This document shows positions 1 through 24,279 of a stretch of DNA of 24,279 bases, in pieces; positions within the stretch are counted from its first letter, which is position 1; the number at the start of each line of letters is the position of its first letter. The stretch is taken from IMG/VR virus record IMGVR_UViG_3300045988_060429; one strand, written 5' to 3'. This stretch comes from a virus. Lineage: Duplodnaviria; Heunggongvirae; Uroviricota; Caudoviricetes. The translations under genes were made by a program, and so were the position numbers. The notes under the pieces were generated by a model, which searched no databases, was not told the DNA's origin, and saw nothing but the letters and a program-made list of their open reading frames with translations.

Positions 1-1
1 G

Positions 2-118
2 GGCTACCACACTGCAAGCGTCTATATGCCTAGCATTGATGCGCCAGGGCTAACCAGTTGGGCTGATGATTGGCACGGCATCACGCTGAAAGATGGCGTT
101 GAAGTGGATGAGGACTAA
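2..118 (+). CDS. 3' end of an upstream ORF (partial, hypothetical)
   Basis: Only frame open from the window edge to TAA at 116-118; it ends 3 bp before the next gene's start. Too short to assign a function. Confidence 0.3.
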   Translation, partial: GYHTASVYMPSIDAPGLTSWADDWHGITLKDGVEVDED

Positions 119-121
119 CAC

Positions 122-664
122 ATGACTACTTTTACCGACAAAGAACTGATTAAAGAAATCAGAGAGCGAATCGGCAGCCTGGACGTGCGAGACAATATTG
201 AGCGCCTGGCTTATGAAATCGCGCTGGCATCACTGGAAGCAGTATCGGATGAACGGGCAGCCTATGAATTATTTATGGAGAAGCGTTTCGGGGAATCTGT
301 AGATCGCCGCAGGGCAAAAAATGGCGATGGCGAATACATGGCATGGGATATGGCGATTGGCTGGATTATCTGGTGTCACCGCGCCGCCATGCCTCAGGCC
401 GGAAACTTTCGGGAAATCTCGGAAACGTCAACCTGCTCTCCGGTAATTCCGGCTGGCTGGATAAGCTGTAGTGAGCGAATGCCAGATGATGGTCAGCACG
501 TAATTATTTTATGTGATGGCGCATTCGTTCTTTATGCGCAATATCGAGACAGTGAGTTTTTTGATGTTGTCCGCAATGGTGAGGAGTTCTTCGAAACACA
601 GAGCCGCAATGTAACCCACTGGATGCGGCTACCGGAACCGCCGCAGGAGGTTAACCGTGGCTAA
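122..664 (+). CDS. DUF551-like phage protein
   Basis: ATG preceded by GAGGA. The C-terminal part (WISCSERMPDDG...THWMRLPEPP) matches the motif I remember for DUF551 proteins of lambdoid prophages. Family call is from memory. Confidence 0.6.
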   Translation: MTTFTDKELIKEIRERIGSLDVRDNIERLAYEIALASLEAVSDERAAYELFMEKRFGESVDRRRAKNGDGEYMAWDMAIGWIIWCHRAAMPQAGNFREISETSTCSPVIPAGWISCSERMPDDGQHVIILCDGAFVLYAQYRDSEFFDVVRNGEEFFETQSRNVTHWMRLPEPPQEVNRG

Positions 665-938
665 CCTGCAACTTGCCGTCAAAGGTGAATACTTCGATGC
701 CATGATTCGCGGAGAGAAAACGGAAGAGTATCGCCTGTGTAATAACTACTGGAATAAGCGCCTCGTTAACCGTAAGTATGACCGCCTGATTATCACAAAG
801 GGATATCCGAAGCGTGACGATTCCAGCCGCAGAATAGACGTCCCGTATGAAGGGTATGAAATCAAGACAATCACACATCCGCGCTTCGGAGATAAACCGG
901 TAAAGGTGTTCGCGATAAAGGTAAATATTGATGGCTAA
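657..938 (+). CDS. small ASCH/PUA-like (DUF3850-like) protein
   Basis: GTG start 6 nt after AGGAGG, overlapping the previous stop. N-terminus LAVKGEYFDAMIRGEKTEEYR resembles the ASCH-like signature. Tentative. Confidence 0.45.
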   Translation: MANLQLAVKGEYFDAMIRGEKTEEYRLCNNYWNKRLVNRKYDRLIITKGYPKRDDSSRRIDVPYEGYEIKTITHPRFGDKPVKVFAIKVNIDG

Positions 939-1269
939 ATCAGCAGCAGAGCGCAAAGCCGCTCAGAGAGCCAGACAAGCTGCATCTGGTGTGCGTAAAC
1001 TGGAGATTGTGCTTGATGCTCAGGAAATTGAAATGCTGGAGCGTAACTGTGCCACGCGTCGCCCCGGGCGTGCGCCTTACGAATTTGGTGAGTATATAGC
1101 GTTACTGATCCGCCAGGATGATGCACGCGTGCGCGGGCGTATAAAATCGATCAGCAGAAAATGTTGCGGTAAGTGCGGCGAGAGAGTTCCAGTTAATTCA
1201 TGCCCGTGTAATGGTGACTCGCAATGCTGGGTGACTAAAGGCTGGCATGAAACGAAATTAATAGTGTGA
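931..1269 (+). CDS. small basic Cys-rich (zinc-ribbon-like) protein, possible regulator
   Basis: ATG at 931 with AAGG upstream (the track's 928 start is TTG). Basic N-terminus and a C-terminal cluster KCCGKCGERVPVNSCPCNGDSQC. It is the last gene before the terminator and late operon. Confidence 0.45.
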   Translation: MAKSAAERKAAQRARQAASGVRKLEIVLDAQEIEMLERNCATRRPGRAPYEFGEYIALLIRQDDARVRGRIKSISRKCCGKCGERVPVNSCPCNGDSQCWVTKGWHETKLIV

Positions 1270-1277
1270 CATGTCAC
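1266..1277. repeat. perfect 12-bp palindrome GTGACATGTCAC, copy 1
   Basis: Exact string read at 1266-1277. It overlaps the TGA stop of the Cys-rich gene and lies about 40 bp before the terminator hairpin. Confidence 0.9.
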
Positions 1278-1318
1278 GAGTAGATTATGCATGATGAATT
1301 TGATGGGGTTTGAATACT

Positions 1319-1344
1319 GCCGCCAACTATGGCGGCTTTATTTT
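1319..1344 (+). terminator. rho-independent terminator upstream of the terminase genes
   Basis: Stem GCCGCCA / TGGCGGC with loop ACTA, followed by TTTATTTT. Confidence 0.6.
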
Positions 1345-1351
1345 GCATGGT

Positions 1352-1388
1352 ACTATTACCACAACGGTAACTATTACCACGGTGGTTA
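1352..1388. promoter_or_regulatory. direct repeat ACTATTACCAC x2 containing the dyad TTACC-ACAAC-GGTAA
   Basis: ACTATTACCAC at 1352-1362 and 1370-1380. TTACCACAACGGTAA at 1356-1370, with an imperfect second copy TTACCACGGTGGTTA at 1374-1388, directly upstream of the terS start. Confidence 0.5.
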
Positions 1389-1984
1389 TGATGCCTGCTG
1401 AACCTAAAACCTATAAACGCAAATCAACGCAATTTAAGCCACTAACAGCAATGCAGGAGGCTTATTGCCAGTCATACATCAAAACGCCTGAAAACCAGAC
1501 TCAGGCAGCGATTAACGCAGGATTCTCCCCAAATACAGCGGCAGTTAAAGCCAGTGTCATGATGCGCGATGAACGCATTCAAAAACGGATTGCCGAGTTG
1601 ATGGAGGAGCGCAACAAACGAATGCGCGTCAGTGCTGATTACGTTCTCATGCGCCTGGTGGAGATCGACCAGATGGACGTGATCGACATCCTCAACGACG
1701 ATGGGAGCCTTAAGCCAATCCGCGAGTGGCCGAAAATCTGGCGCACTACGCTTAGTGGCTTTGATCTGTCATCGACCATCATGAACATGAACGAGGATTC
1801 GATAGAGACAATCCTCAAAAAAATTAAATGGCCTGACAAGGTGAAGAACCTCGAACTGATTGGTAAGCACGTCGACGTCAACGCATTCAAAGAACGTCTG
1901 GATGTTAATGTGAATGTGACAATTGCTGATCGCATAGCAGCAGCCAGGAAGCGACTCAAAGAACGTCAGGATGGCAATCAGTGA
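1388..1984 (+). CDS. terminase small subunit
   Basis: Segment KPLTAMQEAYCQSYIKTPENQTQAAINAGFSPNTAAV matches the helix-turn-helix region typical of TerS. Start is ATG 1388 or 1391 (GGTGG upstream). The track's 1310 start would run through the terminator and repeats. Confidence 0.75.
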   Translation: MMPAEPKTYKRKSTQFKPLTAMQEAYCQSYIKTPENQTQAAINAGFSPNTAAVKASVMMRDERIQKRIAELMEERNKRMRVSADYVLMRLVEIDQMDVIDILNDDGSLKPIREWPKIWRTTLSGFDLSSTIMNMNEDSIETILKKIKWPDKVKNLELIGKHVDVNAFKERLDVNVNVTIADRIAAARKRLKERQDGNQ

Positions 1985-3456
1985 CAGATACAGCGTTATC
2001 TCCTGAAGAGCAGTTAATCGAGGATATTGCAGGGTTCACTCACGATCCGCTTGGCTATGCCCTCTATGCGTTCCCGTGGGGGGAAGAGGGGACTGAACTG
2101 GCACATGCTACTGGTCCAAGAAGCTGGCAGAGGTGGATGCTTGACACTGTTGGCAAGCACCTCAGAAATCCAGATACACGCCATCAGCCACTGATGATTG
2201 CAGTTTCTTCAGGCCACGGAATCGGGAAAAGCGCAGGTATCTCCATGTTGCTGAACTGGGGAATGTCCACTTGCGAAGACTGCAAAGCAGTAGTCACTGC
2301 CAACACTGAAAATCAGTTGCGCACCAAAACTTGGCCAGAAGTGATTAAGTGGGCAAACCTGTCCATCACGAAAGACTGGTTCTCGACCCCGGCAACAGCG
2401 ATGTACAGCAATGATCCGGGGCACGATAAGCGCTGGCGCGCTGATGCTATACCGTGGTCTGAGCATAACACCGAGGCATTCGCCGGGCTGCACAACGAGC
2501 GTAAGCGGATTATCGTGGTATTCGACGAAGCGTCTAATATTGCTGATAAGGTTTGGGAGGTTGCCGAAGGTGCGCTTACTGACGAAGACACCGAAATCAT
2601 TTGGGTAGCGTTCGGAAACCCGACTCGTAACACCGGGCGATTCCGTGAATGTTTCCGCAAATACAAACACCGCTGGGTCACAAAGCAGATCGATAGCCGA
2701 ACCGTAGAGGGAACCAACAAAGAGCAGATCCAAAAATGGATTGAAGACCACGGTGAGGATAGCGACTTCGTTAAAATCCGTGTGCGCGGCATATTCCCTG
2801 ATGCATCTGAATTGCAGTTTATCCCTACCGGTCTTACTGACGAGGCAATGAAACGGGTGGTAACTGCTGCGCAGGTGGCACATGCTCCGGTGATAATCGG
2901 TGTTGACCCGGCATATTCAGGCGTTGATGACGCGGTGATATACCTGCGGCAGGGGCTACACAGTAAGGTGCTATGGACTGGTAACAAGACCACCGACGAT
3001 CTGATTATGGCGAAGCGTATCGCTGACTTTGAAGACCAGTATCAGGCTGACGCGGTGTTCATCGACTTCGGTTACGGAACCGGGCTGAAGTCAATCGGTG
3101 ACGGCTGGGGGCGCACATGGCAACTTGTTCCGTTCGGTGGCGCGTCTACTGACCCGCAGATGCTCAACAAGCGTGGGGAGATGTTCAACTCATGCAAGAC
3201 ATGGCTGAGGCTGGGCGGCATGCTGGATGACCAGGAAACAGCGGACGATCTGTCGGCGGCAGAGTACAAAGTTCGAGTGGACGGTAAAATCGTTATCGAA
3301 CCGAAGGAAGATATCAAGGAGCGGCTTGGGCGTTCTCCGGGGAAAGGCGATGCGTTATTGCTGACGTTTGCTTTCCCTGTGTCGAAACGCCTGCGAATTC
3401 CCGGGCAGCAGAACCAGCAAGGCAAGGCCATCACAGATTACGATCCCTATGCTTAA
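1981..3456 (+). CDS. terminase large subunit
   Basis: 491 aa, GTG start overlapping the terS stop (GTGA). Walker-A-like SSGHGIGKSAG near the N-terminus. Position after terS. Confidence 0.85.
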   Translation: MTDTALSPEEQLIEDIAGFTHDPLGYALYAFPWGEEGTELAHATGPRSWQRWMLDTVGKHLRNPDTRHQPLMIAVSSGHGIGKSAGISMLLNWGMSTCEDCKAVVTANTENQLRTKTWPEVIKWANLSITKDWFSTPATAMYSNDPGHDKRWRADAIPWSEHNTEAFAGLHNERKRIIVVFDEASNIADKVWEVAEGALTDEDTEIIWVAFGNPTRNTGRFRECFRKYKHRWVTKQIDSRTVEGTNKEQIQKWIEDHGEDSDFVKIRVRGIFPDASELQFIPTGLTDEAMKRVVTAAQVAHAPVIIGVDPAYSGVDDAVIYLRQGLHSKVLWTGNKTTDDLIMAKRIADFEDQYQADAVFIDFGYGTGLKSIGDGWGRTWQLVPFGGASTDPQMLNKRGEMFNSCKTWLRLGGMLDDQETADDLSAAEYKVRVDGKIVIEPKEDIKERLGRSPGKGDALLLTFAFPVSKRLRIPGQQNQQGKAITDYDPYA

Positions 3457-3495
3457 TCCGCTGGTGGGGATAATGTCGTTGATATCCTCTGGTGA

Positions 3496-3530
3496 GGATA
3501 AAACAAAGCCAGCTCATCGGCTGGCTGTTT
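3496..3530. terminator. hairpin terminator between convergent terL and the minus-strand gene
   Basis: Stem AGCCAGC / GCTGGCT (3507-3526). The minus-strand side has a T-rich run (TTGTTTTATCC); the plus-strand side has only GTTT. Confidence 0.55.
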
Positions 3531-3542
3531 GTGACATGTCAC
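3531..3542. repeat. perfect 12-bp palindrome GTGACATGTCAC, copy 2
   Basis: Exact string at 3531-3542, 4 bp from the terminator stem and 5 bp from the stop of the minus-strand gene. Confidence 0.9.
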
Positions 3543-3546
3543 GGTG

Positions 3547-3903
3547 TTATTGCTCGCTTAACTTCTGCTTCAGCAAGTAACCTTCGAGCATCCAGATTTT
3601 GTTTACAGCATTCTGCCGGGCAATCTTCCGACCAATTTCTGCATCAAAATTTTCCGGACTTGCACAGGCACTCTCTCCGGTGACGGTGAAGCCATTCTTC
3701 AGTACCAATACGCAGAAAGTCAGGAGGTCTGTAGATTTATGCGCTGTCCATGAATCGCCAACGCCCATATTGGCAGCACGAATGCCGTCATAAGCAGTAA
3801 AGAAATGCTCTTCAAGAATGATGCTTTCGATATATTGAGGCGTAACTCGCGGAGCGGTTTTGCCTTTCTCAACGATTTCTTTTTCGATTTGCTGGTCGTT
3901 CAT
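3547..3903 (-). CDS. conserved phage hypothetical protein (118 aa)
   Basis: ATG preceded by AAGGTGAG. Compact protein with a terminator downstream. It feels like a widespread small enterophage family but I cannot name it reliably. Confidence 0.55.
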   Translation of the reverse strand: MNDQQIEKEIVEKGKTAPRVTPQYIESIILEEHFFTAYDGIRAANMGVGDSWTAHKSTDLLTFCVLVLKNGFTVTGESACASPENFDAEIGRKIARQNAVNKIWMLEGYLLKQKLSEQ

Positions 3904-3913
3904 AATCTCACCT

Positions 3914-3938
3914 TAAAAAAATGCCCGGCGAACCGGGC
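3914..3938 (-). terminator. rho-independent terminator/attenuator just upstream of the 118-aa gene
   Basis: On the minus strand: stem GCCCGG / CCGGGC with loop TTCG, then ATTTTTTT. The SD and ATG of the 118-aa gene follow immediately. Confidence 0.5.
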
Positions 3939-4012
3939 GAACTGGAAGCAATGAGTTATGCCTTCCGTGGCTGTACTGGTTTACAGCATGAAGTCATCGC
4001 AATGGCGTCCTG

Positions 4013-4058
4013 CTGTAAAAAGGGCGGTGATAGTCCTTCAAGGGAAACCATCACCGCC
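4013..4058 (-). terminator. terminator-like hairpin downstream of the tRNA
   Basis: On the minus strand: 9-bp stem GGCGGTGAT / ATCACCGCC with an 18-nt loop, followed by CTTTTTAC. Confidence 0.4.
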
Positions 4059-4101
4059 AAGCCCCTGGAACTTCTGGCATCACGGTCCTTAGGCGTGATT
4101 C

Positions 4102-4178
4102 TGGCGTGGCATGCAGGATTCGAACCTGCGACCAACCGCTTAGAAGGCGGTTGCTCTGTCCAACTGAGCTAATGCCAC
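4102..4178 (-). tRNA. tRNA-Arg, anticodon UCU (argU-like)
   Basis: Reverse complement folds by hand into a cloverleaf: acceptor GTGGCAT / ATGCCAC, D-stem GCTC / GAGC, anticodon stem ACCGC / GCGGT with loop CTTCTAA (U33, anticodon TCT, A37), T-arm GCAGG-TTCGAAT-CCTGC, discriminator G and encoded CCA. Confidence 0.85.
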
Positions 4179-4500
4179 AACGCTGAGAGCACTTAGCCTG
4201 TTAAGGCGCCACACTTTGTCGCGGCTCCATAAATGCTCTCATCGTTGTACCCTCGTCTCTTCCGAGGAGTCACACCGAATCGCCGGGATGGTGAATCCCC
4301 GTGCGCGGAATAAAACCGCTCGACTTGCACATTCCGGCTACCTGGTTCGTTTGCCCGAGCAAGGGAGGGTGCCCCTTAAACGTATCCAGACCGCTATCGG
4401 CGCATGTGCCATACGCCGTACTGCTCAAAATAAAAGCTAACTCCACCTGTTCAATTTAACGACAAGCCAGTCAGGTTAGTAACCGGAATGAACTCTTTGG

Positions 4501-4515
4501 TTACCTGAAAGGTAA
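4501..4515. promoter_or_regulatory. dyad TTACC-TGAAA-GGTAA upstream of the portal operon
   Basis: Exact 15-mer, identical to the copy at 23269-23283. The shared block extends to TTACCTGAAAGGTAATA, and CATATGTGGTT follows in both places. Confidence 0.5.
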
Positions 4516-4605
4516 TAATTTGTGCGTTAAATGTCAACTACCTACGATAAATAAATCATATGTGGTTAAATTGGTAATAATTTAATTGCGTACGGAGTCA
4601 TTGAT

Positions 4606-4812
4606 ATGTGCATGGGTAGCTCACCATCAGTGCCTGCAACACCAGAAGTTCAGGCAGCACCACAGGAGCAGGATGCCGCCGTTGTTGATGCCCGCGACGA
4701 AGAAACTCGTCGCCGTCGCGCTGCTGCTGGTCGTAGTTCTACGCTGCTTACCGGTTCTCAGGGCGACACATCAACCGCTAATACCAGCGGTAAAACGCTG
4801 CTTGGTCAGTAA
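4606..4812 (+). CDS. hypothetical small protein (68 aa, low complexity)
   Basis: Its initiation region CGGAGTCATTGATATG is nearly identical to that of the portal gene (CGGAGTCATTGAAATG), which favours this frame over the overlapping 4586-4825 ORF. Confidence 0.4.
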   Translation: MCMGSSPSVPATPEVQAAPQEQDAAVVDARDEETRRRRAAAGRSSTLLTGSQGDTSTANTSGKTLLGQ

Positions 4813-4826
4813 CCGGAGTCATTGAA

Positions 4827-5138
4827 ATGGCGGAAACAACTAAAGAGCGATTGAACAAACAGTTCGCACAACTTGAAAGCGAGCGTCAGTCGTTCGAGCC
4901 GCACTGGCGCGAGTTGAGTGATTACATCAACCCGCGTGGTTCCCGCTTTCTGACTTCTGAGGTCAACCGTAACGATCGACGCAATACACGCATTATTGAT
5001 TCGACCGGGACTATGGCGGCGCGCACTCTCGCCAGCGGCATGATGTCAGGCATCACAAGCCCCGCGCGTCCGTGGTTTCGCCTGGCTACGCCAGATCCTG
5101 AAATGATGGATTATGGCCCTGTTAAGTTGTGGCTTTAG
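4827..5138 (+). CDS. portal/head-tail connector protein, N-terminal segment ending at an in-frame TAG
   Basis: Same frame as 5154-6506. Reading through TAG at 5136-5138 gives one protein of about 559 aa. Confidence 0.6.
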   Translation: MAETTKERLNKQFAQLESERQSFEPHWRELSDYINPRGSRFLTSEVNRNDRRNTRIIDSTGTMAARTLASGMMSGITSPARPWFRLATPDPEMMDYGPVKLWL

Positions 5139-5153
5139 GCGGGGCAGAACCGC

Positions 5154-6506
5154 ATGAACGATATGTTCAATAAGTCGAATCTCTACCAGTCTCTTCCGCA
5201 GTTATACGGAAGCCTCGGCACATACAGCACTGGTGCAATGGCGGTGCTGGAGGATGACGAGGACATCATTCGCACAATGCCATTCCCGATAGGCAGTTAC
5301 TACCTGGCTAACTCACCTCGTGGCAGTGTGGACACCTGTTTTCGCAAGTTCTCTATGACTGTTCGTCAGCTTGTTCAGGAGTTCGGGCTAAATAACGTCA
5401 GCGAATCCGTAAAAAGCATGTGGGAAAGCGGCACCTACGAGAAGTGGATTGAAGTGATGCATTCGGTTTACCCGAACATTGACCGCGATACATCGAAGCT
5501 GGATAGCAAGAACAAGCCATTCAAATCGGTTTATTACGAGGTTGGTGGCGATAACGACAAGTTGTTGCGTGAGTCCGGATTCGATGAGTTTCCAATTATG
5601 GCTCCGCGCTGGGAAGTTAACGGCGAAGATGTTTATGGATCATCATGCCCGGGTATGCTGGCGCTTGGATCTGTTAAGGCATTGCAGCTTCTTCAGAAGC
5701 GCAAGTCGCAGTTGATTGATAAAGCCACCAATCCGCCGATGGTTGCTCCGACTTCCCTCAAGAATCAGCGTGCCTCCCTTCTTCCTGGCGACATCACGTA
5801 TATCGATCAGATTACTGGTCAGGATGGTTTCAGGCCTGCTTATCTGGTTAACCCCAGTACAGCAGATTTGGTGGCAGACATTCAGGACACTCGTCAAATC
5901 ATTAACAGCGCCTACTTTGTCGATCTGTTCATGATGTTGCAGAACATCAATACCCGCTCGATGCCTGTTGAAGCGGTGATCGAAATGAAAGAAGAAAAAC
6001 TTCTGATGTTGGGGCCGGTTCTGGAGCGTCTGAACGACGAATGTCTTAATCCTCTCATTGACCGCTCTTTCTCGATGATGGTGCGTAAAAACATGCTGCC
6101 GCCACCGCCAGACGTGATGGAAGGTATGCCCCTGAAGGTCGAATACATTTCCGTCATGGCTCAGGCGCAGAAGTCTATCGGCCTGTCCAGTCTGGCGTCC
6201 ACGGTTAACTTCATTGGTCAACTTGTGCAAGCGAAACCAGAAGCTATCGACAAACTCAACGTTGATCAGGCGATCGATGCATTCGCTGATATGTCCGGAG
6301 TGTCTCCAACCGTCATTGTTCCGCAGGAACAGGTTGAGCAGGCTCGCCAGCAACGGGCACAGCAACAACAGCAGCAACAAATGATGGCGATGGGGATGGC
6401 GGCGGCACAGGCTGCCAAGACGCTAAGCGAAGCTAAAACTTCGGATCCGAGTGTTTTGTCAGCTATGGCGAATGCAGTTAGTGGTCAGGGTGGGCAATCA
6501 CAATGA
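5154..6506 (+). CDS. portal/head-tail connector protein, C-terminal segment
   Basis: The Q/A/M-rich C-terminal tail (QARQQRAQQQQQQQMMAMGMAAAQAA) strongly resembles the tail of T7 gp8 as I remember it. Lies between terminase and scaffold. Confidence 0.7.
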   Translation: MNDMFNKSNLYQSLPQLYGSLGTYSTGAMAVLEDDEDIIRTMPFPIGSYYLANSPRGSVDTCFRKFSMTVRQLVQEFGLNNVSESVKSMWESGTYEKWIEVMHSVYPNIDRDTSKLDSKNKPFKSVYYEVGGDNDKLLRESGFDEFPIMAPRWEVNGEDVYGSSCPGMLALGSVKALQLLQKRKSQLIDKATNPPMVAPTSLKNQRASLLPGDITYIDQITGQDGFRPAYLVNPSTADLVADIQDTRQIINSAYFVDLFMMLQNINTRSMPVEAVIEMKEEKLLMLGPVLERLNDECLNPLIDRSFSMMVRKNMLPPPPDVMEGMPLKVEYISVMAQAQKSIGLSSLASTVNFIGQLVQAKPEAIDKLNVDQAIDAFADMSGVSPTVIVPQEQVEQARQQRAQQQQQQQMMAMGMAAAQAAKTLSEAKTSDPSVLSAMANAVSGQGGQSQ

Positions 6507-6799
6507 CAGATTACGAAGACGATCAACTGAAAGAAGAAAACGCCCGTAAGCAACGTGACATGGCGCAGCGTGAAATTGATGACATTCGCTTTGTCATGAG
6601 CAGTGAACAGGGGCGTCGCGTTGTCTGGTCGGTGCTGGAGAAAGGCCGTGTGTTTTCCGCTATCTCACCGATGGACGCTATGGCAATGGCATTTAATGAG
6701 GGGCAACGCAATCTGGCGCTGGAACTGTTTCAGCGCGTTATGGCGCATTGCCCTGAACAGTATTTGAAGATGGCCAAAGAGGCCAGTGAACAGGAGTGA
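6503..6799 (+). CDS. hypothetical small head-module protein (98 aa)
   Basis: ATGA overlap with the portal stop, so probably translationally coupled. Confidence 0.55.
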   Translation: MTDYEDDQLKEENARKQRDMAQREIDDIRFVMSSEQGRRVVWSVLEKGRVFSAISPMDAMAMAFNEGQRNLALELFQRVMAHCPEQYLKMAKEASEQE

Positions 6800-6801
6800 T
6801 C

Positions 6802-7497
6802 ATGAATTTATTTGAGCGTTTGCTGTATCGCCGTCTTTGCAATGAGCAACCAGTCGATGGTGGAGCAGCTCCGGCTGCGTCAGAACCATCAGCGCCTGCA
6901 GGTGATAACCATGCTCCAGTTGGTGATCCATCACAACAGGAAGGTGATAAGCCACAACCTGTTGCTGATGGCGATAAACCTGCTGATGACAAAAAGCCTG
7001 AAAACGATAAGCAGGATGAAAAAAAGGACGGCAATAAACCAGAGGGTGCGCCTGAGAAGTACGAGTTTCAGGCTGCCGAAGGCGTAGAGCTGGATACAGA
7101 AGCGTTGAAGGAATTCGAGCCTGTGGCGCGAGAACTTAACCTGACCAACGAGCAAGCGCAAAAGCTGGTTGATGCTTATCCGAAGATTCTGGCAGGTGTG
7201 CAGCAGCGCCAGGCAGAAGCCTGGCAGAAAACAACCGAGCAGTGGGCTGCTGATGTAAAAGCTGACAAAGAAATCGGTGGCGACAAGTTGATTTCTAACC
7301 TTAGCGCCGCACAGCGTGCGCTTGACCAGTTCGGGACACCTGAACTCAAAGAATATCTGAACACCACCGGGCTGGGTAATCACCCTGATCTGGTCAAAAC
7401 GTTCGTGAAAATCGGAAAGGCGATGTCTGAAGATGGCATGGTCACCGGTGGTAATGAAGGCCAGCGTAGTGCGGCCGAAGTGCTCTATGGCAAATAA
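6802..7497 (+). CDS. scaffolding protein (putative)
   Basis: ATG at 6802 after AGGAG. Acidic, Pro/Ala-rich low-complexity N-terminal half and helical C-terminal half, immediately upstream of the capsid gene. Confidence 0.55.
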   Translation: MNLFERLLYRRLCNEQPVDGGAAPAASEPSAPAGDNHAPVGDPSQQEGDKPQPVADGDKPADDKKPENDKQDEKKDGNKPEGAPEKYEFQAAEGVELDTEALKEFEPVARELNLTNEQAQKLVDAYPKILAGVQQRQAEAWQKTTEQWAADVKADKEIGGDKLISNLSAAQRALDQFGTPELKEYLNTTGLGNHPDLVKTFVKIGKAMSEDGMVTGGNEGQRSAAEVLYGK

Positions 7498-7505
7498 GAG
7501 AGGAA

Positions 7506-8498
7506 ATGACAATGGCTGTTAAAGGCTTAACTGCGCTGACGCTGGCTGACTGGGGTAAGCGCGTCGATCCAAACGGGAAAGTCGATAAGATTATCGAGCT
7601 TCTCGGTCAAACTAACCCGATCCTTCAGGATATGCCTTTTGTCGAAGGGAACCTTCCTACCGGACACCGAACCACCATTCGTTCTGGTTTACCTTCAGCT
7701 ACCTGGCGTTTGCTGAACTATGGCGTACAGCCAAGCAAATCAACCACAGTGCAGGTAACCGATTCCGTGGGCATGCTGGAAACCTATGCTGAAGTCGATA
7801 AGTCACTGGCTGATCTGAACGGTAATACCGCCGAATTCCGCCTGTCTGAAGACCGCGCATTTATTGAAGCGATGAATCAGCAGATGGCGCAGACGTTGTT
7901 TTATGGTGATTCCAGCGTTAACCCTCAGCAGTTTATGGGACTGTCCTCCCGCTATTCCAGCCTGTCTGCGGGTAATGCTCAGAACATCATTGATGCTGGT
8001 GGCACGGGTACAGATAACACCTCAATCTGGTTAGTGGTGTGGGGCGAAAACACCGTGCATGGCATCTTCCCGAAAGGGCAGAAGGCTGGCATCCAGATGG
8101 AAGATAAAGGCCAGGTGACACTGGAAGATGCGAATGGCGGCAAGTACGAAGGCTACCGTACCCATTACAAATGGGACAACGGACTTGCTCTGCGTGACTG
8201 GCGTTATGTTGTTCGCATTGCAAACATCGATGTCAGCAATCTTTCAGAACCTTCCTCTGCCGCAAATATTGCGAAGTTGATGGTTAAAGCACTGCATCGC
8301 ATTCCAAATCGTGGCATGGGTCGCCCGGTGTTCTACATGAACCGCACTGTAGGCCAGGCTCTTGATCTGCAATCTCTGGAGAAAACATCTCTGGCGATCA
8401 GCGTAAAAGAGACAGAAGGCGAGTGGTGGACTTCATTCCGTGGTGTACCAATCCGTGAAACTGATGCGCTTCTGGAAACAGAAGCCCGCGTGGTGTAA
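7506..8498 (+). CDS. major capsid protein (putative)
   Basis: 330 aa, strong SD, position after the scaffold, followed by a stable stem-loop. Assigned by position and size, not by a recognised motif. Confidence 0.65.
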   Translation: MTMAVKGLTALTLADWGKRVDPNGKVDKIIELLGQTNPILQDMPFVEGNLPTGHRTTIRSGLPSATWRLLNYGVQPSKSTTVQVTDSVGMLETYAEVDKSLADLNGNTAEFRLSEDRAFIEAMNQQMAQTLFYGDSSVNPQQFMGLSSRYSSLSAGNAQNIIDAGGTGTDNTSIWLVVWGENTVHGIFPKGQKAGIQMEDKGQVTLEDANGGKYEGYRTHYKWDNGLALRDWRYVVRIANIDVSNLSEPSSAANIAKLMVKALHRIPNRGMGRPVFYMNRTVGQALDLQSLEKTSLAISVKETEGEWWTSFRGVPIRETDALLETEARVV

Positions 8499-8514
8499 CG
8501 CCTGTTATTAACCT

Positions 8515-8534
8515 GTGGGTCGTAACAGACCCAC
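8515..8534 (+). other. stem-loop after the capsid gene (mRNA-stabilising or processing hairpin)
   Basis: Stem GTGGGTC / GACCCAC with loop GTAACA. There is no U-tract, so it is not a canonical terminator. Confidence 0.4.
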
Positions 8535-8549
8535 TAATGGAGAAAGAAG

Positions 8550-8987
8550 ATGATCACCGACAAACTGTTGATGTTCTCCGAAGCTCAGGCGGTTACGAAT
8601 ACCGCGGCTTCTACTGACGTAATCGATCTCGGTCCAATTGACGGAAAACGTCGTGATATCGGCGTGGGTTACCCGCTTGAGTTTTGGGCGCTGGTTAACA
8701 CAGCCGCCGCGGCAAGCGGTGATGCAACTGTAAACATCCAGTTGCAGACGAGTGAGAATAACAGCTCATGGACCACTATTTATGATAGTGGCGCACTGGC
8801 AAAGACCGCCATGACAGCAGGTAAACGAGTTGTTTCTGCAAAGGTGCCTGCCGGTGTTCAGCGATATCTGCGTGTTAACTACTCCGTCGCAACTGGCCCA
8901 CTAACGGCTGGCGAATTCACTGCTGGTATCAGTCTTGATGTTGATGCCAATACGCCGTATCCGATCCGCTCAAAAGTAACTGGTTAA
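8550..8987 (+). CDS. hypothetical virion protein (145 aa)
   Basis: GGAG-type SD. Ser/Thr/Ala-rich sequence that looks beta-rich. Located in the head module. Confidence 0.5.
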   Translation: MITDKLLMFSEAQAVTNTAASTDVIDLGPIDGKRRDIGVGYPLEFWALVNTAAAASGDATVNIQLQTSENNSSWTTIYDSGALAKTAMTAGKRVVSAKVPAGVQRYLRVNYSVATGPLTAGEFTAGISLDVDANTPYPIRSKVTG

Positions 8988-8997
8988 GGTGATATCG

Positions 8998-9333
8998 ATG
9001 TCAGGTGAGAAACCAAGATACCGCGTTCTGCGCCTCTCTCATATCCATAACACACTGTGGCCGGAGGGGGCAGAAATCGAATACGAAGGTGAGCCTGGTA
9101 GCGCACTGGAACCTGTTAACGATGCAGCCAGACAGGCAAAAGCAAAGGTAGCAGGAAAGGTGTCTATGGCAGCAACCAGCACCAAAATCATCAACGATGT
9201 GTCAGATGATGGTGAACTGGATAAGCTCCGTGAAGAGTACGAATTGCTCTTTAACGAGAAGCCACACCATAACGCCAAAGCCGAAACGCTCCGCGAGAAG
9301 ATCGCAGATAAGCGTAAAGAACTGGGCGTGTAA
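8998..9333 (+). CDS. hypothetical head-module protein (about 111 aa)
   Basis: ATG at 8998 after AAGGTG (the track's 8989 is GTG). Charged and helical. Confidence 0.5.
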   Translation: MSGEKPRYRVLRLSHIHNTLWPEGAEIEYEGEPGSALEPVNDAARQAKAKVAGKVSMAATSTKIINDVSDDGELDKLREEYELLFNEKPHHNAKAETLREKIADKRKELGV

Positions 9334-9349
9334 GCCTCGCGAATCCGAC

Positions 9350-9371
9350 AAGGGGCTTCGGCCCCTTTATT
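9350..9371 (+). terminator. hairpin with UUCG tetraloop; possible partial terminator
   Basis: Stem AAGGGGC / GCCCCTT with loop TTCG, then TATT and the next gene's AGGAG. Confidence 0.4.
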
Positions 9372-9383
9372 GCAGGAGTGTAT

Positions 9384-9707
9384 ATGGAACTCGTAAACCT
9401 CAAAACCGGCACTGACAGCTACCAGGATGAGAGCGGAGAAACCAGAACTCGCGATGAATACCCGTGGGGGCTGTGCATCACTCTTAATAACGACACATTG
9501 AATAAGCTGAAGGCGCAACCTCAGGGCGTCGGAACAGAAGTGATGATAACTGCAAAGGCTGTTATTCGAGGCCTGTCTGCCAGAGAAACTGACGATGGTG
9601 TTAATCGCAGCGCCGATCTGCAGATCACTGATATGGCGATCGCTCCTGTTTCCGGGGATGTAGAAAAATCAGCGGCTGAAACTCTGTACGGCAATGGGGG
9701 TGAGTAA
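9384..9707 (+). CDS. small virion protein (about 107 aa), possible capsid decoration protein
   Basis: ATG at 9384 after AGGAG. Size is near the roughly 12-kDa capsid staple protein I recall for epsilon15. Weak, memory-based analogy. Confidence 0.45.
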   Translation: MELVNLKTGTDSYQDESGETRTRDEYPWGLCITLNNDTLNKLKAQPQGVGTEVMITAKAVIRGLSARETDDGVNRSADLQITDMAIAPVSGDVEKSAAETLYGNGGE

Positions 9708-10312
9708 TGGCCTCTGTAGTAGAGATCTGTAATCGTGCGCTGTCCAATATTGGCAACAGCCGCAGCATTAACAGCCTGACGGAAGCCAGCAAGGAAGCGG
9801 GGGAATGTTCGCTGCACTTTGAGGCCTGCCGTGATGCTGTGCTTTCTGATTTTGACTGGAACTTTGCTACCAAACGCGTGGCGCTTGCAGATACGAGCAA
9901 TCCACCGCCTGACTGGGAATATGCGTATCAGTACCCGTCCGATTGTCTGCGCATTACTGAAATTATGCTTCCTGGTGTACGCAATCCAACAGCAGCAATG
10001 CGTGTTCAGTACGAAGTTGGTGCAGACACCAACGGAACAGGAAAATTGATCTACACAGACCAGCCGCAGGCATGGCTCAAGTATGTCTCTCGCGTTACAG
10101 ATGTGAACATGTTTGATGCCATTTTTATGGAGGCGTTGGCCTGGCGTCTTGCGGCAGCTATTAACATGGCGCTGACTGGGAATGCAGACCTCGGTACGTT
10201 TGCCCTCAATATGTACAATCGCGTGATTCTTAGTGCTGGCTCGCATAGCCAGAATGAATCACAGGAACCACAGCCACCGGTTGACGAGTTTACCATTGCG
10301 AGGTTGTCCTGA
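9707..10312 (+). CDS. tail tubular protein A-like (gp11-like adaptor)
   Basis: 201 aa. The N-terminus (VVEICNRALSNIGNSRSINSLTE...) resembles the start of T7 gp11 in pattern. Sits immediately before the large nozzle-sized protein. Confidence 0.5.
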   Translation: MASVVEICNRALSNIGNSRSINSLTEASKEAGECSLHFEACRDAVLSDFDWNFATKRVALADTSNPPPDWEYAYQYPSDCLRITEIMLPGVRNPTAAMRVQYEVGADTNGTGKLIYTDQPQAWLKYVSRVTDVNMFDAIFMEALAWRLAAAINMALTGNADLGTFALNMYNRVILSAGSHSQNESQEPQPPVDEFTIARLS

Positions 10313-12783
10313 TGGCTATCAGTTGGATCCAGCCCAGCTTTGCCGGTGGTGAGATTGGACCGTCGTTGTACGGTCGTATCGACATGGCGAAGTACCAGGT
10401 GGCATTGCGCAAGTGCGATAACTTTATCGTGCGGCAGTATGGCGGCGTTGAGAATCGACCTGGTACGCGTTTTGTCGGTGCCGCCAAATACCCAAATCGG
10501 AAATGCCGCCTGATCCCGTTCCAGTTCTCGACGGTTCAGACCTATGCTCTGGAGTTCGGGCACCAGTACATGCGCGTTATCAAAGATGGTGCGTTGGTGC
10601 TGAACAGCAGCAATGTTATTTATGAAATTGCCACGCCATATACTGAAGCCGATCTGTTCCGAATTAAATTCACGCAAAGCGCCGACGTGCTTACGCTGGT
10701 TCACCCGGCATACCCGCCGAAAGAGTTGCGCCGCTACGCGCATGACAACTGGCAACTGGTTGATGTGGTAACGAAGAACGGGCCATTTGAAGATATCAAT
10801 ATTGACGAGTCAGTGACGGTTTATGCCAGCGCCAGCACCGGGACAATTACGTTAACGGCAAGCGCCTCTATTTTTGGCGCGGAGCAGGTAGGCAAATTGT
10901 TCTATCTGGAACAGCCTGCAGTGGATTCAGTGCCGGTATGGGAAACCAGTAAGAGTACGTCGATTGGCGATATTCGCCGTGCAGACAGTAACTACTATCG
11001 CGCCGTTACAGCAGGCAAAACAGGCACTTTGCGCCCTTCGCATACAGAAGGCACATCATGGGATGGCTGGGGCGGATCCGGTGATGATGATACTGGCATT
11101 GAGTGGGAATATCTGCACAGTGGTTTTGGCATTGCCCGTATCACTGCTGCAAATGGAACTACTGCAACTGCCGAGGTGATTTCCTATATCCCTTCGCAGG
11201 TCGTTGGCGAGGATAATGCCAGCTATAAATGGGCTAAATATGCCTGGAACAGTGTTAATGGTTATCCTGGCACTGTTGTTTATTATCAACAACGTCTTTA
11301 CTTCGCCGCATCGACTGCGTTCCCTCAGACTATCTGGGCCAGCCGTACCGGGGATTATAAGGATTTTGGCAAAAGCAATCCTACGCAGGATGACGACAGA
11401 ATTATCTACACCTATGCCGGGCGTCAGGTTAATGAGATCCGTCACCTGATTGATGTTGGCTCTCTGGTGGCGCTGACTTCCGGAGGTGAGTACGTCATCA
11501 CCGGCGACCAGAACAAAGTGTTAACCCCATCATCATTTGCATTCAGCTCTCAGGGATCAAATGGCTCAAGCAACGTCCCACCAATTGCTGTGGCGAATAT
11601 TGCTCTGTTCGTCCAGGAGAAAGGCAGTGTTGTCCGTGATCTGGCCTACTCATTCGATGTTGACGGCTATCAGGGGAACGACCTGACCATCCTTGCTAAT
11701 CATCTTTTTCAGAAGCACAGCATCGTTGACTGGTGCTTCTCTATTGTCCCTTACTCCAGCGCCTTCTGCATTCGTGATGACGGTAAATTACTGGTGATGA
11801 CCTATTTGCGTGATCAACAGGTTTTTGCATGGGCACCACAGTCCAGTACCGGAAAATATGAAAGCACATGCAGTATCAGCGAAGGAAATGAAGATGCGGT
11901 GTATTTCGTCGTTAACCGAACCGTTAACGGGCAAACAGTGAGATACATCGAGCGGCTGTCCAGCCGTTTATTTATCAGCGATGAAGATGCTTTCTTTGTT
12001 GATTCTGGCCTTAGCTATGATGGAAGAAATACGTCTGACAGAACGATGACCATCACTGGTGGTTCTGGTGAATGGGATTACCGTGCGGAATATACAATCA
12101 GTGTTTCTGGTGGTGCGTACTTCACCAGTAGTGATGTCGGCGCGCAACTACAGTTCCCTTATACCGGAACTGATCCTGATACTGGCGATGAAGTGTCAAA
12201 AGAATTACGTTGCGACATTATTTCTGTAACCAGCAATACCGCTGTAGTGGTTCGTGCTAACAGGAACGTCCCGCCATCCCTCAGGAGTGTGGCCACCACG
12301 AACTGGCAGATGGCGCGCCGGACATTTGGAGGCCTGTCTCATCTTGAAGGCCAGGCCGTAAACATTCTCTCTGATGCGAACGTGGAACCACAGAAAGTGG
12401 TTTCCGGAGGTGCCGTCACGCTGGAATCTCCGGGGGCTGTAGTGCACATCGGCCTGCCAATAACTGCTGAATTCGAAACACTGGATATCAACATTAACGG
12501 ACAGGAAACGCTGCTGGACAAAAAACTGGTGATCCCGTCCGTTACTCTGGTTGTGAATGCCAGTCGCGGCATCTGGGCGACTACGCCCGGCGGTAAATGG
12601 TACGAATATCCACAGCGTGAATTCGAGTTCTACGATGATCCTGTTGATGACGCTACCGGAAAAGTAGAAGTGAAACTGGACAGTAACTGGGGCAAAAACG
12701 GACGTGTAAGAATCCGTCAGCTTGACCCGTTGCCGCTGTCTGTTCTTGCCGTTATTCCTCGCCTTACTGTTGGTGGGTTCTGA
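10312..12783 (+). CDS. tail tubular protein B-like (nozzle), 823 aa
   Basis: Size and position correspond to T7 gp12. ATGA overlap with the previous gene. No motif recognised. Confidence 0.5.
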   Translation: MAISWIQPSFAGGEIGPSLYGRIDMAKYQVALRKCDNFIVRQYGGVENRPGTRFVGAAKYPNRKCRLIPFQFSTVQTYALEFGHQYMRVIKDGALVLNSSNVIYEIATPYTEADLFRIKFTQSADVLTLVHPAYPPKELRRYAHDNWQLVDVVTKNGPFEDINIDESVTVYASASTGTITLTASASIFGAEQVGKLFYLEQPAVDSVPVWETSKSTSIGDIRRADSNYYRAVTAGKTGTLRPSHTEGTSWDGWGGSGDDDTGIEWEYLHSGFGIARITAANGTTATAEVISYIPSQVVGEDNASYKWAKYAWNSVNGYPGTVVYYQQRLYFAASTAFPQTIWASRTGDYKDFGKSNPTQDDDRIIYTYAGRQVNEIRHLIDVGSLVALTSGGEYVITGDQNKVLTPSSFAFSSQGSNGSSNVPPIAVANIALFVQEKGSVVRDLAYSFDVDGYQGNDLTILANHLFQKHSIVDWCFSIVPYSSAFCIRDDGKLLVMTYLRDQQVFAWAPQSSTGKYESTCSISEGNEDAVYFVVNRTVNGQTVRYIERLSSRLFISDEDAFFVDSGLSYDGRNTSDRTMTITGGSGEWDYRAEYTISVSGGAYFTSSDVGAQLQFPYTGTDPDTGDEVSKELRCDIISVTSNTAVVVRANRNVPPSLRSVATTNWQMARRTFGGLSHLEGQAVNILSDANVEPQKVVSGGAVTLESPGAVVHIGLPITAEFETLDININGQETLLDKKLVIPSVTLVVNASRGIWATTPGGKWYEYPQREFEFYDDPVDDATGKVEVKLDSNWGKNGRVRIRQLDPLPLSVLAVIPRLTVGGF

Positions 12784-13247
12784 TGATCGATGTTCAAATT
12801 ATTCCCGCAACCGAAGAGCATCTTCAGATGATTTTGCCGGATGTTCGTCAGGCTGATATTGACGAACTGTATGCGGTATCACTGATGACTACCGAAGATG
12901 CGCTGCGTGTTGGTCTGCGTACTGCGACTATGGCCTGGTCAGGATTTGCGAACGGAGAACTGGTAACCATGTTTGGCGTATCTCCGGCGTCAATGATCGG
13001 TGGCAATGGTACGCCCTGGCTGGTCGGAACCAGCCGTATCGAAAAATATCAGAAGACATTTCTTCGCCACTGCCGCCCTGTATTGCAGCAGATGCTGGCA
13101 GTTTATCCGCGTCTGGAAAACTACGTCGACGAGCGAAACCATGTTGCCAAAGCATGGCTGCACTGGCTTGGATTCAGGCTTGAAGAAGCCGCGCCTTATG
13201 GTGCTCTTGGTCTTAATTTCCACAGATTTCACATGGAGAGAAAATAA
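12783..13247 (+). CDS. internal virion protein (gp13-like position), 154 aa
   Basis: Overlapping stop/start with the upstream gene. Assigned by position only. Confidence 0.45.
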   Translation: MIDVQIIPATEEHLQMILPDVRQADIDELYAVSLMTTEDALRVGLRTATMAWSGFANGELVTMFGVSPASMIGGNGTPWLVGTSRIEKYQKTFLRHCRPVLQQMLAVYPRLENYVDERNHVAKAWLHWLGFRLEEAAPYGALGLNFHRFHMERK

Positions 13248-13813
13248 TGTGTAACCCAGCCATCGCTTTGGTTGCCGTCACAGTGGCATCCACAGCCGCG
13301 TCAATGTACAGCCAGAGCAAGCAGGCAAAATACCAGTCAGCCATAGCTGATCGGAATGCTGAAATTGCTGAAGCTCAGGCACAGGATTCAATCAATCGTG
13401 GGAATATTGAAGCGGATCAGCGTCGTCGTGAAATGCGTCAACGCTCAGGCACTGCGGCGGCCACTATGGGGGCTACCGGTGCGGAATTAAGTAGCGGAAC
13501 AGCTCTTGACGTTTTTGCGGATAATGCTCAGTTCGGCACTCTTGATGCGTTAACGACAGTGAATAATGCTCAGCGTGAGGCATATGGGTATCAGGTTCAG
13601 GGAATGAATGCTCAGGCACAGGGGGCTGCTGCTCAGTCGGCTGCTAAATCATCGATGACCAGTACTTTGTTAACGGCACCACTAAAAGCATACGGTGCAT
13701 ATAAGTTGGGTGGCGGAAGTATCAATCCGATTAGTAAGCAAGGAAACACGCCAATGTTATCTAACTCAGGTTTTATGAATTCTGACTCCCGATTCAAAAT
13801 AGGAGGTTATTGA
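13247..13813 (+). CDS. internal core protein (gp14-like), 188 aa
   Basis: N-terminal hydrophobic helix (AIALVAVTVASTAAS) followed by an Ala/Gln-rich region, as in gp14-type ejection proteins. Confidence 0.5.
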   Translation: MCNPAIALVAVTVASTAASMYSQSKQAKYQSAIADRNAEIAEAQAQDSINRGNIEADQRRREMRQRSGTAAATMGATGAELSSGTALDVFADNAQFGTLDALTTVNNAQREAYGYQVQGMNAQAQGAAAQSAAKSSMTSTLLTAPLKAYGAYKLGGGSINPISKQGNTPMLSNSGFMNSDSRFKIGGY

Positions 13814-16560
13814 TGCCTGTTGTTCCTACTACATCCGGACGCCAGGTGCAAAGTCGTGGTGTGCAAACCGGTGGTTTTCAGACCTTCGATGTTCCTCAAG
13901 CAGGTCAGGTGCTGGCGAATGTCGCAGATCAGTATGCGGTGGCATATGGTGAAGCCAGGCAGAAAGCGAATGTTGCTATGGCCCAGGAGGCGTTACTGCA
14001 ATTTAACCAATTTGCAGATGACCAGATTAACAACCCTGAAAATGGGCTGATTTCTAAACAGGGTAAAAACGCTCTTGGTCAGAGTGACGCTGTTATGAAA
14101 AATATGCAGGAAAGGGCTCAGGCATTATTAGGCTCAATTCCTGAAAGTGAGGAAAGGAATAAATTATCCTTTCAACTCCAGCAGTCTATGCAGTCTTATT
14201 ACAATCAGGCACGTCGATATGAAGTTGGGCAGTTTCAGCAATTCCAAGATCAAACGTATTTGTCAGGAAATGCATTGGCTGTCACTCAGTCTGCGGGGCT
14301 ATATAGCGATAACCAAGCATTTGTCGATTTAGCCAAGCAGCGATTTGAATCTATTGATCAATACGCTGATGCGCATGGGCTTCCTGATGGGTGGCGTGTT
14401 CAGCAGAAAACTCAGCTCAAGGAACAAATGGGGCAGCAAGCATGGATAGGAAATATCGCTCAAAAATACAACGAGTTTCTTCAGGTTAATGGAGAGCCAG
14501 GGGATCTTGATGGTGTGAGTCGTGCAATATCACATGGTAATTCATTGGATGCTCGTGGTTTACGTAATAATAACCCTGGTAATATTGAAGCGAGCAAATC
14601 TAACCCGTGGGAAGGTCAGATCGGTAGCGATGGACGTTTTGCAACGTTTGCTACCCCTGAGCATGGAATCCGCGCGTTGGGTAAAAATATGTTGTCTTAC
14701 CAGCGTCAAGGCTATGACACCGTTAGCGAGATTGTTAATCGCTATGCTCCGGCTAGTGATGGTAATAATACTGATGCTTATATTAGGGCATTGTGTAGTG
14801 AGCTTGGTGTTGGGGAGAATGATCAGCTTGATATCTCTAACCCAAAGACACTAGCTGCTTTATGTGCTGGGATTATTAAACACGAAAATGGCAGTATGCC
14901 TTATAGCACCGAACAGCTTGAAACTGGTATCTCGGCAGCCCTTGGTCTAACTAACCTTGATTCACCTAAGCGTTATACGGGCAATGCGGCATTTGACGCT
15001 ATGAGCCCTCAAATGCAAATACAGGCATTGAGGCAGGCTAATGAGCTGAGAAATCAGTACCGCCAGCAGTATGCGGACCAGCTTAGCACCGTAGTTAAAG
15101 ATGCATATTCAGCCCTTGATGAAGGATTGAAACCTGAGAAGTTACCTTCTGAGGACGATTTTATCCGGGCCAATGGTCCGCGCATTGGCGCTATGAAGTG
15201 GAAGGATATGCAGGCGCAGATACAATATGGAGGTGTCATTGGTGCCGCTAAAGACCTCACTCCAGAAGGACGACAAGACATTCTTGAACGTTTACGTCCA
15301 CAGGATCCAAACGCTCCTGGATTTGCAGCTAACCAGCAACGCTGGGAGAAAATGCAGGCCAAATTTAAAGAGATGGATAGGGAGTGGGAGATTCAGCAGG
15401 GAAGAAACAGGTTCGTGTCTTCAATGCAAAATAACTTCCCGCTGGACCCGAACGACAAAAACAATCAGGCAGCGGTAGACCGTTATTTCGCGCAGGATAT
15501 CGCGCCTTCGTTTTCCATATCTGATCCGCAGAGCATCAATACACTGGTCACCGTCACAACTAAAAGCGGCATGATACCAACTCAGGTTAAAACAATGCTT
15601 AACAGTGGAGCAACATCAAGAGATCCTGCGATGGTTGTCCCGATGGCAAAATTCTACGGTCAGTTATTTGATAATAATCCGGCGGCAGCGGCAACACTTG
15701 ATAAAAGTACGATGGCATTTTACGGCAAGGTTTACGATTATTCCCGCGCTGGCGTGCCGGAGGATAAGGCTGTTGATATGGCTTACAGCCAGGTGTTCCA
15801 ACAGGATGACCGAATGAAACAGATGCTTTCCACTGCCATGCGAGACAAAAAATATGTCGCGGCGAGGGCAACTGCTGCACAAAATAACGCCAGCAGTCTG
15901 ACTTCCTTTGGTTCGTGGTCTCCGGATATTACCGATCCAGGAAAATCAAATGCGGCCTATCAGCGAGATTACCAGACAATTTACGATGCTAACTTTGTAC
16001 AGACAGGTGGCGATGCAGAACAGGCTGAGAAAATGACCAATGCCATGATCAGAACCACCTGGGGAGTTTCTACAGTTAATGGCAAAGCAGAGGTTATGAA
16101 GTATGCACCTGAGGCATTGTACGGAGTAAATAATGGTGCTGGTAACTGGATACAGGGGCAGTGGGAGCAGGAAAAACGCGAGCTTAAATCAAAATCCTTT
16201 GGCGGTCCTCGCAGTGATACGGACTTAATACTTGTTTCTGATGGCCTTACGGCAAGGGATAGGAGTTATGCTGTTATGGTTTTACAGCCTGACGCAAACG
16301 GAGCGATAGAACCGAGAAATTATATTGGAGAAAATGGTCTCCCTGTTCGTTTCAAGCCGGATCAGCTGACATCTCCAATGTACAGGCAAACCATTCAGTT
16401 CCAGCAACAGCGTGTTGATGAGGCTAGAGTGCGGAGAGAAGGCAATCCGCTGCCGCAGTTCAGCAATAAAGATGGATATACTCCTCCAGATCTGACCAAA
16501 CCATTCGGTTATGGTTCAGCCAATTACCTTCCGAGCAATATATACGCAGGGGGCAAATAA
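13810..16560 (+). CDS. internal virion protein with a putative peptidoglycan-hydrolase-like domain, 916 aa
   Basis: Block RGLRNNNPGNIEASKSNPWEGQIGSDGRFATFATPEHGIRALGKNM...IIKHENG lies in a visibly AT-richer segment (about 14.1-15.0 kb). I associate this NNPGN block with virion-associated wall hydrolases, with moderate certainty. Confidence 0.6.
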   Translation: MMPVVPTTSGRQVQSRGVQTGGFQTFDVPQAGQVLANVADQYAVAYGEARQKANVAMAQEALLQFNQFADDQINNPENGLISKQGKNALGQSDAVMKNMQERAQALLGSIPESEERNKLSFQLQQSMQSYYNQARRYEVGQFQQFQDQTYLSGNALAVTQSAGLYSDNQAFVDLAKQRFESIDQYADAHGLPDGWRVQQKTQLKEQMGQQAWIGNIAQKYNEFLQVNGEPGDLDGVSRAISHGNSLDARGLRNNNPGNIEASKSNPWEGQIGSDGRFATFATPEHGIRALGKNMLSYQRQGYDTVSEIVNRYAPASDGNNTDAYIRALCSELGVGENDQLDISNPKTLAALCAGIIKHENGSMPYSTEQLETGISAALGLTNLDSPKRYTGNAAFDAMSPQMQIQALRQANELRNQYRQQYADQLSTVVKDAYSALDEGLKPEKLPSEDDFIRANGPRIGAMKWKDMQAQIQYGGVIGAAKDLTPEGRQDILERLRPQDPNAPGFAANQQRWEKMQAKFKEMDREWEIQQGRNRFVSSMQNNFPLDPNDKNNQAAVDRYFAQDIAPSFSISDPQSINTLVTVTTKSGMIPTQVKTMLNSGATSRDPAMVVPMAKFYGQLFDNNPAAAATLDKSTMAFYGKVYDYSRAGVPEDKAVDMAYSQVFQQDDRMKQMLSTAMRDKKYVAARATAAQNNASSLTSFGSWSPDITDPGKSNAAYQRDYQTIYDANFVQTGGDAEQAEKMTNAMIRTTWGVSTVNGKAEVMKYAPEALYGVNNGAGNWIQGQWEQEKRELKSKSFGGPRSDTDLILVSDGLTARDRSYAVMVLQPDANGAIEPRNYIGENGLPVRFKPDQLTSPMYRQTIQFQQQRVDEARVRREGNPLPQFSNKDGYTPPDLTKPFGYGSANYLPSNIYAGGK

Positions 16561-19500
16561 TGCCGATATATGAACAGGATCCTAAAGAGTTGCTTGGCGA
16601 GGATATTCAGCAAATAGCAGCACCTGATGACAGTAATTTCTATATGGAAACACCTTCTTTGCTTTCTGCTGTGAACCCATTTACCAGTGATCAACGCGTT
16701 CAAAGGTCTAGACAAGCAGCATTTCGTATAGATAACACGCTGGGTAGCTTTATTGCCAGTGCTCCTTTCAGTCAGTTTGACAGGGTTGAAGGATATAACC
16801 CATTTGATAACGATGCAGCAGATATTAAAGGCTATGAAGATTTTGCAGATTCGTTTATCAACTCCGGTTCGCATGAAGAAACAATGGCAATTAAACATCG
16901 AATCGATAAGCAAAGAACAGATAGAGAATATCTATCTGAAATGGGTGGTGCTGGTACTATTTCAAGCTTAGCAATGGGAATGATAGACCCGGTTAATGTG
17001 GCTGCAATGTTCATCCCTGTAGGGGCGGTAGCGCGTGGAGGAAGTATTGCTGAGACGGCAGGGCGTTTTGCCCTGGCGAATGCTGCTGGTGGGGGAGTAT
17101 CAGAAGCCGCATTACAGGCCACTCAGGAAGCTCGCTCACCGATGGAGAGCGTATCGAACGTTGTTGTTGATGCTCTCGTTGGTGGGATCCTTGGTGCTGG
17201 TGCACAGCTACTTTCTGGACCTAGCGCACGCGAGGCAGTGGTTAACTCAGTAGGTAATCATTTGCGAGGTATGGATTCTCCTCAAAGCATTGGTGCAGCT
17301 CAGGTTTTCAATACCACACTCGATCAGGAACAGCTCGCTGGACTTGGACTTGTTAACAAAACGTTGAGTGTCACTCCTGCTGGCCGCTTGGCGCAATCAC
17401 CATCTCTTGTCTCCCGTCAGATTAACCAGCAGCTTGCCGAAAATAACTATTTCTTCGCCAAAAATGATGAGGGGTTGGCTACGTTTACGGCAGTCGAGAC
17501 TAAGATTAAGCAATACGACGCCATGCTTTATAAGCAGATGGAAGCCACTCGTGATGCTTACCAGCAGTACAGCAAATCTGTTAGCGCCCGCGGCGTGAAG
17601 AGGATGAACTTTATTGATTTCAATGAAGCTGTTGGCATGGCTATGCGCCGTGGTGATCAGAGTGATATTCCTGAGGTTTCACAAGCAGCCGCCAGAATCC
17701 GCCCCATTTTCGAGACCACAAAAGCCCGTATGCAGGAACTGGGGATCCTTCCTGAGGATATCGATGTCGTGACGGCGAAAAGTTATCTTCCCCGCATTTA
17801 TAAGTTCGATAAGATACTTTCCGACCGCACTGAATTCAGAGGGCGAATTGCCAACTGGATACAAGGGATTAGTGCCAAAAGTGCTGACAAAGCAGGTCAG
17901 CGAATTGAAAGGATAAATTCATTGCTAAAAACTGCAGAGGAATCGGCACCGCGCGCTGATGCTCTCGCTAGTGAAATCGCTGAAGCGGAGAAATGGTCTG
18001 GTAAAAAAATTCTACTCATGGAAGAACTGGATAAACGAAATAAGCTTATATCTCAGGAGACTGACACACAGGCGCGTCTTACAAGAATAGAAAAAGAGTT
18101 GGCCGAGACTTCATCAGAAAAACTTCAGGCAAGAATGATGAAAGAAAGCTCTGACCTTAAAACACGCCTTGATGATATAGCGCAGGCAAAGAGTGAGCTT
18201 CCTGTCTATCAGCGCCATATGGAGTTGCTGGATAATCCACGGAAATATCGTTCTGAGCTTCGCCGACTGCAAAAACGGGCAAATTCAACCACAAGGCTGA
18301 ATGCAAGCCGCGAACGAGCACTGAAGCAGATGGAGCCTCTATCCCGAGAGGAAGCAGAGGACGCTGCTGACGAGATCGTGAATAAAATAATAGGCGCACC
18401 TTCCGGGCTTGTACCAGCCGATATTATCCCAGAGAGACTCGTTGGTCGGGCTGGTTTCACTAAAAGCAGAACGCTGCTTATTCCTGATGAGCGTATAGAA
18501 GATTTTCTTGAATCAGATGTTAACTACATCATGGAAAGTTATCTCCGGCAGGTGGCACCAGAAATTGAGCTGACTGCGCAGTTTGGCCGTAAAGATATGG
18601 GGGAGCAAATCCGTCAGGTTAGTGAGGAATATACCCGGCTAATAAAAGAGGCTAAAACACCTAAACGACGTGCAGTTCTTGAGAAGCAACGGGAGGCTGA
18701 TATTAGGGATATTACGGCTATGCGTGATCGACTGCTTGGTACTTACGGCGCACCTCAAGATCCACGCGGTTTCTTTGTTCGTGCCGGGCGAGTTGCTAGG
18801 AATATTAACTTCCTCCGTTTGCTTGGTGGAATGACTGTCTCCGCTGCAACTGATCTGATGCGACCGATGATGCAGCATGGCCTGAGAAAATCTCTCGGAC
18901 CAATGGTAAGCATGCTTAAAAATATGGACTCAGTGAAAATTGCAACCAGGGATTTGCGAGAAATGGCTGTTGGGCTTGATTATGTCCTGTCTACGCGTAC
19001 AAAGGCTATAGCGGATCTTACTGACCCCTATAGCCGGAGAAGCGCCGCTGAGCGAGGTCTGAACTGGATGACGCAGAAATTCGGTAACTGGACGCTGATG
19101 AATCAGTGGAACAGCGCACTTAAATCATGGTCCGGGATGATAGTGCAGTCGAGGATACTTGACGCGGCTCGCCAAGTTTCTGCTGGTGGCACGCTCTCCA
19201 AAAGTGAAATGCGGAAGATGGCACAGGTCGGCATCAATGAAGATGTTCTGCGCCGAATCGGGGAGCAATTCGGGAAGCACGGAGAGGATATGGACGGGCT
19301 GTTAACCGGGCATAGTCATCTGTGGGATGACCGTTTCGCTAGAGAGATTTTCCAGTCTGCAGTGCTGAAAGATGTAGACTCAGTGATTGTAACGCCTGGC
19401 GTAGGTGATACACCGCTGTTTTTTAGTAAAGAAGGCTGGAAGATGATCACGCAGTTCAAAACGTTTATCTTCGCACAGCATAACAGGGTGCTGGTATCTG

Positions 19501-19949
19501 GTATCCAGCAGGGCGATGCTGCATTCTATCTTGGTGCGCTTGGCACGATTGCGCTTGGCTCAATGGTCTATATGATGAAACAGAAGTTAAGCGGTCGCGA
19601 TATCGACTACAGCTGGAATAACCTTGTGAAAGAGGGGATCGACCGGGGCGGAATGCTTGGCTGGCTCTCTGAGCCGCTGAATACCGTTGAGAACATAAGC
19701 GGCGGTAGGTTTGGTCTTGGCGCGATGTTTGGTGCGCCTCCGGTATCAAGGTTTCAGAGTCGTAATGCTATTGGTGCTTTACTTGGTCCTACCTTTGATC
19801 TTGGCGGTGATGCCGCGACGGTTGCGAATGGTGTGCTTAACGGAGAATTTGACAGCCAGCAAACCCACGCGGTCCGTAAAATGCTACCTTTTCAGAACCT
19901 GTGGGCGATATCACCGTTACTAAATAAAGTTGAAGAGCAGATGAAATAG
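16560..19949 (+). CDS. internal virion/DNA-ejection protein (gp16-like), 1129 aa
   Basis: Gly/Ala-rich hydrophobic segment (GGAGTISSLAMGMIDPVNVAAMFIPVGAVARGG...), long helical charged regions, and last position in the core-protein block. Confidence 0.6.
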   Translation: MPIYEQDPKELLGEDIQQIAAPDDSNFYMETPSLLSAVNPFTSDQRVQRSRQAAFRIDNTLGSFIASAPFSQFDRVEGYNPFDNDAADIKGYEDFADSFINSGSHEETMAIKHRIDKQRTDREYLSEMGGAGTISSLAMGMIDPVNVAAMFIPVGAVARGGSIAETAGRFALANAAGGGVSEAALQATQEARSPMESVSNVVVDALVGGILGAGAQLLSGPSAREAVVNSVGNHLRGMDSPQSIGAAQVFNTTLDQEQLAGLGLVNKTLSVTPAGRLAQSPSLVSRQINQQLAENNYFFAKNDEGLATFTAVETKIKQYDAMLYKQMEATRDAYQQYSKSVSARGVKRMNFIDFNEAVGMAMRRGDQSDIPEVSQAAARIRPIFETTKARMQELGILPEDIDVVTAKSYLPRIYKFDKILSDRTEFRGRIANWIQGISAKSADKAGQRIERINSLLKTAEESAPRADALASEIAEAEKWSGKKILLMEELDKRNKLISQETDTQARLTRIEKELAETSSEKLQARMMKESSDLKTRLDDIAQAKSELPVYQRHMELLDNPRKYRSELRRLQKRANSTTRLNASRERALKQMEPLSREEAEDAADEIVNKIIGAPSGLVPADIIPERLVGRAGFTKSRTLLIPDERIEDFLESDVNYIMESYLRQVAPEIELTAQFGRKDMGEQIRQVSEEYTRLIKEAKTPKRRAVLEKQREADIRDITAMRDRLLGTYGAPQDPRGFFVRAGRVARNINFLRLLGGMTVSAATDLMRPMMQHGLRKSLGPMVSMLKNMDSVKIATRDLREMAVGLDYVLSTRTKAIADLTDPYSRRSAAERGLNWMTQKFGNWTLMNQWNSALKSWSGMIVQSRILDAARQVSAGGTLSKSEMRKMAQVGINEDVLRRIGEQFGKHGEDMDGLLTGHSHLWDDRFAREIFQSAVLKDVDSVIVTPGVGDTPLFFSKEGWKMITQFKTFIFAQHNRVLVSGIQQGDAAFYLGALGTIALGSMVYMMKQKLSGRDIDYSWNNLVKEGIDRGGMLGWLSEPLNTVENISGGRFGLGAMFGAPPVSRFQSRNAIGALLGPTFDLGGDAATVANGVLNGEFDSQQTHAVRKMLPFQNLWAISPLLNKVEEQMK

Positions 19950-20390
19950 CTATTCACAATTAGTGATGGCGTATGTATCAAATATATTGCCATCACTAAA
20001 TACATACCTATACTCAATCTCTCCGCCAAGGTGAATAAATGCTTTCATTTGCCTGTTGGAGCAAATGCTCGATTTTGAATAATTTCGCATTACACTCTTT
20101 AATTTATTTTCTAAGGTTACATCACCATTATAAACTTTTGATAAATAGCTGTTGTTGTAATTAAGATGCGCTACAACTAAAAGTTTGTTTAGTATTGCAT
20201 TTATTGAAACAATAGACATATTATCATTCAATTTTATGGGAAGTGACTTTCCTGCTTCTGATGCGATTTTGTTTGCATGTGCACACATATCCTCATTTAT
20301 TAAATTCTTAAAACATATGTCGTTTGCAAACGAAAAAATTGGTAGGATAAACAAAACGGTAGCTGTAATAGCGTGCATCGGCTTAATCAT
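19950..20390 (-). CDS. secreted/periplasmic protein of unknown function, AT-rich (146 aa)
   Basis: N-terminal signal-peptide-like sequence MIKPMHAITATVLFILPIFSFA with a probable cleavage after SFA. The gene is visibly lower in GC than its neighbours. Confidence 0.5.
   Translation of the reverse strand: MIKPMHAITATVLFILPIFSFANDICFKNLINEDMCAHANKIASEAGKSLPIKLNDNMSIVSINAILNKLLVVAHLNYNNSYLSKVYNGDVTLENKLKSVMRNYSKSSICSNRQMKAFIHLGGEIEYRYVFSDGNIFDTYAITNCE
19961..20007. repeat. interleaved inverted repeats at the end of the late operon
   Basis: TAGTGATGGC (19961-19970) pairs with GCCATCACTA (19989-19998). GTATGTAT (19971-19978) pairs with ATACATAC (20000-20007). Confidence 0.6.
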
Positions 20391-20402
20391 TAGGTGACCT
20401 TT

Positions 20403-20852
20403 ATGTTCAAGAAGATGATCAACAGATTAATCGGTGGTAAGGAGGTTAGCAATAAAATTCAACCTCTTATCTTTAAGGATAACTTTTCAGCTTTTGAGTA
20501 TGCGTGTAAGTATCTTGACACAAGCCTTTCAGCCAATAAACCAATGCCAGCCATCATCATACCTGGTCCCAGTGGGGAACAGCCAGTTTTGCTAGATTCT
20601 GGAAGACAAAGGGCAATGCTGAAGGTGTGCTCAGCTGATGGTGGATTTTTTGTTATTGCCGATTCATCTTACAGCAAAGGACCAAAGCTGAGGATTGGTG
20701 ATCTTGTTGCTTGGTTGCCTGTGAGTTATGCCGAAGAATTAACGGATAAAATAGAAGATCCTCGCTCCGCTATGGTTGGCTTTATATTGGGAACCATTCA
20801 TCCTGAACTAACATCTACTGGCTGGAAGGGTAAAGAAAGATTTCGCAAGTAG
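20403..20852 (+). CDS. hypothetical protein (about 149 aa)
   Basis: ATG at 20403, 6 nt after AGGTG (the track's 20394 start is GTG). Divergent from the secreted-protein gene, with start codons 12 bp apart. Ends 1 bp before palindrome copy 3. Confidence 0.5.
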   Translation: MFKKMINRLIGGKEVSNKIQPLIFKDNFSAFEYACKYLDTSLSANKPMPAIIIPGPSGEQPVLLDSGRQRAMLKVCSADGGFFVIADSSYSKGPKLRIGDLVAWLPVSYAEELTDKIEDPRSAMVGFILGTIHPELTSTGWKGKERFRK

Positions 20853-20853
20853 C

Positions 20854-20865
20854 GTGACATGTCAC
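20854..20865. repeat. perfect 12-bp palindrome GTGACATGTCAC, copy 3
   Basis: Exact string at 20854-20865, abutting the terminator stem at 20867. Confidence 0.9.
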
Positions 20866-20866
20866 A

Positions 20867-20890
20867 GGCCGCTTTCGCGGCCTTGTTTTT
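20867..20890 (+). terminator. rho-independent terminator at a convergent junction
   Basis: Stem GGCCGC / GCGGCC with loop TTTC, followed by TTGTTTTT. The stop of the minus-strand peptide gene overlaps the T-tract. Confidence 0.6.
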
Positions 20891-21050
20891 AACGAATGCC
20901 ACCGCCACCCGGGCGGGAATCCGCAGAACGCCCACCGCAGCGGGAGCCGTCAGCAGCAGTGTCGCTGTCGTGCTGACAACGACCGGCAAAGGCCTGAGTT
21001 GAAGCTACCAGAGACAACAAAACGAACAGTGCAGCAAATGCTTTTTTCAT
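20889..21050 (-). CDS. small secreted peptide (53-aa precursor)
   Basis: MKKAFAALFVLLSLVASTQAFA is a classic signal peptide with an AFA-G cleavage site. The predicted mature part is a 31-aa Gly/Arg-rich peptide with two Cys. There is no lipobox. Confidence 0.45.
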   Translation of the reverse strand: MKKAFAALFVLLSLVASTQAFAGRCQHDSDTAADGSRCGGRSADSRPGGGGIR

Positions 21051-21120
21051 TGTGAAATTTCCATCTATAAGCCACCTCAATGTGGCGTCAATGAGTGTAG
21101 CACTGACTTTTGTTTCGTCC

Positions 21121-21145
21121 ACAAAAAAGCCCGCGCTGCGGGCTT
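21121..21145 (-). terminator. rho-independent terminator after the 210-aa gene
   Basis: On the minus strand: stem AAGCCCGC / GCGGGCTT with loop AGC, followed by TTTTTTGT. Confidence 0.6.
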
Positions 21146-21148
21146 CTA

Positions 21149-21781
21149 TTAATGCAGTTTATCTTTGCTTATAACCAGTAGTCTGTGGGTATGCACATCT
21201 TTATCACTGCCCCAACAGAAATCAGCCCACTGGCTATAGAAATCATCCCATGATGTCATGAAGCTAAGAGGTCTATCTTCTTCAGAGCCATCTGAAACGT
21301 ATACATTATATCCTGGGGTGTTTATAGCCCAAGAAATCATTCTTTCCCAGAATCTTCTCCCATCGATTGTTTGTTGCTCATCAGATACAACGATCGCATA
21401 TTGCTCTAGGAAGAACTGAAAAAAAATCTGAGGCAAACCATGAACAGCACGGTCATGAATAACATTAGGCGTACGCCATACCATGATCTGCGTACATGTT
21501 CTTTTGGCTTCGACGATATCTTCCCGAAAGATTAACTTAACCGCATACACCGTTTCTGGAGTATCGCTGGTAGTAATCATTCTGTAATGATCGCCATTAC
21601 AAGATTTTACAAGGCGATAACCATAAGGTGTTGTGAATCCCGGAAGAACGAAATCAACCACACCTTTCGCTAAGTAGCTTTCGGTGTGACTAGTGTTCTT
21701 CTCAGACATGTTCAGTTTTCTATCGAAATCTGCTTCTGGGATAATGTATGGCATCGCTTTTCTTGTTGTATTTGTTCTCAT
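21149..21781 (-). CDS. hypothetical protein (210 aa)
   Basis: Strong SD (GGGAGGA) 5 nt before the ATG. Own candidate promoter upstream and terminator downstream. No family recognised. Confidence 0.6.
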   Translation of the reverse strand: MRTNTTRKAMPYIIPEADFDRKLNMSEKNTSHTESYLAKGVVDFVLPGFTTPYGYRLVKSCNGDHYRMITTSDTPETVYAVKLIFREDIVEAKRTCTQIMVWRTPNVIHDRAVHGLPQIFFQFFLEQYAIVVSDEQQTIDGRRFWERMISWAINTPGYNVYVSDGSEEDRPLSFMTSWDDFYSQWADFCWGSDKDVHTHRLLVISKDKLH

Positions 21782-21840
21782 TTCGTCCTCCCATGTTTGG
21801 CTACAGGACGCGTTTTGAAGGGAAGATTAAAAATGCTTTC

Positions 21841-21855
21841 TTACCCTTGAGGTAA
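21841..21855. promoter_or_regulatory. dyad TTACC-CTTGA-GGTAA in the leader of the 210-aa gene
   Basis: Exact half-sites. It lies immediately downstream of the candidate -10 element of that gene. Confidence 0.45.
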
Positions 21856-21883
21856 TAGTACGCTATTCACCCCCAGTCTGCAA
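21855..21883 (-). promoter_or_regulatory. candidate sigma70 promoter for the 210-aa gene
   Basis: On the minus strand: TTGCAG, 17-bp spacer, TACTAT, about 75 bp before the ATG. Hexamers are only moderate matches. Confidence 0.3.
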
Positions 21884-21927
21884 TCTGTACAGAATTATTT
21901 AAAGGCACATCCCTGTGCCGCCGCCCG

Positions 21928-22620
21928 TCAGAAGAACCCTGCCTTGTCGTTGATGTATTCCGCGTGGGTCTGGATATCACGCAGGCATTTACTCACACCG
22001 ACGATGTAGCAGAACATGGTGGTCACCTCCGCCGCCGCGCCCGATACGTCGTGCCCGTCTTCCTGTAACTGGTTCAGCAGATTCATCAGCAGTGAGTTCT
22101 CCGTCAGGCCGAGAACACCAGACGGCGAATGAATCAGGCTGCGGTAGCCGGGCTTCAGTGGGGCGCTGTAGGTTTTGTTCTCTATCTTCATCGCCTGCAT
22201 TACTGCTGACGCCGTGGCGTTGGCTACCTGGTCGGCAACCATCTTTATGCGTTCTTCCTGCGGGAGCGAGTTTTTAATGTAACTTCCGGTGCGGCGGATC
22301 TGAGGAAGAACCTCACCTGTAACCCATTCAAGAAATCTGAATGCTCTCGTTCCCTCAGTCATTGCCTCTTTGCAACGCAGAATAAGGATGTAGAGACCTG
22401 ATTCTGAAACGATGGATAGTTCTTGTATTCCACCAGGGGTCTGTATTGAATACAGCCCCTTTTTGTTCCAGCCTTTTTTATCAAGTTTTCTCGCTTGTGT
22501 AACATCAATATTCAAAGCATTGCACACATCTTTGGTGACAAACCAAGGTTCTCCGTCAATCATGAACATACGGATCTGGCAGGATGACTCAAAGGAAAAG
22601 ATGGAAGGTTTGGTATTCAT
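21928..22620 (-). CDS. Bro-N domain protein (antirepressor-like), about 230 aa
   Basis: FSFESSCQIRMFMIDGEPWFVTKDVCNALNI...SESGLYILILRCKEAMTEGTRAFRFLEWVTGEVLPQIRRTGSY is a clear Bro-N signature. Start moved to the ATG at 22620 (AAGGTG upstream); the track's 22665 start has no SD. Confidence 0.75.
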   Translation of the reverse strand: MNTKPSIFSFESSCQIRMFMIDGEPWFVTKDVCNALNIDVTQARKLDKKGWNKKGLYSIQTPGGIQELSIVSESGLYILILRCKEAMTEGTRAFRFLEWVTGEVLPQIRRTGSYIKNSLPQEERIKMVADQVANATASAVMQAMKIENKTYSAPLKPGYRSLIHSPSGVLGLTENSLLMNLLNQLQEDGHDVSGAAAEVTTMFCYIVGVSKCLRDIQTHAEYINDKAGFF

Positions 22621-22887
22621 GGCGATCACCTTTGTAGTTAGGTTAATCACCACCGCTGAGACCAATCAGATGGTGGTGAACTGTGCAGAGTTGGTCTTAC
22701 CGGCTACAAAGGAACCCGGCGCACCTTTCGGTGCCCCCACACAGCCCACCATAGAATAGGTGCGCTTTACACATAAAAAAACCGCTTATGCGGCATATGT
22801 GCCTCTGTAGTAATCCGGGAGACCAATCCCGGCACTGGATTTTGCCAGTGCCCGATTACTATGGCACAAGAGGAGTGCGATGTAAAT

Positions 22888-22902
22888 TTACCGCAAAGGT
22901 AA
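22888..22902. promoter_or_regulatory. dyad TTACC-GCAAA-GGTAA in the intergenic region between the small paralog gene and the Bro-N gene
   Basis: Exact half-sites, inside a stem-loop-rich non-coding stretch. Confidence 0.45.
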
Positions 22903-22933
22903 ATATAAGCACTCCATTTGGTAATTTCAAACC

Positions 22934-23191
22934 TTATCTGGTTTGTTTTCGTAATTGTTCGGCACAATAGTCGAGATGTGTTTGCAGATCCTGCATAGAC
23001 ATCTGTGAGCTGGTGACGTAGTTAATCAGTGCAGTCAGTTCGGCAAGTGGGCCATCGACATTAAATCCATCCTTATCGAGATCCCGGAGTAATTTCATCA
23101 AGTGCGATCCCTCCACCAGTGACCTGACGCCTCCCGGCGTGTGAATCCTTTCGGTAAATCCCTCTTCCAGTGGATAGTGATACTGCTGCAT
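22934..23191 (-). CDS. small protein paralogous to the C-terminal domain of the Bro-N protein; candidate SOS-controlled antirepressor
   Basis: By-eye alignment with the Bro-N C-terminus gives roughly 35-40% identity (shared P-GV, L-E-S-LM-LL, DG--V-G, QTH--Y). Start ATG at 23191 sits 9 nt after GGAG. A LexA box lies 22-37 nt upstream. Confidence 0.6.
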   Translation of the reverse strand: MQQYHYPLEEGFTERIHTPGGVRSLVEGSHLMKLLRDLDKDGFNVDGPLAELTALINYVTSSQMSMQDLQTHLDYCAEQLRKQTR

Positions 23192-23211
23192 CTTAATCTT
23201 CTCCATGCAAT

Positions 23212-23231
23212 AACTGTATATTTATACAGTA
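23212..23231. promoter_or_regulatory. LexA (SOS) box AACTGTATATTTATACAGTA
   Basis: Core CTGT-ATATTTAT-ACAG at 23214-23229 fits the E. coli consensus CTGT-N8-ACAG with an AT-rich centre. Confidence 0.65.
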
Positions 23232-23268
23232 GCAAATAATTTGTTTGCTATCCAGCACGTTTTGCAAA

Positions 23269-23283
23269 TTACCTGAAAGGTAA
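23269..23283. promoter_or_regulatory. dyad TTACC-TGAAA-GGTAA in the divergent region between the small paralog gene and the tailspike
   Basis: Identical 17-mer to the copy at 4501-4517, followed by CATATGTGGTT at 23313-23323 (compare 4557-4567). Confidence 0.5.
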
Positions 23284-23387
23284 TATCTATTCGTATTCAC
23301 AGTCTTTTTATCCATATGTGGTTTTTCAGGTAATAGAATAACCAGATATGCGGCGCAACGGGTGCTGCGACTATCTGGAGATTTAAC

Positions 23388-24279
23388 ATGACGGTCTCAA
23401 CCGAAGTTGACCACAACGAATACACCGGTAACGGCGCTACGACATCATTTCCGTATACCTTCCGTATTTTCAAAAAATCCGACCTGGTTGTTCAGGTGTC
23501 TGACCTGAACGGGAACGTAACAGAATTGGTTCTGGATACCGGTTATACGGTAACTGGGGCGGGCACTTATAGTGGCGGTTCAGTGGTTCTTCCGTCTCCG
23601 CTTGCTGCTGGCTGGCGAATTACGATAGATCGTGTGCTTGATGTGGTGCAGGAGACAGACCTTCGCAATCAGGGGAAATTTTTCCCCGAAGTGCATGAAG
23701 ATGCCTTTGACTACCTGACGATGCTGATCCAGCAATGTTTTGGGTGGTTCAGACGCGCATTGATGAAACCATCTTTGCTTGCAAAATATTACGATGCAAA
23801 GCAAAACAAAATTTCTAACCTTGCAGATCCATCACTTGAGCAGGATGCTGTAAATAATCGCTCAATGCGTAATTATGTCGATGCTGCAATCGCCGGGGTT
23901 GTTGGTGGTTTTGGTTGGTTTATTCAGTATGGTTCAGGCGCGGTATATAGAACGTTTCAGGATAAGATGCGGGATAACGTTAACGCTCTTGATTTTGTTC
24001 CGTTTGAGCAAAGATATGCTGCATTAAATTTTGAAGTTGATGCGTCTGAATGGTTAATTAATGCGATAAATTCTGGTGCAAGTGTCGTTAGAATACCTGC
24101 AGGTAAATGGATGATTTCTAAGAACATAGATGTGCCTCCTGGAGTGTCTTTAATTGGTGATGGCATTGATTATTGGGATACATATAGACCAGCGCCTGAA
24201 AGATTATTAAAAAGTTGGAGTAAAGGAACCCATCTTGTATTTACTGGTGATGGAGAAAAAAACAAATATTTTTTTAACA
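23388..24279 (+). CDS. tailspike/tail fibre, N-terminal part (runs off the window end)
   Basis: ATG 7 nt after GGAG, open with no stop to the window end (297 codons). The N-terminus MTVSTEVDHNEYTGNGATTSFPYTFRIFKKSDLVVQV resembles the conserved particle-binding N-terminus of epsilon15/phiV10-type tailspikes (memory). From about residue 190 the sequence turns AT-rich. Confidence 0.7.
   Translation, partial: MTVSTEVDHNEYTGNGATTSFPYTFRIFKKSDLVVQVSDLNGNVTELVLDTGYTVTGAGTYSGGSVVLPSPLAAGWRITIDRVLDVVQETDLRNQGKFFPEVHEDAFDYLTMLIQQCFGWFRRALMKPSLLAKYYDAKQNKISNLADPSLEQDAVNNRSMRNYVDAAIAGVVGGFGWFIQYGSGAVYRTFQDKMRDNVNALDFVPFEQRYAALNFEVDASEWLINAINSGASVVRIPAGKWMISKNIDVPPGVSLIGDGIDYWDTYRPAPERLLKSWSKGTHLVFTGDGEKNKYFFN

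Follow-up and report, generated by a model that had tools for sequence, protein, structure and literature searches.

A palindrome at transcript ends of epsilon15-like phages is a candidate operator of a ribbon-helix-helix regulator and a possible RNA polymerase boundary element

Stoperators of the mycobacteriophages L5 and Bxb1 are short protein-binding sites dispersed over intergenic regions of these temperate phages, and they are thought to stop elongating polymerase. There are about 24-30 of them; each is asymmetric, acts in an orientation-dependent manner, and serves as a binding site for the immunity repressor. Proteins with a ribbon-helix-helix (RHH) fold are usually repressors. The RHH protein MatP, which binds matS, occurs in Enterobacterales, Vibrio, and Aeromonas. 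The consensus matS site is GTGACRNYGTCAC, with a length of 13 bp (PMC6907758, Table 2). The 12-bp phage palindrome analyzed here, GTGACATGTCAC, has half-sites identical to those of matS and corresponds to GTGACRNYGTCAC minus the central base. We searched the open literature for a description of this palindrome, including the 12-mer string itself, and found none.

The window, by which we mean the whole 24,279-nt stretch of DNA analyzed, comes from an epsilon15/phiV10-like temperate podophage. Confirming a sequence-only reading of this DNA that reported three perfect 12-bp palindromes, we found exact copies of GTGACATGTCAC at 1266-1277, 3531-3542, and 20854-20865, and no exact copy in any of 100 dinucleotide-preserving shuffles of the window. 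With up to two mismatches allowed, the window contained four matches compared to a shuffle mean of 1.0. That reading had also placed every copy at a gene end near a terminator hairpin, with two copies at convergent junctions, and this arrangement was borne out in detail. Copy 1 (class A) overlaps the TGA (1267-1269) of a plus-strand gene (931-1269) for a regulator of 112 amino acids, and the intrinsic terminator that closes the early-right operon (1319-1344, plus strand; hairpin 1319-1336 and T-tract), whose equivalent is annotated in the epsilon15 record, begins 41 nt past it. Copy 2 (class B) lies 4 nt past the stop codon of the minus-strand gene 3547-3903, a member of the Phage_gp49_66 family (Pfam PF13876, E = 1.7e-34), and 4 nt before the hairpin (3526-3507; T-tract 3506-3499) of the intrinsic terminator of this minus-strand unit (3499-3526); read in the plus direction, behind terL, this terminator is weak. 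Copy 3 (class B) follows the stop codon of the last gene of the late operon (20394-20852, plus strand) by 1 nt and touches (0 nt) a plus-strand terminator (20866-20891; hairpin 20866-20883 and T-tract) that is convergent with the minus-strand gene 20889-21122. The two convergent junctions are therefore those of copies 2 and 3, and at all three copies the palindrome precedes the hairpin in the direction of the gene ending there. Copies 1 and 2 flank terS-terL, and copies 2 and 3 flank structural genes. An extended motif, which the earlier reading had suggested looking for, was not found around the three copies: their flanks could not be aligned, and the common part was the 12-mer alone with a weak T/C preference on the 5' side and G/A on the 3' side.

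Just past the copy-1 terminator, the next transcription unit (terS) starts at a candidate promoter (1348-1388, plus strand), in which a candidate extended -10, TGgTACTAT (1348-1356), overlaps TTACC-N5-GGTAA dyads. These dyads lie outside the palindrome system. Consistent with the claim that the two motifs are distinct, the TTACC dyad is a prophage-repressor-type operator found at OL/OR and promoters; in a full prophage it also occurs at other unit starts, and in the epsilon15 record the corresponding sequences bear a repressor-site annotation. We rejected the 12-mer itself as an immunity operator, as it is absent from OL/OR in the full prophage.

A search of relatives showed that all three junctions also carry the 12-mer in the Salmonella phage epsilon15, which is ~77% identical to the window. 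At each junction the palindrome is exact while the flanks and hairpins differ. Equivalents of copy 1 occur at epsilon15 39612 and in Tyrion, where the site spans the record ends. Copy 2 has counterparts at epsilon15 2142, phiV10 2262, and Tyrion 2702, and copy 3 at epsilon15 19517, phiV10 19493, and Tyrion 20377, with a different upstream gene in each. A full 40-kb prophage, examined with ~10 kb of host flank, carries the 12-mer at copies 1 and 2 only; this prophage sits at guaA and not in Ter. About half of 14-mer matches in IMG/VR were in relatives of the window phage or adjoined homologues of the regulator.

The gene adjoining copy 1 physically ties an RHH DNA-binding protein to the site. 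Its product belongs to a family that includes phiV10 p55, epsilon15 gp49, and N15 gp46 (PHROG 536) and is predicted to contain a basic helix, an RHH domain, and a C-terminal four-cysteine zinc ribbon. An AF2 model from a shallow alignment (pLDDT 54) was useless, which a deeper alignment remedied. The regulator matched no family in Pfam or NCBIfam, including the Q families, and a BFVD fold search returned nothing informative. The family extends over podo-, sipho-, and myophages of Enterobacterales, Vibrio, and Aeromonas, with 726 clusters at 90% identity. We retrieved 39 homologue loci by protein rather than by motif, and the exact 12-mer was located at or just past the stop codon in 25 of them, with a one-mismatch variant at the 3' end in six more. 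Five Yersinia-type homologues (~40% identity) carried the symmetric variant GTGACGCGTCAC, and three homologues (L030, L037, and L105) had no palindrome at the 3' end. Relative to the end of the matched coding stretch, the 12-mer in these loci started either 1 nt upstream or 5 or 7 nt downstream, so that coding constraint does not explain it.

Sites and proteins also varied together. In N15, GTGACTGGTCAC overlaps the stop codon of the homologue gp46 and recurs at two further places, either as such or as its reverse complement; N15 has its own TG/CA variant of the palindrome. Within individual genomes the variants were concordant: additional GTGACNNGTCAC sites were 15 AT and 0 GC in CATG-seeded loci and 12 GC and 1 AT in CGCG-seeded loci, with a chance expectation of ~1 of any type per set. 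The predicted DNA-reading beta-strand is x-K-h-E-h-x-L in proteins accompanied by CATG palindromes and mostly x-E-h-R-h-[RK]-L in those accompanied by CGCG palindromes. In two IMG/VR contigs (L183+L231 and L229+L236), the CGCG variant occupies both the 3' end of the homologue gene and a position beside a terminator, and L168 carries both kinds of site. Site and DNA-reading residues covaried across homologues in few independent clades, and adjacency together with this covariation between clades, representing few independent events, suggests a link between protein and site. The earlier proposal of a protein-binding site tied to transcript ends finds support in junctions conserved at ~77% identity, linkage to an RHH gene, and covariation with its product, all of which point to the 12-mer as probably the operator of the RHH protein encoded directly upstream of copy 1.

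We then considered placement relative to terminators across genomes. A terminator was present within 60 nt at 62 of 148 sites, compared to 4.9% of random positions. The palindrome lay 0-5 nt upstream of a hairpin in 11 of 130 flank clusters, and a terminator pointing toward the palindrome at this distance was seen in one of the 130, the bidirectional copy-2 hairpin. Since the abutting hairpins comprise about three sequence families, the palindrome-then-hairpin rule may mirror few origins. Class-B sites typically occupy convergent ORF junctions, and class-A sites are separated from their terminators by a variable 13 to 41 nt or more. The copy-1 spacer carries a conserved 8-codon mini-ORF; we considered a leader peptide, but the deletion scar of an SOS-controlled 85-amino-acid gene found in relatives accounts for it better. 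In the Vibrio phage K308, sites are located just 5' of ribosome-binding sites, including that of terS, and have no terminators. Overall, the palindrome most likely marks transcription-unit ends in many temperate phages.

We propose a model in which an RHH dimer would bind the dyad, with its two-stranded beta-sheet reading the central CATG and its basic N-terminal helices contacting the outer GTGA/TCAC. Following derepression, expression of the last early-right gene would supply the regulator, which would then occupy the 3' ends of units, at the early/late boundary (copy 1) and at two convergent junctions (copies 2 and 3). Bound regulator and the adjacent one-directional intrinsic terminator may together shut a junction in both directions: the hairpin and T-tract would halt polymerases arriving from the palindrome-carrying gene, and the protein roadblock would stop, or help to stop, those converging from the opposite side, where the hairpin lacks a T-tract. 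The expected outcome would be that antisense transcription does not run on into terL and the late operon and that early transcripts do not extend into the terS promoter. That the 12-mer functions in this way, as a boundary or termination-reinforcing element and not by antitermination or bridging, is a tentative suggestion. For the reading as a whole, an RHH-regulator operator that may serve as an RNA polymerase boundary element, our confidence is moderate. For polymerases travelling in the same direction, a roadblock has nothing to add when a strong terminator follows it, and the consistent palindrome-then-hairpin order is unexplained by a pure roadblock model.

This order is one of the features that would fit antitermination, which we consider unlikely. 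The regulator would bind the palindrome, engage polymerase paused at the terminator ~33-36 bp downstream, and permit read-through, extending early transcripts into terS/terL at copy 1 and late transcripts past copy 3 to the tail-fibre and lysis genes. The succession of regulator gene, site, strong terminator, and terS corresponds in position to lambda Q, qut/PR', and tR'; the terminators are strong and therefore of the sort that gets regulated; and the palindrome is always on the upstream side of the hairpin at short range. We calculate ~33-36 bp between the centre of the palindrome and the end of the U-tract, a spacing similar to the QBE-to-pause distance in lambda. In addition, the zinc ribbon has weak TraR/DksA-like similarity (E 0.02-0.04), and one N15 site lies 5' of a terminator inside the gene 33-32 operon. 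However, read-through at convergent junctions, which hold copies 2 and 3 and the majority of other class-B sites, would yield only antisense RNA, and the terS unit has its own candidate extended -10 and repressor operator just past the copy-1 terminator. The site-terminator spacing of class-A sites also varies, with the spacer in the window resembling a deletion scar. Late regulators are already present in some of these phages, namely Q (gp40) in N15 and gp54, annotated as a regulator and located in the Ogr position, in a P2-like Yersinia phage. Finally, Pfam detected no Q-family similarity in the regulator, and its RHH fold places it outside that family. A promoter function of the site itself appears improbable: GTGACA can serve as a -35 only in a weak match (9/12) with CATGAT at a distance of 18 nt, this -10 is not conserved in relatives as judged by reading the flanks, and no -10 partner accompanies copies 2 and 3.

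The shared half-sites raise the question of whether the regulator instead acts like MatP, with dimers at the three sites bridging via the C-terminal domain to loop phage DNA into unit-sized domains, or with the sites mimicking or competing with host MatP/matS. Beyond these half-sites, the occurrence of the regulator family in phages of Enterobacterales, Vibrio, and Aeromonas and the bracketing of whole units by the sites (terS-terL and the structural genes) would suit such a role. We nevertheless regard it as very unlikely. Similarity between the regulator and MatP was not significant by hhalign (E 0.064), the phage spacing is 12 bp and not the 13 bp of matS, and no 13-bp matS site with up to one mismatch was found in the window. 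The central bases of the palindrome covary with the phage protein, so that recognition appears to be phage-specific. Bridging would also leave unexplained why sites are 0-4 nt from terminators and a few nucleotides from stop codons.

We judge least probable that the RHH link is incidental and that a host factor or no protein is involved, the 12-mer being a module-boundary microhomology or recombination joint that travels with a mobile terminator cassette, or else a host regulator site or an element of the RNA 3' UTR. The sequence-only reading had included a module-boundary site among its suggestions, and this part holds to the extent that the 12-mer is found at mosaic joints in two comparisons. 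In L282, a close E. coli prophage, the copy-3 terminator stands behind a different last gene without the 12-mer, indicating that the 12-mer is dispensable there because the terminator is kept without it; in TL-2011b, the 12-mer and terminator stand behind the ant gene of an inserted arc/ant module. The differing genes upstream of copy 3 in phiV10, epsilon15, Tyrion, and the window, the RecT/RecE-type recombinases encoded by the phage, and the fact that the 12-mer is always transcribed, within the 3' UTR, could be seen in the same light. Against this, a passive joint would not remain exact in ~77%-identical genomes with diverged flanks, nor would it switch to another perfect palindrome in step with a neighboring DNA-binding protein. 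An RNA hairpin or riboswitch-like role was rejected, as the folding energy of the 12-mer, only -1.2 kcal/mol, is not better than that of shuffles and the 12-mer neither pairs nor competes with the terminator hairpins. The CRP consensus is TGTGA-N6-TCACA, and the 12-mer, with TGTGA-N4-TCAC, lacks the spacing of a CRP site. The ~10 kb of E. coli sequence flanking the prophage contained no further copy that would indicate a dispersed host repeat of the REP/BIME/ERIC kind.

The proposed operator links an unannotated, perfectly conserved palindrome with an uncharacterized regulator family. No late-gene or boundary regulator has been identified in epsilon15/phiV10-like temperate phages, a group to which serotype-converting prophages of E. 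coli O157 and Salmonella belong, and the model offers a hypothesis for how transcription units are sealed or opened at convergent junctions of compact genomes. For annotation, GTGAC-NN-GTCAC at the 3' end of this regulator gene is a usable marker of the system. A broader idea, which we rate as speculative and somewhat unlikely, is that PHROG 536 proteins and matS-like palindromes form an unrecognized, widespread phage system in which a DNA-tethered factor acts on polymerase at intrinsic terminators, either disabling the terminators or making one-directional ones into bidirectional insulators. If true, site specificity could be re-programmed via the beta-strand, and the disabling of terminators would amount to a late switch like Q, built on a new fold. 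Because the half-sites are nearly those of matS, one may also ask whether there is cross-talk with chromosome organization, in evolution or in function.

An L5-like stoperator was rejected: the phage 12-mers are palindromic, number about three per genome, and lie outside the immunity region of the full prophage, where the repressor uses the TTACC dyad. RHH repressors such as Arc, Mnt, CopG, MetJ, antitoxins, and ParG/omega have operators that overlap promoters upstream of the regulated gene, whereas the phage site occurs where genes end: at the 3' terminus of the gene encoding the regulator itself and, next to terminators, at the ends of other genes. The phage protein also has an extra conserved zinc ribbon. 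This ribbon, with its CxxCG..(L/I)P motif, and a long helix are reminiscent of the C4 zinc-finger factors TraR/DksA (weak matches to TraR and YbiI); the match does not reach significance, and the cysteines are spaced differently. We rejected this homology as borderline, and a secondary-channel binder is structurally implausible: the TraR binding mode is unlikely here because the secondary-channel helix of TraR corresponds to helix B of the RHH dimer. As in the lambda Q/qut (QBE)/tR' cassette, the regulator is the last early-right gene, and the site comes directly after its stop codon, followed by a strong terminator, terS, and late genes. Unlike that cassette, the system has an RHH fold without Q-family homology, additional sites at convergent junctions, and no convincing conserved promoter between site and terminator, with a candidate promoter and repressor operator instead downstream of the terminator. 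MatP/matS, the Ter macrodomain organizer of E. coli, shares the GTGAC/GTCAC palindrome, an RHH binder with a basic helix before the strand, and a few sites dispersed over a domain. The 13-bp matS site contrasts with the 12-bp phage site and the four-helix bundle and coiled coil of MatP with the phage zinc ribbon, and the phage sites occur at gene 3' ends beside terminators, with centres that vary with the protein.

The 12-bp palindrome GTGACATGTCAC occurs exactly at 1266-1277 (copy 1), 3531-3542 (copy 2) and 20854-20865 (copy 3), compared to no exact occurrence in 100 dinucleotide-preserving shuffles of the window. Confirming the sequence-only reading, the palindrome is thus a real and non-random feature. 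With up to two mismatches allowed, we found four matches in the window versus a mean of 1.0 in shuffles. The fourth, GTGACATGGCGC at 6555-6566 (two mismatches), lies within ORF 6503-6799 and may be a chance match or a weak internal site; the equivalent position is GTGACATGGCAC (one mismatch) in phiV10 and EC.W1-9. The three exact copies have only the 12-mer in common, and their flanks are not alignable. Copy 1 includes the TGA of ORF 931-1269, copy 2 lies 4 nt past the stop of minus-strand gene 3547-3903, and copy 3 lies 1 nt past the stop of 20394-20852. Each is followed, in the direction of the palindrome-bearing gene, by a hairpin with a T-tract at 1319-1336 (plus strand; 41 nt from the palindrome), 3526-3507 (minus strand; 4 nt) and 20866-20883 (plus strand; 0 nt), so that the proposed position of every copy at a gene end beside a terminator also held.

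The window belongs to an epsilon15/phiV10-like (Uetakevirus) temperate podophage, and a near-identical prophage is present at the guaA 3' end in E. coli. Read rightward, the window opens with the last part of the early-right operon, followed by terS and terL, a reverse gene of the Gp49 family (Pfam PF13876) with a tRNA-Arg, the structural operon, and a block of reverse accessory genes including one for a Bro-N domain protein. The tRNA-Arg (anticodon TCT; 4102-4178, minus strand) has the Gp49-family gene on one side and the portal-side genes on the other, with two minus-strand terminator-like hairpins just downstream (4058-4023 and 3938-3923).

The 12-mer was retained at equivalent junctions of relatives. 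All three copies were exact in epsilon15 (~77% nucleotide identity; L003 39612, 2142 and 19517) and Tyrion (copy 1 split over the record ends, 2702 and 20377), and phiV10 contained two exact copies (copy 2 at 2262 and copy 3 at 19493) and an 11/12 match for copy 1 (GTGACATGTTAC, split over the record ends). In epsilon15, the flanks and terminator hairpins are unlike those of the window and the 12-mer is exact, and the gene preceding copy 3 is not the same among the window, epsilon15, phiV10 and Tyrion. The epsilon15 and phiV10 records annotate terminators and not the palindrome, and the 12-mer string had no match in the searchable literature. The element is not obligatory: copy 3 is missing in EC.W1-9 and in the guaA prophage (L282), which keeps an identical copy-3 terminator behind another last gene. 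TL-2011b (L005) contains an inserted arc/ant module followed by the 12-mer and terminator. We also observed that the copy-3 terminator AGGCCGCTTTCGCGGCCTTGTT and its right flank (L282 37801-37840; L005 32282-32320) occur in phages whose upstream genes differ; in L282 the 12-mer is absent, in TL-2011b the arc/ant module comes before it, and the mosaic joint coincides exactly with the border between palindrome and hairpin.

Copy 1 overlaps the stop codon of a gene for a 112-aa regulator, which is phiV10 p55/epsilon15 gp49 (PHROG 536, "transcriptional regulator") and matched no Pfam or NCBIfam family. Its start is ambiguous (TTG 928 in the ORF listing, ATG 931 in the family alignment). An AlphaFold model (pLDDT 92.9; alignment of 58 sequences from diverse family members) contains a basic helix (residues 5-19), an extended segment (about 21-28), two helices (30-42 and 52-74), a Cys-rich ribbon (78-99) and a short helix (100-107), a ribbon-helix-helix (RHH) fold. 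RHH proteins typically bind a 12-bp dyad as a dimer with the beta-sheet at the dyad centre.

Homologues retrieved by protein pattern, with one genome per species, came from 39 loci ranging from Citrobacter to Xenorhabdus and Yersinia (37-80% identity). An exact 12-mer is present at the 3' end of 25 of the 39, and its first base is either 1 nt ahead of the end of the matched coding stretch or 5 or 7 nt beyond it. Its placement with respect to the stop codon thus varies, so its conservation cannot be put down to coding constraint. Six further loci have one-mismatch variants (such as GTGACCTGTCAC in Pantoea), the symmetric variant GTGACGCGTCAC is found in all five Yersinia-type loci, and no 3'-end site was found in some homologues. 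Phage N15 encodes a homologue, gp46, and its record (L279) contains three unannotated sites matching GTGACTGGTCAC or its reverse complement (28550, 33237 and 39269): one overlaps the gp46 stop, another precedes an annotated terminator in the interval separating genes 33 and 32, and the third is inside repA. Vibrio siphophage K308 has a homologue and four GTGAC-N2-3-GTCAC sites, one ~19 nt ahead of the terS start codon.

The centre of the site co-varies with the protein. An IMG/VR scan located the CGCG variant mainly at 3' ends of Yersinia-type homologues, and, within the same contigs, also beside terminators (L183 with L231, L229 with L236); L168 has both kinds of site. After removal of the seeding site of each locus, the remaining GTGACNNGTCAC sites comprised 15 AT-centre and 0 GC-centre sites for CATG-seeded loci and 1 AT-centre and 12 GC-centre sites for CGCG-seeded loci, with a chance expectation of ~1 of any type per set. 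The beta-strand accompanying CATG sites is x-K-h-E-h-x-L (e.g., RKLELVL) and that accompanying CGCG sites is x-E-h-R-h-[RK]-L (NEIRARL, TELRIKL, REIRLKV), a co-variation over few clades and hence few independent events. RHH binding through a beta-sheet on the dyad centre fits the observation that, within the site, it is the centre that changes together with the strand. Separately, seven GC-rich unrelated viral contigs (L024, L043, L072, L110, L170, L242 and L273) contain dense (G)TGACGC/GTCACG-type repeat arrays, including GTGAC..GTCAC palindromes, that inflate raw match counts of collection scans and look like iterons of another system.

Among 148 collected sites, 62 have a terminator within 60 nt, versus 4.9% of random positions. 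In 11 clusters of flank-clustered sites the palindrome lies 0-5 nt upstream of the hairpin, and the bidirectional copy-2 hairpin is the only terminator facing a palindrome at that distance. Sites that abut a hairpin typically fall where two ORFs converge. As RNA, the 12-mer forms a marginal hairpin (-1.2 kcal/mol) without competing with the terminator. Relatives have a LexA-box promoter (TACTGT-N8-ACAGTA) and an 85-aa ORF (PHROG 2100), possibly an SOS-induced antirepressor, between the copy-1-type palindrome and the same copy-1 terminator (L126 3348-3672; also L127, L133, L007 and L008). The conserved 41-nt spacer of the window (1278-1318, with an 8-codon mini-ORF) looks like a deletion scar by comparison, and the copy-1 spacing is therefore unconstrained. 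A P2-like Yersinia phage has a LexA-like box ~200 nt downstream of its palindrome. The terS start is itself ambiguous: the phiV10 record uses a TTG at the position matching 1310, ahead of the terminator, and epsilon15, EC.W1-9 and TL-2011b use an ATG at the position matching 1391.

As the sequence-only reading had proposed, the 12-mer is distinct from the TTACC-N5-GGTAA dyad, which occurs five times perfectly and once with one mismatch in the window (0.28 expected; 1356-1370, 1374-1388, 4501-4515, 21841-21855, 22888-22902 and 23269-23283). TTACC dyads are found at OL/OR and ahead of most transcription units in the full prophage L282, and equivalent dyads are annotated as repressor sites in epsilon15. 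Together they resemble a repression system with multiple operators that also covers "late" units. A candidate extended -10 element, TGgTACTAT (1348-1356; TGtTACTAT in epsilon15, TGaTACTAT in L131), directly follows the copy-1 terminator, overlaps the first dyad and may serve as promoter for the terS unit. From this placement, units therefore begin with a promoter and repressor operator; three units have the 12-mer plus a terminator at their end, and the 12-mer was not found in the immunity region of the full prophage.

The analysis shows conservation, gene linkage, co-variation, an RHH fold and a position at the ends of units; we infer that the regulator binds the palindrome and acts there on transcription. 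We favour a boundary role, in which bound regulator and terminator together would mark the ends of transcription units. At convergent junctions, where a T-tract flanks just one side of the hairpin, the terminator would halt polymerases passing through the palindrome, and regulator bound on the side opposite the T-tract would halt those from the convergent gene. Substantial weight belongs to an alternative in which DNA-bound regulator touches polymerase paused at the U-tract ~33-36 bp away, reinforcing or relieving termination. Such contact would account for the palindrome always lying upstream of the hairpin, an order that the boundary role fails to explain; however, antitermination at convergent junctions would yield only antisense RNA. 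MatP-like bridging by the regulator is less likely, with no 13-bp matS found in the window. A host factor or a recombination joint is likewise less likely.

The explanation that best fits the palindromes is a set of operators for an uncharacterised family of RHH/zinc-ribbon regulators, which is widespread among the temperate phages of Enterobacterales and Vibrionaceae. Profile comparison of the regulator with MatP was not significant (E 0.064), and the matS resemblance is a lead rather than evidence of membership. A regulator paired with a palindrome is of the kind known from RHH regulator/operator systems; unusual here are the terminator-coupled placement and the matS-like half-sites.

Follow-up and report, generated by a model that had tools for sequence, protein, structure and literature searches.

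Recurrence of the dyad in the window and in related phages

What is the role of the palindrome TTACC-N5-GGTAA, which recurs in this stretch of prophage DNA (the window; 24,279 nucleotides)? An exact search of the whole window returned five matches, at positions 1356-1370, 4501-4515, 21841-21855, 22888-22902 and 23269-23283. The expectation, estimated from 100 dinucleotide-preserving shuffles of the window, was 0.01 copies, and 0/100 shuffles gave five, bearing out the excess claimed in a first-pass annotation of this DNA. All five copies were located in non-coding DNA, which makes up 7.0% of the window according to our gene map (P ~1.7e-6). A similar density in coding DNA had been named beforehand as evidence against a regulatory site; it was not found. 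The claim that each copy heads a transcription unit also held, with refinements at 1356, 4501 and 22888 (see below). The longer block reported for two copies was recovered as well: TTACCTGAAAGGTAATA is present at 4501-4517 and 23269-23285, and CATATGTGGTT at 4557-4567 and 23313-23323. These data support a network of putative protein-binding operators, present far above chance. The earlier proposal of an operator or activator network thus holds for operators heading late and accessory units, whereas no evidence favored activation over repression. The possibility that the dyad is a LexA box (CTGT-N8-ACAG) was ruled out, since its sequence differs and a true LexA box is present elsewhere in the window, at 23214-23229.

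The window belongs to a Uetakevirus prophage similar to epsilon15, phiV10 and SPC32H. A check suggested earlier was to count the motif in the whole prophage and in its relatives. The complete prophage L003, which is 99.2% identical to the window, contains 10 exact dyads. They are all intergenic (10/10) when the terS start is taken as ATG 1388/1391 and not as the TTG given by PGAP, and they border rep, the repressor gene, to its left and right (an OL/OR-like arrangement) and precede each operon. In phiV10, epsilon15, SPC32H, Tyrion and Klebsiella phage BUCT711, 8-11 exact copies each were counted, with less than one expected. In these five phages from four host genera, dyads likewise flank the repressor gene on either side, and others occupy orthologous gaps that precede terS and the portal operon or separate ant from the tailspike gene. 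In alignments A1-A3, the dyad arms were invariant, the spacer varied and the flanks had diverged.

In the epsilon15 GenBank record (AY150271.2), the dyad is labelled 'protein_bind, repressor, lysogeny' at seven places. The annotated sites at 12-27, 2931-2947, 19895-19911 and 32479-32494, among others, read TTACC-N5-GGTAA with the same arms as in the window, and the first three are the orthologues of the copies at 1356, 4501 and 23269, respectively. Thus, such sites are already known as putative operators, being annotated there as repressor-binding. A full-text search of the literature for the motif returned only unrelated papers. Both phages carry an identical 15-bp dyad at the same positions: ahead of terS and of gp3/portal, in the gap from gp19 (ant) to the tailspike gene, at OL and at the mid-early unit. 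The window prophage differs in two extra copies (21841 and 22888), which serve accessory units absent from epsilon15.

Candidate binders of the dyad

We consider it very likely (probability about 0.88) that the dyad is the operator of the CI-type prophage repressor Rep, of the epsilon15 gp38/SPC32H Rep family. The window does not include rep, which is encoded just beyond it; we infer Rep as the binder in this prophage from the near-identical L003, whose repressor matched SPC32H Rep (5d50_A) with an E value of 3.5e-42. Overall identity to SPC32H Rep is only ~43%, but the helix-turn-helix stretch NLVNRW..G.K.IG is invariant, which would account for one operator sequence in four host genera. The dyad adjoins or flanks rep in every Rep-bearing genome examined. 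Six further loci with full-length Rep (from Superficieibacter, Erwinia, Klebsiella, two Citrobacter species and Scandinavium) contained 4-7 exact dyads each within 3 kb of rep. No exact dyad was detected in seven control loci, namely five with distant homologues of the N-terminal domain only, the Pseudomonas phage locus L007 and ZF40. Pseudomonas phage PseuP_224, which encodes a distant N-terminal-domain homologue, was dropped: the TTACC-N4-GGTAA-like sequence beside its cI was not above chance. What we observed directly is which sequence the sites have, where they lie, how they are conserved and that they are linked to Rep. Rep is described as a tetramer that binds palindromic sites (PMC9638917), and its tetramerization domain has a DNA-looping fold (PMC9986798). 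Overexpression of the identical repressor decreased holin and endolysin transcripts by ~99.97-99.99% (PMC9782041).

The first-pass annotation preferred another binder, the Cys-rich protein encoded at 931-1269 on the plus strand, and listed the prophage repressor only as the second protein for gel shifts. The dyads would then be activator sites of a late-gene activator. The Cys-rich gene ends the early-right operon, a frequent place for late regulators, and its product belongs to phrog_536 (labelled 'transcriptional regulator') and combines a basic N-terminus with a Cys cluster. However, Pectobacterium phage ZF40 encodes a 67%-identical homologue and has no exact dyad. Its one-mismatch dyads stay at chance level (2 versus 0.72 expected) and are both in coding DNA, and its cI differs, being lambda-like. 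Furthermore, the dyads cluster around rep and not around the Cys-rich gene, are present at rep loci taken with only 3 kb of flank, and precede early operons transcribed before the Cys-rich gene. We found no link between this protein and the dyad, which instead follows Rep, and regard the activator reading as highly improbable. A connection between ATGTGGTT and the Cys-rich protein was also rejected, the matches in ZF40 being all in coding DNA and showing no link.

The sites could also serve mainly a Cro-like protein encoded divergently from rep, or a host factor. A 76-aa phrog_35 'transcriptional repressor' is encoded beside rep, and in lambdoid switches Cro uses the CI operators too, making dual use plausible. 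Such shared use, however, would add to the Rep reading and not displace it. The site set follows full-length Rep across genera, the invariant recognition region sits in Rep, and no exact dyad was detected in 10 kb of host DNA flanking L003. A main user other than Rep is therefore very unlikely.

Finally, the dyad could act as an RNA hairpin in leaders, either as a boxB-like antitermination signal, as suggested earlier, or as a translational element. Every copy can form a small hairpin of slight predicted stability (-3.6 to -5.9 kcal/mol; lowest z-score -4.2), and some dyads (terS site 2 and the pre-DUF1064 site) overlap a Shine-Dalgarno sequence. Against this, the arms were invariant in 62 exact copies from seven sequences, with no compensatory substitution, and in conserved one-mismatch copies (TCACC..GGTAA, TTACC..GGTAT, GGTTA) the stem is disrupted by a change that has no counterpart in the other arm. 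The loop varies freely in sequence, and several dyads are located at the predicted transcription start, 5' of it, or in the space separating divergent promoters. Stems this weak could not cause termination or occlusion alone, and an Rfam scan gave no family match at any dyad. The likeness to boxB of the lambda N-utilization system is one of geometry alone (5-bp stem, 5-nt loop); the dyads lack a conserved loop, covariation, an N-like protein and a nutA-like context. We thus give an RNA element very little credence and return to a DNA operator read by Rep.

Sites at the individual units

The terS-proximal site 1, TTACCACAACGGTAA (1356-1370), is an exact match whose arms are unchanged in five aligned phages (alignment A3). 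Its position before terS agrees with the first-pass annotation and is refined by a partner: a second operator with one mismatch, TTACCACGGTGGTTA, at 1374-1388. The Shine-Dalgarno sequence of terS, GGTGG, falls in the right half of this partner, and the partner abuts the start codon (ATG at 1388 or 1391). The operator pair, with its 18-bp spacing, is kept in phiV10, epsilon15 and Tyrion. By consensus, an extended -10 promoter of the terS operon, TGgTACTAT, is predicted at 1348-1356 on the plus strand. The promoter ends in the T with which the dyad begins, and TGnTACTAT is kept in 5/5 aligned phages. Just 5' of this promoter and the operators, an intrinsic terminator (1319-1344, plus strand) ends the early-right operon; its stem is kept in Tyrion.

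The exact copy TTACCTGAAAGGTAA at 4501-4515 separates a leftward tRNA-Arg/gp66-like unit from the rightward portal operon. In alignment A1, its arms are invariant in six phages, and the upstream flank is diverged. Again the position before the portal operon stands, now with an overlapping leftward promoter, TTGACA-17-TACCTT, predicted on the minus strand at 4509-4537 (score 12.2). The -10 of this promoter lies within the dyad, and its -35 (TGTCAA on the plus strand) is invariant in six phages. It would drive tRNA-Arg (4178-4102) and a gp49/66-family gene (3903-3547, assigned by Pfam). To the right, an invariant block, (C)ATATGTGGTTAAATTGGTAATAATTTAA, is present at 4557-4584 on the plus strand. 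Within it, at 4563-4577, is a half-operator pseudo-dyad, TGGTT-N5-GGTAA, whose distance from the dyad is exactly 62 bp. The block is identical in 6/6 phages from ATATG on, the interval between dyad and block is without indels, and the block is probably the portal-operon promoter. Sigma-70 scoring yielded only weak, ambiguous candidates for the rightward portal and tailspike promoters.

A similar block was found in the interval between ant and the tailspike gene. The ant gene (22934-23206, minus strand) encodes a homologue of the SPC32H antirepressor (5d50_E, E 1.7e-47), and a LexA box, CTGTATATTTATACAG, covers its promoter at 23214-23229 and is kept in six phages (alignment A2). The exact dyad at 23269-23283, which has the same sequence as the 4501 copy and is kept in six phages, lies between ant and the tailspike gene (ATG 23388). 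The conserved block CATATGTGGTTTTTCAGGTAATAGAAT (23313-23339, plus strand) includes a -10-like TAGAAT as well as a pseudo-dyad (23319-23333) at a distance of 50 bp from the dyad, and is probably the tailspike promoter. An inverted repeat around the tailspike -10, CATATGTGGTT...AACCAGATATG, was dropped because it is not kept beyond E. coli phages.

The two remaining copies head accessory units. The exact dyad TTACCCTTGAGGTAA at 21841-21855 marks the start of a 210-aa accessory gene (21781-21149, minus strand). A promoter, TTGCAG-17-TACTAT, is predicted at 21855-21883 on the minus strand (score 8.6); its -10 ends on the T that opens the dyad. L003 has the same promoter and dyad at 34143 with other cargo, a hypothetical gene and a YafO-family toxin.

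The exact dyad TTACCGCAAAGGTAA at 22888-22902, with orthologous sites at phiV10 20497 and L003 35190, had been placed between the paralog and Bro-N genes. This position is correct; more precisely, the dyad heads a unit of the isrK small RNA, the C4 antisense RNA and the Bro-N gene. It is abutted by a strong predicted promoter, TTGAAA-17-TATATT (22902-22930, minus strand, score 15.1), with a start at ~22895. A second predicted promoter, TTTACA-17-tgCATAGT (22886-22858, minus strand, score 10.6), has its start at ~22851, which is the 5' end of isrK. The Bro-N leader contains the Hfq-binding RNA isrK (22851-22775, 74.7 bits) and the C4 antisense RNA (22756-22669, 78.6 bits), both on the minus strand and both Rfam gathering-score matches. 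The protein itself (21928-22620, minus strand) combines a Pfam Bro-N domain with an Ant-like C-terminal domain (5d50_E Ant, E 2.6e-13) and is probably a second antirepressor. Its Ant-like C-terminus accounts for the "paralog" relationship noted in the first-pass annotation.

A model of repression and its known counterparts

In the mechanism we propose, paired helix-turn-helix N-terminal domains of Rep would read the TTACC and GGTAA half-sites and leave the 5-bp spacer free. Operators lie in the immunity region and at the heads of the terS, portal, tailspike, lysis, int, mid-early and accessory units. With an operator at the head of every unit, one repressor would directly silence the whole prophage. 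At most units, the T that ends the predicted -10 is also where the dyad begins, so that the dyad would cover the transcription start. Several units carry another site 62 bp off, with the predicted promoter between the two, and such pairs fit a tetrameric, loop-forming Rep that bridges them. All promoter positions are consensus predictions; these positions, Rep binding and looping are what we infer from the sites. Induction would not need Rep cleavage: SOS would take LexA off the box at the ant promoter, and Ant, once made, would strip Rep from all operators together.

At the portal and tailspike units, the likely promoter block follows the perfect dyad at a distance of 62 or 50 bp, at which simple occlusion does not explain repression. 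Tentatively, and with more doubt than confidence, we suggest that the late-operon copies are not simple occluding operators. Each could be an anchor dyad with a second site at fixed phase, so that one non-cleavable Rep tetramer clamps the promoter. This 'promoter sandwich' might be reused genome-wide and replace a late activator/antiterminator cascade. The spacing from anchor to second site is 62 bp at the OL, mid-early and portal units and 48-50 bp at OR and the tailspike unit. The second site would be on the transcription start or the Shine-Dalgarno sequence, or be a half-site within the invariant promoter block CATATnnGGTT-N5-GGTAATA. In addition, ATGTGGTT recurs 47-59 nt downstream of dyads and may be a piece of the sandwich architecture or a site for a second factor.

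A close counterpart is the Rep-Ant-LexA lytic switch of SPC32H, in which Ant inactivates Rep. It is represented by PDB entries 5D50 and 5D4Z and was reportedly described in 2013 (Kim and Ryu) and 2016 (Kim et al.). Rep and Ant homologues, the LexA box on the ant promoter and the dyads, which are the same in the SPC32H genome, are common to both phages. The window phage goes beyond SPC32H in its Bro-N/Ant-like fusion, which stands behind isrK and C4 RNAs and has its own operator. The C1 operators of phage P1 are dispersed over the genome and include Op51 at the c4-icd-ant (immI) operon. P1 thus resembles the window phage in having a single repressor with many scattered operators, and an operator-controlled promoter followed by a C4 RNA and an antirepressor gene. 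It differs in that its operators are asymmetric 17-mers, C1 is unrelated to Rep and its late promoters use the activator Lpa. The 'stoperators' of mycobacteriophage L5 gp71 are asymmetric and orientation-dependent and block elongation. L5 is similar in that repressor sites in short intergenic gaps genome-wide silence the whole prophage, but an L5-type stoperator was rejected because the dyad described here is perfectly symmetric (5+5) and is placed at or next to promoters. Lambda CI/Cro OL/OR has in common a dyad operator, clusters that bracket the repressor gene and a pairing of sites that suggests cooperativity. In lambda, however, late operons lack CI operators and depend on Q antitermination. 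Lambda CI also undergoes cleavage with RecA, in contrast to Rep, which an antirepressor inactivates.

These findings contain no new regulatory principle, and their value lies mainly in correct annotation. The natural operator pairs are available for testing the published Rep tetramer/looping model. In a common type of E. coli prophage integrated at guaA, an operator of the immunity repressor would be placed on every operon, including packaging, head, tailspike and accessory cargo. Since the cargo (the 210-aa gene here and the YafO toxin module in the sister prophage) stands behind operator promoters, we predict that it stays silent in the lysogen and is turned on upon induction.

The dyad in the prophage and its relatives

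Megablast assigned the window to the epsilon15/phiV10 group of temperate podophages (genus Uetakevirus). A guaA-located prophage in E. coli genomes matched 93% of the window at 99.2% identity, and one complete copy, L003, was used for comparison. The early-right operon ends in the left part of the window with genes for DUF551, ASCH, and a Cys-rich protein; these are followed by terS/terL, the head and tail genes, an accessory region, and the start of the tailspike gene at the window end. The repressor gene lies outside the window, ~5 kb upstream.

All five exact copies of TTACC-N5-GGTAA named in the first-pass annotation were found (1356-1370, 4501-4515, 21841-21855, 22888-22902, and 23269-23283). 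The expected number was 0.01, as estimated from 100 shuffles of the window, of which 0/100 reached five copies. When up to two mismatches were allowed, 20 matches were detected versus 7.3 expected; a one-mismatch dyad at 1374-1388 adjoins the first exact site (1356). According to our own gene map, 7.0% of the window is non-coding, and this share holds 5/5 copies (P ~1.7e-6). The longer block described for two copies was also present: the 4501 and 23269 sites have in common TTACCTGAAAGGTAATA and, downstream of it, CATATGTGGTT.

The motif was then counted over the whole prophage and in related phages. L003 contains 10 exact dyads, which are located on both flanks of the repressor gene, ahead of a mid-early gene, terS, and the portal operon, in the accessory region, and between the antirepressor gene ant and the tail fibre gene. 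Conserved one-mismatch dyads are also present, one of them ahead of int. No exact dyad was found in the host DNA around L003 (~10 kb flanking). In phiV10, epsilon15, SPC32H, Enterobacter phage Tyrion, and Klebsiella phage BUCT711, 8-11 exact dyads each (versus <1 expected) occupy the same relative positions as in L003. Together, the seven sequences contain 62 exact dyads, with the window and L003 counted separately though they are near-duplicates. The copies are intergenic throughout, except for some within doubtful annotations, namely a terS N-terminal extension in phiV10 and L003, which begins upstream of a terminator, and a 70-aa ORF in the OL region (an operator cluster beside rep) of Tyrion; coding DNA does not carry the motif at a similar density.

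The GenBank record of epsilon15 lists seven "protein_bind, repressor, lysogeny" features (12-27, 2931-2947, 19895-19911, 32479-32494, 32554-32570, 32616-32632, and 35906-35922), each of which corresponds to this dyad. Multi-phage alignments (A3, A1, and A2, respectively) showed that 12-27, 2931-2947, and 19895-19911 are orthologous to the window sites at 1356, 4501, and 23269. The feature is already known as the repressor operator set of epsilon15-like phages; the prophage is new and carries two extra accessory copies.

Candidate binders of the dyad

The first-pass annotation viewed the dyads as an operator or activator network at the heads of transcription units, with the Cys-rich protein (931-1269) as one candidate binder. 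The operator network is retained, with a different binder: we infer, at a probability of roughly 0.88, that the dyads are operators of Rep, the repressor family of epsilon15 gp38 and SPC32H Rep, whose gene is not part of the window. The L003 repressor is homologous to SPC32H Rep (PDB 5D50 chain A, E 3.5e-42), and the 90-aa gene at 22934-23206 (-) corresponds to the antirepressor Ant of the same crystal complex (5D50, E 1.7e-47). The ant promoter is overlain by a LexA box (23214-23229), which is conserved in six phages. Kim & Ryu in 2013 and Kim et al. in 2016 are said to have found that Rep stays uncleaved in SOS and is removed via LexA-controlled Ant.

Published work describes Rep as tetrameric and as binding to palindromes (PMC9638917), with a DNA-looping fold in the tetramerisation domain (PMC9986798). 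When the identical repressor of phage ZX5 was overexpressed, the holin and endolysin transcripts were decreased by ~99.97-99.99% (PMC9782041). Rep proteins from four host genera share an overall identity of only ~43%, and their N-terminal helix-turn-helix domain contains the invariant stretch NLVNRW..G.K.IG...AR.IE, which fits with one half-site common to all of them. A search with the Rep alignment against one genome per species yielded six full-length homologues (in Superficieibacter, Candidatus Erwinia dacicola, Klebsiella, two Citrobacter species, and Scandinavium), and each of these loci harbors 4-7 exact dyads within 3 kb, tight on both sides of rep. Five loci whose match to Rep is distant and confined to the N-terminal domain had no exact dyad. 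The Cys-rich protein belongs to phrog_536, and Pectobacterium phage ZF40 (lambda-like cI) encodes a homologue of it at 67% identity, yet ZF40 has no exact dyad and only two one-mismatch matches (0.72 expected), both in coding DNA. As judged by this genome comparison, the motif tracks Rep and not the Cys-rich protein.

The dyad had also been proposed to act as a boxB-like RNA hairpin. This reading was rejected: the predicted hairpins are weak (-3.6 to -5.9 kcal/mol), the arms show no covariation because they never vary, conserved one-mismatch dyads leave an uncompensated mispair in the stem, loop sequences are unconstrained, and an Rfam search gave no family match at any dyad.

A one-mismatch dyad, TTACC-N5-GGTAT, is located just upstream of int, near attP, and is conserved in all the phages (L003 1934-1948; epsilon15 26882, phiV10 26870, SPC32H 26960, Tyrion 28568, BUCT711 12620). 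This conservation suggests that int may also be under Rep control.

Promoter geometry and operator pairs

Promoter positions are consensus-scoring predictions, from which the geometry was inferred. At five units, the last T of the predicted -10 hexamer is the first position of the dyad, and therefore the dyad covers the predicted start site. The predicted promoters are those of PL (TTGACA-17-AATTAT) and the mid-early unit (TTGATT-17-TTTAAT) in L003, terS (extended -10 TGgTACTAT, conserved in five phages), the 210-aa gene (TTGCAG-17-TACTAT), and the isrK/C4/Bro-N unit (TTGAAA-17-TATATT). The 4501 dyad overlaps the -10 of a predicted leftward promoter, TTGACA-17-TACCTT, the -35 of which is invariant in six phages. 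This promoter is predicted to drive a tRNA-Arg gene and a gp49/66-family gene. The tRNA-Arg gene (anticodon TCT; 4102-4178, -) lies beside the latter, between the terminase and portal operons and on the opposite strand.

Operators also occur in pairs spaced 61-63 bp start-to-start (about six helical turns), with the promoter between the two sites and the proximal site overlapping the Shine-Dalgarno sequence of the downstream gene. All the phages have such pairs at both OL and the mid-early unit, as do most of the extra Rep loci (L003 7188/7250 and 10249/10311; equivalents in L001, L002, L004-L006, and L009-L014). At the portal unit, a half-site pseudo-dyad, TGGTT-N5-GGTAA, is located exactly 62 bp from the dyad, within a block identical in six phages (alignment A1); at the tailspike unit, the corresponding distance is 50 bp. 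We speculate that at both units an anchor operator is paired with a weak, promoter-embedded site.

Copies of the element ATGTGGTT / CATATnnGGTT lie on the + strand at a distance of 47-59 nt downstream from dyads (window 4557-4584 and 23313-23339; L003 10298 and 35238; epsilon15 24754), and at the portal unit, six phages infecting four host genera have the block ATATGTGGTTAAATTGGTAATAATTTAA in identical form. The element is probably a late-promoter core.

In RefSeq/PGAP and in the phiV10 record, terS starts with a TTG at window position 1310, which precedes both terS operators as well as an intrinsic terminator (1319-1336). The epsilon15 and Tyrion annotations use the conserved start, ATG 1388 or 1391. 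The portal gene (4827-6506) contains an in-frame TAG at codon 104 (5136-5138), where L003 has GAG, and differs from L003 by one missense change nearby. Barring sequencing error or suppression of this TAG, the prophage may be unable to form particles.

Accessory units behind the dyads

After the last tail gene, two adjacent back-to-back ORFs of unknown function (phrog_8772 and phrog_9944; 19950-20852) lie in a stretch of low GC content (41%) with no dyad ahead; it looks like a moron-type insertion.

The 21841 dyad heads a cargo slot. In the window, the slot is occupied by a 210-aa phrog_1349 protein of unknown function (21149-21781, -). In L003, this promoter-dyad combination is followed by a YafO toxin module (33275-34100) consisting of a small hypothetical gene and a YafO-family toxin; L003 also has an additional YafO-family module. 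The cargo behind a shared, predicted Rep-controlled promoter varies between sister prophages.

In the interval from the 22888 dyad to the Bro-N gene, Rfam detected isrK Hfq-binding RNA (74.7 bits) and C4 antisense RNA (78.6 bits), arranged in tandem in the Bro-N gene leader (22669-22851, -). The C-terminal domain of the Bro-N protein (21928-22620, -) shares homology with Ant, the small antirepressor (5d50_E, E 2.6e-13). Because of the isrK and C4 RNAs and this Ant-like C terminus, the unit resembles P1 immI. On the same grounds it resembles the Gifsy-1 isrK-anrP locus (PMC4825925); it is found here in a podophage under a Rep operator. In phage ZX5, overexpression of the Bro-N protein "ORF4" favored the lytic cycle (PMC9782041). 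The Bro-N protein is probably a second antirepressor, under Rep and sRNA control, beside the LexA-controlled ant.

Follow-up and report, generated by a model that had tools for sequence, protein, structure and literature searches.

The portal (head-to-tail connector) gene of a phiV10/epsilon15-like (Uetakevirus) E. coli prophage, at positions 4827-6506 (plus strand) of the window, appears in the deposited letters as two pieces separated by an in-frame TAG codon, and this split portal is very probably not a real feature but a sequencing or assembly artefact. The window is the whole stretch of DNA analysed, 24,279 nucleotides long; it is one whole JGI/IMG metagenome-type contig and represents the late region of the prophage. 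In all likelihood the DNA itself has no TAG, and the codon reflects two Illumina base-calling errors at error-prone contexts, so that the portal would be one intact gene of 559 amino acids. The initial annotation had offered a sequencing error and a nonsense mutation making the prophage defective as the simplest readings, and had itself chosen neither; its account of gene identity, frame and tRNA is upheld, the sequencing error is favoured with high confidence by the polyphyly of the lesion, by a same-strain control (strain 602687) and, by analogy, by published error motifs, and the defective prophage is not supported.

The portal gene in the deposited letters

In the open reading frames of the window, the ATG at 4827 is followed by 103 sense codons and the TAG at 5136-5138, while the ATG at 5154, five codons past the TAG and in the same frame, opens a reading frame ending with the TGA at 6504-6506. 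Translation of 4827-6506 gave exactly one internal stop, confirming the earlier description of ORFs 4827-5138 and 5154-6506 as sharing a frame with the TAG as sole interruption. The read-through product has 559 amino acids, a length equal to that of the intact homologues, and this length together with matches to the Pfam family PF12236 (T7 gp8-type head-to-tail connector) bears out the earlier proposal of a T7-gp8-like portal of about 559 residues. The N-terminal piece covers profile positions 2-98 (E = 2e-34) and the C-terminal piece positions 105-488 (E = 5e-143), and an intact homologue covers positions 2-488 (E = 7e-187). The gene is 99.9% identical to the portal of the Combat2C1 prophage and 98.4% identical to phiV10 gp07. 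In the annotations of Combat2C1, phiV10, 2016C04-116, 602687 and S87, the portal is placed 3' of the terminase genes and 5' of the protease and major capsid genes. Among 5,426 complete genomes of E. coli, approximately 520 (about 10%) have a portal gene with at least 95% identity.

That the homologues might truly be two genes, a possibility raised in the initial annotation, is contradicted by all complete-genome and phage homologues examined, in each of which the portal is a single gene, 1680 nt long and annotated as such in the relatives. The comparison with intact homologues suggested earlier likewise returned an intact 559-aa portal with GAG at codon 104, the encoded residue being Glu in all intact relatives. 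Judged by these homologues, the portal is almost certainly best read as one ORF of 559 codons in which codon 104 is GAG and codon 106 is GTG. The interruption itself is confirmed for the deposited letters only, and the presence of the TAG in the DNA molecule is a separate question.

Prophage setting

In the window, genes for a DUF551 protein, the small and large terminase subunits and a gp49-like protein are followed by a tRNA-Arg gene, a 68-aa ORF and the portal gene; downstream of the portal lie genes for a Bbp19-like protein, the protease, the major capsid protein, a Bbp16-like cement protein and the tail and internal virion proteins, and then an accessory region. Both the gene order from the terminase genes to the major capsid gene and the 559-aa portal length are shared with phiV10/epsilon15-like phages (Uetakevirus; PF12236). 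For the ORFs at 1310-19949, from the terminase through the 1129-aa internal protein, lengths match the Combat2C1 annotation, and no decay of neighbouring phage genes was seen across this interval in comparison with Combat2C1. The window offers no evidence for a defective prophage.

The tRNA gene at 4102-4178 (minus strand) was identified by ARAGORN as tRNA-Arg(TCT) and is also annotated in Combat2C1, 2016C04-116, 602687 and S87. As it is the sole tRNA found by ARAGORN in the window, no amber suppressor tRNA was found there, in agreement with the earlier remark that the adjacent tRNA does not read UAG.

Two further regions differ from Combat2C1. The accessory region 3' of the 1129-aa gene (19950-22900) contains three ORFs of 146, 152 and 210 aa without Pfam matches and a BRO-N domain protein at 21928-22665 on the minus strand, whereas the equivalent region of Combat2C1 carries YafO-type toxin genes; the difference looks like typical moron-region mosaicism. 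Within the 1129-aa gene, a patch of approximately 240 nt (16873-17114) shows some 70 substitutions between nearly identical flanks and looks like a short recombinational replacement.

Differences from intact relatives

Only two bases distinguish the portal gene of the window from that of Combat2C1, the closest complete genome, whose prophage has an identical counterpart in NZ_OZ040973. These bases, G5136T and T5143G (plus strand), are 7 nt apart, and the portal differs from that of Combat2C1 at suspect bases only: codon 104 is TAG rather than GAG, with T5136 a probable miscall of G in the expected Glu104 codon, and codon 106 is GGG (Gly) rather than GTG (Val). Only short-read assemblies have the latter change. 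Across the initial 12,770 nt the window and Combat2C1 show four differences in total, the remaining two being at 883 and 3342.

The change at 3342 (T to G, plus strand) converts CCGGGT to CCGGGG and is synonymous, leaving the large terminase with Gly454. None of the 280 complete genomes with the segment has this change, which is probably one more Illumina miscall, the third in the contig, made in a GGGT context with the preceding base copied. The difference at 883 is an A-to-G transition (His76 to Arg in a 93-aa ORF at 657-938) that does not match the error signature, and it is probably a real SNP.

For the portal alleles, complete genomes were scanned using a 90-nt query carrying the window allele, with about 519 full-coverage E. 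coli records. Neither G5136T nor T5143G, singly or jointly, occurs in these approximately 519 genomes, none of which has fewer than two mismatches to the query, and a 76-mer with the reference allele is 100% identical in 404 of them. Stop alleles were also absent from the metagenome contigs retrieved by a degenerate pattern permitting every variant, as all 48 carry G, G and T.

Recurrence in other assemblies

Looked up by exact match, the N-terminal fragment of 103 aa occurs in 56 blocks of the collection on 35 contigs; five NCBI draft genomes are among the sources, as are several Logan and ENA assemblies. At seven loci the portal is split into 103 and 450 aa as in the window, and split versions of the gene, which 5-366-08 isolates also have, occur only in short-read assemblies. 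The window and loci L007, L008, L010, L011 and L012 share the hot-spot sequence TTTAGGCGGGG, with the variants TTTAAGCGGGG (giving TAA) in L006 and TTTAGGCGGTG in L009; across assemblies the lesion thus takes the form of TAG with GGG, TAA with GGG, or TAG alone. For the window's own 450-aa C-terminal product an exact look-up returned no gene, and a cluster look-up placed it on this contig only; a 36-mer of the window had no exact match among GTDB representative genomes or in IMG/VR. In GenBank, split entries named "head to tail connecting family protein" (KEJ74320.1, KEL69877.1, KEO35284.1 and OKT88362.1) have the identical 103-aa fragment with the same end codon, and in the NCBI drafts with such entries the fragment is followed by a second ORF of 450 aa as in the window, although these entries sit on prophage haplotypes other than that of the window.

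At least eight portal haplotypes carry the lesion, with 8 to 29 differences between them outside the hot spot. Besides the hot spot itself, no SNP is confined to the stop-bearing sequences, not even at the nearest variable sites (5066 and 5186-5195). The occurrence of the lesion on at least eight unrelated haplotypes with no linked marker implies that the same complex change arose independently many times, which, going by these haplotype comparisons, is to be expected from a systematic artefact and would be implausible for a pair of true substitutions.

Three contigs (L013-L015) terminate precisely at 5135/5136, as would be expected where an assembly graph has a branch that is not resolved. 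Contig breaks are also frequent in this part of the gene more generally, as illustrated by 76 N-terminal portal fragments (60 to 126 aa) that fall into one cluster.

Same-strain control

For one of the drafts with the split portal, LGMU01000102 (L008), the best complete-genome match is NZ_CP189657.1 of E. coli strain 602687 from Bangladesh. The draft record LGMU00000000 is from the same Bangladeshi strain 602687 and was sequenced on HiSeq 2000 at 109x and assembled by MaSuRCA (PMC5216030, Table 1); the HiSeq 2000 reads of the strain belong to PRJNA287625. LGMU01000102 carries TAG and GGG, while NZ_CP189657.1 carries GAG and GTG with an annotated 559-aa portal, and apart from these two bases the sequences agree over 19,313 aligned nucleotides. 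In strain 602687 the stop vanishes upon independent complete sequencing and is thus contradicted for one strain. A second draft with the lesion, LGMM of strain 300659 (L010), comes from the same HiSeq 2000/MaSuRCA study (PMC5216030), and no matching complete genome of this strain is available in the collection to serve as a second control.

Illumina error contexts at the site

The two substituted bases coincide with published error contexts. Allhoff et al. (2013, BMC Bioinformatics 14 S5:S1; PMC3622629) used Illumina data from human and B. subtilis to catalogue contexts in which the error is scored at the last base of the motif. One such context-specific error motif, TTGTGGCTTG, occupies 5127-5136 of the true sequence (plus strand), with its error position at 5136, and a second, GAGGCGGT (GNGGCGGT), occupies 5136-5143 (plus strand), with its error position at 5143. 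The two motifs overlap end to end, and the substituted bases are exactly their two error positions. Published error rates for these contexts are strongly directional: GTGGCTTG has 17.3% forward versus 0.4% reverse errors on HiSeq and 20.2% versus 1.2% on GAIIx, and GNGGCGGT has 19.2% versus 0.7% (PMC3622629), while the supplementary lists of the same study give 41.3% versus 0.2% for the 10-mer TTGTGGCTTG in the list matching HiSeq human data, 20.8% for it on GAIIx, and 17.8% forward versus 0.8% reverse for the 8-mer GAGGCGGT. GGGT, the context of position 3342, is the top-ranked 4-mer in Table 4 of that study (PMC3622629). When 19 published motifs, a list chosen after the site was seen, were counted on both strands over 12.77 kb, 13 positions qualified and two of the four differences fell on them (Fisher p = 6e-6).

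The direction of the changes is informative as well. Nakamura et al. (2011, NAR 39:e90; PMC3141275) described sequence-specific lagging dephasing downstream of GGC, which is compounded by two nearby GGCs and produces miscalls that for the most part match the one or two bases before them. Each of the four suspect substitutions copies its 5' neighbour, namely TT[G->T], GG[T->G], A[G->A] (at 5138 in L006) and GGG[T->G] at 3342, which amounts to a lagging-dephasing signature. With the context-specific errors of both studies (PMC3141275, PMC3622629) the site shares a GGC a few bases upstream, exact motifs with the error at the last base, recurrence across unrelated samples, consecutive errors on the same molecules, and assembly breaks. 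It differs in that the published errors are per-read rates of 17-41% in one read direction, whereas here the error stands in an assembly consensus, which is uncommon.

Based on these comparisons, the following sequence of events is proposed. The overlapping contexts TTGTGGCTTG and, directly after it, GAGGCGGT, each built around GGC, would cause Illumina sequencing-by-synthesis to dephase on forward-direction reads and to report the preceding base. The G after TT would then be called T, giving TAG, and the T after GG would be called G, giving GGG. As the errors are one-directional, a flip of the consensus would need strand imbalance or an assembler favouring erroneous k-mers, and should be rare; erroneous k-mers may occasionally win the assembly and enter the consensus, as shown for MaSuRCA on HiSeq 2000 and presumed for the JGI contig. 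The outcome would be a false amber codon and a false Val-to-Gly change. It is very probable, by analogy with the one same-strain control and the published motif statistics, that the same error process produced the letters of this contig.

Other lesions at the same spot

Two other kinds of lesion were observed at this position. Loss of C5140, which changes GAGGCGGT to GAGGGGT, results in a 109-aa fragment ending in LWLEGCRTA (L016:5418-5747, and L017, L018 and L019), the TGA of which overlaps the ATG at 5154 (ATGA) and is followed by a 450-aa ORF. This loss was identified in more than 227 contigs (262 blocks) with two haplotypes, mostly as one near-identical contig of about 25 kb from recent runs, the second haplotype being in a metagenome scaffold; SRR18503920, SRR28220726 and SRR28172243 are among the runs with the allele. 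No complete genome has this loss, the nearest being only 98.1% identical, and it may be either a real clonal frameshift or another artefact.

The complete genome of ETEC4075 (NZ_CP122652.1; L020:4001-4040) contains a heavily degraded copy of the prophage with a genuine 1.45-kb deletion, equivalent to 5136-6587 of the window, linking codon 103 of the portal with the Bbp19-like gene. The deletion shows GCTT(T) microhomology, and its left endpoint (5135/5136) is at the same base as the false stop, probably by coincidence. This deletion is the one piece of evidence from a long assembly for anything real at the site. Given this endpoint and the loss of C5140, some real fragility at 5136-5143 is conceivable.

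Alternative explanations

Under the first alternative, a real GAG-to-TAG nonsense mutation with a neighbouring missense change inactivated the portal and left a defective prophage unable to package DNA. The letters do stand in the deposited sequence, prophages decay, and ETEC4075 illustrates true degradation of the same gene. However, the identical two-base lesion lies on at least eight unrelated haplotypes that share no flanking marker, it is nearly the sole difference from an intact relative in two backgrounds, and it is gone in the complete sequence of strain 602687. In addition, both bases fall on published error motifs, no other gene of the window is decayed, and the allele is missing from the approximately 519 complete genomes. 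The polyphyly, the complete genome of 602687 and the sound state of the other genes thus weigh against the nonsense mutation and defective prophage of the initial annotation, which we consider quite improbable.

As the main residual alternative to an artefact, the site could be a true hot spot of mutation or recombination, in which, for example, polymerase dislocation near short runs or local DNA structure would repeatedly generate stop or frameshift alleles in vivo, possibly in a subpopulation within cultures. Within 8 nt there are G-to-T, G-to-A and T-to-G changes, the missing C5140 and, in a complete genome, one end of a deletion; dislocation mutagenesis likewise yields neighbour-copying substitutions, and the contigs that break off here point to mixed signals within samples. 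Nevertheless, the hairpin at the site is weak (5 bp, z = -1.5), no complete genome has the substitution alleles, not even that of 602687, whose HiSeq draft had them, and a base-for-base coincidence with instrument motifs obtained from human and B. subtilis data is not predicted by a biological process. Such a hot spot is therefore rated very unlikely, slightly below the nonsense mutation. It is equally hard to credit that 5136-5143 is truly hypermutable or fragile in phiV10-like prophages, yielding repeated portal-null alleles (amber, ochre, -1 frameshift, deletion endpoint), and that its match to the Illumina motifs is coincidental; if this were so, hosts would gain a recurrent route to lock the prophage in.

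Least probable of all, to the point of being negligible, is a real TAG that is decoded through a host amber suppressor or programmed readthrough, or bypassed by reinitiation at the ATG at 5154 to give a two-piece portal: the frame is kept across the stop and this ATG is only five codons downstream, but the window has no suppressor tRNA, the stop is not conserved in any complete-genome or phage homologue, Glu being present in all intact relatives, and the accompanying Val-to-Gly change would have no role. The truncated portal that the initial annotation expected from reinitiation loses its relevance should the DNA lack the stop.

Three other candidates were rejected. Escape from CRISPR self-targeting, with GAG at 5136-5138 as a type I-E PAM and the changes in the seed, does not require double or triple changes, and a 76-nt reference-allele query (E <= 5) against the 5,426 complete genomes gave no spacer-like hits but portal genes only, in a megablast search that needs a 28-nt exact word. 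A templated mutation from a quasi-palindrome was discarded, as the GCGGT/ACCGC hairpin is weak (z = -1.5) and, although T5143G would give 7 nt of complementarity to 5059-5065, nothing at that place templates G5136T. Mutagenesis of the DGR type does not fit because the affected bases are G and T, not A.

Implications

For data quality, these results flag one site, in a prophage family common in E. coli, that reproducibly gives false stop codons. Public short-read assemblies and protein databases hold the resulting split "head-to-tail connecting protein" entries as real proteins, and scans of prophages for pseudogenes or recoded stops will keep meeting the site. For the prophage, there is no case for a defective element, for suppression or for a split portal; its biology is little affected, and the portal is to be treated as intact.

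Follow-up and report, generated by a model that had tools for sequence, protein, structure and literature searches.

The 3.4-kb slot between a virion protein gene and the tailspike gene in the window (the whole 24,279-nucleotide stretch of viral DNA analysed here) is best explained, in our view with good probability, as two adjoining units, namely an antirepressor ('immunity I'-like) control region at 21.9-23.39 kb and exchangeable cargo at 19.95-21.8 kb. The control half is a lysis-lysogeny region of an already known kind, with two antirepressors, one SOS-controlled and the other repressed by an antisense RNA. What the analysis shows directly are the homologies, the families of RNA, the covarying base pairs, the statistics of the motifs and the variability of the slot. 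The backbone of the window is that of an epsilon15/phiV10-like podophage, present as a prophage. The slot boundaries are exact because the gene of the 1129-aa virion protein ends at 19949 and the tailspike ATG lies at 23388. The GC content of the slot differs from the 0.495 of the late operon, and that of A-D is atypical. The portal gene carries an in-frame TAG, and therefore this prophage copy may be defective. All six ORFs that the earlier note had placed in the slot were recovered:

19950-23387: slot between the virion protein gene and the tailspike, 3.4 kb, six ORFs (A-F)
19950-20390, minus strand: A, secreted (periplasmic), 146 aa; at the first cargo position, running towards the gene of the 1129-aa virion protein and abutting it
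20403-20852, plus strand: B, cytoplasmic, 149 aa; transcribed away from A, the two start codons being 12 bp apart
20889-21050, minus strand: C, 53-aa secreted peptide with a signal peptide; second cargo position
21149-21781, minus strand: D, 210 aa, GNAT-like by fold prediction; the only cargo gene at a putatively repressor-gated third position
21928-22620, minus strand: E, antirepressor-like, 230 aa; Bro-N domain at the N-terminus and Ant-like domain at the C-terminus
22934-23191, minus strand: F (Ant), 85-aa SPC32H-type antirepressor; ORF open up to 23206

We compared the same slot across 74 related loci. Its length ranged from 469 to 6502 bp, with 68 distinct gene orders and 91 ORF families; the slot is variable. 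A, B, C and D occurred in 13, 11, 18 and 5 of the 74 loci, respectively. F was present in 69 of the 74 and is the sole gene of the minimal slots of ~470 bp. The earlier view of the whole stretch as an accessory island thus holds for A-D, which are variable cargo, but not for F and E, which are core regulatory genes; likewise, A-D are not shared by all relatives, whereas F nearly is. At the third position (the D site), some loci carry a family of YafO-like mRNA interferases instead, and the alternative cargo also comprises small membrane proteins (DUF4760 and DUF2335).

The control region contains the following elements:

23269-23283, no strand assigned: operator TTACCTGAAAGGTAA in the F-tailspike intergenic region, by motif
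23212-23231, minus strand: LexA (SOS) box TACTGTATAAATATACAGTT, ~20 nt upstream of the F start
22930-22902, minus strand: promoter-like TTGAAA-17-TATATT for the isrK-C4-E operon, by sequence
22888-22902, minus strand: TTACC-N5-GGTAA operator at the isrK promoters, by motif
22886-22858, minus strand: promoter-like TTTACA-17-CATAGT for the same operon, with its start site at the isrK 5' end
22812-22864, minus strand: c4-a1b1 motif match (RF03163), overlapping isrK
22775-22851, minus strand: isrK RNA (74.7 bits with Rfam RF01394, whose gathering score is 50)
22820-22826 and 22802-22810, minus strand: decoy targets a1 and b1 within the isrK region, by complementarity
22775-22794, minus strand: isrK terminator, a hairpin and U tract
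22669-22756, minus strand: C4 antisense RNA gene of the P1/P7 type (Rfam RF01695), full length
22621-22668, minus strand: leader of E with the C4 targets, by complementarity to C4
22659-22665, minus strand: a2 target UUGGUCU in the leader of E
22629-22637, minus strand: b2 target CUACAAAGG, overlapping the Shine-Dalgarno sequence of E

In a phmmer search against PDB, residues 2-84 of the 85 in F aligned with 5d50_E, 'Anti-repressor protein' (E=1.6e-47). On these sequence grounds, F is assigned as the SPC32H-type Ant; by its presence in 69 of 74 loci, it is core to the phage family. F is also paralogous to the C-terminal part of E (41% identity, E=1e-20); its previous description as a small Bro paralog is correct to that extent, but the protein is a characterised Ant rather than an unknown. 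The LexA box upstream of F matches the consensus at 18 of 20 positions, and 47 of 69 loci have a box with at least 16 of 20 matches, the median for control windows being 10. Host LexA would hold F off until DNA damage; F would then be made and, as in SPC32H, would take apart the tetramer of the phage repressor Rep and so inactivate it. The SPC32H Rep-Ant antirepression switch was reportedly worked out by Kim & Ryu in 2013 and Kim et al. in 2016. Two articles describe the disruption of the Rep tetramer by Ant (PMC9638917, PMC9986798).

The motif TTACC-N5-GGTAA occurs six times in the window against 0.28 expected, and 14 times in the relative ZX5 against 0.69 expected, where the sites flank the rep gene. 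The ZX5 repressor is a homolog of SPC32H Rep (E=4e-42), and from the site positions in ZX5 alone we infer that Rep binds this operator, the rep gene itself lying outside the window. The operator is found at the F-tailspike place in 61 of 69 loci, and a 15-mer identical to the one at 23269-23283 recurs at 4501, upstream of head genes. A motif comparison across loci located the operator upstream of F, isrK, D, c21 and c7 and found none upstream of A, B, C, c4 and c14.

The 270-bp "gap" between E and F holds the isrK and C4 RNA genes, which were missed at first reading and both score above their Rfam gathering cut-offs (78.6 bits against 45 for C4). In the same Rfam scan, the c4-a1b1 model stayed at 39.9 bits, under its gathering cut-off of 46.7. 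Nucleotides 45-53 of C4 are complementary to the Shine-Dalgarno region of E and nucleotides 60-66 to a2, and both targets have second copies in isrK. C4 covaries with its targets: the 62 copies fall into 20 (b', a') specificity types, the b2 duplex averages 8.4 nt in cognate and 4.4 nt in non-cognate pairs, and b2 ends 7-13 nt upstream of the ATG. In 57 of the 74 loci the antirepressor gene follows immediately downstream of C4, an adjacency kept even where the module is inverted. Altogether, the E operon is a conserved isrK-C4-antirepressor operon of the P1/Gifsy-1 type and not of the P22 type. Its proposed order, downstream of F on the same strand, is promoter, isrK (with a1/b1), C4 and E, and its promoter would also carry a Rep-type operator. 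Processed C4 would pair with the leader of E at two short sequences; one of these pairings covers the ribosome-binding site, and E would therefore stay untranslated while C4 is present.

As had been claimed, E is a Bro-N protein (Pfam Bro-N, E=1.7e-13). Its residues 149-225 match SPC32H Ant (5D50; E=2.4e-13), and E would thus act as a second antirepressor in which Bro-N is fused to an Ant-like domain. The antirepressor functions anticipated for the slot are accordingly present in F and E. E is 80% identical to ORF4 of ZX5, with an essentially identical C-terminal half, and overexpression of that ORF lowered lysogeny ~1000-fold (PMC9782041). The Ant-like domain is C-terminal in 48 of 54 Bro-N proteins of the slot, in all 6 ANT-type and all 3 Rha-type proteins, and in one P22-Ant-type protein. 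The P22_AR_N match in the window was below the Pfam threshold (E=0.0043; 17.7 against 30.7 bits), and protein family searches of the window found no Arc or Mnt.

Signals in and next to the cargo half are as follows:

21893-21919, minus strand: weak terminator-like hairpin after E, GGCACA-GGGA-UGUGCC followed by UUUAAAUAAUU
21883-21855, minus strand: third-position promoter TTGCAG-17-TACTAT, by sequence
21841-21855, minus strand: TTACC-N5-GGTAA operator of D, overlapping the -10 hexamer and start site
21119-21147, minus strand: intrinsic terminator of D, hairpin AAGCCCGC-AGC-GCGGGCUU followed by UUUUUGUGG
21057-21084, minus strand: promoter-like TTGACG-16-TATAGA of C, read by eye
20866-20883, no strand assigned: G+C-rich hairpin between the convergent B and C, an intrinsic terminator for B

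The claim that each gene has its own terminator stands only in part. A hairpin with a U tract serves D (-15.3 kcal/mol, z -3.0), B on the plus strand (-16.5 kcal/mol, z -3.65) and isrK, but the B-C hairpin has no U tract on the C strand, the hairpin after E, albeit kept in relatives, is no better than those of shuffled sequences, and A, which abuts the upstream gene, has none. Terminator-like sites are enriched in the slot (12 against 4.4 +/- 1.9 in shuffles), while promoter-like sites are not (6 against 8.0 +/- 3.3).

The operator precedes D in all five loci that carry this gene. Promoter and operator are identical in a locus with YafO-like cargo, and divergence begins immediately after GGTAA. 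The D site would thus be a dedicated expression site, in which single genes or small operons are swapped behind a conserved promoter with a Rep-type operator over its start. As this operator lies over the D promoter, D would probably be produced only after loss or inactivation of Rep, on derepression rather than in the lysogen. The predicted fold retrieved almost only GNATs and NAT_SF phage proteins in a structure search, albeit a Pfam search gave no sequence-level GNAT match; the GNAT toxins AtaT, TacT and KacT are among the neighbours, and the structural relatives in other phages include one from a jumbo phage. The family is nearly always 199-237 aa long, most members being exactly 210 aa, and 29 residues are invariant among members from many genera, even at 38% identity. 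They are concentrated in the loop between strand and helix that in GNATs binds the pyrophosphate of CoA. The homologs are solitary morons in four phage backbones; they occupy moron or cargo positions in lambdoid, P1-like and Serratia phages, and in other phages lie in late operons or at late-gene sites. The fold model suggests that D is most likely an acyl-CoA-dependent acyltransferase serving the phage early in lytic growth.

A is secreted and AT-rich as described before (signal peptide, GC 0.32), has four invariant Cys and belongs to PHROG 8772, of unknown function. Among its 305 remote relatives, some are fused to LprI or Sel1 domains. A was detected in 14 of 5426 complete E. coli genomes and in the equivalent slot position in Providencia and Cedecea prophages, and was not found among 50,697 phage records. 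B (PHROG 9944, also of unknown function) forms only 13 clusters in 5.8 billion proteins; its start in relatives agrees with PGAP calls, and its AlphaFold model is poor (pLDDT 56). A and B occur together in 11 loci and in Cedecea, where their arrangement is kept. Mature C is Gly/Arg-rich with two Cys, belongs to PHROG 14503 ('membrane associated protein') and is confined to epsilon15-like phages of E. coli and Klebsiella. Lacking a Rep operator, and with A and C exported, A, B and C could be expressed in the lysogen and act at the envelope; as a low-confidence guess, envelope conversion or exclusion is their most likely role. For A-D, both function and the timing of expression are what we infer from such features.

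The earlier note proposed that the whole 3.4 kb is an accessory island and that at least one of A-D, expressed by the prophage, has a superinfection-exclusion or anti-phage defence function not yet described. We consider this improbable, although A-D are variable and atypical in GC, the export of A and C and the conserved disulfide cysteines of A fit exclusion at the envelope, a YafO-like toxin family is among the alternatives at the D position, and A, B and C, having no repressor operator, could be on in the lysogen. A-D had no PADLOC, Pfam or NCBIfam match, and PADLOC returned no defence model for the six proteins of the window or for 20 alternative cargo families. Nor are F and E accessory; both are core regulatory genes. 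The repressor-type operator in front of D argues against the expression from a quiescent prophage that a classical exclusion gene needs, and its phage structural relatives and late-gene positions suggest a role in lytic growth.

We give still less credence to D and the other third-position cargo being toxins triggered by derepression, with loss of Rep through an incoming antirepressor or DNA damage killing or arresting the cell, which would amount to abortive infection or would sabotage a competitor. The repressor-type operator over the cargo promoter, the YafO-like interferase and the small membrane proteins among the alternative cargo, and AtaT, TacT and KacT among the structural neighbours of D agree with this idea. 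Nevertheless, D is a single gene between operator and terminator with no adjacent antitoxin, resembles GNAT toxins no better than any other GNAT and has homologs in late operons of other phages, and firing at every induction would hurt the phage's own burst too. That A-D are functionless, decaying remnants in a slot tolerating junk is very improbable: the nonsense codon in the portal gene and the rarity of A and B (14 of 5426 genomes) would suit decay, but the length and invariant residues of D are maintained across genera, A keeps its four invariant Cys, B keeps 45 invariant positions at 56-99% identity, the A-B arrangement survives in Cedecea, and each of the six ORFs is intact and preceded by a plausible ribosome-binding site.

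Among known systems, the Rep-Ant pair of the Salmonella epsilon15-like phage SPC32H (PDB 5D50/5D4Z) shows no material difference from F itself: 83 of its 85 residues align with Ant, it shares the location just upstream of and divergent from the tailspike (the epsilon15 gp19 position), it has a LexA box upstream, and a Rep homolog exists in the relative ZX5. The window adds a second, fused Ant domain (E) and RNA control, undescribed for SPC32H as far as checked. GNATs from phages or mobile elements include AcrVA5 and the toxins TacT/AtaT. Relative to this superfamily, D has a non-canonical motif A, an N-terminal extension of ~50 residues and an insertion of two paired helices, and unlike the GNAT toxins it has no partner antitoxin beside it.

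The lambda bor site is a moron, or cargo, position. Moron positions 1 and 2 of P2 are cargo sites of a temperate phage (PMC3573123). The slot resembles them in holding genes of foreign GC between late genes, in opposite orientation and with content differing among relatives, and D homologs sit at such positions in other phages. However, the third position is not autonomous, its cargo being swapped behind a conserved operator-bearing promoter, and the cargo matches no known defence system in PADLOC. The comparison with the P22 immI (mnt-arc-ant, sar RNA)/sieA region in the earlier note holds for the map position between ejection-protein genes and tailspike, for the antirepressor/immunity content and for the control of an antirepressor by antisense RNA, and a P22-type Arc and Ant pair occupies the equivalent slot in the relative TL-2011b. 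In contrast to P22, the window has another, epsilon15/phiV10-like backbone, no Arc, Mnt or SieA-like membrane protein, and only the sub-threshold P22_AR_N match.

Salmonella Gifsy-1 has an isrK-orf45-anrP locus with translational coupling of isrK and orf45 (PMC4825925). As in the window, the antirepressor gene is preceded by a member of the isrK family that ends in a terminator of its own, and it is reached only if transcription passes that terminator. Coupling of this type does not fit E: a 28-codon ORF inside C4 ends 45 nt before the E start, and the start/stop overlap of orf45-anrP needed for coupling is absent. The P1/P7 immI operon comprises the c4 antisense RNA, icd and ant1/ant2, in the account of Citron & Schuster 1990 relayed in PMC8198154. 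The window differs in having no icd-like gene, the targeted ribosome-binding site being the antirepressor's own, in its Bro-N::Ant-domain antirepressor, unrelated to P1 Ant1/2, and in being an integrating podophage rather than a plasmid myophage. It nevertheless shares a C4 of the same family whose a'/b' loops pair with a2/b2, the location of b2 at the next gene's ribosome-binding site, upstream copies a1/b1, an antirepressor gene downstream and, putatively, a master-repressor operator at the operon promoter. C4 made by a resident prophage would be expected to act in trans on any incoming phage of the same C4 specificity, and the 20 co-varying specificity types resemble the heteroimmune pair P1 and P7.

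The backbone of the window is that of an epsilon15/phiV10-like podophage of E. coli (Uetakevirus and its relatives, namely phiV10, TL-2011b, EC.W1-9, ZX5, and HEMP4), and matching prophages were found in 572 of the 5426 complete E. coli genomes. Membership in the P22 group was ruled out by this backbone, together with a sub-threshold match to the P22 Ant domain. The gene ending at 19949 encodes a protein of 1129 aa, which is annotated as DUF919 or a virion structural protein in the relatives, and the tailspike gene starts with the ATG at 23388. Thus, the limits that the earlier note assigned to the slot between the two genes (19950-23387) are exact. The six ORFs placed there, termed A to F in the order of their coordinates, were all found on the strands and in the sizes described, and in near-identical prophages RefSeq has the same gene calls.

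A second break in the late region of the window separates the terminase gene from the portal gene (3457-4826), and the following two features were detected in this interruption.

3547-3903, minus strand, ORF of 118 aa, function unassigned
4102-4178, minus strand, tRNA-Arg(TCT)

The portal gene itself (4827-6506) contains an in-frame TAG at 5136-5138, a position that encodes Glu in the portal gene of ZX5 (PVKLWL*AGQNRM in the window and PVKLWLEAVQNRM in ZX5). The TAG may mark a defective copy of the prophage, a sequencing error, or a strain-specific amber codon.

For a comparison of the slot, we delimited 74 loci by two anchors, the C-terminal end of the 1129-aa protein and the N-terminal end of the tailspike, and drew them from E. 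coli genomes as well as from phage records and IMG/VR. The scan of IMG/VR, which yielded 79 loci, was used, while that of genome contigs yielded only 2. The window does not cover the early region, and the comparison with the cognate repressor was made through the relative ZX5.

The earlier note suggested asking whether the slot varies among related prophages, and it does. The 74 slots, 469-6502 bp in length, displayed 68 distinct gene orders and 91 families of ORFs of at least 70 aa. A, B, C, and D occurred in 13, 11, 18, and 5 loci, respectively, and their GC contents were 0.32, 0.42, 0.57, and 0.41 against 0.495 in the late operon; variable presence and atypical GC, two of the marks of a moron, are thus seen in A to D. 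The exact combination found in the window was absent from the 5426 complete E. coli genomes, in the nearest of which A, B, and C are accompanied by a YafO-like gene in place of D. The A-B pair was found in 14 and D in 93 of these genomes.

Despite the number of gene orders, the arrangement of the slot is modular. Position 1 is occupied by A and B or by one of several alternatives, mostly secreted proteins or lipoproteins, and position 2 by C. At position 3, the loci have D, a YafO-like gene, DUF4760, DUF2335 with its partner, or various orphans, and at position 4 a gene of the Bro-N, ANT, or Rha type. The fifth position is vacant in the window and filled with other cargo in the relatives. F comes last, being present in 69 of the 74 loci and the sole gene of the 470-bp minimal slots. 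As expected of the accessory island proposed in the earlier note, the left half of the slot is real variable cargo, but roughly half of the 'island' consists of core regulatory genes.

The assignment of the right half begins with F (22934-23191, minus strand, 85 aa). In a phmmer search, residues 2-84 of 85 matched the 'Anti-repressor protein' of Salmonella phage SPC32H (PDB 5d50_E) with an E-value of 1.6e-47. F had been regarded as a small paralog of the Bro-N gene E, and it indeed shares 41% identity with the C-terminal 80 residues of E; nevertheless, it is an already-known Ant (5D50) and a core gene. The following element precedes it.

23212-23231, minus strand, LexA box TACTGTATAAATATACAGTT, 18 of 20 consensus matches, approximately 20 nt upstream of the start of F

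A box with at least 16 of 20 matches was found in 47 of the 69 loci bearing F, the median in control windows being 10. Because of the match to Ant and the conserved LexA box upstream, we regard F as the predicted SOS-triggered induction switch of the prophage, not as an accessory gene. The Ant of SPC32H is presumably under LexA control as well. In that phage, the tetramer of Rep is disrupted by an Ant tetramer, which binds two dimers of the repressor (PMC9638917; PMC9986798), and the repressor of ZX5 is a homolog of Rep (5d50_A, E = 4e-42).

Between F and E (21928-22620, minus strand), two RNA genes were identified with Rfam models.

22775-22851, minus strand, isrK (RF01394), 74.7 bits against a gathering score of 50
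22669-22756, minus strand, C4 antisense RNA (RF01695), 78.6 bits against 45, covering model positions 1-87 of 87

The Rfam c4-a1b1 model also matched the minus strand at 39.9 bits, below its cut-off of 46.7. The start site of a predicted promoter (22886-22858) falls on the 5' end of isrK, and a stronger one was predicted at 22930-22902. The isrK terminator, a hairpin followed by U7, lies ahead of the antirepressor operon. Nucleotides 45-53 of C4 (CCUUUGUAG, segment b'), located in a hairpin loop, can pair with CUACAAAGG in the leader of E, overlapping the Shine-Dalgarno sequence, and nucleotides 60-66 (AGACCAA, segment a') with UUGGUCU farther upstream in the same leader. A second set of targets, UUGGUCU and CUACAGAGG, resides in isrK. 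C4 and E are separated only by the 48-nt leader, and the ribosome-binding site to be blocked is that of E itself.

The predicted pairing has strong comparative support. C4 lies immediately 5' of the position-4 gene in 57 of the 74 loci, regardless of the N-terminal domain encoded and even in inverted modules. Twenty combinations of b' and a' were found among the 62 C4 copies (other specificity types include CCACUUAG and CCUGUGAC), and in each of them both the leader and isrK hold the matching complements, amounting to a three-way covariation of C4, leader targets, and isrK targets. The duplex at b2, the b' target in the leader, averaged 8.4 nt for cognate and 4.4 nt for non-cognate pairs, and b2 always ended 7-13 nt before the ATG. 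A 28-codon ORF lies inside C4 in the window and stops 45 nt before the AUG of E. It is comparable to a 38-aa CDS of ZX5 (locus L097) annotated as 'ash family protein' (1779-1892), which overlaps the C4 RNA gene region and is probably a translation of the RNA gene.

The Bro-N domain reported for E was recovered (E = 1.7e-13), and the C-terminal domain of E matched the SPC32H Ant (E = 2.4e-13). The same Ant-like domain terminates the ANT-type, Rha-type, and P22-Ant-type alternatives. The ZX5 ortholog, 80% identical to E and practically identical in its C-terminal half, lowered lysogen counts approximately 1000-fold when overexpressed (PMC9782041). On domain content and the pairing described, E is most readily assigned as a second antirepressor under RNA control. 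As the slot of locus L083 contains two complete isrK-C4-Bro modules, which differ in C4 specificity and orientation, and the corresponding isrK-C4-antirepressor module is inverted in loci L034 and L038, the module appears to move as a unit. The first cargo position of TL-2011b (L002; 2789-3973) contains a P22-type Arc-like repressor and a 314-aa Ant, the C-terminus of which is again the SPC32H Ant-like domain, and the slot of that phage thus encodes three Ant-domain proteins.

The stop codon of F (22934) is 4 nt from the -35 element of the isrK promoter (22930) with no terminator in between. SOS-induced transcripts of F should therefore enter isrK and raise the level of the short IsrK RNA. The two antirepressor circuits might be connected through such read-through.

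The palindrome TTACC-N5-GGTAA was found six times in the window against 0.28 expected, and 14 times in the complete ZX5 genome against 0.69. Of the six, the slot contains three: one covers the promoter ahead of D, another falls in the promoter region of isrK, and the third is intergenic, between F and the tailspike gene. In ZX5, the palindromes flank rep on both sides and also precede the replication, terminase, portal, tailspike, and integrase genes. From the positions of these sites, we infer that this palindrome is the operator of Rep. Window copies were noted at 1356-1388, 4501-4515, and 23269-23283, and the dispersed sites of the window and ZX5 together precede terminase, head, tailspike, replication, and integrase genes and surround rep. 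The same 15-mer is present at 4501 and 23269, and the flanks of the two copies (4495-4560 and 23265-23340) have further blocks in common (CATATGTGGTT and GGTAATA), perhaps representing a shared late-promoter element.

Across the 74 slots, the operator was found upstream of F in 61 of 69 loci, and of D and the cargo families c21 and c7 in all cases (5/5, 5/5, and 17/17, respectively), whereas neither A, B, and C nor the remaining position-1 genes were ever preceded by it. D (21149-21781, minus strand) would be expressed from a backbone promoter bearing the operator. When the junction between E and the cargo was aligned, the window and a locus with the YafO-like cargo were the same through the terminator of E, the promoter TTGCAG-17-TACTAT, and the operator, and diverged directly after GGTAA. 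With promoter and operator identical and the divergence starting at that point, position 3 resembles an expression site that is itself fixed and repressor-gated but whose cargo can be exchanged. A scan of the slot for direct and inverted repeats found only operator-related repeats and chance-level pairs.

Terminator-like sites were enriched in the slot (12 against 4.4 +/- 1.9 expected), while promoter-like sites were not. The earlier note gave each gene a terminator of its own, which RNA folding bore out for B and D (and for isrK); that of E is weak, A has none, and the hairpin of C lacks a U tract. The start codons of A (19950-20390, minus strand) and B (20403-20852, plus strand) are 12 bp apart at 20390 and 20403 on opposite strands. 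At this spacing, the promoter of each gene must lie inside the coding sequence of the other and the 5' ends of the transcripts overlap in antisense, which could make expression of the two mutually exclusive.

A to D were described in the earlier note as proteins of no recognizable family and as the best place for an undescribed exclusion or defence function. Profile searches with PADLOC, Pfam, and NCBIfam agree with the former. PADLOC v2 gave no match for A to F and 20 alternative cargo families, and Pfam and NCBIfam (A to F) and Pfam (the 20 alternatives) detected only Bro-N, YafO-like, DUF4760, DUF2335, and DUF6236. The YafO-like match was below the Pfam cut-off, although NCBI annotates this cargo as YafO, and the literature search on DUF4760 returned mention in an unrelated context only. 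The profiles of A, B, and D had no sequence match in PDB. A, which is periplasmic and has four invariant cysteines, belongs to a remote family with 305 representatives, in some of which it is fused to an LprI or Sel1 domain, and it adjoins the virion protein gene in prophages of Providencia and Cedecea too. Its match to the toxin family Ntox35 (14.6 against 23.6 bits) was taken as noise. In P1, a periplasmic exclusion protein (sim) adjoins immI; homology of A to sim is not claimed, as tblastn of A against all phage records gave no match. B is rare and its predicted model has a pLDDT of 56, and C (20889-21050, minus strand) is confined to the epsilon15-like phages. The case for defence or exclusion by A, B, and C is only circumstantial.

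For D, such a role is less likely, since its predicted repressor-gated expression, its relatives in other phages, and their late-gene positions point away from defence. The D family comprises 63 clusters in Enterobacterales, nearly all of 199-237 aa and most of exactly 210 aa. A BFVD search with the predicted fold retrieved uncharacterised phage proteins (TM 0.66) and NAT_SF proteins, and the invariant D134, Q137, T138, G141, and R143 of the loop SDEQQTIDGRRFW map to the strand-to-helix loop, which in GNATs is the binding site of the CoA pyrophosphate. On the other hand, D matched no acetyltransferase model of Pfam or NCBIfam and lacks the canonical acetyl-CoA motif Q/R-x-x-G-x-G/A. No antitoxin gene adjoins D in the window or in other phages, where it stands alone between operator and terminator. 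Its homologs are likewise solitary: a Serratia siphophage has one in its tail region, beside a P22-type Ant/Arc pair, a lambdoid phage has one behind the lysis genes, and others are carried by P1-like elements of Citrobacter.

We consider it unlikely that position 3 is a gated swap site, D represents a new acyltransferase family, and A/B and C are new envelope-level exclusion factors all at once. Were this the case, the position-3 cargo (D, the YafO-like protein, the DUF4760/DUF2335 membrane proteins, and the orphans) would be a pool of small, unrelated, uncharacterised effectors fired at derepression, and the acyltransferase family of D would be widely distributed among phages, with a target in counter-defence or host takeover. 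Sorting the cargo by operator already indicates the condition under which each phenotype should be sought, A, B, and C without an operator being candidates for expression in the lysogen and D and its alternatives being probably repressor-gated. Six 'hypothetical' genes turn into a readable regulatory map, in which F can be named Ant and the 'gap' between E and F is two RNA genes. The 20 co-varying C4/target types should make up natural orthogonal antisense pairs and allow heteroimmunity among epsilon15-like prophages to be predicted.

P1 has many dispersed C1 operators, which the scattered TTACC-N5-GGTAA sites resemble. The window shares the a1b1-c4-a2b2 layout with immI of P1/P7, with the antirepressor gene downstream in both, but E is not homologous to P1 Ant and no icd-type ORF lies between C4 and E. 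In P1/P7, C4 blocks translation and thereby expression of the antirepressor (PMC8198154). In Gifsy-1, isrK precedes the antirepressor gene, acting as its leader and in trans (PMC4825925). The window has isrK and a terminator at the same place as in the IsrK-orf45-AnrP system, but not the coupling through orf45 (overlapping AUGA), as the 28-codon ORF ends well short of the E AUG. D differs from the GNAT toxin-antitoxin systems (TacT/AtaT) in having no partner antitoxin. The resemblance to P22 immI is slighter, with P22_AR_N reaching 17.7 bits against a cut-off of 30.7 in the window proteins and the Arc/Mnt ribbon-helix-helix family being absent from the six slot proteins. F agrees with the SPC32H system, judged by sequence, in both full-length homology to Ant and the upstream LexA operator. 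The analogy to immI drawn in the earlier note was thus right in substance and reaches beyond what could be seen then, although the model is not P22: the control module of the window is already known in principle and is of the P1/Gifsy-1/SPC32H kind.

Follow-up and report, generated by a model that had tools for sequence, protein, structure and literature searches.

IsrK and C4 small RNA genes ahead of the Bro-N antirepressor gene in a phiV10/epsilon15-like prophage

The window analysed here, the whole 24,279-nt stretch of IMG/VR record IMGVR_UViG_3300045988_060429, is by sequence comparison a phiV10/epsilon15-like (Uetakevirus) prophage. The region of interest is a 268-bp non-coding gap between two minus-strand genes, the Bro-N antirepressor gene ant (21928-22620) and a gene for a 90-aa protein (22934-23206). 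The absence of a credible open reading frame, proposed in a preliminary description of this DNA, agrees with the finding that all ORFs lying wholly inside the gap are of 66 aa or less. The 230-aa Ant protein is recognized by Pfam Bro-N (1.7e-13) and by the PHROG 'anti-repressor Ant', and its gene starts at the ATG at 22620 rather than at an upstream TTG. It is 80% identical to ORF4 of phage ZX5, whose overexpression leads to less lysogeny and to prophage titres that are down about 1000-fold (PMC9782041). The 90-aa protein is a free-standing protein paralogous to the C-terminal domain of Ant (41% identity across 78 aa, E 1e-20; phrog_450); its gene lies outside the RNA module described below and is context only. 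Pfam searches with the 90-aa, 210-aa and 152-aa neighbours returned nothing usable, and PHROGs placed them in families of unknown function only. No homologs of Arc or Mnt were seen next to ant.

The sequence is widespread. Over 1.5 kb around the region, identity is 98% to phage EC.W1-9 and 92-95% to ZX5, TL-2011b and phiV10. Of 5426 complete E. coli genomes, 467 contain the 361-bp core, and matches at lower identity extend to 225 phage records, Stx phages, Gifsy-1, SfV, APSE and an Actinobacillus phage among them. In eight genomes among the matches listed, the RefSeq features under the core match are solely 'hypothetical protein' and 'BRO-N domain-containing protein'.

Scanned against Rfam at gathering thresholds, the window gave two full-length matches, both on the minus strand, like the two flanking genes. 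The first is IsrK (RF01394; 22851..22775, model positions 1-77), with 74.7 bits (gathering score 50), and the second is the C4 antisense RNA (RF01695; 22756..22669, model positions 1-87), with 78.6 bits (gathering score 45) and an E-value of 4e-14; E-values for both families are of the order of 1e-14. A further scan of positions 22500-23400 on both strands, with all 4227 families and E<=1, added c4-a1b1 (RF03163, 'a1, b1 targets of C4 antisense RNA', of the same clan as C4) at 22864..22812 on the minus strand (39.9 bits, E 1.8e-8, missing the gathering score of 46.7 bits) and, beyond these three, no other family. Six of 17 relatives do pass the c4-a1b1 gathering score, over the 5' half of isrK, as does phage P1. 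The P1 leader scores 51 bits with c4-a1b1 and a sub-threshold 35 bits with isrK, the latter match including a terminator-like hairpin with a U-run, and we therefore equate isrK with the a1/b1 leader of the P1 c4 operon. Some phage records have protein CDSs drawn over the RNAs, including over C4. Hfq binding appears here in the name of the RF01394 family only.

All five stem-loops listed in the preliminary description could be located in the sequence, and several of them are now seen as parts of these two RNAs. IsrK opens with hairpin 1 (CACTGG/CCAGTG; 22851..22832, minus) and hairpin 2 (CCGGGA/TCCCGG; 22831..22816, minus), which displays the pairing segment a1, and it ends in a predicted intrinsic terminator, GCCGC-AUAA-GCGGU followed by U7 (22794..22775, the hairpin itself 22794..22781, minus). 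In C4, a 17-bp closing stem surrounds two internal hairpins, the first of which is the GGCGCACC/GGTGCCCC stem, and the minimum free energy (MFE) fold is the same as the consensus. The closing stem, the second hairpin of C4 with its segment b', and the terminator had been overlooked. C4 starts only 18 nt past the terminator, too close for it to have its own promoter. Both RNAs bear the marks of conserved structure, as the covariation check across relatives that had been proposed brings out: compensatory changes occur at 9 of the 27 consensus pairs of C4 (14 sequences), and 7 of the 17 isrK pairs are changed on both sides with pairing kept. The fold z-scores are -4.5 for C4 and -2.8 for isrK.

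The 3' strand of C4, UCACCACC, can also pair with a conserved downstream element, GGUGGUGA, in the CACCACC/GGTGGTG helix (22647..22679, minus). The resulting hairpin displays a second pairing segment, a2, in its inner loop. Its outer stem carries compensatory changes in the Actinobacillus phage and in P1, and its inner stems are variable among relatives (CUGA/UCAG, CCGA/UCGG, GCGA/UCGC, ACGA/UCGU, GAAA/UUUC). For the 252-nt readthrough RNA from isrK to ant the fold z-score is -4.8.

Upstream of isrK, a promoter scan identified a promoter-like site on the minus strand at 22858..22886, with a -35 box TTTACA (22886..22881), a 17-nt spacer ending in TG and a -10 box CATAGT (22863..22858). The predicted start, G22851, is the first base of the isrK match, and the site corresponds in position to the Gifsy-1 isrK promoter (TTGACA-17-TATATT), which drives the operon of that phage (PMC4825925). 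A second promoter-like site with weaker support (TTGAAA-17-TATATT; 22902..22930, minus) would start inside the putative operator. This operator is the TTACC dyad of the preliminary description, found as TTACC-N5-GGTAA at 22888-22902, 1 nt from the isrK -35 box. The motif occurs at 6 sites in the window, where 0.28 are expected, and at 14 sites in phiV10 against 0.58 expected; the phiV10 dyads lie around the putative repressor gene p40 (31953, 32015, 32727, 32775 and 33112) and before other operons. In Uetakevirus relatives and in Klebsiella phage ST512-KPC3phi13.3, its half-sites are conserved around a 5-nt spacer that varies, a pattern typical of a protein-binding site. Judged by the distribution of sites in phiV10, the dyad is probably the operator of the prophage's main repressor, which would place the ant operon under direct repressor control, as in P1. 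It is also the centre of an extended palindrome with outer arms GGAGTGC and GCACTCC (22873..22915), upstream of the isrK start, that is perfect over 41 nt in phiV10 and whose outer arms are not conserved in phage Tyrion or the Klebsiella phage.

The repeat described earlier, GAGACCAATC, reads GAUUGGUCUC on the RNA strand. One copy lies at 22658-22667, as first given, and the second at 22819-22828, so that the original placement at 22817-22826 was off by 2; the inverted near-copy TTGGTCTT, which reads AAGACCAA on the RNA strand, is at 22691-22698 as described. One copy of the repeat occupies the loop of isrK hairpin 2, the other follows C4 by 3 nt, and the near-copy is in the single-stranded junction of C4. 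The two copies are a1 (UUGGUCU, 22826..22820) and a2 (UUGGUCU, 22665..22659) of the P1 c4 system and the near-copy is a' (AGACCAA, 22697..22691), all on the minus strand; the repeat is the docking site with which C4 pairs, and repeat and near-copy together form the functional core of the region. A second set of pairing segments, also on the minus strand, had gone unnoticed: b' (CCUUUGUAG, 22712..22704) in the loop of C4 hairpin 2, b1 (CUACAGAGG, 22810..22802) in isrK, and b2 (CUACAAAGG, 22637..22629), which overlaps the ant Shine-Dalgarno sequence AAGGUGA (22632..22626) and ends 8 nt before the AUG. In the window, a' is complementary to a1 and to a2 at 7 of 7 positions, and b' is complementary to b2 at 9 of 9 and to b1 at 9 of 9 with one G-U pair counted. 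The ant gene directly follows C4, its AUG being 49 nt past the C4 end, and no icd-like gene lies between C4 and ant in the window. Taken by itself the 10-mer repeat is not significant, as 40 of 100 shuffles gave at least two matches at no more than one mismatch. This shuffle test is uninformative, and the significance of the repeat comes instead from its covariation among relatives.

We compared the window with 17 fetched phage loci, making a set of 18 sequences. Conservation of the stems and repeats in relatives, which the preliminary description had proposed to look for, is extensive: the tandem module is kept in 17 of 17 loci, each with isrK and then C4 on one strand, about 20-27 nt apart, followed by an ant, Bro-N or Rha-type gene, and the pairing segments are at homologous positions. 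The 18 sequences contain 13 distinct a'/b' combinations, or specificity types. The a' variants are AGACCAA, ACGCCAA, GUCUCAA (APSE-1) and GUGCUAA (Actinobacillus), and at the homologous position a1 is in each case the exact 7-nt complement of a'; the same holds for a2, SfV excepted. The b' segment is much more variable, examples being CCUUUGUAG, CCUUUUAG, UCGGUGAU, CCUUGUUAG, CUCUUGCGA, CCUUUUUC, UUGAGUAG, CCGUAUGCG, CCUUGAUCA, CCGAUAACG and UUCCGUAC, and b1 and b2 track it throughout.

The specificity of this pairing was assessed with 12 non-redundant types, using position-restricted windows in which Watson-Crick runs and duplex energies were computed. An earlier metric, the longest run with G-U pairs allowed over whole 75-80-nt targets, was too noisy, with non-cognate runs of up to 9, and was replaced. 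The mean Watson-Crick run of cognate combinations is 8.3 nt for b':b2 and 7.0 nt for b':b1, compared with 4.2 and 3.7 nt for non-cognate ones. By duplex energy, each of the 12 C4 RNAs ranks its own IsrK and its own leader first of 12; the mean energies are -22.0 kcal/mol with the own IsrK and -21.1 kcal/mol with the own leader, against -14.5 and -15.1 kcal/mol for non-cognate partners. In a permutation test on this 12-type subset, none of 20,000 permutations reached the observed sum (P<5e-5). RNA-RNA pairing is the sole explanation for three separate sites that evolve in concert in this way.

The region is thus an ordinary copy of a known module, in which the IsrK and C4 small RNAs precede an antirepressor gene, and very probably it serves as the control region for an immI antirepressor operon of the P1 type in this phiV10/epsilon15-like prophage. 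With the P1 and Gifsy-1 experiments as a guide to transcription, processing and the direction of regulation, we suggest that minus-strand transcription would begin near 22851, at a promoter whose -35 box abuts the putative repressor operator at 22888-22902, and that in the lysogen the repressor would hold the isrK promoter low. Most transcripts would end at the intrinsic terminator to give a 77-nt IsrK carrying a1 and b1, and those that read through would contain C4 and then the ant mRNA. C4 would be excised from this precursor, possibly by RNase P as in P1, and its a' (AGACCAA) and b' (CCUUUGUAG) segments would pair with a2 and b2 of the ant leader. Because b2 overlaps the Shine-Dalgarno sequence, the b'-b2 pairing would mask it and block ant translation. 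The a1 and b1 segments of IsrK may act as decoys for the same C4 segments, either locking the long transcript in cis or titrating C4 in trans, and IsrK could in this way set the threshold for release of the antirepressor. In P1, C4 is reportedly cut out by RNase P and represses ant synthesis, and its pairing is also said to cause premature transcription termination (Rho-dependent polarity). The net sign of regulation that we infer for the present phage follows by analogy with these systems. Since the icd gene of P1 and the AUGA overlap of Gifsy-1 are both missing here, neither published mechanism transfers in full.

The most serious alternative is the logic worked out for Gifsy-1, according to which the mRNA would be locked in cis by pairing of a1/b1 with a'/b', IsrK would act in trans as an activator, translation of a small ORF would be required, and C4 would not be a free repressor. 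In Gifsy-1, IsrK is formed by termination and a fraction of transcription reads through into orf45-anrP, and a stable RNA from the orf45 region (STnc1160) requires the isrK promoter. With IsrK supplied in trans, anrP translation goes up 139-fold, and a helix that joins IsrK to the orf45 region is proved by the compensatory mutants G28A/C162U and G31A/C159U; IsrK there activates translation of the antirepressor, and the C4 part was not shown to repress it (PMC4825925). STnc1160 is the C4 region of Gifsy-1, and by our count along the Gifsy-1 sequence G28 and G31 fall in a1 (UUGGCGU) and C159 and C162 in a' (ACGCCAA), so that the helix tested there is a1:a'.

These genetics lend support to a Gifsy-1-type switch in the window, as does the MFE fold of the 252-nt readthrough RNA, which contains the cis helix of a1/b1 with a'/b'. 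Both also speak for the P1-type module favoured above. The AUG at the C4 5' end, which corresponds to the first AUG of orf45 (A107), is moreover kept in 18 of 18 sequences. In the window, however, the ORF that begins at this AUG, the counterpart of orf45, has 28 codons (22666..22752, minus). Direct masking of the Shine-Dalgarno sequence fits better than coupling of the Gifsy-1 kind, both because this ORF stops 45 nt short of the start codon of ant and because its length in relatives is 15-45 codons, or it continues into the next gene, with an overlap of the downstream start solely in Gifsy-1. Its counterparts in Tyrion, APSE-1 and the Klebsiella phage have 15 codons and end inside C4. The 45-nt distance in the window and these early ends make termination-reinitiation coupling unlikely. 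The ant gene also has its own Shine-Dalgarno sequence, which b' complements exactly, b2 covaries with b', and the geometry equals that of P1, whose C4 is a free repressor RNA. We regard the Gifsy-1 logic as unlikely for this phage.

A more far-reaching variant of the masking model is conceivable, and we attach still less probability to it. In epsilon15/phiV10-like phages, the c4 module might have been simplified to a direct Shine-Dalgarno-masking switch, with neither icd nor a coupled ORF, and have gained a further layer in the 90-aa Ant C-terminal paralog, whose promoter has the same dyad and which would modulate Ant. If so, the paralog could be, for example, a partner resembling P1 Ant2 or a dominant-negative decoy, and repressor, RNA and paralog would make up a three-tier circuit, so far undescribed.

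It is very improbable that the conserved sequence encodes small proteins, of the 'Ash family' or like orf45, rather than RNAs. The 28-aa translation matches Pfam Phage_ASH below threshold (22.5 bits, with a cut-off of 26), CDSs are annotated over C4 in some phage records, and Gifsy-1 orf45 is translated (PMC4825925). Against this, the ORF varies among relatives in the manner described above, and C4 lengths, which range from 84 to 88 nt with the gaps in the b' loop, differ by numbers that are not multiples of 3. Conservation of the translation is limited to the first 13 or so residues, which overlie RNA stems, and the substitutions in the stems are compensatory. On the strength of the variable ORF length and the sub-threshold Phage_ASH match, we rejected a protein-coding reading of the C4 region.

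Equally doubtful is a function at the level of DNA only, with repressor operators and a palindrome and no role for RNA. It would account for the strong over-representation of TTACC-N5-GGTAA and its location at promoters, and for the GGAGTGC palindrome upstream of the predicted start. The region contains a single dyad, however, and its other 190 nt or so fit two RNA covariance models with compensatory changes; the covariation that ties together three separate sites is not something that DNA-binding sites would explain.

Scarcely credible, finally, is the cis-antisense mechanism implied by the analogy with P22 sar in the preliminary description, with a sar-like plus-strand RNA across the ant start. 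In its favour, ant does lie just upstream of the tailspike gene, and the plus strand has a weak promoter-like site at 22535-22563. We rejected it because the Rfam scan of 22500-23400 at E<=1 yielded zero sar matches on either strand and no plus-strand match to any family. It is the minus strand that carries the Rfam matches, the predicted promoter and terminator and the covarying stems, and the pairing segments are short, dispersed and duplicated, as expected for trans pairing and not for a full-length overlap. The broader suggestion made there, of a small RNA or operators controlling Bro-N, is supported, with two Rfam RNA families and an operator-like dyad present.

These results have modest implications. 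The intergenic region merits annotation as isrK and C4 RNA genes together with their targets. No new biology is implied. The system is known: each RNA belongs to a curated family, published accounts cover this arrangement in P1/P7, Gifsy-1 and APSE, and E. coli prophages commonly carry nearly the same sequence. What is modestly new is the occurrence of two a'/b' types among Uetakeviruses, the absence of the icd and coupled-ORF features, and the presence of the 90-aa Ant C-terminal paralog next door.

Among the systems with which this module can be compared, the P22 immI region (mnt, arc, ant, sar) resembles it in position: in each case a short-tailed temperate phage carries an antirepressor module immediately ahead of its tailspike gene. 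In P22 the module is held off in the lysogen and ant translation is blocked by a small RNA, as would be the case in the window. P22 sar is a cis-antisense RNA read from the strand opposite to ant and spanning its ribosome binding site, whereas the RNAs in the window share the strand of ant and lie upstream of the gene. The CI RNA of P4 (seqA/seqC) is likewise a processed RNA that pairs with complementary sites up- and downstream of itself, although it terminates transcription of replication genes and does not control an antirepressor. SeqA was called a structural homolog of IsrK by the Gifsy-1 authors (PMC4825925).

The APSE phages of Hamiltonella are closer: they too are temperate and short-tailed, and they carry the same tandem RNAs ahead of a Bro-N antirepressor gene. 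Their c4, isrK and BRO-N gene reportedly occur together, and a'/b' match the region upstream of BRO-N (PMC7313666). They differ from the window in a' (GUCUCAA) and b' (CCUUGUUAG), and in having DNA polymerase and endonuclease genes as neighbours in place of tailspike. The Salmonella phage Gifsy-1, with isrK-orf45(STnc1160)-anrP, shares the tandem of isrK and C4 ahead of an antirepressor-like gene. In contrast to the window, where the corresponding ORF stops 45 nt upstream, its C4-started ORF overlaps the anrP start (AUGA) and couples translation; its b' is UCGGUGAU rather than CCUUUGUAG, and its module adjoins the antQ late-control region of a lambdoid phage.

The nearest parallel is the immI operon of P1 and P7, in which the order of operator on promoter (putative in the window), a1, b1, terminator-like hairpin, C4, a2, b2 and gene is the same and the C4 fold is identical in type. 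In the P1 GenBank record, the C1 operator Oc4 lies over the -35 box of promoter P2c4, a second promoter being P1c4, and is followed by a1 (48255-61), b1 (48269-76), the c4 RNA (48343-48419), a2 (48423-29), b2 (48452-59) and icd, which starts at 48470, and then by ant1/ant2. The distances agree closely: from the C4 end to a2 there are 3 nt in the window and 3 nt in P1, from a2 to b2 21 and 22 nt, and from b2 to the start codon 8 and 10 nt. The differences are that the target in the window is the Bro-N ant gene itself, with no icd and no nested Ant1/Ant2 pair, that its leader gives a full isrK match and has a strong U7 terminator where P1 isrK reaches only 35 bits, that its putative operator is TTACC-N5-GGTAA whereas P1 C1 binds an asymmetric 17-mer, and that the phage is a short-tailed Uetakevirus and P1-like phages are myoviruses with a plasmid prophage. 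In P1 and P7, the a'/b' loops set specificity and are the basis of heteroimmunity (PMC12197685). The window has a' AGACCAA and b' CCUUUGUAG, and phiV10, ZX5 and TL-2011b have a' ACGCCAA and b' CCUUUUAG; these differing types predict that similar E. coli prophages carry two forms of antirepressor control that do not cross-react, in the manner of P1 and P7.

In the closing stem of C4, the 3' strand has a possible alternative partner in a conserved downstream GGUGGUGA (window 22647-22679 (-)), and the resulting hairpin displays a2, a C4 pairing target in the ant leader, in an inner loop. The isrK hairpin that displays a1 is its mirror counterpart. We compared the a2 hairpin at the same place in the fetched phage loci carrying an isrK-C4 tandem (L001-L017) and in P1 (L019 48407-48440). 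The outer stem shows a compensatory change in an Actinobacillus phage (UCGCCACC/GGUGGCGA) and in P1 too, and the inner stems differ from locus to locus. Within the unprocessed transcript, this hairpin would be a competitor of the C4 fold.

Comparison of ant (21928-22620 (-)) with ORF4 of phage ZX5 (L002 809-1504) places a mosaic boundary within the gene. Because the C-terminal ~115 residues of Ant differ from ZX5 ORF4 at one position, whereas the Bro-N N-terminal part diverges, as do the a' and b' loops of C4 upstream, the determinants of RNA specificity seem, from sequence comparison, to have been swapped together with the 5' part of ant as a single unit.

Several phage records carry CDSs named 'Ash family protein', 'Rha protein' or 'immunity region' that span C4 and isrK (L002 1510-1623; L007 1237-1920; L011 899-2047; L012 1211-2047). 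The translation of C4 in the window (22669-22752 (-)) gives a sub-threshold match to Pfam Phage_ASH, and the reading frame set by the C4 AUG runs on without a stop into the downstream gene in SfV, 2H10, PhiR47_1 and Hafnia yong2. The CDSs drawn across C4 and isrK are probably protein annotations placed on RNA genes. In the eight listed RefSeq E. coli genomes (H80-H87), the match to the 361-bp core coincides only with 'hypothetical protein' and 'BRO-N domain-containing protein', with no ncRNA feature listed, even though isrK and C4 both score above their Rfam gathering thresholds.

Other RNA genes occur in the window and its relatives. A tRNA-Arg(UCU) gene lies within the phage morphogenesis region of the window (4102-4178 (-)), and Gifsy-1 likewise has a tRNA-Arg (L003 492-570) close to its own isrK. 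Downstream of the ant gene, Rfam identifies sRNA-Xcc1 in the Stx2a phage Stx2_EH0787 (L013 883-966 (-)) and isrJ and isrI in Gifsy-1 (L003 805-879 and 212-309); none of these three is found in the window.

Upstream of ant, the 90-aa gene at 22934-23206 (-), which belongs to phrog_450 (PHROG label: unknown function), encodes a protein that aligns at 41% identity over 78 aa (E 1e-20) with the Ant C-terminal domain; this free-standing paralog could be an Ant partner or modulator. Its promoter region also contains the dyad TTACC-N5-GGTAA (23269-23283), which is strongly enriched in the window, with 6 sites against 0.28 expected (the others at 1356-1370, 1374-1388, 4501-4515, 21841-21855 and 22888-22902). 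In phiV10 (L018) there are 14 sites against 0.58 expected, five of them clustered around the putative repressor gene p40. The sites mostly lie upstream of operons. Judged by motif distribution, they look like a scattered-operator regulon of the main repressor, resembling the arrangement in P1.

Follow-up and report, generated by a model that had tools for sequence, protein, structure and literature searches.

Two adjacent antirepressor modules in a phiV10/epsilon15-like prophage: a probable SPC32H-type SOS trigger and a putatively RNA-gated Bro-N::AntL cassette

Organisation of the locus

The window, by which we mean the whole 24,279-nucleotide stretch of viral DNA analysed here (IMG/VR record IMGVR_UViG_3300045988_060429), is a prophage of the phiV10/epsilon15-like (Uetakevirus) type. 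On its minus strand lie, in tandem, a small gene for a stand-alone Ant protein (AntS) and a larger gene whose product joins a Bro-N domain to a second, C-terminal Ant-like domain (AntL). The features of the locus, in the order in which the two genes are read, are as follows.

23269-23283, no strand assigned: operator-like palindrome TTACCTGAAAGGTAA, between the divergently oriented ant and tailspike genes and about 91 nt 5' of the ant start codon
23212-23231, minus strand: LexA (SOS) box, AACTGTATATTTATACAGTA on the window strand and TACTGTATAAATATACAGTT on the gene strand
22934-23191, minus strand: ant (AntS), 85-aa stand-alone antirepressor, orthologue of SPC32H Ant (89% identity, PDB 5D50_E, PHROG 450)
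22888-22902, no strand assigned: operator-like palindrome TTACCGCAAAGGTAA, abutting the -35 element of the isrK promoter and centred at -44 from the isrK +1
22858-22886, minus strand: sigma-70 promoter-like site TTTACA-17-(TG)CATAGT from the promoter scan, with its predicted start at the isrK 5' end
22775-22851, minus strand: isrK-type sRNA (a1b1 decoy), Rfam RF01394, with an intrinsic terminator at 22794-22781
22669-22756, minus strand: C4-type antisense RNA, Rfam RF01695, with loop b' CCUUUGUAG at 22712-22704 and a' AGACCAA at 22697-22691
22666-22752, minus strand: short upstream ORF of 28 aa, starting at a conserved AUG in the C4 5' end, the positional equivalent of Gifsy-1 orf45
22629-22665, minus strand: C4 targets, a2 UUGGUCU at 22665-22659 and b2 CUACAAAGG at 22637-22629
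21928-22620, minus strand: Bro-N::AntL antirepressor, 230 aa, with Bro-N at about 22303-22575 and AntL at about 21937-22182
21841-21855, no strand assigned: operator-like palindrome TTACCCTTGAGGTAA, the third at this locus, separating the Bro-N stop codon from the next gene on the minus strand (21149-21781)

The small gene and its LexA box

Read from its first ATG, the small ORF spans 22934-23206 on the minus strand and encodes 90 aa. The ATG at 23191, which gives an 85-aa product, is nevertheless the biologically likely start, because it is the one annotated in phiV10, because the equivalent ATG is annotated in SPC32H (one codon earlier) and because it follows a conserved GGAG Shine-Dalgarno sequence (23204-23201), kept in all nine loci compared. 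The product is 89% identical to SPC32H_020 'ant' (tblastn), and its residues 7-89 match residues 3-85 of the 'Anti-repressor protein' in PDB 5D50, chain E (phmmer, E=1.7e-47), 5D50 being the deposited structure of the SPC32H Rep-Ant complex. The gene also occupies the same genomic position as in SPC32H, divergent from the tailspike gene. In RefSeq its product is labelled 'hypothetical protein', and PHROGs gives phrog_450, which both the small protein (1e-47) and the Bro-N protein (4e-37) match, as 'unknown function'. Together with its LexA box, the gene is found in 529 of 5426 complete E. coli genomes, roughly one in ten.

An earlier note on this DNA, made from the sequence alone, had placed an SOS box 22-37 nt upstream of the 85-aa ORF, and such a box is indeed present. 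Its 16-nt CTGT-N8-ACAG core (23214-23229) lies about 23-38 nt 5' of the ATG, and the full 20-mer, AACTGTATATTTATACAGTA, lies 20 nt 5' of the ATG at 23191 and differs from the consensus TACTGTATATATATACAGTA at two positions. It is the sole site in the window within three mismatches of that consensus, and none arose in 100 shuffles; two further CTGT-N8-ACAG sites (3971 and 8513), with G+C-rich spacers and more than three mismatches to the 20-mer, were set aside as chance occurrences. The position of the box matches that in SPC32H, and across nine Uetakevirus loci from four host genera the gap between box and ant ATG is fixed at 19-21 nt while the flanks drift, the three Klebsiella phages among them carrying a one-base variant, ATGT...ACAG. 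The box probably overlaps the -10 element of the ant promoter, an overlap judged by eye from candidate -10 (TATAAA, 23226-23221) and -35 (TAGCAA, 23250-23245) elements that were likewise picked out by eye; a consensus promoter scan detected no strong promoter for ant.

Given its location in a divergent intergenic region, and an ant promoter that went uncalled in the promoter scan, the LexA-like palindrome could conceivably be a chance match or serve the tailspike gene only. The outcome of the shuffles speaks against this, as does the distance to the ant ATG, which stays fixed in the nine loci despite their differing tailspike genes; this conservation effectively refutes an idea to which we attach next to no probability. 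Furthermore, a point mutation in the LexA box reportedly sets SPC32N apart from SPC32H and renders its Ant constitutive.

In SPC32H, LexA-controlled Ant acts on a non-cleavable repressor, Rep (Kim & Ryu 2013, as summarised in PMC7380047; also PMC9638917). With an orthologue at 89% identity as the bridge, the earlier proposal that the small gene encodes a LexA-controlled antirepressor, inducing a prophage whose repressor is not cleaved, finds good support. In the lysogen, host LexA would sit on the box overlapping the ant promoter; upon DNA damage, LexA would be cleaved and the 85-aa Ant made; and, by homology with the SPC32H complex, an Ant tetramer would bind the C-terminal domains of Rep, break up Rep tetramers and free the operators. 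For the phage of the window, we infer the binding of both LexA and Rep from the orthologue.

The rep gene itself falls outside the window and was seen in near-identical relatives only. One of these, the guaA prophage, matches a 3.5-kb test region at 99.0% identity over 80% coverage and carries a Rep homologue that is 43% identical to SPC32H Rep (5D50_A, E=3.4e-42). Rep homologues occur in all ant-bearing phage records, and the Rep and Ant families share the same restricted distribution among 50,697 such records. AntS, however, retains 87% conservation from E. coli phages to Salmonella phages although their Reps are only 43% identical, and a conserved Ant-Rep contact surface is therefore only putative, a point that counts against the explanation we favour.

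The locus lends itself to comparison with the SPC32H Rep/Ant system (Kim & Ryu 2013 J Virol; Kim et al. 2016 PNAS; PDB 5D50, 5D4Z). The two belong to the same genus and share an ant gene at 89% identity, its position and orientation by the tailspike gene, the distance between LexA box and ATG and, in the near-identical relatives of the window, a Rep homologue; they differ in the host, which here is E. coli, in the 43% identity of the relatives' Rep, and in the IsrK/C4/Bro-N::AntL cassette 3' of ant, of which SPC32H has none. The module would also work in the manner of 186 Tum, Gifsy GfoA/GftA and N15 AntC (Lemire et al. 2011), combining a LexA box with a small protein encoded outside the immunity region and, by analogy, inactivating a non-cleavable repressor by binding. 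AntS matches its own family only in Pfam and PHROG, and we take the likeness to be one of function, not of membership. The abstract of the SPC32H paper reportedly describes Ant as structurally distinct from these antirepressors.

Bro-N::AntL and the RNA elements of its cassette

The neighbouring gene encodes a protein with a Bro-N domain (Pfam PF02498, 1.7e-13, 51.4 bits with a cutoff of 25.6, over residues 17-107 of a 231-aa query) that matches PHROG 130/1760 'anti-repressor' and, over residues 147-228, PHROG 450, and which also finds PDB 5D50_E (E=2.4e-13). The earlier observation that the small ORF aligns with the C-terminus of this protein was borne out by a formal pairwise alignment of the two: BLASTP returned 32/78 identities (41%) with no gaps over Bro-N protein residues 146-223, a significant similarity (E=1e-16). 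An AlphaFold2 model of Bro-N::AntL, made from a 22-sequence alignment, has a mean pLDDT of 52.8, too low for use in a fold search; the homology rests on sequence and profile matches. The earlier note regarded the whole arrangement as undescribed. For the LexA-controlled antirepressor this does not stand, since the small ORF is an 89% identical orthologue of the published SPC32H Ant with a box position fixed in nine related phages, and this core finding is already known. The part that is seemingly unreported is the shared Ant module: in the literature searched, which did not extend to the primary SPC32H papers, we found no published mention of an Ant fold common to both proteins.

AntL shares 32-42% identity with stand-alone Ants and 61-99% with further AntL domains, whether fused or free, reaching 95-99% with free-standing or AntA-fused copies elsewhere in E. 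coli. In an exhaustive profile search (a word-index protein search reached close relatives only), the fused Ant-like domain was also found alone or behind AntA, with related lineages behind Rha and ORF6N. A tree of the domains shows two old clades, on which ground a local tandem duplication was rejected; judged by these comparisons, the two Ant-like domains are old paralogous lineages.

The 310-bp spacer between ant and the Bro-N gene contains full-length Rfam matches to isrK and to C4 antisense RNA, which the earlier note had overlooked. The isrK match (RF01394) covers model positions 1-77 and with 74.7 bits clears its gathering score of 50, an overlapping c4-a1b1 match (RF03163, 39.9 bits) falling under its own of 46.7; the C4 match (RF01695, clan CL00128) covers positions 1-87 at 78.6 bits against 45. 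The 3' edge of the sigma-70 promoter-like site lies 7 nt upstream of the isrK 5' end. Its sequence is kept in the window, ZX5, Tyrion, Kp4865-1 and ST512phi13.3; phiV10 has a diverged -35 hexamer. A stronger-looking promoter, TTGAAA-17-TATATT (22930-22902), was set aside as it is not conserved outside E. coli phages. The arrangement of isrK model match, terminator and own promoter-like site is kept in six loci.

Within this spacer, short complementary motifs connect the two RNAs and the Bro-N leader. The isrK element carries a1 (UUGGUCU, 22826-22820) and b1 (CUACAGAGG, 22810-22802). C4 a' pairs 7/7 with a1 and equally with a2, which together form a direct repeat, GAGACCAATC, at 22658-22667 (a2) and 22819-22828 (a1). 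C4 b' forms nine of nine Watson-Crick pairs with b2, the element that spans the Bro-N Shine-Dalgarno sequence; its pairing with b1 involves one G.U. Over their whole length, the duplexes that RNAduplex predicts between C4 and either the Bro-N leader or IsrK beat 291 of 300 shuffles in energy, with 9/300 as good; since this is only a modest improvement, the argument rests on the specific 7-9-nt motifs. The Bro-N::AntL gene begins 49 nt downstream of C4. The AUG of the upstream ORF is conserved between loci, its peptide (15-35 aa) is variable in sequence, and its stop lies 21-84 nt before the antirepressor ATG; Gifsy-1 orf45 likewise varies in length and sequence (PMC12197685).

Every locus that has the Bro-N::AntL gene also has isrK and C4, and every locus lacking the gene lacks both RNAs as well. 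The cassette as a whole is optional in three of four Rep types, those of E. coli, Enterobacter and Klebsiella, and missing from the fourth, the Salmonella type. Given its optional occurrence within those three types, we rejected the notion of AntL as an adaptation to one Rep type. In phiV10, a viable temperate phage, the Bro-N::AntL gene is frameshifted, and this second module is therefore dispensable.

The operator-like palindrome occurs six times in the window against 0.28 expected, and clusters of the motif flank rep on either side, both in SPC32H and in an E. coli relative. The copy upstream of ant is kept at -89/-91 in eight of nine loci (phiV10 has one mismatch) and forms part of a repeated module found also 5' of the portal block at 4501; its epsilon15 homologue is annotated 'protein_bind: repressor, lysogeny'. 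The copy at the isrK promoter holds the same position in all six cassette-bearing loci (centre -44; -41 in phiV10), and a site centred at -44 could serve to activate this promoter as readily as to repress it.

The P1/P7 immI operon reportedly runs from the c4 antisense RNA through icd to ant. Its promoter carries a repressor operator, Op51. The cassette described here resembles this system (PMC12197685) in its C4 covariance-model match, in the a1b1/a'b'/a2b2 layout, in the presumed control of an antirepressor gene and in the operator at the operon promoter, for which the window offers the operator-like palindrome. Unlike immI, it resides in another type of phage, with another antirepressor protein and with no icd homologue in the window, and its upstream a1b1 segment is a terminated IsrK-type sRNA.

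Gifsy-1 isrK-orf45-anrP (Hershko-Shalev et al. 2016, PMC4825925) offers a parallel to the same cassette: there too, an isrK-family sRNA with a leaky terminator comes first, then a stable RNA like C4/STnc1160 with a short and variable uORF overlapping it, and finally an antirepressor-like gene, which IsrK activates (PMC4825925). The two-module logic is also similar, as Gifsy-1 has a separate LexA-controlled small antirepressor, GfoA (PMC3121763). By comparison with Gifsy-1, b2 in the window falls on the antirepressor's own Shine-Dalgarno sequence, the uORF stops 45 nt before the Bro-N::AntL ATG, and the promoter bears a Uetakevirus operator-like palindrome. Since neither Ant-like domain was detected outside the Uetakevirus group in any of the 50,697 phage records, Gifsy-1 AnrP evidently lacks such a domain.

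These observations bear on the earlier suggestion that the two genes are products of a local duplication that together make up one LexA-controlled induction switch. The genes are adjacent, lie on the same strand and have a homologous domain in common, and some SOS read-through into the cassette is possible, as no intrinsic terminator lies downstream of the ant stop until that of IsrK. However, the window holds a single LexA box and none at the Bro-N gene, for which LexA control was consequently rejected; this gene instead lies behind a conserved promoter of its own and an sRNA terminator, with an antisense RNA complementary to its ribosome-binding site. Moreover, the two domains are only 36-41% identical, as against the 95-99% identity of AntL with E. 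coli copies elsewhere, and SPC32H, epsilon15, BUCT554 and BUCT711 have ant with its LexA box but not the Bro-N gene. The suggestion is not supported by this comparison, and we regard it as quite improbable. Because isrK and C4 lie in the spacer, b2 covers the ribosome-binding site and a palindrome adjoins the isrK promoter, we read the Bro-N gene not as a LexA-controlled partner of ant but as an antirepressor cassette in its own right, gated by RNA after the fashion of Gifsy-1 isrK-anrP or P1 c4-ant.

Possible roles of the second antirepressor

Taken as a whole, the locus is, in our judgement, very probably a tandem pair of antirepressor modules in a phiV10/epsilon15-like prophage, made up of an SOS trigger of the SPC32H type and an RNA-gated Bro-N::AntL cassette. 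The latter would be an accessory cassette inserted just 3' of ant and composed, in order, of a sigma-70 promoter with a Rep-operator-like palindrome, an IsrK-type sRNA with a leaky terminator, a C4-type RNA and Bro-N::AntL. By analogy with P1 c4-ant and Gifsy-1 isrK-orf45-anrP, C4 would hold Bro-N::AntL untranslated, and IsrK would titrate C4 and so switch translation on; the analogy supplies the presumed direction of this regulation. Being a paralogue of Ant, AntL most likely binds Rep-family repressors too. The cassette could then provide a second, non-SOS or reinforcing route to derepression, or act in anti-immunity on superinfection.

Bro-N::AntL, which is 99% identical to a RefSeq protein of 230 aa, is the same protein as ORF4, 'anti-repressor', of phage vB_EcoP_ZX5 (Li et al. 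2022, PMC9782041), a gene at the same position with ant and the RNA cassette beside it. The two are 80% identical overall and differ by a single substitution from residue 105 onwards, so that all but one residue of AntL is shared. Overexpression of ORF4 lowered ZX5 lysogeny about 1000-fold, reducing lysogens from 1e9 to 1e6, and the repressor transcript by 75%; the assay used a GST fusion at a 500-1500-fold transcript excess, and binding was not part of it (PMC9782041). In the same paper the LexA box, the RNA elements and the homology of the ORF4 C-terminus to SPC32H Ant go unnoticed, and the small ant gene is 'hypothetical' (PMC9782041).

Alternatively, Bro-N::AntL could serve mainly as an anti-immunity or cross-talk factor, directed against the Rep of other resident Uetakevirus-type prophages instead of that of its own phage, and made on superinfection or after induction. 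Such a role would resemble that of P22 Ant, P1 Ant and Fels-1 FsoA, and the phiV10 annotation reads 'anti-immunity protein'. It would also fit a cassette that is optional in three of four Rep types and frameshifted in phiV10, an AntL that has diverged from AntS, and an operator-like palindrome at the cassette promoter that suits expression only where Rep is absent. Furthermore, Lemire et al. 2011 described antirepressors acting on non-cognate repressors, and one antirepressor under phage-repressor control. Against this, ORF4 lowered the lysogeny of ZX5 itself, and the protein therefore acts on the switch of its own phage. We consider a mainly anti-immune role possible but on balance doubtful; it is compatible with the tandem of SOS trigger and RNA-gated cassette that we prefer.

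AntL might, on the other hand, co-assemble with tetrameric AntS and leave Rep alone, thereby modulating or tethering the SOS antirepressor, for example as a buffer anchored to DNA through Bro-N. AntL belongs to the fold family of a protein known to tetramerise, and natural AntS/AntL chimeras (P0144) show the halves to be structurally compatible. Yet the phenotype of ORF4 overexpression in ZX5 points to lysis and not to damped induction, and AntL genes also occur on their own with no AntS in the vicinity (L006-L009), which leaves co-assembly an improbable account of the domain.

A further reading is that the two modules are wired in series through RNA. In our terminator scan, the stretch from the ant stop codon to the terminator of IsrK contained no intrinsic terminator, and LexA-derepressed ant transcripts would therefore end in the complete IsrK (a1b1) sequence. 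During an SOS burst, C4 decoy would then be made in great excess, relieving the Bro-N::AntL ribosome-binding site of its block by C4 and yielding a second Rep-binding protein. Once Rep had left the palindrome at the isrK promoter, the loop would be driven further. The outcome would be a feed-forward latch leading from SOS through an sRNA to an antirepressor, with two paralogous Rep-binding modules making induction irreversible, a scheme we offer as speculative and rather unlikely.

The finding is incremental and not a new principle. Transferring the annotation from the Salmonella orthologue, with its crystal structure and mechanism, would explain the induction by DNA-damaging antibiotics of prophages that belong to a very common serotype-converting family in E. 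coli, Salmonella and Klebsiella, and the shared Ant domain offers a rationale for the published phenotype of ZX5 ORF4. The second antirepressor, gated by sRNA and antisense RNA, would reuse the Rep-binding fold behind interchangeable Bro-N, AntA, Rha and ORF6N heads, and provides a concrete, testable case of phages recombining sensor and effector modules.

An antirepressor gene behind a LexA box

The window derives from a phiV10/epsilon15-like podophage of E. coli (genus Uetakevirus). The 1.6 kb around ant are 92-98% identical to Escherichia phages EC.W1-9, TL-2011b, vB_EcoP_ZX5 and phiV10, and a guaA-adjoining prophage in a complete E. coli genome matches window 19900-23400 (3.5 kb) at 99.0% identity with 80% of the length covered. 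As the earlier note had proposed, a LexA box stands in front of a small ORF:

22934-23206, minus strand: ant ORF from its first ATG; likely start ATG 23191, giving 85 aa
23212-23231: LexA box AACTGTATATTTATACAGTA, two mismatches to the 20-mer consensus

No other site in the window comes within three mismatches of the LexA 20-mer, and none arose in 100 shuffles. The looser motif CTGT-N8-ACAG occurs three times against 0.27 expected; its two further copies (3971-3986 and 8513-8528) have G+C-rich spacers and more than three mismatches to the 20-mer, and are probably not LexA sites. SPC32H, a Salmonella phage with a published repressor/antirepressor (Rep/Ant) pair, carries TACTGTATGTTTATACAGTG at an equal distance from its ant ATG. 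Throughout nine loci (the window, SPC32H, phiV10, epsilon15, Tyrion, BUCT554 and three Klebsiella phages, the last with a one-base variant, ATGT...ACAG), the gap from box to ATG is 19-21 nt, and the 40 nt upstream of the box have diverged freely. ATG 23191 is the annotated start in phiV10, while SPC32H is annotated at the equivalent ATG, one codon earlier (86 aa); GGAG precedes the equivalent of ATG 23191 in 9 of 9 aligned loci, including Klebsiella phages that have no upstream ATG.

The function guessed for this gene, a LexA-controlled antirepressor, was also right, and an ortholog in the same genus already has a published mechanism. The SPC32H and SPC32N orthologs (89% identical by tblastn) are annotated ‘ant: anti-repressor protein’, and PDB 5D50 holds the Ant protein complexed with the SPC32H repressor; AntS, the stand-alone domain encoded by ant, matches chain 5D50_E at 1.7e-47 and PHROG 450 at 1e-47. 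According to PMC7380047, LexA self-cleavage allows an antirepressor to be made, which inhibits the repressor by protein-protein interaction; PMC9638917 and PMC9986798 describe a tetrameric Ant that binds two Rep dimers, breaking the DNA-binding Rep tetramer. In searches with tblastn, ant was found in 35 phage records, every one Uetakevirus-type and 34 classified in the genus (ST512-KPC3phi13.3 carries ant and has no genus assignment). Each also encodes a Rep homolog, and the two families have matching distributions; the homolog in the closely related guaA prophage is 43% identical to SPC32H Rep (5D50_A, E=3.4e-42). The LexA-ant unit is effectively already known. Nevertheless, 529 of 5426 complete E. 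coli genomes have ant down as a ‘hypothetical protein’ in RefSeq, and PHROG 450 bears the label ‘unknown function’, an annotation gap for a protein whose ortholog has already been crystallised as an antirepressor.

Between E. coli and Salmonella phages AntS is 87% identical, versus only 43% for Rep (window 22934-23191; rep at L004 9929-10513 and L003 11740-12336, two comparison loci). To judge from these identities, Ant may either contact a small conserved surface or be promiscuous across immunity types.

Origin of the shared Ant domain

The neighbouring gene (Bro-N::AntL) encodes a protein with a Pfam Bro-N domain and a C-terminal Ant-like domain, AntL, that matches PHROG 450 at 4e-37 and 5D50_E at 2.4e-13. 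The claimed homology between the small ORF and this C-terminus is borne out by a significant pairwise alignment, with 41% identity and no gaps against residues 146-223 (E=1e-16). An exhaustive profile search of 1.84 billion proteins returned just 64 cluster representatives, so the Ant-domain family is small; in its longer members the domain is C-terminal, behind Bro-N, AntA, Rha or ORF6N heads.

The earlier interpretation combined a LexA-controlled antirepressor, which stands, with a local duplication of the domain, which does not. In a distance matrix and NJ tree, AntS and AntL form two clades, 32-42% identical to each other, with within-clade identities of 57-95% (AntS) and 61-99% (AntL), besides a Rha-fused lineage. 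Moreover, AntL occurs at >=95% identity elsewhere in E. coli in Bro-N-fused, AntA-fused and free-standing form; two clades and near-identical AntL copies elsewhere therefore argue against a local duplication. On these comparisons, the ant/Bro-N pair is an old paralogy in which the AntL module has recently been shuffled. An 84-aa protein from the family search, P0144, is a natural chimera, AntS-like in its N-terminal half and AntL-like in its C-terminal half, which indicates recombination between both antirepressor lineages. Among phage genomes, both clades are confined to Uetakevirus-type records.

A free AntL copy (L010 4001-4294) closes the early-left operon, adjacent to int, of a different Uetakevirus-type prophage at guaA, and more distant ones (L006-L009 4001-4288) neighbour an AlpA-like gene and a HicA toxin gene in a small islet of Klebsiella.

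An IsrK/C4 cassette upstream of the Bro-N gene

In an Rfam scan, the 310-bp spacer between ant and the Bro-N gene matched two models over their full length, both on the coding strand; a promoter-like sequence precedes them:

22886-22858, minus strand: promoter-like TTTACA-17-(TG)CATAGT, ending 7 nt ahead of the isrK 5' end
22775-22851, minus strand: isrK (74.7 bits; gathering score 50)
22669-22756, minus strand: C4 antisense RNA (78.6 bits; gathering score 45)

The C4 a1b1-target model also gave a sub-threshold match overlapping isrK, and the spacer sequence reproduces the layout of P1 immI. The C4 loop b' (CCUUUGUAG, 22712-22704) is perfectly complementary to b2 (CUACAAAGG, 22637-22629), which covers the Shine-Dalgarno of the Bro-N gene (ATG at 22620), and pairs, with one G.U included, with b1 of IsrK (CUACAGAGG); C4 a' (AGACCAA) pairs with UUGGUCU at a2 (22665-22659, just downstream of C4) and at a1 (22826-22820, within IsrK). 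The 3' end of IsrK is the region's only minus-strand terminator-like hairpin (22794-22781). A 28-aa uORF starts at a conserved AUG at the C4 5' end, and its length and peptide differ among loci, as do those of Gifsy-1 orf45 (PMC12197685). In P1/P7, ant is controlled by c4 (PMC12197685); in Gifsy-1, where AnrP is an antirepressor-like protein that induces the prophage, IsrK from its own promoter activates orf45-anrP translation on a read-through transcript (PMC4825925).

The RNA switch forms a single cassette with the Bro-N gene: phiV10, ZX5, Tyrion, Kp4865-1 and ST512-KPC3phi13.3 each have isrK and C4 immediately ahead of a Bro-N::Ant-like gene, and all three are absent from SPC32H, epsilon15, BUCT554 and BUCT711. 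Within the E. coli, Enterobacter and Klebsiella Rep types, some phages have the cassette and others do not; among ant-bearing phage records none of the Salmonella type was found to carry it. Bro-N::AntL is split by a frameshift in phiV10 (L002 4074-4753) into p23 and p22; p23 (‘anti-immunity protein’) breaks off within the AntL domain, the remainder of which is encoded by the small ORF p22. ZX5 ORF4 is 80% identical overall to the window's Bro-N protein, from which it differs at just one position between residue 105 and the C-terminus, and its overexpression reduced lysogens from 1e9 to 1e6 and the repressor transcript by 75% (Li et al., PMC9782041); LexA, the small gene and the RNAs go unmentioned there.

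A plus-strand terminator-like hairpin with a T-run (22928-22945) overlaps the ant stop codon; its counterpart in the epsilon15 record is annotated as terminating the convergent structural operon. The window's hairpin looks like a relic beyond which the cassette was inserted.

Three accessory ORFs, with PHROG matches of unknown function only, occupy window 19950-21781, with the injection-protein genes on one side and the Bro-N gene on the other:

146 aa, minus strand
152 aa, plus strand
210 aa, minus strand

Since a YafO-family toxin gene replaces the 210-aa gene in the closest genome, this is a variable moron slot. The structural region contains a tRNA-Arg gene (anticodon TCT; 4102-4178, minus strand), which separates the terminase genes from the portal genes and is annotated in the related guaA prophage as well.

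Operator-like palindromes and a proposed two-module switch

Six copies of the palindrome TTACC-N5-GGTAA are present in the window, where 0.28 would be expected. They mark the start of the small-terminase gene, precede the portal block and the tailspike gene, and surround the Bro-N cassette:

1356-1370
1374-1388
4501-4515
21841-21855
22888-22902
23269-23283

Clusters flank rep on both sides in SPC32H and an E. coli relative, like OL/OR operators, and in the epsilon15 record the copy upstream of the ant ortholog carries a repressor-binding annotation, and an IHF site adjoins it. The copy at 22888-22902 abuts the isrK-promoter -35 (centred at -44 in five loci and -41 in phiV10), and we infer from this placement that Rep, or a Cro-like partner, may control the cassette promoter, either by repression or by activation. 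Only loci with extra genes after ant have a downstream palindrome.

The 23269-23283 copy, 91 nt upstream of the ant ATG, is part of a regulatory module of ~80 bp (TTACCTGAAAGGTAATA ... CATATGTGGTT ... GGTAATA) that is repeated in the window (4485-4600 and 23253-23345). On the plus strand the module precedes both the portal-region genes (palindrome 4501) and the tailspike gene, and it is probably a shared late-promoter architecture. Because it belongs to a module that also stands before the portal block, the 23269-23283 palindrome probably serves the divergent tailspike promoter. The places taken by the six palindromes suggest that the repressor directly touches structural-gene promoters.

Three points appear unreported in the searchable literature, and are incremental: the homology of SPC32H-type Ant to the C-terminal domain of Bro-N/AntA ‘antirepressors’, the IsrK/C4 control of the Bro-N::AntL gene in these phages, and the putative operator at the cassette promoter.

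In the mechanism we propose, a first module would act as in SPC32H, with LexA controlling Ant and Ant releasing Rep, and a second would consist of Bro-N::AntL gated by IsrK/C4, its AntL effector domain probably also binding Rep-family repressors. Gifsy-1 has a similar two-module logic, with LexA-controlled GfoA (Lemire 2011, PMC3121763) and IsrK-controlled AnrP, although the proteins are unrelated; Fels-1 FsoA, a trans-acting antirepressor controlled by a phage repressor (Lemire 2011, PMC3121763), is a further precedent. As no terminator was found between ant and IsrK on the minus strand, SOS-driven ant transcripts may, more speculatively, deliver a C4 decoy. The second module would offer the phage a second induction input, reinforcement or anti-immunity.
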